Origin: a virus | DNA length: 29,069 bases | Virus record (IMG/VR): IMGVR_UViG_3300026194_000281 | Strand: one strand, 5' to 3' | Shown here: in pieces, positions 1 to 29,069 of the stretch | Layout: each line of letters opens with the position of its first letter | Numbering within the stretch: position 1 is the stretch's first letter | The notes under the pieces: model-generated | Database searches by the model: none | What the model saw: the letters and a program-made list of their open reading frames with translations, nothing else | Told to the model about the DNA's origin: nothing | Translations under genes and position numbers: made by a program

Positions 1-100
1 GCTCCAACTAGGTTGCGATGGGGTCTGTATGATCTGCCTGCGTCGGCAGGGTGATGAGTATGCGAGGACGGGGGATATCCGAGTACTCTTCGGGCGGACA

Positions 101-119
101 TATCACTCCTCCCCCGACG
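101..119 (+). repeat. 19-bp direct repeat TATCACTCCTCCCCCGACG, copy 1
   Basis: Identical to 22403-22421; the preceding GAC-x also matches (gacAtatc vs gacCtatc). Confidence 0.9.
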
Positions 120-301
120 CGATGTATTGTAACCGGTGCGCCGCACCACTCACCGAGGAGGCGAGAGGTCAACAGAAGCAGAAGGCCTCCCGCATCCTCG
201 ACCACATGGACCAGGATCCCCGGCTGGCCATCATCGACCAGAAGCTCGAAGAGTTCCGCCAGTCCCTCATCGCCGAGATGGACCCGTCGGGCAGAACCTG
301 A
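110..301 (+). pseudogene. C-terminal remnant of a tyrosine integrase (half Zn-ribbon plus tail)
   Basis: SPDAMYCNRCAAPLTEEAR...HMDQDPRLAIIDQKLEEFRQSLIAEMDPSGRT* aligns with the C-terminus of 22826-24073 (FCRMCTRPLTTEAR...HMDQDPRLAIIEQKFEEFRQSLIDKMDSSGRT*). The in-frame upstream sequence is not integrase-like. Confidence 0.8.
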
Positions 302-310
302 TCACCATCT

Positions 311-320
311 CTCCTTTTTA
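311..320 (+). terminator. Oligo-T putative archaeal terminator after int
   Basis: CTCCTTTTTA just after the stop codon; conserved at 24080-24089 in the second copy. Confidence 0.45.
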
Positions 321-430
321 AAAGGCCCACCACGCGTGCGTTTTGCGGCGCCCACGTTTGCTCTCGACAACGTTCCTTCCATAAAAGAGGGGGTATCCCC
401 CTCCCACATATATATAGATCGGGAGGCATC

Positions 431-438
431 TATATAAA
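431..438 (+). promoter_or_regulatory. TATA box for the ORF134-ATPase operon
   Basis: TATATAAA starts 30 nt upstream of ATG 461; the second copy has TATATATT (24198-24205) at the same spacing from ATG 24228. Confidence 0.65.
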
Positions 439-460
439 TCACTAGAGACGATATTCATAC

Positions 461-865
461 ATGGGAGAAATACCCGGCGACGTAAAAACCGCCCTTGGGC
501 GCCTCTATGTACTCTGCTCCGTCACCACCGACCCCGCCACCCTGCTCCGGCTCACCCGGGCCCTGATGAGCAGCGTCCGTGCCTGCCAGGCGAAGTTACA
601 CGAATCCATAGACGAAGGCACAAGAAACATTCCCGAATGGGAAACCTACCGCAACAAGATCGACACGGCGACCGTAGCATACGCCTCATCAGCAGACGCC
701 TGGGCAACCGTCATGATCACCTGTGCCGACATAGCCGATTACTTCTACGCACTCTGTTTGCTCGACGACCTGATCGAGATCGAGGCGAGCGACTTCGACC
801 TGACAACCTACTTCACCCCGAGAAATACCCCCCCGGAGGCAGGAGATGGCAGCAGAAGCCCCTGA
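461..865 (+). CDS. Hypothetical alpha-helical protein, coupled to the ATPase (allele A)
   Basis: Preceded by a TATA box; overlaps the ATPase start; homologous to 24228-24650 (84/115 residues identical by manual count). Confidence 0.8.
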   Translation: MGEIPGDVKTALGRLYVLCSVTTDPATLLRLTRALMSSVRACQAKLHESIDEGTRNIPEWETYRNKIDTATVAYASSADAWATVMITCADIADYFYALCLLDDLIEIEASDFDLTTYFTPRNTPPEAGDGSRSP

Positions 866-1919
866 AATCTCCGAAGTAACGAAGCGGACAGTCCCAATAT
901 CCGGAGCCCTAGCCGCCGTATCCCCCGAGATCGGTCGGAGCCTCTTCTACGAGGTAACCTGCCATGACGACGGCGTTGCCGCGATGGGCGGGATCTCAGC
1001 CGCCCTGGTGGCTCTCCCCGGCGGCGGGAAAAGCACCCTCCTGATGCAGCTTGCCCAGCTCGTGAACCACGTCAACGGGCACGCCGCAAAACTCGATGTA
1101 ATCAACCTCAAAAACCAGCACGTACCTGAAACCGTCATCTGGCGCGGACTTGAATACGATCACTGGGCCTGCTTCATCCAGGAATACTGGATGAGATCCT
1201 TCCCAAAACACGCGAATCCAAAACCCATACGGCTCCACATGCACCACCGAGATCGCCTCACCTTCTACCTAGATTTTGAGAAAAAGCCGTATCAACTCAT
1301 GCTCTCAGGAGACGACATTAAGTTTTACAACGGCCCCGACGAGTTATATGCCAACCTCCTCCCGGGCGGGATCAATGTCGTCTATGAACCCCAGGAGTAT
1401 TATCTAACGTCAAAAACCCTCCAACGGATTATGGCATCCCGCCTCAAGGCAACGAAATACGAGGATCAGGAGGACATCCGAGCCCCCTCGTTCATGTGGT
1501 GGTACGAATTCATTGAGACCCTCTCCCGCATCAAAAAACGCGGCGAATACTATACTCTGATCATCGACGAGGCCGCCCGTCTCTTTCCATTCGGGGCGCA
1601 GGGAGACCACTGGCACATGATCGGCTGGCTCGTCGAGACCCTCATCCATCTGCGAAAAAAGAACATCTCGACGTTCTTTGCCATCCACGGCCTTGACCTG
1701 ATAGATCCCCGGGTGGCAAAACGGATACAGTATTTCATCTGGCTCCCCGGCTCCCTCCCGGGAACTCGCAACAACATGGTTACTGCCTCCCTCGTCGGCC
1801 GGCTCCCGCTTGGCTGGGGCATCATCGAACAACCTCGGCGCCGGTTCGGTCGGTTCCGGTTCGGCCGCATCCCCCGGCAGCCCCCGGTCGTGCAGGCAGT
1901 CGGCCTCTCAGGAATATAG
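846..1919 (+). CDS. P-loop ATPase, FtsK/HerA/Zot-like, putative genome packaging or morphogenesis ATPase (allele A)
   Basis: Walker A ALPGGGKST, Walker B LIIDEA, then LRKKNISTFFAIH and DPRVAKRIQYFIWL; lies directly upstream of the capsid-like gene. Confidence 0.8.
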   Translation: MAAEAPEISEVTKRTVPISGALAAVSPEIGRSLFYEVTCHDDGVAAMGGISAALVALPGGGKSTLLMQLAQLVNHVNGHAAKLDVINLKNQHVPETVIWRGLEYDHWACFIQEYWMRSFPKHANPKPIRLHMHHRDRLTFYLDFEKKPYQLMLSGDDIKFYNGPDELYANLLPGGINVVYEPQEYYLTSKTLQRIMASRLKATKYEDQEDIRAPSFMWWYEFIETLSRIKKRGEYYTLIIDEAARLFPFGAQGDHWHMIGWLVETLIHLRKKNISTFFAIHGLDLIDPRVAKRIQYFIWLPGSLPGTRNNMVTASLVGRLPLGWGIIEQPRRRFGRFRFGRIPRQPPVVQAVGLSGI

Positions 1920-1950
1920 ACTTCCTCAAAACTATATAGAAAACAACTAC

Positions 1951-1979
1951 TTTTATATACCACTATAGCCCTATATATT
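1951..1979 (+). promoter_or_regulatory. AT-rich promoter of the capsid-like operon
   Basis: TTTTATATA (1951-1959) and TATATATT (1972-1979) in an AT-rich gap within GC-rich DNA, upstream of ATG 1994; conserved in copy 2. Confidence 0.6.
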
Positions 1980-1993
1980 TTTGGAGAAAACCT

Positions 1994-2344
1994 ATGGGAA
2001 AACACCTCGATTTTGCACGTGAGTGCTGGATCACCCTCCACACCGCCGGCGTGGGGGCCGTAAAGCGCCTCTATCAGGCCCGGTGCCTCAACGAGGATGC
2101 CAACGTCAACGCGGTTCTCGGCTTCATCATCGTCGCCGCCGTGCTCTTCATCGGTATCCCGGTGCTCGCCGCGATCTCCGCCGCGACCCCGGCGCTCAAT
2201 GAAACCGACCCCCTCTACGCCACGCAGCAGGCGCTGCAGACCACCACGAGTTCTGGCTACGGGCTGCTCGTCGTCACCCTGATCATCATCGCCATGGGTG
2301 CCGTCATCGGCGGCCTGATGATGTTCAACGCCCGGCGCGGATGA
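1994..2344 (+). CDS. Putative major capsid protein, spindle-virus VP1-like hydrophobic hairpin with N-terminal propeptide
   Basis: ~35-aa leader, then EDANVNAVLGFIIVAAVLFIGIPVL (helix 1), a loop with an N-E-T sequon, and a second hydrophobic helix. The spacing of N...LG...PV matches my recollection of mature SSV1 VP1. Confidence 0.65.
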   Translation: MGKHLDFARECWITLHTAGVGAVKRLYQARCLNEDANVNAVLGFIIVAAVLFIGIPVLAAISAATPALNETDPLYATQQALQTTTSSGYGLLVVTLIIIAMGAVIGGLMMFNARRG

Positions 2345-2381
2345 GGAGACCGGAGGAAACATCCCGTTTTCCGATCTTCTC

Positions 2382-2873
2382 ATGACGTCGAACCTCCGGG
2401 GGCGGGCCCTCCCCGCCCTCGTTCTATCCTCCCTCCTGTTCCCCGCGGCCTCTGCCGCCAACGTCACCGTCGCTGATCCTGTGCAGGTCCTCCCGGCAGC
2501 CCAAACCTACCTCCCCGTCGAGATCTGGACGCTCCTCTTCGCCCTCACCTGGGTCTGTCTCGGGCTCTCCCTCTGGCCCGGCATCGAGGGCCGGGACATG
2601 TGGGCCGGTCTCGCCGCCCTCCTCGCCGCAGCCGTCGCGTGGCTCTCTGGCTACATCAGTTTCAACAGCATCCATCCGATCCTCCTCACCGACGGCGACA
2701 TCCTCATCCAGCCCGTGCAGTGCCTCATCCAGCCGCCCTACCTGGGCCTGCTCATGATCGGCGTCTTCCTCCTCGCCGTAGTCAACGCCTTCCGGGTCGT
2801 CTGGCTCATCTACATCCGCCCGATCCGCGACCTCCGGCTCGCCGATCAGGGATACGACATAGGAGACCGATAA
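2382..2873 (+). CDS. Membrane protein with signal peptide and ~3 TM segments
   Basis: Signal-like LVLSSLLFPAASA, N-V-T sequon, three hydrophobic stretches; in operon context. Confidence 0.75.
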   Translation: MTSNLRGRALPALVLSSLLFPAASAANVTVADPVQVLPAAQTYLPVEIWTLLFALTWVCLGLSLWPGIEGRDMWAGLAALLAAAVAWLSGYISFNSIHPILLTDGDILIQPVQCLIQPPYLGLLMIGVFLLAVVNAFRVVWLIYIRPIRDLRLADQGYDIGDR

Positions 2874-2875
2874 CA

Positions 2876-3352
2876 ATGCCACAAATAATGAGTGCCGACG
2901 AATTCGCCGAGCGCCGCGCCAACGAGAGCGACCTCAACCGCCCGCTCCCACTGATGGGGAAACCTCTCGGAGAGCGGCAGATGGAAACCTTGCTGAAGCC
3001 CGACCTCCCGGCGAAGAAAGGCCCCCTCGAAAAACTCTGGATCTTCTCTGGCGAAGCCACCCGGCACGTGCAGCTCACCAACATCCCGACCGAGGACGAT
3101 AAACGCCGGTTTGACCGCAACGTCAACGATATGCTTCGGGTCGCCACCTGGGACGCCGACGACTACCTCGACCTCATGCAGGCAAAGTTCCTCGTCACCA
3201 AGGTCCTCGCGGCGAAGAGCATCGGCTATACTCGGATGCCCCGGGAGCGGGACGCCCTCAACGAGAACCGCATTACCCAGACCATCCGCGACGACCGCCC
3301 GCCCATCCCGAAGGACTCCGGCGGCCTGTTCGGCTTCCTCAGGAGGGGCTAA
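2876..3352 (+). CDS. Hypothetical soluble protein (158 aa)
   Basis: ATG 2876 lies 2 nt after the previous stop, with GGAG upstream; the part from MPQIMSADEF on has normal protein composition, while the in-frame upstream extension is low-complexity. Confidence 0.75.
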   Translation: MPQIMSADEFAERRANESDLNRPLPLMGKPLGERQMETLLKPDLPAKKGPLEKLWIFSGEATRHVQLTNIPTEDDKRRFDRNVNDMLRVATWDADDYLDLMQAKFLVTKVLAAKSIGYTRMPRERDALNENRITQTIRDDRPPIPKDSGGLFGFLRRG

Positions 3353-3354
3353 CC

Positions 3355-4056
3355 ATGTCAGAAGTAATCGTAGCTGCAACGGAAATGCCGGGATATATCC
3401 TCGGCCTCCCCTGGTTCATCTGGGCGTTTGTCGCCCTCGGGGTCATCATCCTGATCTCCAACGCCCTCTGGGTCTGGTACTGGTGGACCATGGGGCCGGT
3501 CGGCGCCTACTGGAAAGCGGTGCGCAAGAACGAGACCCTCGGCATCCTGCTCACGAAGGGCGGCAAGCTCCGCTTCGTCGCCACCGAATACGTCGCCGGC
3601 GTCATGCGGTCGCTTGACCTCAAGATGTCCTGGATGATCCGCAGCCCTGACGCCTGGCAGCTCGGCACCGTCCCCTCGAAGCTCCTCATCGACCTCTGGG
3701 GCATCGGCGCGGACCCCCGGCTCCTCGTCGCCGTAAAGACCGCGATCGGGACCTGGAACGAAGAGCACCCCGATAACCAGATCGAGACCTACAAAGACCT
3801 CTACGACAAGGTCAAGCGCAAAGAGATCGCCGACCCGATCCTCATCCCGGCCGTCGCCGAAGTCCCCATCTACGAAATAGAGCGGTACCTCCCACATGTC
3901 GGCGCCGGCGACTTTGAAGGACATATCGCCGTCCGGGTCGCGGAAGAAGTGGACGACTTGAAGGGCAAAGAATGGCCGGCCTGGATGAAGGCGTTTATCA
4001 TGATCGAGATGGCCGTCATCGCATTCGGCGGGATCATCTATCTCCTGGGGAGCTGA
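3355..4056 (+). CDS. Membrane protein with N- and C-terminal TM helices
   Basis: GGAGG upstream, translationally coupled; hydrophobic segments at both ends. Confidence 0.8.
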   Translation: MSEVIVAATEMPGYILGLPWFIWAFVALGVIILISNALWVWYWWTMGPVGAYWKAVRKNETLGILLTKGGKLRFVATEYVAGVMRSLDLKMSWMIRSPDAWQLGTVPSKLLIDLWGIGADPRLLVAVKTAIGTWNEEHPDNQIETYKDLYDKVKRKEIADPILIPAVAEVPIYEIERYLPHVGAGDFEGHIAVRVAEEVDDLKGKEWPAWMKAFIMIEMAVIAFGGIIYLLGS

Positions 4057-4058
4057 CC

Positions 4059-6461
4059 ATGAATTTCGGCAGCGCTCCATCCCGGGTCCAACAGCTCAGG
4101 GAGGCCATGGCCGCCCGCCCGCCGGCCCCGCAACAGCAGGCCCGCGCCGGCCTCCTCCCGCAACAGCAGCCGGCCCCGACCGCCCCGGCCGCCCCGGCTG
4201 CATCCGCTCCCTCCTCATCCCCACTCGCAAATCTGGAGCGCAAGGTGCTCGCAGGGAGAGATCCGCGCCGGATCGGCACCCCGCTCGACTCCCCTGTAGC
4301 CCGAGTCATCGGCGGCCTGATGAGAGACGGGGTCGTCACCCCGTGGGACACCGAGACCAAATACAACGAGCACGCTGCCGCCTTCACCGAATACCAGCAA
4401 ATCCAGCAGAAACACGCCCCCCACATCCAGGGCGGCGTCTTCGTCGTCAACACCCCCCAGGACCAGGCCAAATACCAGGAGCTGCAGCGGGCGGCCACCC
4501 GCGTCGAGACCACCGGCCAGGCGTTCGAGCAGACCCGAGACCGGGAACTCTTCGGCATCTCCCGGCGCGTCGCCGACCTCAACAAAGGCGCCGCCGACTT
4601 CCTCAACCTCCCGGCCGTCACACCACGAGCAGAAACGGTGCATCGGGAGCGGGTAGCGCCCCACATCGGCCCCATGTTATCTCTGATGAACAAGGGCGGC
4701 CCCATTCCCGCGCTCGCTCGCGCCGCCGTCCCCGGTTACCGCCGGGCGGAATCCGATTTCTTCGCAGGCATCGGCGCCGGCGGCTATGAGCGGTTCCGGG
4801 TCGAACCTCTCACGGCGGCAGGATCCGTGGCGGTCGGGTTCCTCGGCGGCGCCGCAATGAAGGGCGCAACCCTCCTCCCGAAGGTCGGTCCCGTCGTCGT
4901 CGCAAAAGGCCCCACCATCGCAAAAGGCGTCGAAGCCCTCTACGTGGGCTCTGTCGGCGTCAGGACCGCCGGCGCTGGCCCCGACTACTTCGAGATGGGC
5001 CGAGAGTTCGGCGGCATCCTGACCACCGAGGCGATCCCGATGTATGGAGGGGTGAAGGCGTTTACCACCCTATCCCCGAGGGTCGGGGCAGGTGTTGCCC
5101 GGGCAAAGGACGCCTACCTCTCCCACAAGATCCGGGACGCCCCCGCCGCCCAAGTGAAAGCAGGCGGTCACTATCCCGACAACGAGATGATCCTTGAAGG
5201 TCTCCGGATGCAGGAGAGCCGGAGCCCCTTTGTCTCTGCCCGCTCCCTCTCCCGCAGCCGCCCCGGGAAGGCCGGCACCTTTGTCGAGGTCGGCCCCGGT
5301 CGCTACGTCGAGAAAGGCGGTCTTGACACCTACCTCCGGAGATTTGAGGTCGAGGCTGCCCACTGGCGCCGCCCCATCCCTCCCGAGTTCGTCGCCCGAG
5401 AAGACATCCTCGATGCTCCAGCCCACTGGCGCACCCCCGAGTTCGGCGGCCAGGTCGGGAGACAGGACCCCGTCCACGGCTGGCCCGAGCGAAGGATCGC
5501 CGGCGGTCACTATCCCGACAACGAGATGATCCTTGAAGGTCTCCGGATGCAGGAGAGCCGGAGCCCCTTTGTCTCTGCCCGCTCCCTCTCCCGCAGCCGC
5601 CCCGGGAAGGCCGGCACCTTTGTCGAGGTCGGCCCCGGTCGCTACGTCGAGAAAGGCGGTCTTGACACCTACCTCCGGAGATTTGAGGTCGAGGCTGCCC
5701 ACTGGCGCCGCCCCATCCCTCCCGAGTTCGTCGCCCGAGAAGACATCCTCGATGCTCCAGCCCACTGGCGCACCCCGGAGTTCGGCGGCCCCCCGGCCCC
5801 TATAACGGTAACGAAGATGTATGCCGGCATCCCGATCCGCATCAGCCGTCAGGGGCTCAGGGTCGGCAGATCTACCTATTCCCGCTCCGGACAACCCCTC
5901 AGGATCCGCCCGCCCCGTGCCGACCTGACCATGGCCGACGCCACGAAGACCCGGTTCCTCCTCCCGCTCGCATCAGGGACCGGGGAGACCCTCGCATCCG
6001 GCGAGACCATCCTCTCCCGCCTCGAACCCACGATCGCATCCCGGGCACAGAGCGCCACGCTCACCGCCTCCGGCCTACGCGACATCCTCGCCACCCGGCA
6101 GGACATCGACACATCAGAACTCACCAAATCTTCACTGACCCTGGACTCCTCTCTCATCCCTGCATCAGCCCTCCGCTCCGCCCAGGCCCAAGACTCCCTC
6201 CTGCTCACCACCTCCCGCCTCACCTCCCGGCAGCGGCAGCGTTCCGACACCATCCCCCGGCCCCGGCTCCGGGAAACCACCGTCGGCCTCCCGCGCCTGC
6301 GGCCGAAACTGGCCCCGCTCCCCAAGATCCCCCGAACCCCGATGGTCTTCGGGCTCCCGGAGCGGACCCCGCCGAAAAAGAAGCGCAAGAAAAAAGGCAA
6401 AAAGAAGGAGTTTGATGAGTTCCTGACCCTCCCCGACCTCTCCCGCCTCTGGAGGTTCTAA
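4059..6461 (+). CDS. Large Ala/Arg/Pro-rich putative internal virion or scaffold protein with a 96-aa internal duplication and a basic C-terminus
   Basis: ATG 4059 follows the upstream stop (TGACCATG); 800 codons open; ends PKKKRKKKGKKKEFDEFLTLPDL. Confidence 0.7.
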   Translation: MNFGSAPSRVQQLREAMAARPPAPQQQARAGLLPQQQPAPTAPAAPAASAPSSSPLANLERKVLAGRDPRRIGTPLDSPVARVIGGLMRDGVVTPWDTETKYNEHAAAFTEYQQIQQKHAPHIQGGVFVVNTPQDQAKYQELQRAATRVETTGQAFEQTRDRELFGISRRVADLNKGAADFLNLPAVTPRAETVHRERVAPHIGPMLSLMNKGGPIPALARAAVPGYRRAESDFFAGIGAGGYERFRVEPLTAAGSVAVGFLGGAAMKGATLLPKVGPVVVAKGPTIAKGVEALYVGSVGVRTAGAGPDYFEMGREFGGILTTEAIPMYGGVKAFTTLSPRVGAGVARAKDAYLSHKIRDAPAAQVKAGGHYPDNEMILEGLRMQESRSPFVSARSLSRSRPGKAGTFVEVGPGRYVEKGGLDTYLRRFEVEAAHWRRPIPPEFVAREDILDAPAHWRTPEFGGQVGRQDPVHGWPERRIAGGHYPDNEMILEGLRMQESRSPFVSARSLSRSRPGKAGTFVEVGPGRYVEKGGLDTYLRRFEVEAAHWRRPIPPEFVAREDILDAPAHWRTPEFGGPPAPITVTKMYAGIPIRISRQGLRVGRSTYSRSGQPLRIRPPRADLTMADATKTRFLLPLASGTGETLASGETILSRLEPTIASRAQSATLTASGLRDILATRQDIDTSELTKSSLTLDSSLIPASALRSAQAQDSLLLTTSRLTSRQRQRSDTIPRPRLRETTVGLPRLRPKLAPLPKIPRTPMVFGLPERTPPKKKRKKKGKKKEFDEFLTLPDLSRLWRF
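5163..5790 (+). repeat. 289-bp in-frame tandem duplication (5163-5451 and 5502-5790; period 339 bp)
   Basis: The copies differ by one synonymous base that I could find (ccc/ccg); 50-bp spacer. Confidence 0.95.
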
Positions 6462-6464
6462 CCC

Positions 6465-6695
6465 ATGGCAGACGACCACATCACCGTATACTCGGCAGAC
6501 GAGGTAACCCAGATGACCGCCCAGGCCGCCTACATGAGCCGCGTCGCCACCGTCCTTCTCATGGTGCGCGACGAGCTCATCAAATCCGGCGCGGCCCCCG
6601 TCATCCTCGACACGATCGACGACATCATGACCGATTACGGGCTCATCCAGCCCAAACCGGAAGGAGGCGAAGATGCCACTCCTGCCCCCGCTTAA
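6465..6695 (+). CDS. Hypothetical protein (76 aa)
   Basis: GGAGG upstream; coupled to neighbouring genes. Confidence 0.7.
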   Translation: MADDHITVYSADEVTQMTAQAAYMSRVATVLLMVRDELIKSGAAPVILDTIDDIMTDYGLIQPKPEGGEDATPAPA

Positions 6696-6972
6696 GAACG
6701 ACGAAGGCAGCGCCGGCGTCCTCGCCTACTTCGGGATCTCCGTCTTCGCCGGTCTCGCCATCTACATGCTCCTCGGCCCCGCGTTCGACCTCATCTTCGG
6801 ACTCGCCTCAGACCCCGGCCTGCTCGCCCTCGCCCCCGTATCAGAGGAGCGCATCAACACCCTCAACATCATCAAACTCGCCATCGCCGCCGTGCCGTTC
6901 GTCGCCATCTTCCTCCCGAACGCCTACTATGCCATCATCACCAGCCTGCGCCAGGAAGGAGGCGGTATCTAA
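6673..6972 (+). CDS. Two-TM hairpin protein, putative minor capsid protein (MCP paralogue-like)
   Basis: KNDEG leader, helix 1 ending LLGP, helix 2 containing AVPFV; GGAGG upstream. Confidence 0.65.
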   Translation: MPLLPPLKNDEGSAGVLAYFGISVFAGLAIYMLLGPAFDLIFGLASDPGLLALAPVSEERINTLNIIKLAIAAVPFVAIFLPNAYYAIITSLRQEGGGI

Positions 6973-7250
6973 TGAACGGCGACGGCAGCCCCTCCGTCCT
7001 CGGGGCCATCCTCTACCTGCTCTTCACGCTCCTCACCCTTGCCGCGATCGTCGTCTGCGTCGGCCCCCTCTGGGACTGGCTCGCGGTCTGGCTCCTCACT
7101 CAGGACAGCCCGCTCGTCTCGACCGTCATGCCGCTCTTCAAGTGGCTCTGGCTGATCATCGCGCTCTCGGTCGTGGCGGCGTTCGCATACGTCTACCTCG
7201 TGGTGATTCGGAAAATCAGATACAACCGGCTGATGGGGGGATTGGAGTGA
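6972..7250 (+). CDS. Two-TM hairpin protein, putative minor capsid protein
   Basis: MNGDG leader, helix 1 ending VGP, helix 2 containing MPLF, basic C-terminus; TAATG overlap with the upstream gene. Confidence 0.65.
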   Translation: MNGDGSPSVLGAILYLLFTLLTLAAIVVCVGPLWDWLAVWLLTQDSPLVSTVMPLFKWLWLIIALSVVAAFAYVYLVVIRKIRYNRLMGGLE

Positions 7251-7708
7251 CCGAATATCACACGGCGGAACGAACCGCGACCACACCCCTGCACGTCTCA
7301 ACCACCCCGCACCTCGCCTACCTCCTGGTGCTGCTCGCCCTCCTCGCCGCCGACATCGCAACAACCGTCTGGTTCACCGGGCTCGGCCTGCCGGATCTCA
7401 ACCCCCACATCGCCCCCATCGCTGGCTCGGTCGCGGCGCAGGTCGCGTATAAAGCCCCGTTCGCGCTGTTGCTGGTCGGCAGCACCGCCCTCCTCGCGAC
7501 CGCCTGCGACCGGCTCCGGTCCGGCGCCGGGAAATACCCGTGGCTCGCCGTGGCCGGCATCTACGCGGTCCCGGTCGCCTGGAATCTCGTCGTGATCGCG
7601 GGGCACACGGGCTTCCACGTCGTCCCTGCGGTCGTCTACGCCCCGGTTGCTGTCGTCTGCGCCGTAGGGGTCTGGCGTGCCGCCCACCCTCGCCCGGAGG
7701 CACTAACT
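7247..7708 (+). CDS. DUF5658-like membrane protein (no in-frame stop; reads through into the adhesin)
   Basis: GTG start in a GTGA overlap; motif AADIATT...GLGLPDLNP...YK; paralogue at 14225-14527. The end coordinate is nominal. Confidence 0.55.
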
Positions 7709-7795
7709 ATGCCCGCGAACCACCCTAACCCCCGGCCGGCGGGGCCTCCCTCGACCTCCCCGCCCATAGCCTCTCCCCGCCCAGGAGGCGCTAAC

Positions 7796-10429
7796 ATGCC
7801 CGGCCCCCGTCGCCCCGCCCCCCTGCGCCCCCTGACGCTGCTAGCCATCTTACTCCTTATGACATGCGTAGTAGGCCCGGCGGCATCGGCAGAAATACTT
7901 ATAGATACGGAATATAGTGATTATTTTGCGAAAGTTGCAACCGTGACTGGTTCAGGCTCACCAGTATATACCGCTCCTGCTAACGGCATTATAATGAGTA
8001 CGCCGTTATCCTCTCCAGAATTTAATTCTATGTTTGCACAGATACCGGTGGCGGGGTTGGTAACAAACTATGACAGTTTACCGACTACCGGGCAAGCAAA
8101 TGTAAAATGGCATAAAAGTAGTCAGAGTGGCACTACCGGGGCGTTTTACATGTCTGGTACGTATGGGTATTTTAAATATACTGCTGGAGGGGCTAATTAT
8201 CTACAGATATGGGCGGAATTCGACGACCCTGTTAGTAAATTAACTGGTCCGACATATCTAAAATGCGTTTTAGATTCGGGCGAGTCTATTGTATGGCCAA
8301 AAATTAGGATGGTCGAAGGACCGTATAATTACGGCCCTCAACCTCTTTACGACGGTCTGGTTACTGATACATCTGGAATAAAGGCTACATTTGCAACTTC
8401 GCGCCTTGATGGTGGTAATTATTTGTTTTGTCTTGGCGGGGCTGGTGTTACGGTTCATCCCGTTTTATCAGGGACGTGGAAAAACGGGTTACGAATAGAG
8501 ACCCTCTCCGGTAATGTCCCCCGGGTGCAAATCGATATTACCAAAAATTACGACGGATATTTAGGGACCTCTGACCACTATGTGATGTTTGGGGAAACCG
8601 TATATAGCGCTATTGGTGGAACGTCGGACGCACAATACATCATTCCAGAGTCCGAATACCCAATTTCGGTCAGTATATATAACGCCCAAAATGATAAATG
8701 GTATAACTCGACGTACGGAGAGGCAGCCCCCGGAGAAGACGCCCCCGTCACCGTCTACGTCCAAAACAGTCAGACCGGCGCCCTCCTTGCCGACGCCAAC
8801 CTCAGCATCCTCGCGGCCGCCGGCGGCACCGAAACCGAGATCGTCAACGCCACCCTCCCCGGCGGCACCGGCACCTACAGCCTGGAGAAAGCGGACTACC
8901 TCAAATACCACGCATCCGCCACCGCCGACGGCTACACCCTCCTCTCCCCGATCCTCTTCGGCGTCCCGGAGAACGGTACAACGATCGTCCTCTGGATGGC
9001 TCCCGACGCCCCGCCCGACGTCCCCACCGAGCCCGAAAAATCCATGCTCTACGGCTACGTCCAGACCCAGGGCAGCCAGCAGCCGATCGCCGCCGCGACC
9101 GTCTCCCTCGACGGCTACGGCAGCACAACCACGTCGTCGACCGGCTTCTACCTCTTCAACAACATCACGCCCGGCGGCCCCTACACCCTCTCCGCCTCCG
9201 CCCCGCTCCACGATGCCCTCAGCGAACCCGTCACCGTAGATAGTGCCCCGACCCCCCATAACCTCGCCCTCAAAGGCCACTTCATGCTGACCGTCACCAT
9301 CAAGGACGGCGACGACCTCACAAACCTCCACAACTCGACGATCTCCCTCAGCGACGGGCAGGAGAGCACCCAGAACCCCGCGACGTTCACCGCCGACTAC
9401 GGCCCCTACACCATCACCGCAACCGCCGGCGGCTACTACCCGCAGACCCAATCCGCATACCTCGACAAGCCCGGCACCACCACCGCAACGGTCCTCCTAA
9501 CCGCCAAACCTGAACCTGTCCCCCCGCCGGAAATGCCCAACTACCCGCCGCACAACGTCAGGTTCCTCTGCATCGACGAATATAACCGCCCTCTCCAGAA
9601 CGTCACCCTCCGCGCCGTCTACCAGGAAAGCACCAACCCGGTCGACTGGTTTACCAGCTGGCTCGGCCTCTCCCCAAGCGTCAACATCAACAGCACGACT
9701 CTCGAAGGCACCACCGGTCTCGATGGCAGCGTAATCTTCCTCATGGTCGAATCCGTCCAGTACCGCATGACCGTCACGGCGCCAGCTCCGCTCAACATGA
9801 CCAAGACCTTTGACCTCTACCCGAAAGAAGACGAGATCACGATCCGGTTCGTCACCTCCGCCCGCCCCGACCTCTCCACGATGCCGACCTACGACCTCAC
9901 CGCGACCGAGACCGACCCCTCCAGCGTCCAGCTCGCCCTCAGCTACCACGACACCACCAACGCCACCACCTCCCTCACATTCAACGTCTACGATCACGCC
10001 ACCGGGGACGTCATCAACACCCAGACCTTCGACGCCTCCAGCTTCCCCGGCACCGTCTCCCCGACCTACGACGTCACCAACACCAACGGCGCCATGTATC
10101 GCTTCGGGTTCACCGCCCAGAACTCCGCCCACGGCGAGATATCGCAGTATAAAGGCATCACCCTCAAAGGAGACAACCTCCTCGTAGACCTCGGCTTCGA
10201 GGACCGCACCCTCTACCAGTGGCTTGCCGTGCTCCTCCTCTTCCTCTTCGCCGGCGCCTTCAGCGGCACCAACGTCAAGCAGGGCGCGATCCTCGTCCCG
10301 CTCTTCGGCGGCGGCCTCTTCTGGTTCATCGGCTGGCTCCCGATCACCCTCGGCGCCACCATCTCCGCGATCGGGTTCCTCGGCGTCCTCGTCTACATGC
10401 GCAAGAGCGAATGGAAGGTGAGAGCATGA
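7796..10429 (+). CDS. Large secreted, membrane-anchored adhesin or tail-like glycoprotein: variable N-domain, carboxypeptidase-regulatory-like beta-sandwich repeats, C-terminal TM helices
   Basis: GGAGG then ATG 7796; signal peptide LTLLAILLLMTCVVGPAASA; repeats such as LYGYVQ...PIAAATVSLDG...TTTSSTGFYLFNNITPGGPYTLSASAP; many NxT/S sequons; three hydrophobic C-terminal segments. Confidence 0.8.
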   Translation: MPGPRRPAPLRPLTLLAILLLMTCVVGPAASAEILIDTEYSDYFAKVATVTGSGSPVYTAPANGIIMSTPLSSPEFNSMFAQIPVAGLVTNYDSLPTTGQANVKWHKSSQSGTTGAFYMSGTYGYFKYTAGGANYLQIWAEFDDPVSKLTGPTYLKCVLDSGESIVWPKIRMVEGPYNYGPQPLYDGLVTDTSGIKATFATSRLDGGNYLFCLGGAGVTVHPVLSGTWKNGLRIETLSGNVPRVQIDITKNYDGYLGTSDHYVMFGETVYSAIGGTSDAQYIIPESEYPISVSIYNAQNDKWYNSTYGEAAPGEDAPVTVYVQNSQTGALLADANLSILAAAGGTETEIVNATLPGGTGTYSLEKADYLKYHASATADGYTLLSPILFGVPENGTTIVLWMAPDAPPDVPTEPEKSMLYGYVQTQGSQQPIAAATVSLDGYGSTTTSSTGFYLFNNITPGGPYTLSASAPLHDALSEPVTVDSAPTPHNLALKGHFMLTVTIKDGDDLTNLHNSTISLSDGQESTQNPATFTADYGPYTITATAGGYYPQTQSAYLDKPGTTTATVLLTAKPEPVPPPEMPNYPPHNVRFLCIDEYNRPLQNVTLRAVYQESTNPVDWFTSWLGLSPSVNINSTTLEGTTGLDGSVIFLMVESVQYRMTVTAPAPLNMTKTFDLYPKEDEITIRFVTSARPDLSTMPTYDLTATETDPSSVQLALSYHDTTNATTSLTFNVYDHATGDVINTQTFDASSFPGTVSPTYDVTNTNGAMYRFGFTAQNSAHGEISQYKGITLKGDNLLVDLGFEDRTLYQWLAVLLLFLFAGAFSGTNVKQGAILVPLFGGGLFWFIGWLPITLGATISAIGFLGVLVYMRKSEWKVRA

Positions 10430-10812
10430 GCAGATTCTACGACATCTGGTATCTGCTGACGTTCGCCGGGCTCGCCATCGGGTTCGTGAACGGTCTCGGC
10501 GTCTGGGGCCTCGACTACATGACCGCCCCGGAGAGCAGCACATTCGAACTCTCCGACATCGAAAGCATCGCCGGGGGCGGCGACGTCTCGGCCTGGGACC
10601 AGTTCACGCTCCTGGTCTCGCAGGCCGTCACTGCCTTCGGCATGATCGCCCAGATGGCCCTCTCGGTCGTCCTGGTCTACCCAACGATGGTCAACGTCTT
10701 CCACATGCCGCCGATCGTCGCGACCCTCGTGCAGGGCGGCGTGGTGCTCTCATGGGCCTCGTTCTTCATGCAGATCTTACTCCGGTTCGGCTTCAAGCAG
10801 GTGGAATCATGA
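10426..10812 (+). CDS. Membrane protein (~3 TM), virion or tail module
   Basis: ATGA overlaps at both ends; hydrophobic segments. Confidence 0.75.
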   Translation: MSRFYDIWYLLTFAGLAIGFVNGLGVWGLDYMTAPESSTFELSDIESIAGGGDVSAWDQFTLLVSQAVTAFGMIAQMALSVVLVYPTMVNVFHMPPIVATLVQGGVVLSWASFFMQILLRFGFKQVES

Positions 10813-12527
10813 GGCGCCCGGCCTTCGCCCTCCTCCTCAGCTGCCTCCTGCTCGTCGCCGGGGCCTCAGCGCTCGACGGGTGGGAGTATTACCAGGAGAT
10901 CGAGTATGCCGGGTGCGATCAGGACGCCTACCAACAGGACATCGTGATCCATCGCAGCACCGGCACCGCCTACAATGAAACGAGCGACGGGCTGGAGACC
11001 TGGCACATCTACGTCGGGGAGCATTGCCAAGAGGATTACGGGGACCTCCGGTTCTCTGACCGCTACGGCCGGGAGCTCGCCTACTACCTCTGGCCGGACT
11101 TCGACGCCACGAGCGCCCGGGTGTGCGTGCGGCTGGAGGGGGCGACGAGTTCCGGGACGCTGACGGTCTGGTATGGGAACCCGTCCGCGACGACGACGAG
11201 CGACCCGGACGCGACCTATGACCTCTGGTGTGACTTCCTCGACGCTGGAGAGGTGGCTGCGGTTTTCGATGTTGTAGGGACTCCGAGCACTACATATGCC
11301 GACTCCGTGGCGACGATCACCTGCGATGCCCGCGAGTTCTATCAATCGAAGAAGACGTTCTCGCGGCCGGCCCGGGTCGAGTTCAGGATGGCCGATACTG
11401 GGTATGGGACTGATCGGTACCCCAGTTCTACTGGGTTCGGGATCCGCAACCAGGGCGGCGGGGGCTATCACGTTATACGTGAGGCTGAGACGGCCGCGAG
11501 GTACGCTCTGGTCACATGCAATGGGGGGACAACCTCTGTTGGCGCGGGATCATCTCACGACCTCGCATTCCAGGATTATCAGATCGACTGGGTTAGTGGA
11601 ACAAGCGCATCTCTGCGGAAAAACGGGGTCGTTGTCTCGACAGTCTCATCAAATATCCCCGCGGGCACCCTCCCTGTGACCTTTGGGCGGTTCCACTATG
11701 TGTATTCCGGCAATCAGATGCGGATAGACTGGATCCTCGTTCGCGCCTACAGCGCCACCCCGCCCGCCACCTCCACCTTCAGCGGCGAACGGGAAACCGC
11801 CGCCCCGCCAGTCACACAGTTCACCGCCTCCCCAACCCTCGGCCCCCGGCCCCTCACCGTCCAGTTCACCGACACATCCACCAACACCCCAACCTCCTGG
11901 CTCTGGGACTTCGGGGACGGCAACACCTCCACCGACCAGAACCCGCAGCACACCTACACCGCCCCCGGCCTCTACACCGTCACCCTGAACGCGACCAACG
12001 AATACGGCAGCGACGACGAGATCAAAACCGACTACATCACCGTCTACGGTCCAGTCTCCGCCCAATTCACCGCCACCCCCACCGGCGGCACCGCCCCGCT
12101 CATCGTCCAGTTCACCGACCTCTCCACCGGCGGCCCGACCTCATGGCTCTGGACCTTCGGGGACGGCAACACCTCCACCGCCCAGAACCCGCAGCACACC
12201 TACACCACAGCCGGCACCCACACCGTCACCCTCACCGCCTCGCACCCCTACAGCAGCGACACCGAGACCAAAACCAGCTACATCACCATCGCCGTCCTGC
12301 AACCCTTCCCCGGCATCACCGCCCTCCCCCGCGACCTCGCCGGCACCGGCCTCTACACCGACATCAACGGCAACAACCGCCTTGACTACAACGACCTCAC
12401 CGTCTTCTTCCAAAACCTCGCATGGGCCAAAACCAACCAGCCCCTTGACGCCTTCGACTTCAACCGCAACGGCCGCCTCGACTTCGACGACGTCATCATC
12501 CTCTACCAGGTGATTATAAATGCGTAA
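10809..12527 (+). CDS. Secreted DUF2341-like / lectin-like domain + 2x PKD + C-terminal dockerin-like (double EF-hand) protein
   Basis: Signal peptide; DUF2341-like GDLRFSD..ELAYY..VWYGNP; two PKD repeats (VQFTDTS...WLWDFGDG..ST.QNP.HTY); dockerin-like DINGNNRLDYND...DFNRNGRLDFDD; no C-terminal TM anchor. Confidence 0.85.
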   Translation: MRRPAFALLLSCLLLVAGASALDGWEYYQEIEYAGCDQDAYQQDIVIHRSTGTAYNETSDGLETWHIYVGEHCQEDYGDLRFSDRYGRELAYYLWPDFDATSARVCVRLEGATSSGTLTVWYGNPSATTTSDPDATYDLWCDFLDAGEVAAVFDVVGTPSTTYADSVATITCDAREFYQSKKTFSRPARVEFRMADTGYGTDRYPSSTGFGIRNQGGGGYHVIREAETAARYALVTCNGGTTSVGAGSSHDLAFQDYQIDWVSGTSASLRKNGVVVSTVSSNIPAGTLPVTFGRFHYVYSGNQMRIDWILVRAYSATPPATSTFSGERETAAPPVTQFTASPTLGPRPLTVQFTDTSTNTPTSWLWDFGDGNTSTDQNPQHTYTAPGLYTVTLNATNEYGSDDEIKTDYITVYGPVSAQFTATPTGGTAPLIVQFTDLSTGGPTSWLWTFGDGNTSTAQNPQHTYTTAGTHTVTLTASHPYSSDTETKTSYITIAVLQPFPGITALPRDLAGTGLYTDINGNNRLDYNDLTVFFQNLAWAKTNQPLDAFDFNRNGRLDFDDVIILYQVIINA

Positions 12528-13593
12528 CACCCTCCTCACCCTGCTCCTCGCCGCCCTCCTCATCACCACGGCGAGCGCCGCGACCGTCACGGTCAGCGAC
12601 GTAACCATCCAGCGGGACAGCACCGCCACCGCCACCATCACCCTCACCGGTGCAGACTCCGGGCTCTCCGGCTACTCCCTCACCGCCTCCGTCAGCGGCA
12701 CCGCCGCCCGGATCACAAAGGTAGACTTCCCCGCCTGGGCCGCCATCCACAGCGCCGGCGACCTCCCCGCCTCCTCCGTCACCCTCGACGCCGTAGACCT
12801 CAACAACGCCGTCACCGGCCCCTCCGCCACCCTCGCCACCCTCACCCTCTCCGGCATCAACCCCGGCACCGGCACCATCTCCGTCACCATCTCCTCCATG
12901 GACGACGACACCGGCCAGCCCATCACCCCCGCAACCGAGAGCGGCTCCTACTCCGTCACTATCGCCCCCGGCGGCACCGACTATCCCCTCTGCGACGGCC
13001 TCACACTCAGCATCTCTAGCATCACCTCAAAATCAGCCACGTTCACCGGCTCAACCCCCGACCCCGACGTCTGGATCGTTCTCGGCACCGCCCCCGGAAA
13101 GTACGGGTATCGCACCGCAAACATCACAGTCAGCGGCGGCACCTACTCAGGGACCCTCGAATCTTACCCGCTCATCGCCGGACAGACCTACTATGCCCGA
13201 GCCGCCACCCCGCATGGCTATAGCGCCGAAACGACATGGACCATGGCCGCCGCCGGCGCCGCCCCCACGACCACCTACGGCACCCGGGCCGACGCCTTCC
13301 AGGCATCCAACATGTCGCTCCTCACCCTGTGGGACTACACCCTTGAGACCGGCGGCGAGACCTTCGGCGGCGGCGACACCGGCACCATCATCTTCATCTC
13401 CCTGATCGGCGCCGTGGCGTTCATTGTCCTCTTCGGCCGTGCGGGCGACGTCATCATCCCGCTGGAGATCGGCGTCCTGACGATCGGCATCATCCTCCCG
13501 CTCCTCGCGCCGGAGTTCGCCGAGATCGGGTATGGCCTGATGGTCGCCGCCGTGCTCGGCGTGGTGTACAGCATTTTCAGAAAAGTTGTGTAG
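12520..13593 (+). CDS. Secreted cohesin-like domain + FN3-like domain + C-terminal TM anchor
   Basis: Signal peptide; GLSGYSLT...ITKVDFPAWA...DAVDLNNAV...LATLTL...MDDDTG resembles Methanomicrobiales cohesin-like domains; FN3-like GQTYYARA; three C-terminal hydrophobic segments. Confidence 0.7.
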   Translation: MRNTLLTLLLAALLITTASAATVTVSDVTIQRDSTATATITLTGADSGLSGYSLTASVSGTAARITKVDFPAWAAIHSAGDLPASSVTLDAVDLNNAVTGPSATLATLTLSGINPGTGTISVTISSMDDDTGQPITPATESGSYSVTIAPGGTDYPLCDGLTLSISSITSKSATFTGSTPDPDVWIVLGTAPGKYGYRTANITVSGGTYSGTLESYPLIAGQTYYARAATPHGYSAETTWTMAAAGAAPTTTYGTRADAFQASNMSLLTLWDYTLETGGETFGGGDTGTIIFISLIGAVAFIVLFGRAGDVIIPLEIGVLTIGIILPLLAPEFAEIGYGLMVAAVLGVVYSIFRKVV

Positions 13594-13697
13594 AGTATAG
13601 AGAACTATGTGTAGAAGTGGAGAACTATATAGGTCAAAAGACCGATATAGAGAACGACGGAGAAACCAGCAGAAACGGAAACGAAAACAGAAGGAGT

Positions 13698-14228
13698 ATG
13701 GTAGATATGGGAATGTTTGACCGGTTAAAAGGACTCAAGGCGGGTTACGACGCGAGAGCAAGCAAGACGCTCGGCGAACGCGAAGCCAGAAAAGAGCAGG
13801 ACGCCGCCCTCAGATCCGCAGAAGCGCACATGATCAAAGACTACAACCTCAAGCGCACCGGCACGCCCGGCCGCTACCTGGTCGGCAACGACAAGGTAAT
13901 CGACGTCAACATCCGCAGCTTCGACAGCATAAACGCGGCAAGAAGCGCCCTTGACAAACACTACGCGGCCCCCACGGTCAAGAAGCTCTCAAAGAGCGAA
14001 CTCTCTGAGATCAGCCAGGGATCCCTGCTCGGGCGCCTCAGCGACATGGGGCAGAACTTCAACGCAAACTTCGGGAACGTCGGCGGCGGCGCCGGCGGTG
14101 GCATAGGCAACTATGACTTCATGGGCGGCGGCTTCGGCGGAGGAATAGGCGACTACGATTTCATGGGCGGCGGCACCAGCAAGCCCCGGAAGAGGCGGAA
14201 GAGCAGCAGCAAGAGGAAGAAGCGGTGA
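13698..14228 (+). CDS. Basic protein with Gly/aromatic repeats and a K/R tail, putative DNA-binding virion protein
   Basis: AGGAG near ATGs 13698/13707/13713 (start uncertain); GGGIG[N/D]YDFMGGG twice; ends KPRKRRKSSSKRKKR. Confidence 0.7.
   Translation: MVDMGMFDRLKGLKAGYDARASKTLGEREARKEQDAALRSAEAHMIKDYNLKRTGTPGRYLVGNDKVIDVNIRSFDSINAARSALDKHYAAPTVKKLSKSELSEISQGSLLGRLSDMGQNFNANFGNVGGGAGGGIGNYDFMGGGFGGGIGDYDFMGGGTSKPRKRRKSSSKRKKR
14094..14174 (+). repeat. Imperfect 39-bp coding repeat, period 42 bp
   Basis: 14094-14132 and 14136-14174 encode GGGIGNYDFMGGG and GGGIGDYDFMGGG. Confidence 0.85.
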
Positions 14229-14527
14229 TCCGGCCCCGCACCTTTTTTCTGGTCGCCCTGGTGGCCCTGCTCCTGCTCGACGTTGTGACCACCTCACAGG
14301 CGCTCTCCCTCGGGTTCATGGAAGGTAACCCCGTCATGCAGGCGATTGTTGAGGTTCCCGCCCTGCACACCGTTCTCAAAGTCTCCTTCGCCGGCATCGT
14401 GGCCATCCTGGCAGGGCTGACCGACCGGATCCACCCGGCCGGCGGGGATTGCGTTGTCTGCTCCGCCGTGGCGTTCTACTGCCTTCCGGCCGCCTCGAAC
14501 CTCTATCAGATGGCCGGCATCGTCTGA
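14225..14527 (+). CDS. DUF5658-like membrane protein
   Basis: GTGA overlap; LDVVTT...LGFMEGNP...LK motif. Confidence 0.7.
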   Translation: MIRPRTFFLVALVALLLLDVVTTSQALSLGFMEGNPVMQAIVEVPALHTVLKVSFAGIVAILAGLTDRIHPAGGDCVVCSAVAFYCLPAASNLYQMAGIV

Positions 14528-14541
14528 AAATTTCGATCCGT

Positions 14542-14775
14542 TTATATCCTCGCGCGCACCACCTCTTTGAAATGCCCAGACGATAGTAGGCGGCCGAACC
14601 CCTCATCAATACACTCCCGAACATATGCCTCCATCTCACCCTTCAGTTCTGATGACAGATCGCGTTTCGTCACATGTTCACGCAGTATTTTGACAATATA
14701 TTGGTTTATCCCGCCCCCAAAGCCCTCAGCAACCCGCACAAGTGGAACAAAAATAGGTAATATTATATACTCCAT
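14542..14775 (-). CDS. Putative small regulator, possibly RHH-like, divergent from 14792
   Basis: GGGINQYIVKILREHV resembles RHH helix B; it is the only sizeable antisense gene in an AT-rich stretch; start uncertain. Confidence 0.45.
   Translation of the reverse strand: MEYIILPIFVPLVRVAEGFGGGINQYIVKILREHVTKRDLSSELKGEMEAYVRECIDEGFGRLLSSGHFKEVVRARI
14763..14769 (+). promoter_or_regulatory. TATA box of the early/regulatory operon
   Basis: TTATATA preceded by A-rich AAAATAGGTAA, 29 nt upstream of ATG 14792. Confidence 0.6.
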
Positions 14776-14791
14776 CGCCCTATTGACAATC

Positions 14792-15034
14792 ATGGACGCA
14801 CACGCGGAGGAATACTCCTGTCCAAAACAGTTGTCCGTCAAGGTCCCCCCCCACCACCAGGGCATAATCACCAAGGCGGTGCGCTCGGGCCGGTACGGGA
14901 ACGCCTCTGAGTTTTTCAGAGAAAGTATCGAGGTTAACGGGGTGCGGCGCGGCTTCACACCAGCGGACGTCTCACCCGCCCCGGAAAAGGATCACACGTG
15001 CCCGCGAGGCGAACAATGTCGGGTAGAACAGTAG
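14792..15034 (+). CDS. Ribbon-helix-helix (CopG/Arc/MetJ-type) DNA-binding protein
   Basis: QLSVKVP...IITKAVRSGRYGNASEFFRESIE is a typical RHH pattern. Confidence 0.75.
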   Translation: MDAHAEEYSCPKQLSVKVPPHHQGIITKAVRSGRYGNASEFFRESIEVNGVRRGFTPADVSPAPEKDHTCPRGEQCRVEQ

Positions 15035-15203
15035 AAAGAAGCGGCAGCCCCGCCACCGCGACCCCCAAGTCAAGCAAGTGTGGTGCTGCCAAGGGTATAG
15101 GTACCGTCTACAGAGAAAAAGCTAACTCAATCCCGGGTGATCTGCTCGCCCGCACGATCGCCTGCCGACCGCCGAACGAAGACCGCATCCGAGGGATTGC
15201 CGC

Positions 15204-15371
15204 ATGACCTCCATCACCCTGACCACCTCCGACCTGCAGGTGCTCAAATCTCATCCCCGGTTCACGCCGTCTCACGCGGCCCTGCTCGACATTATGATCG
15301 AGCAGGGAGAAGTCATCGTCGAGGCCCCCGCCGCCCCGGCTGCCGCCACCCCCCCGGGGGTGCGGGCATGA
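15204..15371 (+). CDS. Hypothetical protein (55 aa)
   Basis: MTSITLTTSDLQVLKSHPRF...; ATGA overlaps; translated manually (below the ORF-track cutoff). Confidence 0.55.
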   Translation: MTSITLTTSDLQVLKSHPRFTPSHAALLDIMIEQGEVIVEAPAAPAAATPPGVRA

Positions 15372-15442
15372 GCGCGATACCCGGTGGGCTCAGGGAAAAT
15401 CCTCAGGAGTCGCCAGGATTGGGAGCGACAGGAGGTGCAGAT

Positions 15443-15691
15443 ATGATCTCTCGATGGGACGCCACGGTCAATTTCCTGGCGCATTCGGGCTACGATGCTC
15501 CGCCGCACATCATCTATTTCCGGTGCGAGCGGTGCGGGTGCATCGAGTTCTACCGGCTCCGGGAGACGCTGGAGTCAGATCCGGGAGACCCCCATCAGAT
15601 CGTCAGAGGGTTCGCGCTGGAATGCGTGCAGTGCGGGCTCAGAGAGGCATCAATAGTTCGTACGATCCTGCTCGGAGGTGACCGGGTATGA
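15443..15691 (+). CDS. Zn-finger protein (CxxC...CxxC)
   Basis: GGAGGTG SD before ATG 15443; CERCGC and CVQC motifs. Confidence 0.6.
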   Translation: MISRWDATVNFLAHSGYDAPPHIIYFRCERCGCIEFYRLRETLESDPGDPHQIVRGFALECVQCGLREASIVRTILLGGDRV

Positions 15692-15855
15692 GCGCGCAGG
15701 CATTCAGCACGATCAACCCCGCTGCCCAGGTCCAGTATCTCCCCCAGTGCCGCTACGGATGCGGGGAGATGCTCTTGGTCGACGACGGGTATCAATGCCC
15801 AATCTGCAATTTCTACCGGTCCCCGGACCGGCACCACCCCTGGAGGCGGCGCTGA
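15688..15855 (+). CDS. Small Zn-ribbon protein (55 aa)
   Basis: CRYGC...CPIC; ATGA and TGATG coupling at the ends. Confidence 0.6.
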   Translation: MSAQAFSTINPAAQVQYLPQCRYGCGEMLLVDDGYQCPICNFYRSPDRHHPWRRR

Positions 15856-16115
15856 TGGCGCGACCAACACGAGCCGCCTCTACTGCCGCCAGGCTCGCTG
15901 AGATATTTGGACGTCACCCATTCACCTACCGCGACCTCTGCGACGCCGGCCTTGATGTCCATCCAATGATGCTGAGCTCGGCGCGCGCCGAGGGCCACCT
16001 GGAGATCGTCGGCGACGACGGACAGCCCCGGATGCGGTCTTCGGCCAATGCACATGCCCCCACACGCTGGAGGGTCTCCAGCCAGGTTGCCGCCAGGCCG
16101 GAGGAGGCGGTCTAA
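15855..16115 (+). CDS. Putative winged-HTH protein
   Basis: FTYRDL...LSSARAEGHLEIVG...TRWRV pattern; GGAGG upstream. Confidence 0.5.
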   Translation: MARPTRAASTAARLAEIFGRHPFTYRDLCDAGLDVHPMMLSSARAEGHLEIVGDDGQPRMRSSANAHAPTRWRVSSQVAARPEEAV

Positions 16116-16499
16116 ATGCCGTGGACCTGCGAATACTGCGGCCTGGAAAACTACAACGACGACCGCATCGCCCTCAAAGAGCCCGCCTGCCCCCGGTGCG
16201 GCCACCGGCGTGGGGAGCGGGCAGCGACCATCAAGGAGCTGCAGGCCAAGATATCCCGGCTCCGCGAAGAGGACCGCGCATACTCGGCCAGGATCCGCCA
16301 CTACAAGAGCGTCATCGACGACCTGTGGGCCGAACTCCATGGATTCGAGGGAAAGCATGACTCGGCCGTCAAAGAGCAGTCCGAGAACTACCTCGACCTG
16401 CAGGAGGCTGAGGGCCGGCTCCGGGTCCTGCTGGCCATCACCCCCGCTGCCCGGCAGCCCGCCGAGGGCCAGCGCACGCTCACGGAGGTGCAGGTCTGA
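16116..16499 (+). CDS. Zn-ribbon + coiled-coil protein
   Basis: WTCEYCG...CPRCG followed by a heptad-rich helix. Confidence 0.7.
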   Translation: MPWTCEYCGLENYNDDRIALKEPACPRCGHRRGERAATIKELQAKISRLREEDRAYSARIRHYKSVIDDLWAELHGFEGKHDSAVKEQSENYLDLQEAEGRLRVLLAITPAARQPAEGQRTLTEVQV

Positions 16500-16780
16500 T
16501 GGCCGCCCACCTCACCGTCACGATCACCTGTCCCGACTGTGCCGGCCATGGGTCCTATCCCAACCCTGACTTCGAATGGCTCTGCCACCTCCCCGAGGAC
16601 GATCCGAGATATCAGGAGCAGTGCCAGGGCTGCCCTGGCCGGGACGATTGCAATCAGGGGGAGCTCCTCACCTGCGAGACCTGCTCTGGAAAAGGGCACT
16701 GGGAGTTCCGCAGCGACCAGTTCTACATCCGGATTGAGCGTAGCCCGGAATACTACGGCCCACAAGGGGGATCCCAGTGA
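16499..16780 (+). CDS. Cys-rich protein with DnaJ-type CxxCxGxG motifs
   Basis: CPDCAGHG and CETCSGKG; GGAGGTG SD. Confidence 0.7.
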   Translation: MAAHLTVTITCPDCAGHGSYPNPDFEWLCHLPEDDPRYQEQCQGCPGRDDCNQGELLTCETCSGKGHWEFRSDQFYIRIERSPEYYGPQGGSQ

Positions 16781-17055
16781 CCCCCACCGCCCGCGCGTGC
16801 CTGCAGTGCATGGGGGCCATGGCCGCCTCAGCCGGGTTTGGACTCAGTTTCTTCTGTCTGCACCACCTGGGTGCGGTTCAGGTCTCCTCTCTGGCATACG
16901 CAGAGTGCTTCATTCTGATCGCCGCCCTGCTTGCCGGGGCGGTGCTCCTCCTCGCCTGGAAAGAGCGCCACCGCGCTCGCCGCGACGAGCGGGAAGAGGC
17001 CTTATGGGAGGCGATCAAGGCCGTGGTGCGGCCGGCCGAGGAGGATGAGGCCTGA
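16777..17055 (+). CDS. Small two-TM membrane protein
   Basis: GTGA overlap; two hydrophobic helices then a charged tail. Confidence 0.6.
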   Translation: MTPTARACLQCMGAMAASAGFGLSFFCLHHLGAVQVSSLAYAECFILIAALLAGAVLLLAWKERHRARRDEREEALWEAIKAVVRPAEEDEA

Positions 17056-17339
17056 TGACCCTCCCTCTCCGGCTCTGGATATGCACCCGATGTGCCGCCA
17101 GTCCCGAAATTCCCGGTCTGGATATCTGCACCCTGATCAGAAGAGACCCCCCCGACGAGGGCTGTCCCTGTAGCGATCTCGATGGTGCAGCCTGGCGGGC
17201 CGTCAACAGCGTCCTGTTTGAGCCCGCGACACTAACCGACATCGCTTGCCAACTCGCGGAGCTGGCGGCCGGGCTCATCGCCGAGGCACATAAAGGGCAT
17301 GAGGACCGCAGAGCAGTCCCGGAGGCTGAGGGCGAATGA
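17055..17339 (+). CDS. Cys-containing hypothetical protein
   Basis: TGATG overlap; CTRC...C...CPC. Confidence 0.55.
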   Translation: MTLPLRLWICTRCAASPEIPGLDICTLIRRDPPDEGCPCSDLDGAAWRAVNSVLFEPATLTDIACQLAELAAGLIAEAHKGHEDRRAVPEAEGE

Positions 17340-17494
17340 TCCGCATCATCCGCTCCTCCGTCACCCTCCCCCGGACGCAGACGGTGATCCGGGCCGGATC
17401 CATCGTCGTCCCGTGGACGATGCCCACCGAACTCGACCAGCGGCGCCGCTGCCGGCTCGAGTATCGGCCCCCTGTAGAGGAGATCACCGCGTAA
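17336..17494 (+). CDS. Hypothetical protein (52 aa)
   Basis: ATGA overlap; MIRIIRSSVTLP...PVEEITA*; translated manually. Confidence 0.45.
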   Translation: MIRIIRSSVTLPRTQTVIRAGSIVVPWTMPTELDQRRRCRLEYRPPVEEITA

Positions 17495-17515
17495 CCGTTT
17501 TCCCCCGGCGGGCAC

Positions 17516-19372
17516 ATGGCGTCTCTCAACCTACAGGTATCCCCATCCAGCGGCGGCTATCCCCTAGCGCCAGCTCGAGCCAACCCCTTCCTCTTCTCCG
17601 TAGGGGCGGAGCGCATCGACCTCTATCCGATCCTCCGCGACGGTGCAAATATGCATAGCATCAGAGCCCGTTTAGCGCCCAAAACAGGCGACAATCTCCG
17701 GGGCTACCCGGCGATCTATCACCGCCTCCTCCGGTTCCTGAAACGCCTGGAAAAGGACGGATATCTCGTATCTGAGAAGGGCGTGCTCGCTCTCGGCATG
17801 GACGAAAAACCATGTTACTGGTGGCGGCCTACCCATGCGGGCCTATACTTGATAGGGCAGGTGCAAAATTCAAACCCGTGCAAATTACCCCGGGACCCTG
17901 ACACCCTCGAGGGTGACACCTTGCAACGTCAAGCGGCCCGGGGAGCCTTCCGGACCCGCTACCCCTACGACACCGACGAGCCCGAACCGGAGATCCCCCG
18001 GTGGGTCCGGTTCCCGAAGCGCTCCAGCCTCACCCGATTAAAGGCCGCGTCCCTCCTCTGCCAGGTTCGGAATGACTTCCTGCCCAGCTACAAGCAACGC
18101 CTCTTCGAGCGCCTCGACACGGGCCGGGTAGATCCGAAGACCGGCAAACCGATCACGGTAGTAAACCCTCTTCTGAAGGCCAAACTCGCGGACATCCGCG
18201 AGTATTACGACTACTACCTCGAAGAGATCGCAGACAAGACGATTGTCCTCGTCAACAAGGACGCCGAGACCCCGGGCGGCGAGGACTTCAAGACGCTGCC
18301 CTACCGGACCCGCTTCAACGACTTCAGCCGGTCCGCCCGAGCGCTCGACAAGTATGAAGCTGCCTGGGTCGAGGCTGAAAAGTTCTTCTCCAACGCCGTT
18401 TTCCTCACCCTGACGACCGATCCGAAAAAGCACCCCTCCCTCTGGCGGGCAAACCGGCACATGAGCGTTGCCTGGAACCGTTACACTGCCCTGCTCACCA
18501 AGCGAGCCCGGGACGGATTTATCGACGACCTCCGGACCACCCGCGAAAAAATCTTGAAAACACAGGGATACTCAGACGAGGAGATCGCAACCCTCACCCA
18601 TTCCGACGAGTTCCGGGAGTACATCGAACAAGAACTCCAGGGCCGCTCATTCCGGCCTAAATACGTTGCCGTGAACGAGTTTATGGAGAACGGCCTGCTC
18701 CACATGCACATCATCGTTTTCGGCACCTCCTGGATCGCAAAGCGCGAACAGATCTCCGAGGACTGGGACCGATGCGGGCAGGGCAAGATCGTCAAGGCGC
18801 TCGCCGTGCATCGAAACCCGAAAACAGGCATCTGGGAGTGGGCCGGCAGCCGGCCCGACGACGCCAAATCCGGCGAATCGCCCCGAGACTACCTGAAAAA
18901 ATACCTGAACAAAGCGATCTACGACCGCAAAGGGTTCGAGTTGTACTGGGCGCTCAACAAAAATTTTATGAGCACCTCTCGCCGGTTCGACCCTGCCCGG
19001 ATGACCATAGAGGAGGAGGTAGACCGCTGGTATCAGAGAATCAAAGAAAAACTCCTCAAAGAGCAGAATCCGTCATACTGGCGCTATGCGTTTTGTTCTC
19101 CTGCTGGAGAGATCCCGACCTGGATGGACTGGTATGACCGGAAAAACCGGCGCACCATCGGCCCGGCCGTACTGGTCGAGAACCTGACCGGCACTGCCAG
19201 CGCCCCGCCGCTCCTGACGGCGAACGAACGCCGCATCGAGCATCTCCGGCGCAAGGGGCTGCTCACGTTTAGAACCGCCCTTGAGCTACGGCGCTCGACA
19301 ATTGCCGAGCGCCAAGAGCCCGAGAAAAACCCCGAAACCGGCCGGCCATGGAGCCTGGCCGACTTTATGTGA
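17516..19372 (+). CDS. rep: Rolling-circle replication initiator, HUH endonuclease with two catalytic Tyr (archaeal plasmid/pleolipovirus-type Rep)
   Basis: Motif I FLTLTT, motif II LHMHIIVFG, motif III YLKKYLNK; N-terminal wHTH-like segment; no SF3 helicase motifs seen. Confidence 0.88.
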   Translation: MASLNLQVSPSSGGYPLAPARANPFLFSVGAERIDLYPILRDGANMHSIRARLAPKTGDNLRGYPAIYHRLLRFLKRLEKDGYLVSEKGVLALGMDEKPCYWWRPTHAGLYLIGQVQNSNPCKLPRDPDTLEGDTLQRQAARGAFRTRYPYDTDEPEPEIPRWVRFPKRSSLTRLKAASLLCQVRNDFLPSYKQRLFERLDTGRVDPKTGKPITVVNPLLKAKLADIREYYDYYLEEIADKTIVLVNKDAETPGGEDFKTLPYRTRFNDFSRSARALDKYEAAWVEAEKFFSNAVFLTLTTDPKKHPSLWRANRHMSVAWNRYTALLTKRARDGFIDDLRTTREKILKTQGYSDEEIATLTHSDEFREYIEQELQGRSFRPKYVAVNEFMENGLLHMHIIVFGTSWIAKREQISEDWDRCGQGKIVKALAVHRNPKTGIWEWAGSRPDDAKSGESPRDYLKKYLNKAIYDRKGFELYWALNKNFMSTSRRFDPARMTIEEEVDRWYQRIKEKLLKEQNPSYWRYAFCSPAGEIPTWMDWYDRKNRRTIGPAVLVENLTGTASAPPLLTANERRIEHLRRKGLLTFRTALELRRSTIAERQEPEKNPETGRPWSLADFM

Positions 19373-19381
19373 GGTGAAACT

Positions 19382-19633
19382 ATGGGAAAAAAAGCACAAC
19401 TACGGACACTATGTCAGCACAGGATTGAGATAAACGCGAAGGGAAAACACCCGCACACTTCCCCAGCCGTCGAGTGCGTAGAAGAGTTCTGCTCCCGGTG
19501 GAATGTTGCCGGAGGGTGTGGGGCGAAGGTGATCGAGATGCGAGACGGCACACTAATACCGCAGCTCATCGACGACCAGGTGAGATACCTCCCGCTGGAG
19601 GAATTGATCGAAGCCAGGAGCGTGCCGCGATGA
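19382..19633 (+). CDS. Cys-containing hypothetical protein
   Basis: GAGGTG SD; CQH...CVEEFCSRW...C. Confidence 0.65.
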   Translation: MGKKAQLRTLCQHRIEINAKGKHPHTSPAVECVEEFCSRWNVAGGCGAKVIEMRDGTLIPQLIDDQVRYLPLEELIEARSVPR

Positions 19634-19989
19634 CCGCCCCCTGCCCCCACCTCTCCCACCTTGCCGACATCATCGCCGGCTGGGAGCGGGCCGAGGGCAT
19701 CACCGTATTGCACGCCTGGCTATCTGACAGTGGAGACTGGCGGGCCGAGTGGCGGGAGGGATCCGGCAGGCTCACAGACACCCACAGAGGCGGGGAAAAT
19801 CACCTGAAGGTATCCCGGCTCCTAGCCGACATCAAAGAGGCGCTAAAGGGGCGTGACGACGCCATCACCCACATCGCCCGCCCGGGGCCGACCTCCCTGC
19901 GGGCCTGGACCGCCGAGGGGCAATACCTCCGGTGGGACGCCGCGGCCGGGGTGCCCGAGTCTGCCCAGGCGGAGGAGGTGGCGGCATGA
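19630..19989 (+). CDS. Hypothetical protein (119 aa)
   Basis: ATGA overlaps at both ends; starts MTAPCPHL. Confidence 0.6.
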   Translation: MTAPCPHLSHLADIIAGWERAEGITVLHAWLSDSGDWRAEWREGSGRLTDTHRGGENHLKVSRLLADIKEALKGRDDAITHIARPGPTSLRAWTAEGQYLRWDAAAGVPESAQAEEVAA

Positions 19990-20162
19990 TCCCCCTAACC
20001 CTCACCATCTACATCACCGACGAGCACCTCGGCTTCACCGGCCCGGGCATGGTCGCCATCCCTCCGCTGTACGTGTATATCGGCATCGCTCTCGTGCTTC
20101 TCGCCCTCATCTACCTCATGCTGCGGCCGACCCCGACCGTTCCCCCGGGAGGATGGCCATGA
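19986..20162 (+). CDS. Small single-TM protein
   Basis: GGAGG SD and ATGA overlap; TM LYVYIGIALVLLALIYLML. Confidence 0.6.
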   Translation: MIPLTLTIYITDEHLGFTGPGMVAIPPLYVYIGIALVLLALIYLMLRPTPTVPPGGWP

Positions 20163-20401
20163 TCTCCGTCGCCCTCCAAGCCACCGGCCTGATCGGGGGC
20201 GTCGCCGGCGCGGTCCTGGTGGCGGGCCGCTCTCCCCGGCAGCGGGCGGCCGGGTTCACAGCCTGGATCCTCGGCAACGGCGCATGGGTAGGGTATGCGG
20301 CCCTGACCGGCTCTCTCGCCCTCGGCACGCAGTTCTCAATATTTACAGTCCTCGCCGTGGCCGGCCTGATGAACAATCGGGGGATGGCAGATGCGGTATA
20401 G
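20159..20401 (+). CDS. Small three-TM membrane protein
   Basis: ATGA overlap; three short hydrophobic helices. Confidence 0.6.
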   Translation: MISVALQATGLIGGVAGAVLVAGRSPRQRAAGFTAWILGNGAWVGYAALTGSLALGTQFSIFTVLAVAGLMNNRGMADAV

Positions 20402-20563
20402 GCCCCGCCCTCTGCTGGATTACCACCACATCCAGCCCCGGGCCATCCGCCCGCCCCACCACCATCCCGGCGACCTCAACGACCGCCGCGCCCGGGCCGC
20501 CCACCGGCGGCCCTGGTGGGACCCCGCCCGCCGCACCAGAGTATACTCCAGGATGTGGGCGGC

Positions 20564-20779
20564 ATGGTTCTGACACTACGCACACGTATCCGGGCGGTGT
20601 TCCTCACCTACCCGGACACCACCGCCCCCCGGTTCCACTTCCCATCCCGGGAGCCAGATCCGGATGCCTGGCTGAAAGAACTGAAGGAGAAAATTGCCGC
20701 CGATATCCGGCGGGAAGAGGAGGCGGCACGGAGACATATGGAGTTTCTGTGCAGCCTTTCACATTTGGTAGAGGACTGA
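20564..20779 (+). CDS. Hypothetical protein, first of the GGTAGAGG-terminated microgenes
   Basis: Ends LVED* within the motif; start at ATG 20564 is inferred. Confidence 0.55.
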   Translation: MVLTLRTRIRAVFLTYPDTTAPRFHFPSREPDPDAWLKELKEKIAADIRREEEAARRHMEFLCSLSHLVED

Positions 20780-20780
20780 T

Positions 20781-21002
20781 ATGATGTCGAGAAAAACGGT
20801 TTACATCTGCGACGGCTGCGGGCAAGAGCATCATAGCGGAGCGCCCCGGTTGCGCCTCCTGATGAACCGCTGCGATGCGGAGCTCACCTTTGTTGTGGAG
20901 GGGAAGAGGATCGAGGCGATCGATGGAGAACTACATTTCTGCGGCCCTGATTGCTTGAAGGCTTACTTTGAGGGCTTGATTGAGAAGATAGAGGAGAGAT
21001 AG
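20781..21002 (+). CDS. Small Zn-binding protein
   Basis: YICDGCG...HFCGPDC; ends IEER*. Confidence 0.7.
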   Translation: MMSRKTVYICDGCGQEHHSGAPRLRLLMNRCDAELTFVVEGKRIEAIDGELHFCGPDCLKAYFEGLIEKIEER

Positions 21003-21230
21003 ATGGACTGGAAACCTTTATTTATGGGTCTTGGCTTTGCCGCTGGCGGCTCTGCGCTGGTCTTCTATCTCATAATCCGTGAGATCGTTGATCAGTCATG
21101 GGGGTGGTACCCCGCAGAGGCGGTCAGCGCATTGTTCTGGGCGCTCGTCTCGAGCCTGCTGATCTGCCTGCTGGCGCTCATCATGGCAACCCGCGTCGAA
21201 AAACGCCCTGAGATGGTAGAGGAACGATAG
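21003..21230 (+). CDS. Small two-TM protein
   Basis: Two hydrophobic helices; ends MVEER*. Confidence 0.7.
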   Translation: MDWKPLFMGLGFAAGGSALVFYLIIREIVDQSWGWYPAEAVSALFWALVSSLLICLLALIMATRVEKRPEMVEER

Positions 21231-21231
21231 C

Positions 21232-21423
21232 ATGGGAAACGACTGTTGGTATTATCGGGCTCAATATGCAGGCATGACGAAGGTCTGTATGCGGAAGAGC
21301 ATCGTGGAGTGTGGCCGGATCAGGCGGTTCGGCCTCTGTCCAAAACCGCCGGACTCGGAAGCCTGGCGGCGGTGCGGGTTTGCCCTCGGGCAGCATGAGA
21401 TCCCGCTCATGGTAGAGGAGTAG
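21232..21423 (+). CDS. Small Cys-rich protein
   Basis: Five Cys; ends MVEE*. Confidence 0.6.
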   Translation: MGNDCWYYRAQYAGMTKVCMRKSIVECGRIRRFGLCPKPPDSEAWRRCGFALGQHEIPLMVEE

Positions 21424-21426
21424 AAG

Positions 21427-21570
21427 ATGGACACAATAACACTCAGGCACCTCCCGGGCTCCTGTTGCCCGGAAAAGGATTGCAGCGTCGGATCGTGGGA
21501 TGGTAAGCACTGCCGGTCATGCGGTGCGGACTGCTCAAAATGCCCGCTTAACGGGCTGGTAGAGGTATGA
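21427..21570 (+). CDS. Cys-rich microprotein (47 aa)
   Basis: SCCPEKDC...CRSCGADCSKC; ends LVEV*; translated manually. Confidence 0.55.
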   Translation: MDTITLRHLPGSCCPEKDCSVGSWDGKHCRSCGADCSKCPLNGLVEV

Positions 21571-21573
21571 AGG

Positions 21574-21771
21574 GTGAAACCAGTATTCCGCGTCGAATCC
21601 GCGAATGAGGAGAACATCCGGGGCGGTTGGTATCTGCTGGCTGACAGCCTGGCAGCGGCCCGCGAGGTCTACCCCGCACACCTGTTCCCGTCGATGACCT
21701 TCATTGAGGTCGGAAAGGGGCTATGTGTCGAATGCAACCGCAGGGCGGTTGATGCCCTGGTAGAGGAGTGA
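21574..21771 (+). CDS. Microprotein with CxxC
   Basis: GTG start; ends ALVEE*. Confidence 0.6.
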   Translation: MKPVFRVESANEENIRGGWYLLADSLAAAREVYPAHLFPSMTFIEVGKGLCVECNRRAVDALVEE

Positions 21772-21777
21772 AAGAAG

Positions 21778-21918
21778 ATGGCTAAATGTAAGCATCAATC
21801 CACGGATGGCAAACGGTGCCTTCGCCCGGGCGCACCGATGGAACTGTGTTGGGTCTACTACGAATATCCTGCCCGGCGGGAGCAGTGCAAGCACTTTGAG
21901 AGCGGGGTAGAGGGGTGA
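21778..21918 (+). CDS. Cys-rich microprotein (46 aa)
   Basis: MAKCKHQ...RC...LC...CKHF; ends GVEG*; translated manually. Confidence 0.55.
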   Translation: MAKCKHQSTDGKRCLRPGAPMELCWVYYEYPARREQCKHFESGVEG

Positions 21919-21924
21919 AAGAAA

Positions 21925-22068
21925 ATGTGGAGAGTAACTATTGTAGATGAGGCAACAGGGGGGGTCCTGGACAGTGCCAAGATCGACCCGGACAGACAAC
22001 CAGACAAAAGAAAGCACGTTGAGATACAGATCAAGCGGAACGGTCAGATTGTCGGGAAAGGCTGGTAG
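21925..22068 (+). CDS. Microprotein (47 aa)
   Basis: MWRVTIVDEATGGVLDS...GKGW*; the stop lies inside the motif; translated manually. Confidence 0.55.
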   Translation: MWRVTIVDEATGGVLDSAKIDPDRQPDKRKHVEIQIKRNGQIVGKGW

Positions 22069-22081
22069 AGGAGTGAGAGGT

Positions 22082-22240
22082 ATGACAAAGAAATGCACCG
22101 GGAACGACTGCGAATGGATAGTTCGCGACGATCCCGCCGCCGACGATTATGACCCGCGTGGCTACTGCCGACTGCATCACATCTATGTAGATGTAGGCAT
22201 GCGATGCCCGGGAAGAGTAGAAAACAGGAAGGAGGAATGA
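22082..22240 (+). CDS. Cys-rich microprotein
   Basis: GAGG upstream of ATG 22082; CTGNDC...YCRLH...C. Confidence 0.55.
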   Translation: MTKKCTGNDCEWIVRDDPAADDYDPRGYCRLHHIYVDVGMRCPGRVENRKEE

Positions 22241-22243
22241 AAA

Positions 22244-22399
22244 ATGAGGCCATGTATTTACCAGGACGGAGCAACTTCGACTTGTAAGGCATTCGACGAC
22301 CCCGATGATGGAAGCCCAATGGTGATCACCGTCTCAAAGGGATGTTGTATCTATGAGTCGGGGTGCAGCTGCCACCAGGCAAAAGACCTAATCGGCTAG
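22244..22399 (+). CDS. Cys-rich microprotein (51 aa), last in the array
   Basis: GGAGG SD; CCIYESGCSCH; the stop abuts the hairpin; translated manually. Confidence 0.55.
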   Translation: MRPCIYQDGATSTCKAFDDPDDGSPMVITVSKGCCIYESGCSCHQAKDLIG

Positions 22400-22450
22400 A
22401 CCTATCACTCCTCCCCCGACGAGTGATAGGTCAGCCCTCTTTTCTTTATT
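22399..22450 (+). terminator. Perfect 12-bp stem-loop plus T-rich tail (terminator and/or recombination/origin site)
   Basis: GACCTATCACTC-(CTCCCCCGAC)-GAGTGATAGGTC at 22399-22432, then AGCCCTCTTTTCTTTATT; contains copy 2 of the 19-bp repeat (22403-22421). Confidence 0.65.
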
Positions 22451-22524
22451 ACACCATATAAACGGGAGTGGCCTATCAAAACGTCCCGGAAATTGCAACT
22501 ATCACAACCGCGAAAAACCGACAG

Positions 22525-22671
22525 TCAATCCCAACTCATCATCCGGCACGCAACACAGCACCATCCCACCGGCACCCAGGACCGCCGCCCCTCAACAACC
22601 GCCTGCACATAGGTCCGACTCATCGCGGACCCGCACACCTGACACCTCGGCGCTGGCTCTCTTCTGCTCAT
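22525..22671 (-). CDS. Small Zn-ribbon protein, divergent from int
   Basis: MSRREPAPRCQVCG...WCCVAC; TATATA lies ~28-33 nt upstream on the minus strand. Confidence 0.5.
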   Translation of the reverse strand: MSRREPAPRCQVCGSAMSRTYVQAVVEGRRSWVPVGWCCVACRMMSWD

Positions 22672-22825
22672 GCTATAGCATTTCGAGCGCACGCGGCATA
22701 TATACCTATCCGGGATATCCAACAAAGCACAGAGAACGAACCAAAACGGATATGAACAAAAGTAATGACGCTGAGGGGGAGAGTAGCCCAATATGTTCAT
22801 ATCTGATACTGACCTATAGCAGTGC

Positions 22826-24073
22826 ATGGGAGAGACCTATTTCCATCAACATGCCGCCCCGGGTTACTGGGAGGGGCAGGTATCGAGAGCGGAGAACAAC
22901 GGGAAGATCAGCCCCGGCGATGCTGCCCTGATCCGGCGGTTCGTCAACTATCGGCAGGGCGGCAAGGGCATCACCGCCTCCCGGGCCACGAAATTATCAC
23001 AGATCCTCATATCATGGAGGCAGGTGCTCACCCCTCCCTGGGAGGAGGTGACGATCGACGACCTCTTTGCCGCCCGGATGCGGCTCACCTCGATGACGAG
23101 CAGCCGAGGCGAGCCCTACGCGCAGAACACGATCGCCGACCACATCCAGATCCTAAAGTCATTTTTCAAGTGGATGATCTCCCGAAAGCTAACCTCGAAC
23201 CTCACGGCAGCCGAGCTCAGCGAACTCAAGGCACCCCCGAGAGACTACGAGACGACCGACCCCGGCGACCTCGTCACAGCCGACGAGCTCGCTGCTATGA
23301 TCCGGGCCTGCAAGACCCACCGGGACCGGGCGATCGTCGCCGTGACCTACGAGACCGGGGCACGGATAGGGGAGGTGGCCCGGCTTCGGTGGTCGGATAT
23401 ACTGTTCGATCGCTATGGAGTCCGCTGCACAATCAACGACACCAAGGAACGCAAGAAGCGGTATCCCCGGCTCATCAACAGCACGGCATACTTGGCGGCC
23501 TGGAGGAACGGATACTATGGGCCGGCTGCCGAGGGGGATGCATACGTCTTCATCTCCACGAAAAATCATCCTCTCCGGTACCGGGCCATATCGCAGGTGA
23601 TCGAGCGGGCGGCACAGCGGGCGGGCATTGAAAAGCGGATACACCCACATTTGTTCAGGAAAAGTAGGATTACCGAACTGGTCCGGAAGAACTATCAAGA
23701 GTCCGTCCTGAAAGAAACGTTCTGGGCGAACCCCGATACGTCGATGTTCCGCACCTATCTGAAACTATCAGAAAAGGACATCGACGACGAATTTTTGAGA
23801 AGGGCCGGGCTGAAGACAGAGAGCGAGATCGACGCCGACACCGACAAGCCCCGCCAGTGCATGTACTGCCTGGCAGTCAACCCTCCGGGATCCCAGTTCT
23901 GCCGCATGTGCACCCGGCCACTCACCACAGAGGCCCGCCAGACTCAGGGCGAGAAGGTCAACTCCCTCCTGACCCACATGGACCAGGATCCCCGCCTGGC
24001 CATCATCGAGCAGAAGTTCGAAGAGTTCCGCCAGTCCCTCATCGATAAGATGGACTCGTCGGGCAGAACCTGA
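22826..24073 (+). CDS. int: Tyrosine recombinase/integrase with C-terminal Zn-ribbon
   Basis: YETGARIGE (catalytic R), HPHLFRKSR (HxxR), FW..., MFRTY (catalytic Y); CMYC...FCRMC ribbon. Confidence 0.92.
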   Translation: MGETYFHQHAAPGYWEGQVSRAENNGKISPGDAALIRRFVNYRQGGKGITASRATKLSQILISWRQVLTPPWEEVTIDDLFAARMRLTSMTSSRGEPYAQNTIADHIQILKSFFKWMISRKLTSNLTAAELSELKAPPRDYETTDPGDLVTADELAAMIRACKTHRDRAIVAVTYETGARIGEVARLRWSDILFDRYGVRCTINDTKERKKRYPRLINSTAYLAAWRNGYYGPAAEGDAYVFISTKNHPLRYRAISQVIERAAQRAGIEKRIHPHLFRKSRITELVRKNYQESVLKETFWANPDTSMFRTYLKLSEKDIDDEFLRRAGLKTESEIDADTDKPRQCMYCLAVNPPGSQFCRMCTRPLTTEARQTQGEKVNSLLTHMDQDPRLAIIEQKFEEFRQSLIDKMDSSGRT

Positions 24074-24227
24074 TCATCTCTCCTTTTTAAAAGAGCCGCC
24101 CGGGAGCGTTTCGCGGCGCCCAAACTTCTCCCTCACCAAGTTCGTCTGTTAAGACCCCTATACCCCCCGCCCCGAGTATATATACGTCGACGACATCTAT
24201 ATATTTTTGAACTTCCACTATAGTCAT

Positions 24228-24650
24228 ATGGATAGCATACCCGGGGACGTCAAGCGGGCCATAGGCAAGCTCTATGTCTTCTGCTCCGTGGCGTCCGACC
24301 CGCCCCTCCTGCTCCGCCTCACCCGAGCCCTGATGAGCAGCGTTAGAGCCTGCGAGGCAAAACTACACAACTCGATAGAGAACGGCACCCAGAATATCCC
24401 CGAATGGGATGCCTACCGAGATAAAATCGATGCCGCCACCGTCGCCTACGCGACATCCTCAGACCAATGGGCCAACGTCATGATCGTCTGCGCCGACGTC
24501 GCAGATTATTTCTATGCGCTCTGTCTCATGGACAACCTCATTGAGATCGACGAGACCGATTTTGACATAACATCCGCATTCATACCAAAGAAATCCCAGG
24601 AGATGGACAATGACGACAGCAACGCAGGAAAATACCTCTCCCAGGTCTGA
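24228..24650 (+). CDS. Hypothetical protein (allele B of 461-865)
   Basis: Homologous to 461-865; TATA box at the same spacing. Confidence 0.8.
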   Translation: MDSIPGDVKRAIGKLYVFCSVASDPPLLLRLTRALMSSVRACEAKLHNSIENGTQNIPEWDAYRDKIDAATVAYATSSDQWANVMIVCADVADYFYALCLMDNLIEIDETDFDITSAFIPKKSQEMDNDDSNAGKYLSQV

Positions 24651-25698
24651 ACAGGTCCGGCGGCGAGATATCCGGGTCTCAAAATCCCTCCTGGCCGTCA
24701 GCCCGGACATCGGCAAGGCCCTCACCTACGAGATGACCACCCACGACGACGGCGTTGCCGCGACCGGCGGCGTCTTCGGCATGTTCCTCGGCGCCATGGG
24801 CAAAGGGAAGAGCACCCTCATGGTCCAGTATGCCCAGCTCGCCAACCACGTCCCCGGCCTGGCCGGGAAATGGGATGTCGTCAACCTCAGGAACCAGCAT
24901 GTGCCCGAAACCGTCATCTGGCGCGGTCTCGAGTACGACCACTGGAACTGCCTGATCCCCGAATACTGGATCCAATCATTCCCCGGCACCCACCCCAAGC
25001 CGATCCGTCTCCACATGCACTACCGCGACCGGCTCGACTTCTACATCCAGGCGGGGAAAAAGAAATACCGGCTCATGCTGTCGGGCGAGGATATCCGGTT
25101 TTACAACAGCCCCGAACAGTTATATGAAAACCTCCTGCAGGGCGGCATCAACGTCGTTTATGAGCCGCAGGAATATTACCTCTCAGAGAAAACCCTCACT
25201 CGGCTCCTCGCCTCCCAACTCGCCAAGAAATCAGATTACAGCAAAATGGAAGATGTCCGGGCGCCGTCCGCCATGTGGTGGTACGAGTTCATTGAGACGC
25301 TGTCGAGGATCAAGGCCCGGCACGAGTTCTATACTCTACATCTCGACGAAGCGGACGACATCTTCCCCTTTGGGGCCCAGGGAAACCACTGGCACATGAT
25401 CGGCTGGCTCACCCGGTCTATCATCCATCTCCGCAAGAACAACGTCTCCCTGTTGCTGGCAACCCAGGATATCAACCTGCTCGACCACCGCATCTACGAC
25501 CGCGTCAACTACTTCATGTGGCTCCCCGGCAGCCGCCCGAAGACCCGGGTCTCTATGGTACATCAGAACCTGATCCGGACCCTGCCCAGGGGATGGGGGA
25601 TCGTCGAGGAGGCCAACAGTCGCTTCGGTCGCATCCGGTTCCAGCGCATCCCCCGGCAGCCCCCGGTCGTGCAGGCGGTCGGGCTATCGGGAATATAG
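24610..25698 (+). CDS. P-loop ATPase, FtsK/HerA/Zot-like (allele B)
   Basis: Walker A GAMGKGKST, Walker B LHLDEAD, LLLATQ, DHRIYDRVNYF. Confidence 0.82.
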   Translation: MTTATQENTSPRSEQVRRRDIRVSKSLLAVSPDIGKALTYEMTTHDDGVAATGGVFGMFLGAMGKGKSTLMVQYAQLANHVPGLAGKWDVVNLRNQHVPETVIWRGLEYDHWNCLIPEYWIQSFPGTHPKPIRLHMHYRDRLDFYIQAGKKKYRLMLSGEDIRFYNSPEQLYENLLQGGINVVYEPQEYYLSEKTLTRLLASQLAKKSDYSKMEDVRAPSAMWWYEFIETLSRIKARHEFYTLHLDEADDIFPFGAQGNHWHMIGWLTRSIIHLRKNNVSLLLATQDINLLDHRIYDRVNYFMWLPGSRPKTRVSMVHQNLIRTLPRGWGIVEEANSRFGRIRFQRIPRQPPVVQAVGLSGI

Positions 25699-25773
25699 AC
25701 TCCCTCAAAATTATATAGAAAAACAACTAATTTTATATACCTAAATAGCCCTATATATTTTTGGAGAAAGCCT

Positions 25774-26124
25774 ATGGGAAAATACCACGATTTTGCACGT
25801 GAGTGCTGGATCACCCTCCACACCGCCGGCGTGGGGGCCGTAAAGCGCCTCTACCAGGCCCGGTGCCTCAACGAGGATGCCAACGTCAACGCGGTTCTCG
25901 GCTTCATCATCGTCGCTGCCGTGCTCTTCATCGGCATCCCGGTCCTCGCCGCCATCAGCGCCGCGACCCCGGTGCTCAATGAAACCGACCCCCTCTACGC
26001 CACGCAGCAGACGCTGCAGACCACCACGAGTTCTGGCTACGGGCTGCTCGTCGTCACCCTGATCATCATCGCCATGGGAGCCGTCATCGGCGGCCTGATG
26101 ATGTTCAACGCCCGGCGCGGATGA
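25774..26124 (+). CDS. Putative major capsid protein, copy 2
   Basis: Four amino-acid differences from 1994-2344 (HL>YH, A>V, A>T). Confidence 0.65.
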   Translation: MGKYHDFARECWITLHTAGVGAVKRLYQARCLNEDANVNAVLGFIIVAAVLFIGIPVLAAISAATPVLNETDPLYATQQTLQTTTSSGYGLLVVTLIIIAMGAVIGGLMMFNARRG

Positions 26125-26161
26125 GGAGACCGGAGGAAACATCCCGTTTTCCGATCCTCTC

Positions 26162-26653
26162 ATGACGTCGAACCTCCGGGGGCGGGCCCTCCCCGCCCTC
26201 GTTCTATCCTCCCTCCTGTTCCCCGCGGCCTCTGCCGCCAACGTCACCGTCGCTGATCCCGTGCAGGTCCTCCCGGCAGCCCAAACCTACCTCCCCGTCG
26301 AGATCTGGACGCTCCTCTTCGCCCTCACCTGGGTCTGTCTCGGGCTCTCCCTCTGGCCCGGCATCGAGGGCCGGGACATGTGGGCCGGTCTCGCCGCCCT
26401 CCTCGCCGCAGCCGTCGCGTGGCTCTCTGGCTACATCAGTTTCAACAGCATCCATCCGATCCTCCTCACCGACGGCGACATCCTCATCCAGCCCGTGCAG
26501 TGCCTCATCCAGCCGCCCTACCTGGGCCTGCTCATGATCGGCGTCTTCCTCCTCGCCGTAGTCAACGCCTTCCGGGTCGTCTGGCTCATCTACATCCGCC
26601 CGATCCGCGACCTCCGGCTCGCCGATCAGGGATACGACATAGGAGACCGATAA
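26162..26653 (+). CDS. Membrane protein, copy 2 of 2382-2873
   Basis: Identical translation. Confidence 0.75.
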   Translation: MTSNLRGRALPALVLSSLLFPAASAANVTVADPVQVLPAAQTYLPVEIWTLLFALTWVCLGLSLWPGIEGRDMWAGLAALLAAAVAWLSGYISFNSIHPILLTDGDILIQPVQCLIQPPYLGLLMIGVFLLAVVNAFRVVWLIYIRPIRDLRLADQGYDIGDR

Positions 26654-26655
26654 CA

Positions 26656-27132
26656 ATGCCACAAATAATGAGTGCCGACGAATTCGCCGAGCGCCGCGCC
26701 AACGAGAGCGACCTCAACCGCCCGCTCCCACTGATGGGGAAACCTCTCGGAGAGCGGCAGATGGAAACCTTGCTGAAGCCCGACCTCCCGGCGAAGAAAG
26801 GCCCCCTCGAAAAACTCTGGATCTTCTCTGGCGAAGCCACCCGGCACGTGCAGCTCACCAACATCCCGACCGAGGACGATAAACGCCGGTTTGACCGCAA
26901 CGTCAACGATATGCTTCGGGTCGCCACCTGGGACGCCGACGACTACCTCGACCTCATGCAGGCAAAGTTCCTCGTCACCAAGGTCCTCGCGGCGAAGAGC
27001 ATCGGCTATACTCGGATGCCCCGGGAGCGGGACGCCCTCAACGAGAACCGCATTACCCAGACCATCCGCGACGACCGCCCGCCCATCCCGAAGGACTCCG
27101 GCGGCCTGTTCGGCTTCCTCAGGAGGGGCTAA
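26656..27132 (+). CDS. Hypothetical protein, copy 2 of 2876-3352
   Basis: Identical translation. Confidence 0.75.
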   Translation: MPQIMSADEFAERRANESDLNRPLPLMGKPLGERQMETLLKPDLPAKKGPLEKLWIFSGEATRHVQLTNIPTEDDKRRFDRNVNDMLRVATWDADDYLDLMQAKFLVTKVLAAKSIGYTRMPRERDALNENRITQTIRDDRPPIPKDSGGLFGFLRRG

Positions 27133-27134
27133 CC

Positions 27135-27836
27135 ATGTCAGAAGTAATCGTAGCTGCAACGGAAATGCCGGGATATATCCTCGGCCTCCCCTGGTTCATC
27201 TGGGCGTTTGTCGCCCTCGGGGTCATCATCCTGATCTCCAACGCCCTCTGGGTCTGGTACTGGTGGACCATGGGGCCGGTCGGCGCCTACTGGAAAGCGG
27301 TGCGCAAGAACGAGACCCTCGGCATCCTGCTCACGAAGGGCGGCAAGCTCCGCTTCGTCGCCACCGAATACGTCGCCGGCGTCATGCGGTCGCTTGACCT
27401 CAAGATGTCCTGGATGATCCGCAGCCCTGACGCCTGGCAGCTCGGCACCGTCCCCTCGAAGCTCCTCATCGACCTCTGGGGCATCGGCGCGGACCCCCGG
27501 CTCCTCGTCGCCGTAAAGACCGCGATCGGGACCTGGAACGAAGAGCACCCCGATAACCAGATCGAGACCTACAAAGACCTCTACGACAAGGTCAAGCGCA
27601 AAGAGATCGCCGACCCGATCCTCATCCCGGCCGTCGCCGAAGTCCCCATCTACGAAATAGAGCGGTACCTCCCACATGTCGGCGCCGGCGACTTTGAAGG
27701 ACATATCGCCGTCCGGGTCGCGGAAGAAGTGGACGACTTGAAGGGCAAAGAATGGCCGGCCTGGATGAAGGCGTTTATCATGATCGAGATGGCCGTCATC
27801 GCATTCGGCGGGATCATCTATCTCCTGGGGAGCTGA
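27135..27836 (+). CDS. Membrane protein, copy 2 of 3355-4056
   Basis: Identical translation. Confidence 0.8.
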   Translation: MSEVIVAATEMPGYILGLPWFIWAFVALGVIILISNALWVWYWWTMGPVGAYWKAVRKNETLGILLTKGGKLRFVATEYVAGVMRSLDLKMSWMIRSPDAWQLGTVPSKLLIDLWGIGADPRLLVAVKTAIGTWNEEHPDNQIETYKDLYDKVKRKEIADPILIPAVAEVPIYEIERYLPHVGAGDFEGHIAVRVAEEVDDLKGKEWPAWMKAFIMIEMAVIAFGGIIYLLGS

Positions 27837-27838
27837 CC

Positions 27839-29069
27839 ATGAATTTCGGCAGCGCTCCATCCCGGGTCCAACAGCTCAGGGAGGCCATGGCCGCCCGCCC
27901 GCCGGCCCCGCAACAGCAGGCCCGCGCCGGCCTCCTCCCGCAACAGCAGCCGGCCCCGACCGCCCCGGCCGCCCCGGCTGCATCCGCTCCCTCCTCATCC
28001 CCACTCGCAAATCTGGAGCGCAAGGTGCTCGCAGGGAGAGATCCGCGCCGGATCGGCACCCCGCTCGACTCCCCTGTAGCCCGAGTCATCGGCGGCCTGA
28101 TGAGAGACGGGGTCGTCACCCCGTGGGACACCGAGACCAAATACAACGAGCACGCTGCCGCCTTCACCGAATACCAGCAAATCCAGCAGAAACACGCCCC
28201 CCACATCCAGGGCGGCGTCTTCGTCGTCAACACCCCCCAGGACCAGGCCAAATACCAGGAGCTGCAGCGGGCGGCCACCCGCGTCGAGACCACCGGCCAG
28301 GCGTTCGAGCAGACCCGAGACCGGGAACTCTTCGGCATCTCCCGGCGCGTCGCCGACCTCAACAAAGGCGCCGCCGACTTCCTCAACCTCCCGGCCGTCA
28401 CACCACGAGCAGAAACGGTGCATCGGGAGCGGGTAGCGCCCCACATCGGCCCCATGTTATCTCTGATGAACAAGGGCGGCCCCATTCCCGCGCTCGCTCG
28501 CGCCGCCGTCCCCGGTTACCGCCGGGCGGAATCCGATTTCTTCGCAGGCATCGGCGCCGGCGGCTATGAGCGGTTCCGGGTCGAACCTCTCACGGCGGCA
28601 GGATCCGTGGCGGTCGGGTTCCTCGGCGGCGCCGCAATGAAGGGCGCAACCCTCCTCCCGAAGGTCGGTCCCGTCGTCGTCGCAAAAGGCCCCACCATCG
28701 CAAAAGGCGTCGAAGCCCTCTACGTGGGCTCTGTCGGCGTCAGGACCGCCGGCGCTGGCCCCGACTACTTCGAGATGGGCCGAGAGTTCGGCGGCATCCT
28801 GACCACCGAGGCGATCCCGATGTATGGAGGGGTGAAGGCGTTTACCACCCTATCCCCGAGGGTCGGGGCAGGTGTTGCCCGGGCAAAGGACGCCTACCTC
28901 TCCCACAAGATCCGGGACGCCCCCGCCGCCCAAGTGAAAGCAGGCGGTCACTATCCCGACAACGAGATGATCCTTGAAGGTCTCCGGATGCAGGAGAGCC
29001 GGAGCCCCTTTGTCTCTGCCCGCTCCCTCTCCCGCAGCCGCCCCGGGAAGGCCGGCACCTTTGTCGAGG
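27839..29069 (+). CDS. Copy 2 of the large 4059-6461 protein, truncated by the window edge
   Basis: Sequence matches 4059-5289. Confidence 0.7.
   Translation, partial: MNFGSAPSRVQQLREAMAARPPAPQQQARAGLLPQQQPAPTAPAAPAASAPSSSPLANLERKVLAGRDPRRIGTPLDSPVARVIGGLMRDGVVTPWDTETKYNEHAAAFTEYQQIQQKHAPHIQGGVFVVNTPQDQAKYQELQRAATRVETTGQAFEQTRDRELFGISRRVADLNKGAADFLNLPAVTPRAETVHRERVAPHIGPMLSLMNKGGPIPALARAAVPGYRRAESDFFAGIGAGGYERFRVEPLTAAGSVAVGFLGGAAMKGATLLPKVGPVVVAKGPTIAKGVEALYVGSVGVRTAGAGPDYFEMGREFGGILTTEAIPMYGGVKAFTTLSPRVGAGVARAKDAYLSHKIRDAPAAQVKAGGHYPDNEMILEGLRMQESRSPFVSARSLSRSRPGKAGTFVE

Follow-up and report, generated by a model that had tools for sequence, protein, structure and literature searches.

Organization of the element

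The window, which is the whole stretch of 29,069 nucleotides that was analysed, carries the genes and features listed in Table 1. It repeats with a period of 23,780, corresponding to a unit of ~23.8 kb that is covered ~1.2 times. At this offset the structural module recurs at the end of the window, and positions 1-1950 and 23781-25730 were just ~70-88% alike. Two co-occurring variants, A and B, are present, and they differ in a segment of ~3.5 kb that spans the integrase, the 134-aa protein, and the ATPase. Because the 23,780-bp unit is traversed by way of both variants, the interval 461-24073, taken as one clean element in the preliminary description, is a chimera.

Contigs from four studies bridged the integrase and the B region, which also agreed in depth (~36, against ~51 in the shared part). 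By both criteria, the integrase belongs with the second ATPase region, the B-type one, and not with 461-1919. In variant A, no resemblance to the integrase was seen upstream of position ~100. The probable integrase remnant is preceded by a 23-bp copy (97-119; 22/23 identical to 22399-22421) that covers the left arm and the loop of the downstream DNA hairpin, and the loop of that hairpin holds the deletion endpoint of variant A.

Table 1. Features of the 29,069-nucleotide window
Position	Strand	Feature	Basis
2..301	+	Probable 3' remnant of integrase gene, last ~60 codons (variant A)	180-304 87% identical to 23952-24076
461..865	+	134-aa helical protein, always directly upstream of ATPase (variant A copy)	Homologues before ATPase in 20 related loci
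846..1919	+	P-loop ATPase, PAV1 ORF375 family, HerA/FtsK-superfamily fold (variant A copy)	phrog_22963, PAV1 ORF375, AF2 model
1994..2344	+	Major capsid protein candidate	AF2 hairpin, phrog_16261, NYM1 capsid match
2382..2873	+	Polytopic membrane protein, 163 aa, conserved module member	Homologues in same order, 17 related loci
3355..4056	+	233-aa membrane protein, TM segments at N- and C-terminus	14 loci
3972..6461	+	829-aa protein, internal 339-nt tandem duplication, lysine-rich C-terminus	5160-5451 and 5499-5790 99% identical
6465..7250	+	Three small membrane proteins (76, 99, 92 aa), kept in relatives	Related loci
6929..10429	+	Large surface protein, CarboxypepD_reg, C-terminal TM anchors	PF13620 at 7.8e-16
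10752..12527	+	Secreted protein, DUF2341, two PKD domains, dockerin/EF-hand-like tail	Pfam domains
12520..13593	+	357-aa protein, signal peptide, C-terminal TM segments, conserved module member	Relatives
13617..14228	+	203-aa protein, Gly-rich repeats, basic tail	Adjoins module in relatives too
14225..14527	+	DUF5658 membrane protein	PF18902 at 1.8e-9
14567..15034	+	Ribbon-helix-helix regulator, match in C-terminal part of ORF	PF03693 at 2.4e-4, barely above cut-off
17516..19372	+	HUH rolling-circle replication initiator (Rep), two catalytic tyrosines (YLKKY)	PF23343 at 2.2e-8, above cut-off
20770..22400	+	Hypervariable block, micro-ORFs with GGTAGAGG motif between them	Repeat family D12
22394..22436	+	Stable DNA hairpin	dG -14.9 kcal/mol, z -7.07
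22525..22827	-	100-aa Cys-rich protein, upstream of integrase, holds CRISPR protospacer	81% nt identity in G210
22826..24073	+	Xer-like tyrosine integrase, C-terminal zinc ribbon and helical tail (variant B)	PF00589 at 1.7e-25
24207..25698	+	Variant B copies: 147-aa protein and 362-aa ATPase	63-66% identical to A copies
25730..29069	+	Shared structural module, second pass	97-100% identical to 1950-5289 at offset 23,780

ATPase and candidate capsid protein

The variant A ATPase contains Walker A (GGGKST) and Walker B (LIIDEA) motifs within the core fold of the HerA/FtsK superfamily. It matched phrog_22963 at 7e-32, and its sole match among 50,697 virus records (INPHARED, August 2025) was PAV1, the ORF375 of which aligned with it at 99.8% in hhalign. 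The top fold matches of its AF2 model were HerA (4d2i_B; Z 17.2, 230 aligned residues) and the packaging NTPase B204 of STIV2 (Z 16.2), followed by VirB4 (Z 14.4), TrwB (Z 13.8), the N-terminal domain of Zot (Z 11.1), and FtsK (Z 10.8); Foldseek returned HerA at 5.4e-8. The initial assignment as an FtsK/Zot-type ATPase was borne out as a homologue of ORF375 with a HerA/FtsK-type fold, HerA scoring above both Zot and FtsK. The 134-aa family encoded upstream showed no detectable similarity to PAV1 ORF137 (hhalign, 0.3%).

The Zot match would agree with a rod-shaped or filamentous virion built of the same helical hairpin subunit, which could be bacilliform or, given a Zot-type ATPase for assembly, inovirus-like. 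Rods and spindles are both built by hairpin capsid proteins, according to work cited in PMC10866085, and the Rep matched the ORF2/G2P Pfam family, which filamentous phages also have. However, such a virion is very improbable, as the Zot score lies well under those of HerA and B204, and both the genome size (23.8 kb) and the presence of several large adhesins with TM anchors are in keeping with the known spindle viruses PAV1 (18 kb) and TPV1 (21.6 kb).

The 116-aa capsid candidate combines an N-terminal leader, whose last residues are NEDA, with two hydrophobic helices that are separated by a turn bearing N-x-S/T sites. AF2 modelled the helices at residues 3-64 and 75-115 (pLDDT 81.8). There were 39 homologues among 1.84 billion representatives. 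Among 36 family members, 15 matched phrog_16261 ("virion structural protein"), three matched the TrbC/VirB2 pilin family weakly (~1e-3), and two matched PF25665 His1_capsid at 0.049. The family aligned with the capsid protein of NYM1 (Nipumfusiviridae), itself just predicted (PMC10866085), at 97.6% in hhalign (E 2.7e-12, 78 columns), and tblastn matches of the family member P0016 were limited to the nine Nipumfusiviridae records. No direct link to SSV1 VP1/VP3, His1 VP21, and PAV1 ORF121, compared as a four-sequence profile, was detected (hhalign, 16%). The protein had been described as an SSV-VP1-like hairpin; the two-helix hairpin was retained, and profile searches against spindle-virus capsid proteins tied it to Nipumfusiviridae, whereas a direct likeness to SSV1 VP1 was not shown.

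A TPV1 membrane protein matched the family at 64.8% over half its length. Fold searches with a helical hairpin have little specificity: the capsid protein of SMV1, which aligned with the model over 91 of 94 residues, ranked 28th (Z 7.7), level with unrelated hairpin proteins, and Foldseek found nothing. The two similar hairpins reported earlier (6673-6972 and 6972-7250) are alike in topology, whereas the capsid-family HMM missed both and detected no homology to the capsid candidate in any of the three small membrane proteins. The family of the 99-aa protein matched SSV1 VP1 weakly (E 0.019).

Surface proteins and conservation of the structural module

The TM-anchored adhesins recognised earlier were present in the form of the CarboxypepD_reg and DUF2341/PKD proteins. 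The former, which is 42% identical to its counterpart in the related locus G023:C2, probably starts near position 7800, at the signal peptide. The latter is likely the receptor-binding protein, and in 328 of 401 Methanomicrobiales genomes its PKD repeats matched genes of the chromosome at ~70% nucleotide identity. After the ATPase, the 233-aa membrane protein was the best-conserved member of the module (53-58% identity in L002 and G023:C2), and its loci include contigs of 31-35% GC. A large protein occupied the position of the 829-aa protein in all relatives, the counterparts in L002 and L003 reaching 1528 to 4013 aa. The SSV1 gene SSV-1p18 bears the same annotation, "DUF5658 family protein", as the small membrane protein at 14225-14527. 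Terminase, portal, HK97, and jelly-roll families gave no match in Pfam, PHROG, and NCBIfam scans, in agreement with the preliminary description.

A hairpin-family gene lay directly downstream of the ATPase gene in 31 of 51 related metagenomic loci. This linkage held at 25-30% ATPase identity and GC contents of 31-62%, with up to three tandem hairpin paralogues. The whole module was kept in order in L002, L038, L043, L047, L049, and G023:C2, where the replication genes differ; a constant module with varying replication genes is the pattern described for PAV1-like viruses (PMC12934983). A pattern scan of IMG/VR found no relatives.

The same genes could belong to a non-viral integrative plasmid or conjugative-type element, in which the hairpin would function as a membrane or pilin-like component, DNA transfer would be driven by the HerA/VirB4-like ATPase, the HUH protein would initiate in the manner of a relaxase, and cell contact would be the task of the large surface proteins. 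Taken jointly, these assignments are unlikely. The VirB4 and TrwB fold matches and the weak TrbC/VirB2 matches are consistent with them, as is a Methanomicrobiales island (G014) with integrase and ATPase genes and without a capsid-family gene, which counts against a virus. The ORF375-type ATPase family also occurs in pTN2-type plasmids (PMC3543421), which likewise weakens the viral reading. However, VirB4 and coupling proteins have extra domains that are missing from the 357-aa ATPase, for which HerA and the viral packaging NTPase are the better-scoring folds. Furthermore, Pfam, NCBIfam, and PHROGs revealed no further conjugation component, the layout of the PAV1 module is mirrored by the element, and the sole matches of the hairpin family among virus records were spindle-virus capsid candidates.

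Replication initiator, integrase, and the intervening region

The translated Rep contains motif 1 (FLTLT), motif 2 (HMHIIVF; HxHxxxF), and motif 3 (YLKKYLNK; YxxKY), and it matched phrog_12863 at 1.4e-20 and also phrog_3419. With all three motifs and the PF23343 match, the two-tyrosine HUH Rep recognised earlier was confirmed. Its sole matches among the 50,697 virus records were ORF1 of the alphapleolipoviruses HRPV-1, -2, and -6 (26.7-28.4% identity over ~200-235 aa).

This kinship favours a pleomorphic, vesicle-type virus related to pleolipoviruses, in which case the Rep would be an ancestral trait and the internal membrane protein VP3 would have its counterpart in the hairpin protein. The pleolipovirus core likewise consists of membrane proteins, a spike-like protein, and an ATPase, and pleolipovirus-like proviruses exist in other methanogens (PMC10919331). 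Nevertheless, such a virus is distinctly unlikely. In hhalign, the ATPase family scored 0.3% against VP8 and the hairpin family only 0.2% against VP3, a comparison that had been proposed at the outset; in tblastn of all ORFs against HRPV-1, the Rep alone matched, with no match to the VP4 sequence among the ORFs of the element. The alphapleolipoviruses further differ in their haloarchaeal hosts and in a genome one third the size. The Rep looks like an exchangeable module, since it was absent from all related loci with the structural module.

The hypervariable block varied between samples, with contigs of four runs diverging or breaking there and a depth of up to 3882. The adjacent DNA hairpin may be the rolling-circle origin or a site of recombination. 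The integrase scored 90.2 bits against PF00589 (cut-off 27.1) and matched the XerA, XerC, and XerD models below their equivalog cut-offs, so that the predicted tyrosine integrase proved to be Xer-like. The gene was not seen to be split at its own att site in the SSV manner. As neither a host junction nor an att site was found, integration is unproven.

Host and occurrence

A CRISPR spacer (L095:1502-1533) matched positions 22629-22660 at 32 of 32 nucleotides, with AAG 5' of the protospacer, and its array lies on a large contig (>498 kb) of a Methanomicrobiales genome. Close relatives of the element were found in Methanomicrobiales MAGs. Spacer matching, recommended earlier for finding the host, together with these relatives strongly points to the Methanomicrobiales-like host first proposed. 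CRISPR targeting does not distinguish viruses from plasmids and would thus also suit a plasmid. Samples from 16 studies, covering bioreactors, landfills, and leachates, contained the element; Methanomicrobiales-type methane-producing archaea are common in digesters and landfills.

Comparison with known viruses

In the collections searched, no described virus shared more than one of the ATPase, hairpin, Rep, and integrase. PAV1 resembles the element in its circular genome of ~20 kb and its homologous ATPase, which follows a ~135-aa protein. Both also encode a small protein of the hairpin capsid type and several small membrane proteins, and the large lectin-type, TM-anchored adhesins ORF676/ORF678 of PAV1 parallel the TM-anchored lectin/PKD adhesins of the element (PMC3543421). 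However, tblastn detected homology of the ATPase only, leaving the PAV1 core genes ORF121, ORF676/678, ORF898, and ORF137 unmatched, and gene order differs, the element having its capsid gene right after the ATPase. The PAV1-like "Osirisviridae" of Thermococcales, described in a 2026 preprint, have an exchangeable replication locus, with a rolling-circle endonuclease in one member and integrases in others (PMC12934983), so the combination seen here, which had been called unusual, is not unprecedented. They differ from the element in their hyperthermophilic hosts, as against a mesophilic methanogen, and in a pRT1-like Rep, as against one of alphapleolipovirus type.

The Nipumfusiviridae (NYM1, BK067792) share the hairpin capsid family, with a long glycosylation-prone turn in both, and a P-loop ATPase of ~350 aa; however, the two ATPases aligned at 23% in hhalign, over the P-loop only, and no other family HMM of the element matched NYM1. 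Their deposited sequences are linear records, 27-38 kb long. They are linked to ammonia oxidisers, no family B polymerase is reported for them, and their morphology is predicted only (PMC10866085). The Eurekaviridae (Methanosarcina spindle-shaped virus 1) and spindle-virus contigs from digesters are, like the element, metagenome-derived putative spindle viruses of methanogens, but by description their hosts are Methanosarcina or Methanobacteriales, and one has a protein-primed polymerase (PMC9796341, PMC12451623).

Proposed nature and life cycle of the element

Sequence comparison supports a resemblance of the structural module to those of spindle-type archaeal viruses, combining a PAV1-type ATPase with a hairpin of the Nipumfusiviridae family. 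It is reasonably probable that the window represents the ~23.8-kb genome, in two variants, of a temperate or carrier-state Methanomicrobiales virus with a particle that would most likely be spindle-shaped; for neither this group nor Nipumfusiviridae have particles been observed. From the preliminary interpretation as a new lineage, the mobile element, the Methanomicrobiales host, the spindle-type module, the rolling-circle Rep, and the integrase are supported, the direct likeness to SSV1 VP1 and the rarity of the combination are weakened, and the coordinates join two variants.

In the life cycle that we propose, the Rep would nick the circle at an origin, which may be the hairpin at 22394-22436, and rolling-circle copying would follow, while the Xer-like integrase could insert the genome into the host chromosome. 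The hairpin protein would lose its leader at NEDA, enter the membrane, and form the shell, by analogy with SSV1 VP1. The HerA/FtsK-type ATPase encoded just upstream would drive DNA into the particle, and the surface proteins, with their PKD, DUF2341, and carboxypeptidase-regulatory-like domains, would attach it to the host envelope. The element is most likely an undescribed virus of the lemon-shaped type that forms a new lineage, but not a new sort of virus, because its parts are each known from other archaeal viruses.

Two variants of a 23.8-kb unit

The ORF list of the window recurred at an offset of 23,780 bases, and a bin-wise comparison showed 97-100% identity between 1950-5289 and 25730-29069; therefore, the window represents about 1.2 laps of a single 23.8-kb unit. 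In the same comparison, 1-1950 was distant from 23781-25730 (70-88% identity where alignable), the segment differing between the laps comprising the end of the integrase gene, a gene of ~135 aa and the ATPase gene. The integrase was joined to the segment of the second lap (variant B) on public contigs from four different studies, and 22402-28972 was covered by a single 6.6-kb contig from one digester run. In the run with the best match to the sequence, the depth was ~36 for the integrase and B segment versus ~51 for the shared part. Thus, two variants coexist.

Most of the integrase gene seems to have been lost from variant A, which lies at the window start. A strong hairpin upstream of the intact gene (dG -14.9 kcal/mol, z -7) has a copy of its left arm and loop in variant A (22 of 23 bases), which directly abuts the 3'-terminal ~180 bases of a gene resembling the integrase. 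With no intervening sequence between this copy and the 3' remnant, the deletion endpoint lies in the hairpin loop, a pattern that would fit a candidate Rep nick site or recombination site. The interpretation of 2-301 as the terminus of a third element was dropped, as sequence comparison and the hairpin-copy match favored a truncated integrase remnant. Our reading of the window is that the unit is circular (or tandem) and was assembled by one passage through each variant; the alternative is a true tandem insertion of the A and B regions. Under the circular and the tandem reading alike, the single element at 461-24073 of the preliminary description does not hold, since it joins an A-type ATPase to a B-type integrase.

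The micro-ORF block, which is punctuated by GGTAGAGG, was hypervariable between samples, and the contigs of all four runs broke, skipped or diverged within it. The summed contig depth at 21212-21817 was 1140-3880 versus ~50-100 for the rest, so these cassettes are present in many more contexts than the element alone. The 829-aa protein contains a 339-nt in-frame tandem duplication (copies 99% identical), and a digester variant differs by small insertions, also in frame, at 27959 and 27980 within the Ala/Pro-rich part.

Features of the window and their positions
Feature	Position (nt)	Remark
Hairpin copy, variant A	97-119	
134-aa gene, variant A	461-865	
ATPase, variant A	846-1919	
Capsid candidate	1994-2344	116 aa
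233-aa protein	3355-4056	
Tandem duplication in 829-aa protein	5160-5451; 5499-5790	
Further hairpin proteins	6673-6972; 6972-7250	
Adhesins	6929-10429; 10752-12527	
PKD repeats of secreted adhesin	11820-12290	
DUF5658 protein	14225-14527	Pfam; same family name on SSV1 gene SSV-1p18
Rep	17516-19372	
Micro-ORF block	20770-22400	
Hairpin upstream of integrase	22394-22436	
Protospacer	22629-22660	
Integrase	22826-24073	
Variant B copies of upstream gene (147 aa) and ATPase gene (362 aa)	24207-25698	

A PAV1-type ATPase

The Pfam scan assigned no family to the ATPase. The protein falls into phrog_22963 alongside PAV1 ORF375, PAV1 was its sole match among 50,697 virus records, and the profile comparison with ORF375 gave 99.8% over 297 columns. 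The confident predicted model (pLDDT 81.5, pTM 0.85) matched the folds of HerA (Z 17.2) and the STIV2 B204 genome-packaging NTPase (Z 16.2), followed by VirB4 (Z 14.4), TrwB (Z 13.8), Zot (Z 11.1) and FtsK (Z 10.8), and Foldseek agreed. As Zot and FtsK scored below HerA and B204, the earlier label 'FtsK/Zot-type' is correct at the superfamily level, with HerA and B204 as the better comparison. An ABC-like relation was proposed for ORF375 in an older paper, which also placed genes of this type in pTN2-type plasmids and in the provirus of Methanococcus voltae A3 (PMC3543421). Searched against PDB sequences, the ATPase, capsid and 134-aa family profiles gave chance-level matches only.

The capsid candidate

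Among 1.84 billion representative proteins, the capsid candidate had 39 relatives, nearly all of 90-150 aa. Family members have in common a variable leader that ends in the acidic motif [ND]-E-[DE]-[AG], two hydrophobic helices and, between them, a turn with many N-x-S/T sites; the motif T-T-x-S-G-Y-G-L precedes the second helix. The predicted model of the candidate is a two-helix hairpin. A PHROG annotated 'virion structural protein' was matched by 15 of the 36 family members; this PHROG, phrog_16261, was absent from PAV1, His1, SSV1, HRPV-1 and TPV1 and weakly matched the NTT1 capsid ORF. When one family member was compared with all virus records, the only matches were nine records of Nitrosopumilaceae spindle-shaped viruses, and the matched ORF of NYM1 (89 aa) is the capsid protein proposed by its authors (PMC10866085).

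The profile comparison between the family and the NYM1 capsid gave 97.6% (E 2.7e-12) across the whole hairpin, versus 16% for SSV1 VP1/VP3, His1 VP21 and PAV1 ORF121. Foldseek of the hairpin model against BFVD and PDB returned nothing below E 0.26, and the fold searches did not separate the candidate from other helical hairpins. The candidate therefore belongs to a family already proposed as spindle-virus capsid protein, although no particle is known to contain a member of it. The preliminary term 'SSV-VP1-like hairpin' therefore stands for the two-helix model and the kinship with the Nitrosopumilaceae spindle-virus capsid family, but not for the direct comparison with SSV1. The two further hairpin proteins, described as similar to it, are present and conserved in relatives, but a search with the capsid-family model found neither.

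A conserved structural module

A word-indexed search recovered only 11 ATPase relatives, and pattern scans identified 47 metagenomic and three genomic loci carrying relatives. A capsid-family gene lay directly after the ATPase gene in 31 of 51 loci, with two or three tandem copies in some, and this adjacency was kept where the ATPase was only 25-32% identical and on contigs of 31-35% GC. The whole order (203-aa protein, 134-aa protein, ATPase, capsid candidate, 163-aa protein, 233-aa protein, large protein, three small membrane proteins, adhesins and 357-aa protein) was kept on the long contigs L002, L038, L043, L047, L049 and G023:C2. A related integrase was found in ten loci, and a Rep of the window type in none of the related loci. 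Gene content thus suggests that the structural module is stable and the replication genes are exchangeable, a pattern described for PAV1-like viruses (PMC12934983).

The genomic contigs G023:C2, G198:C116 and G351:C166 carry relatives without host flanks or tRNA, so no att site was found. A more distant, integrated island lies at ~953300-968000 of a 2.17-Mb Methanomicrobiales contig (G014:C1; loci L027/L028) and encodes the ATPase, a relative of the integrase and two further proteins of 622 and 1542 aa, with no capsid-family gene. By analogy, it may be a plasmid-like cousin, as the pTN2 plasmids are to PAV1. Because an island with integrase and ATPase, and without the capsid-family gene, echoes this relationship, the reading of the element itself as a plasmid stays alive; that it is a virus and not a plasmid we consider fairly probable.

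In three distant relatives of 31-35% GC (L061, L063 and L059), the ATPase is followed by a tandem array of two or three capsid-family genes. L063 is located within a 120-kb contig and may represent a copy integrated into the genome of a low-GC host. Two short contigs with the gene pair (L011 and L012) come from MAGs labelled Patescibacteria and 'uncultured bacterium', which probably reflects erroneous binning of an archaeal virus.

Replication, integration and surface proteins

The Rep contains the motifs FLTLT, HMHIIVF and YLKKYLNK and scored above the Pfam ORF2/G2P threshold, in agreement with the two-Tyr HUH Rep first proposed; among virus records it matched only the Reps of HRPV-1, -2 and -6. 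Identity with Rep-Arvir (PMC13107129) was rejected because of the HUH motifs. The catalytic domain of the integrase is clearly that of a tyrosine recombinase, closest to Xer models, and CarboxypepD_reg, DUF2341 and PKD domains were found in the surface proteins, so that the tyrosine integrase and glycoprotein-type adhesins were both recovered. Pfam also identified an RHH regulator. No tailed-virus or jelly-roll hallmark was matched in any scan, consistent with the reported lack of terminase, portal, HK97 and jelly-roll motifs. The 233-aa protein, searched against the Atlas, matched unnamed viral clusters only.

Of 401 Methanomicrobiales genomes, 328 have chromosomal multi-repeat genes with ~70% DNA identity to the PKD repeats, which suggests that the binding protein may borrow or mimic host surface-protein domains. 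One ORF of L047 matched both the DUF5658 protein and the N-terminal part of the first adhesin ORF; a second DUF5658 domain at 7259-7798 was unsupported by Pfam.

Host and habitat

In a Methanomicrobiales genome, a contig longer than 498 kb carries a CRISPR array (L095; G121:C11:75274-78309) with at least 37 copies of the 29-nt repeat GCGTTCCCCATGCACGTGGGGATGAACCG and 32-nt spacers, one of which matched the window over 32/32 bases. The protospacer is immediately preceded on its 5' side by AAG, the usual type I-E motif, and we take the repeat to resemble I-E repeats. The same genome holds a 133-nt stretch 79% identical to 19869-20003, so a related element may also be present in it. One ATPase relative was found in a MAG labelled Methanomicrobiales archaeon, the ATPase was detected in 6 of 301 sampled Methanomicrobiales genomes, and three MAGs contain stretches 76-91% identical to the window at the DNA level. 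The exact spacer, which is the decisive evidence, and the MAG relatives strongly support the proposed Methanomicrobiales host, and the element is very likely a mobile element of this order. It was present, at 73-93% of sampled words, in twenty runs from 16 independent studies, whose metagenomes (dated 2016-2025) are from bioreactors, landfills, leachates, wastewater and digesters.

Placement and significance

The element shares its ATPase gene with PAV1, its capsid candidate with the Nipumfusiviridae and its Rep with the alphapleolipoviruses, but does not qualify as a member of any of the three groups. For methanogens, putative spindle viruses have been reported from Methanosarcina and Methanobacteriales (PMC9796341, PMC12451623), and a rolling-circle endonuclease and integrases within PAV1-like viruses (PMC12934983). 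Therefore, of the unusual combination and probable new lineage originally proposed, the mosaic outside each family stands, but the PAV1-like precedents make the combination less unusual: the element is a new mosaic of known modules and no new principle, and probably a new family-level lineage, which a 2023 methanogen-virus compendium may already describe. A spindle-shaped virion has a slightly better than even chance.

A broader proposal, which we regard as tentative and rather unlikely, is that the pair of PAV1-type HerA/FtsK ATPase and hairpin capsid genes forms the conserved core for morphogenesis in a large archaeal virus assemblage, so far unrecognised, that would link Thermococcales, ammonia-oxidiser and methanogen viruses. 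If so, many spindle-type viruses would load their particles by a dedicated DNA translocase, a testable idea for particle filling, and the present element, given its pleolipovirus-type Rep, might even package single-stranded DNA. The gene pair is a practical marker that could reveal similar viruses missed by current virus-calling tools, as a pattern scan of IMG/VR with the ATPase found none.

Very few Methanomicrobiales viruses are known, the tailed virus Blf4 being the only isolate in the cited literature, and members of this order have a key role in methane production in digesters and landfills. Given its presence in 16 studies and the CRISPR memory of the host, the element is probably an ecologically relevant parasite of digester and landfill methanogens. 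What makes the finding valuable is its link to a host, its broad distribution across engineered systems that produce methane, and a gene pair (ATPase and capsid candidate) that can serve as a search handle.

Follow-up and report, generated by a model that had tools for sequence, protein, structure and literature searches.

Two adjacent genes of a virus-like element from the methanogenic archaeon Methanoculleus, referred to as A and B, probably encode a surface adhesin built from two polypeptides, in which a dockerin-like tail of protein A is received by the cohesin of protein B. The genes are located in a 29,069-nucleotide stretch of DNA (IMG/VR record IMGVR_UViG_3300026194_000281), which was analysed as a whole and is called the window. 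The element is integrated or episomal and encodes an integrase and a rolling-circle Rep. In bacterial cellulosomes, cohesin and dockerin form the classic plug-and-socket pair of high affinity; to our knowledge, little is understood of what they do in archaea. A description of an adhesin pair of this kind was not found for any virus. The following features were assigned:

10426–10812, plus strand: conserved membrane protein of 128 aa, directly upstream of gene A.
10809–12527, plus strand: gene A, 572 aa, with signal peptide, DUF2341, two PKD domains and dockerin-like tail (open reading frame and Pfam; 56 homologues aligned).
10872–11798, plus strand: DUF2341 or lectin-like (ConA/LamG-like) region of A (Pfam PF10102, E = 1.2e-14).
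11799–12293, plus strand: two PKD domains of A (Pfam, E = 7e-37).
12294–12524, plus strand: dockerin-like tail of A, 77 aa, two loop-helix repeats (Pfam below cut-off, loop conservation).
12520–13593, plus strand: gene B, 357 aa, with signal peptide, cohesin fold, FN3-like domain and helical anchor (open reading frame, AlphaFold2, structure search, hydrophobicity).
12580–12969, plus strand: cohesin-fold module of B, residues 21–150 (VIA-align, Foldseek).
12970–13254, plus strand: FN3-like beta-sandwich spacer of B (model with pLDDT ~80–90).
13255–13590, plus strand: C-terminal helical membrane anchor of B (hydrophobic segments 284–357, predicted helices 267–356).

According to the proposed mechanism, protein A would be exported via its signal peptide, bearing the DUF2341 lectin-like region and the PKD domains as its presumed ligand-binding parts, and would end in a two-loop calcium-binding module of the dockerin type. 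Protein B, likewise exported and held in the membrane by its C-terminal helices, would present the cohesin on a stalk that resembles FN3. The dockerin of A would plug non-covalently, and probably in a calcium-dependent manner, into the cohesin of B. The adhesin would thereby be tethered to the membrane in which B resides; this may be the membrane or terminal structure of the virion, or else that of the cell during infection or lysogeny. Binding of the tail to the cohesin, its dependence on calcium, a location in the virion and a role in host attachment are what we infer from the features described below. A modular coupling of this kind would allow the outer part to be exchanged by recombination with the anchor left untouched.

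The sole hydrophobic segment of protein A comprises residues 3–25, the signal peptide, and no C-terminal membrane anchor is present among its hydrophobic segments. The DUF2341 region is presumably the ligand-binding part; in some homologues it matches Laminin_G_3 or 3keto-disac_hyd. This region is mosaic among relatives, with identities of 41–77% compared to 76–86% for the PKD domains (where the whole region aligns). The PKD domains form an internal direct repeat of 246 nt with 80% identity.

The tail of A contains two loops of 12 residues each, DINGNNRLDYND (loop 1, residues 518–529, nt 12360–12395) and DFNRNGRLDFDD (loop 2, residues 550–561, nt 12456–12491). Both follow the pattern D-x-N-x-N-x-x-x-D-x-x-D, their starts are 32 residues apart and a helix is predicted after each. 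In the 56 homologues the ligands of loop 1 (D518, N520, N522, D526 and D529) are invariant, and loop 2 keeps its ligands (D550, N552, N554, D558 and D561) in at least 90%. Thus, the loops are no chance motif. Two tandem segments of ~22 residues, each with a 12-residue calcium loop that has Asp or Asn at positions 1, 3, 5, 9 and 12 and with a following helix, are the loop signature of dockerins. The tail also occupies the position of a dockerin, the extreme C-terminus of a signal-peptide protein that lacks an anchor and has a cohesin partner in the same system. One relative (L023) has kept the cohesin and has a tail with one calcium loop only.

The earlier note had called this tail a dockerin. 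The loop motif, the position and the context uphold that call, whereas the Pfam score is below the cut-off and no confident fold is obtained. Against Pfam Dockerin_1 (PF00404) the tail of the window reaches an E-value of 0.0026 and 18.3 bits, with a cut-off of 22.9. The match to EF-hand_7, which we take to belong to the same Pfam clan, is similar or better (E = 8e-4). Dockerin_1 matches 43 of the 56 tail homologues (E ≤ 0.1, best 2.7e-5). Aligned by hhalign with two proteins whose dockerins score above the Pfam cut-off, the tail profile covers the exact dockerin region of one (P0078) with an E-value of only 0.047 and gives nothing useful for the other (P0081). A search of the tail profile against PDB sequences yields a mixture of dockerins and EF-hand proteins with E-values of 0.001–1. 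The AlphaFold2 model of the tail is of low confidence and consists of a loop, a helix, a short helix, a loop and a helix. With this model Foldseek lists the dockerins 2vn5_D and 6kgc_B (target-normalised TM ~0.5) alongside EF-hands, all with E ≥ 0.5. The assignment of the tail as a dockerin-type module is supported by motif and context, though weakly so by sequence.

The same comparisons bear on a distinctly unlikely alternative, in which A would be stabilised by its tail, a generic extracellular calcium module of the EF-hand type, the cohesin fold of B would be a beta-sandwich spacer or bind something else, and both genes would be adjacent as members of one structural operon. Such a module would agree with the matches of EF-hand_7, which are found in 53 of the 56 homologues and are slightly better than those of Dockerin_1, with the EF-hand calcium-binding proteins that head the PDB sequence matches, and with a tail model (mean pLDDT 57.7) for which Foldseek finds no match at E ≤ 0.001. 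The loops themselves point to a dockerin instead. Position 12 is habitually Asp in dockerins and Glu in canonical EF-hands; it is Asp in both loops across the homologues (D529 invariant, D561 at least 90%). Furthermore, no entering helix is predicted in the 31 Pro/Gly-rich residues ahead of loop 1 in the low-confidence model. A canonical EF-hand pair, with a helix entering each loop and Glu at position 12, does not match the tail, given the Asp at position 12 and, in that model, the missing helix before loop 1.

Gene B overlaps gene A by 8 nt. The AlphaFold2 model of its product shows a beta-sandwich (residues 22–147, pLDDT ~90–95), a second beta-sandwich (residues 160–241) and C-terminal helices. 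A nine-stranded flattened beta-sandwich of the jelly-roll type with ~140 residues is characteristic of cohesins. Residues 19–149 of B, which cover the first domain, superpose on solved cohesins in VIA-align with a Z-score of 15.9 and an r.m.s. deviation of 2.1–2.4 Å over ~129 (125–133) of ~141 residues. Each of the 39 best-scoring PDB entries is a cohesin; types I, II and III are represented, as are archaeal cohesins such as 2xdh from A. fulgidus. The next unrelated fold has a Z-score of at most 9.9. Foldseek matches cohesins with E-values down to 5e-12, a probability of 1.00 and target-normalised TM-scores of 0.72–0.78. On the basis of this model, the socket in B is a cohesin fold.

Sequence comparison links the module to cohesins by way of another protein. 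A Pfam scan of B gives no direct match to cohesin (PF00963), and the profile of the B module finds no cohesin among PDB sequences. This profile (A5) and PF00963 (25.7 bits, cut-off 24.1) match one and the same domain of protein P0084, at residues 686–817 and 686–815, respectively. Over its whole ectodomain, B can be aligned with 2w1n, a double module of cohesin and FN3, and with proteins that have FN3 domains in tandem. The anchor is the most conserved part across all relatives of B.

Both architectures agree with what the earlier note had read from the sequence. For A, described there as a secreted DUF2341/PKD/PKD protein without an anchor and with a duplicated calcium loop at its end, the open reading frame, Pfam, hydrophobicity and both quoted loops concur. 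For B, described as the next gene with signal peptide, cohesin-like and FN3-like domains and a transmembrane anchor, the 8-nt overlap, AlphaFold2 and the structure searches do so, and the Foldseek search proposed there for the cohesin region finds cohesins.

Tail and cohesin were located by a six-frame profile scan of 28 loci and the window, which correspond to 22 distinct loci. Both are present in 13 of these and both are absent in the other nine, so that co-occurrence in relatives, proposed earlier as a check, holds as both or neither in 22 of 22. The Fisher test gives p = 5e-4 for loci that were found through B and with shared ancestry ignored. All 13 paired loci have one tail followed by one cohesin in constant order, and the spacing is 56–78 nt in 11 of them. 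In L010 the contig end truncates the tail, which is recognised only with tblastn. In L026, the cohesin follows 2.3 kb downstream of the tail, separated from it by three glycosyltransferase genes; the cohesin gene is directly downstream of the tail in the remaining 12 paired loci. Where the homologue of B lacks a cohesin, as in nine distinct loci, a gene for the tail is missing as well.

Tail and cohesin fall into three sequence types among the loci, one represented by the window, one by L006 and one by L022 and L024, the last of which has Trp in loop 2. Covariation of these types was set aside as evidence of specificity, since the two modules are ~60 nt apart and linkage alone suffices. With this separation, the two could be inherited and transferred together simply by being contiguous, as is also expected if the tail were a generic module of A. 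That alternative leaves unexplained that the gene for A and the cohesin appear and vanish together on different backbones. Compared to L002, the window is 87% identical in the cohesin and 74% in the tail, with 44% in the 128-aa upstream gene and 45% in the anchor. Compared to L001, which is without the pair, the upstream gene is 100% and the anchor 98% identical. The presence of the pair on such differing backbones indicates that the cassette was moved or lost more than once.

Other relatives carry different loads on the anchor. In L016 and P0014 a PKD domain is covalently fused to the same FN3-anchor, in L018 another domain is fused to it on a TPTQ linker, and relatives of B with 231 aa are the bare FN3-anchor with nothing attached. 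The 128-aa gene, whose stop codon shares the sequence ATGA with the start codon of gene A, lies ahead of the gene for the anchor in nearly every related locus, whether the pair is present or not. Fused, bare and split anchors among the relatives suggest, from sequence comparison, a Rosetta-stone picture for the pair. They also bear out, on the anchor side, the idea of a replaceable part, with the anchor as a swappable display platform.

The same modules are present in cellular archaeal proteins. The viral cohesin profile (A5) finds 1512 cluster representatives, among them multi-cohesin proteins from Methanofollis formosanus, from a Methanomicrobiaceae MAG and from Halomicrobium urmianum, and Methanomicrobiales encode numerous cellular proteins of the two module families. 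Among the best 149 proteins with this cohesin type, 51 have two to seven cohesin copies. The same tail is found on 52 of the 149, in 50 of them at the extreme C-terminus, and a C-terminal membrane anchor on 36; tail and anchor together are found on none (P = 1e-8). Judged by domain content, this exclusion is the pattern of scaffoldins that would be either anchored or plugged in. It is left unexplained if the tail merely stabilises its own protein.

The cellular distribution also raises the question of host partners. That the viral dockerin and/or cohesin bind surface partners of Methanoculleus instead of, or besides, each other is very unlikely. The abundance of both families in cellular archaeal proteins (the 1512 clusters), the matches of the viral tail profile to C-termini of cellular multi-cohesin proteins (E = 1e-15 to 1e-29) and the cell-surface cohesin-dockerin proteins discussed for ANME archaea (PMC9012536) would be in line with such cross-docking. 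However, the strict one-to-one adjacency of tail and cohesin fits a self-contained pair and not two independent host-directed ligands. Additionally, even the best cellular cohesins are distant from the viral one, with scores of ~85–115 bits per domain compared to 216 bits for the viral module itself. It is hardly probable, either, that a host-derived exchangeable coupling also interfaces with the cohesin-dockerin network on the host surface. The viral dockerin-tailed lectin would then plug into the viral anchor or into surface cohesins of Methanoculleus; alternatively, the cohesin of the virion would capture dockerin proteins of the host. If true, cohesin-dockerin recognition would be a part of virus-host attachment and of host range.

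The two-polypeptide adhesin, which is the preferred reading, resembles several known systems in part. Peer et al. are said to have surveyed non-cellulosomal cohesin-dockerin modules in 2009. Archaeal cohesins of this kind have the same fold as B (Archaeoglobus fulgidus 2xdh, Z-score 15.9), have no link to cellulose degradation and occur, together with PKD and further domains of the adhesion type, on proteins that are secreted or located at the surface. In contrast to these, the modules of the window lie on a mobile virus-like element in two adjacent, overlapping genes, with one anchored cohesin and one dockerin-like tail on a lectin/PKD protein. Unlike archaeal dockerins, the viral tail is a distinct type with the consensus ...LYTDINGNNRLDYNDL...FDFNGNG.LDY.DV..., and the copy in the window is below the Pfam cut-off.

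The cohesins of clostridial type I pairs (C. thermocellum 1ohz, C. cellulolyticum 2vn5, C. acetobutylicum 6kgc) superpose on the B module with an r.m.s. deviation of 2.1–2.4 Å, but their sequence identity to it is only 10–15%. Enzyme-borne clostridial dockerins are likewise duplicated loop-helix segments at the end of a secreted modular protein. In contrast to clostridial cellulosomes, the element has neither enzymes nor a multi-cohesin scaffoldin, its anchor consists of membrane helices and not of SLH or sortase attachment, and the pairing is predicted. GH84C of Clostridium perfringens (2w1n), in which a cohesin is followed by FN3, is the best match to the whole ectodomain (Foldseek E = 5.5e-12), and the NagH/NagJ toxin complexes of this species (2ozn) are a non-cellulosomal pair that assembles secreted proteins. 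These modules are bacterial, enzyme-borne and not membrane anchored, whereas B combines signal peptide, cohesin, FN3 and helical anchor.

In tailed phages with branched tailspikes, such as G7C and CBA120, adaptors mount exchangeable receptor-binding proteins. The principle is alike, with a conserved docking module, a variable receptor-binding part that can be swapped and a constant socket on the virion side. However, those adaptors are phage-specific domains on tails, and family scans of the element matched no terminase, portal, tail or capsid families. The spindle-shaped Pyrococcus abyssi virus 1 (PAV1) has a homologue of the 357-aa protein at 846–1916 of the window (24.5% identity, 88% coverage, E = 3e-12). 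PAV1 is reported to carry LamG-like adhesion proteins, which are comparable to the DUF2341 region of A. Its host belongs to a different archaeal order, and tblastn with B and the tail gives no match in PAV1 or elsewhere in 50,697 deposited phage and virus genomes. Neither A nor B had relatives in IMG/VR scans, a PHROGs search gave nothing for the two proteins, and a species-genome scan for relatives gave only one contig, which was already known. Only phage-display or engineering papers, and no natural viral use of cohesin-dockerin, were found in the literature. The earlier remark that no viral use of this pair is described therefore stands for the literature and the deposited virus genomes.

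If the pair binds, it would be a natural viral use of the coupling, by which an exchangeable adhesin is mounted on a constant membrane anchor. Mosaic evolution of the adhesin would be explained, for which relatives show all intermediates: the bare anchor, the fused domain and the split pair. Binding would also provide a testable handle on host recognition by methanogen viruses and on the role of archaeal cohesins and dockerins. The three tail/cohesin sequence types could become new orthogonal protein-coupling parts.

The genomic context bears on the membrane in which B resides. The genes for A and B lie in the same orientation, as one block, with a gene whose product weakly resembles virion structural proteins (116-aa ORF at 1994–2341; phrog_16261, E = 1.6e-4 only) and with those for large, membrane-anchored CarboxypepD_reg proteins. 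Such a layout is that of the structural modules of spindle-shaped and pleomorphic archaeal viruses. A small hydrophobic major capsid protein of the SSV1/His1 type without tailed-virus genes is a mark of spindle-shaped archaeal viruses. The shared block speaks against lysogenic conversion, in which the pair would be expressed from the provirus and decorate the host surface (aggregation, superinfection exclusion or receptor masking). We regard this as unlikely, even though the signal peptide of B is a classical one, its multi-helix anchor is of the cell-membrane type, and glycosyltransferases are inserted into the module of one relative (L026). In favor of it, a four-gene remnant holding just the A/B module persists among cellular genes in a Methanoculleus chromosome. 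Lysogenic conversion concerns the location only and is compatible with binding of A to B.

Genes A and B of the window overlap each other and are arranged as follows.

10809–12527: gene A, encoding a secreted lectin-like protein; it shares an ATGA overlap with the upstream gene of a conserved 128-aa membrane protein.
12520–13593: gene B, encoding a membrane-anchored protein; it overlaps gene A by 8 nt.

Judged from sequences and structural models, the product of A is rather likely to plug into that of B, and the gene neighbourhood alone points to a placement of both in the particle or on the surface of the lysogen. The signal peptide is the sole hydrophobic segment of A. Pfam assigns DUF2341 and two PKD domains, which are followed by a C-terminal tail of 77 residues containing both calcium loops quoted in the earlier note. 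The product of B has no match in Pfam or PHROGs. Its AlphaFold2 model (17 sequences) comprises a confident β-sandwich (residues 22–147), a second sandwich (160–241) and helices up to the C-terminus; the hydrophobic segments lie within residues 284–357. Directly downstream of B, a 203-aa protein (13617–14228) is encoded at a position conserved in relatives (e.g. 7692–8180 of the related locus L016). It contains a tandem 42-nt repeat (14082–14165) encoding GGGxGNYDFMGGG and has a Lys/Arg-rich C-terminus.

The cohesin-like β-sandwich and the FN3-like domain that had been read from the sequence of B are both borne out by the model. Foldseek matches in the PDB are nearly all cohesins, including the archaeal A. 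fulgidus cohesin 2xdh and many type I cohesins (target-normalised TM 0.72–0.78). The cohesin-FN3 double module of C. perfringens GH84C (2w1n) is matched with E 5.5e-12. Re-alignment of the B module with VIA-align gave a Z of 15.9 and an rmsd of 2.1–2.4 Å over ~129 of ~141 residues; cohesins fill the first 39 places, and the best-scoring unrelated fold has Z ≤9.9. A profile of seven viral cohesin modules found no cohesin among PDB sequences. In a library of 1.84 billion proteins it matched 1512 cluster representatives at E ≤1e-3. In protein P0084 its match (residues 686–817) is the domain that Pfam Cohesin matches above cut-off. The B module thus belongs to the cohesin superfamily as a divergent member, on firm grounds of fold and indirect ones of sequence.

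The tail of A contains the pattern D-x-N-x-N-x-x-x-D-x-x-D twice, with starts 32 residues apart and ligand positions that are (nearly) invariant across 56 homologues. Dockerin_1 scores 18.3 bits on this tail (Pfam cut-off 22.9) and EF-hand_7 slightly better; among the homologues they match 43 (best 2.7e-5) and 53 (best 4.7e-5), respectively. In PDB sequences, EF-hand proteins and dockerins are intermixed with weak E-values. The low-confidence model (pLDDT 57.7) consists of loop, helix, short helix, loop and helix, with no helix before loop 1. Asp at loop position 12 and a missing entering helix are the mark of a dockerin-type F-hand, which is therefore favoured over a canonical EF-hand. Of the dockerin named in the earlier note, the duplicated, conserved loop pattern stands, whereas the Pfam score is sub-threshold and a Foldseek search with the low-confidence model gave no significant match; the plug is dockerin-like, not a proven dockerin. 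In the related locus L023 (6509–6643) the tail has a single calcium loop, as though loop 1 were fused to the end of loop 2, beside a cohesin 90% identical to that of the window. This loss looks like a repeat-to-repeat deletion. The protein is present on five contigs, so an assembly error is unlikely.

The tail and cohesin profiles were run on the 150 best-ranked proteins with this cohesin type except P0005, a viral relative of B, which makes 149 in all. Two to seven cohesin copies are present in 51 of the 149, the same tail in 52 (at the extreme C-terminus in 50) and a C-terminal membrane anchor in 36; tail and anchor occur together in none (P = 1e-8). Source organisms include Methanofollis formosanus, Halomicrobium urmianum and a Methanomicrobiaceae MAG. 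Scaffoldins are either anchored or plugged in, and the cellular cohesin proteins resemble them in that tail and anchor are mutually exclusive. This exclusivity speaks for the tail as the dockerin that goes with this family of archaeal cohesins. P0078, P0079 and P0085, from the three sources named, carry 3–5 copies of the same cohesin type and P0111 carries 7; all four look like archaeal scaffoldins, and all except P0078 end in the viral tail type. The shared modules also imply that the element recruited parts that are widespread in the lineage of its host. As the same cohesin and tail families are common there, the viral modules may alternatively cross-bind host proteins.

Pairing of A with B itself is consistent with the distribution of the two modules in relatives, a survey proposed in the earlier note. 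Through homologues of A and B, 28 loci were fetched and scanned in six frames with the tail and cohesin profiles, and by tblastn. In 13 distinct loci (window included) a single tail precedes a single cohesin, with a gap of 56–78 nt in 11 of them. The L010 tail, cut by the contig end, was detected by tblastn alone. In L026 (4538–6782) the dockerin-tailed gene is separated from that of the cohesin by three inserted genes resembling glycosyltransferases or acetyltransferases (Glycos_transf_1, Hexapep, Glyco_transf_4). All 9 distinct loci with a cohesin-less B homologue are devoid of a tail gene. For loci ascertained through B the split is 5 versus 9 with zero exceptions (Fisher p = 5e-4, which overstates independence because relatives share ancestry).

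L001, where the pair is absent, has an upstream gene 100% and an anchor 98% identical to those of the window. In L002, where the pair is present, upstream gene and anchor are 44–45% and the pair 74–87% identical. Thus, the pattern of presence and absence reflects more than one event. Two anchor types bear the cohesin: one, of 357 aa, includes FN3 and the other, of 271–278 aa, lacks it. Covariation of tail and cohesin types is not counted as evidence, since adjacency in the DNA can by itself yield co-inheritance and co-variation.

Relatives of the B anchor carry different ectodomains:

231-aa forms: FN3 and anchor without an N-terminal module.
L016, 6575–7588 (337 aa): a covalently fused PKD domain.
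P0014 (555 aa): two PKD domains within a larger ectodomain.
L018, 6134–7618: an unrelated domain of ~230 residues on a (TPTQ)n linker.

The anchor is a display platform. PKD-bearing ectodomains are either fused to it or, where it has a cohesin, encoded separately with a tail, the pattern expected if a non-covalent pair replaces a peptide bond. In L022 (8711–12585), just four element genes (306 aa, 123 aa, an A homologue and a 278-aa cohesin-anchor) lie amid cellular genes of a 927-kb Methanoculleus contig (GCA_900198705.1). These genes are what is left of a provirus, or else an adhesin module that has become domesticated.

Cohesins and dockerins outside cellulosomes are already known from archaea, and binding has been shown for some of them (PMC9012536 and references there). 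The earlier note knew of no described viral use; likewise, none of natural origin was found in full-text searches of the literature, and tblastn of B and the tail against 50,697 deposited phage and virus genomes matched neither module. IMG/VR scans found no relatives of A and B.

The window contains two diverged head-to-tail copies of a ~23.8-kb element:

1–5300 and 23770–29069: repeated portions of the element copies, direct repeats at ~23,780 nt spacing.
846–1916, second copy 24610–25698: 357-aa protein (phrog_22963), homologue of a Pyrococcus abyssi virus 1 hypothetical protein.
1994–2341: small hydrophobic protein, weak match (E 1.6e-4) to a PHROG annotated as virion structural protein.
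17516–19372: rolling-circle Rep (family scans).
22826–24073: tyrosine integrase (family scans).

Over the repeat families reported, identity between the copies ranges from 71% (1469–1711) to 95% (1940–2239). The first copy opens with the end of an integrase-like ORF (180–304 matches 23952–24076 at 87%). The 846–1916 protein provides the only link found to any deposited virus (spindle-shaped Pyrococcus abyssi virus 1; 24.5% identity, 88% coverage, E 3e-12). Family scans matched no tailed-virus genes in the element. Relatives of gene A are assigned to Methanoculleus and Methanomicrobiales, and the TrpRS neighbouring the L022 locus is 87–91% identical to Methanoculleus proteins. In our reading, Methanoculleus is the host of this element, which is virus-like and temperate. 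An 829-aa ORF (3972–6461) contains a 339-nt tandem duplication with 99% identical copies (5160–5451 and 5499–5790), and the region 5160–5790 is matched by the second element copy at the end of the window.
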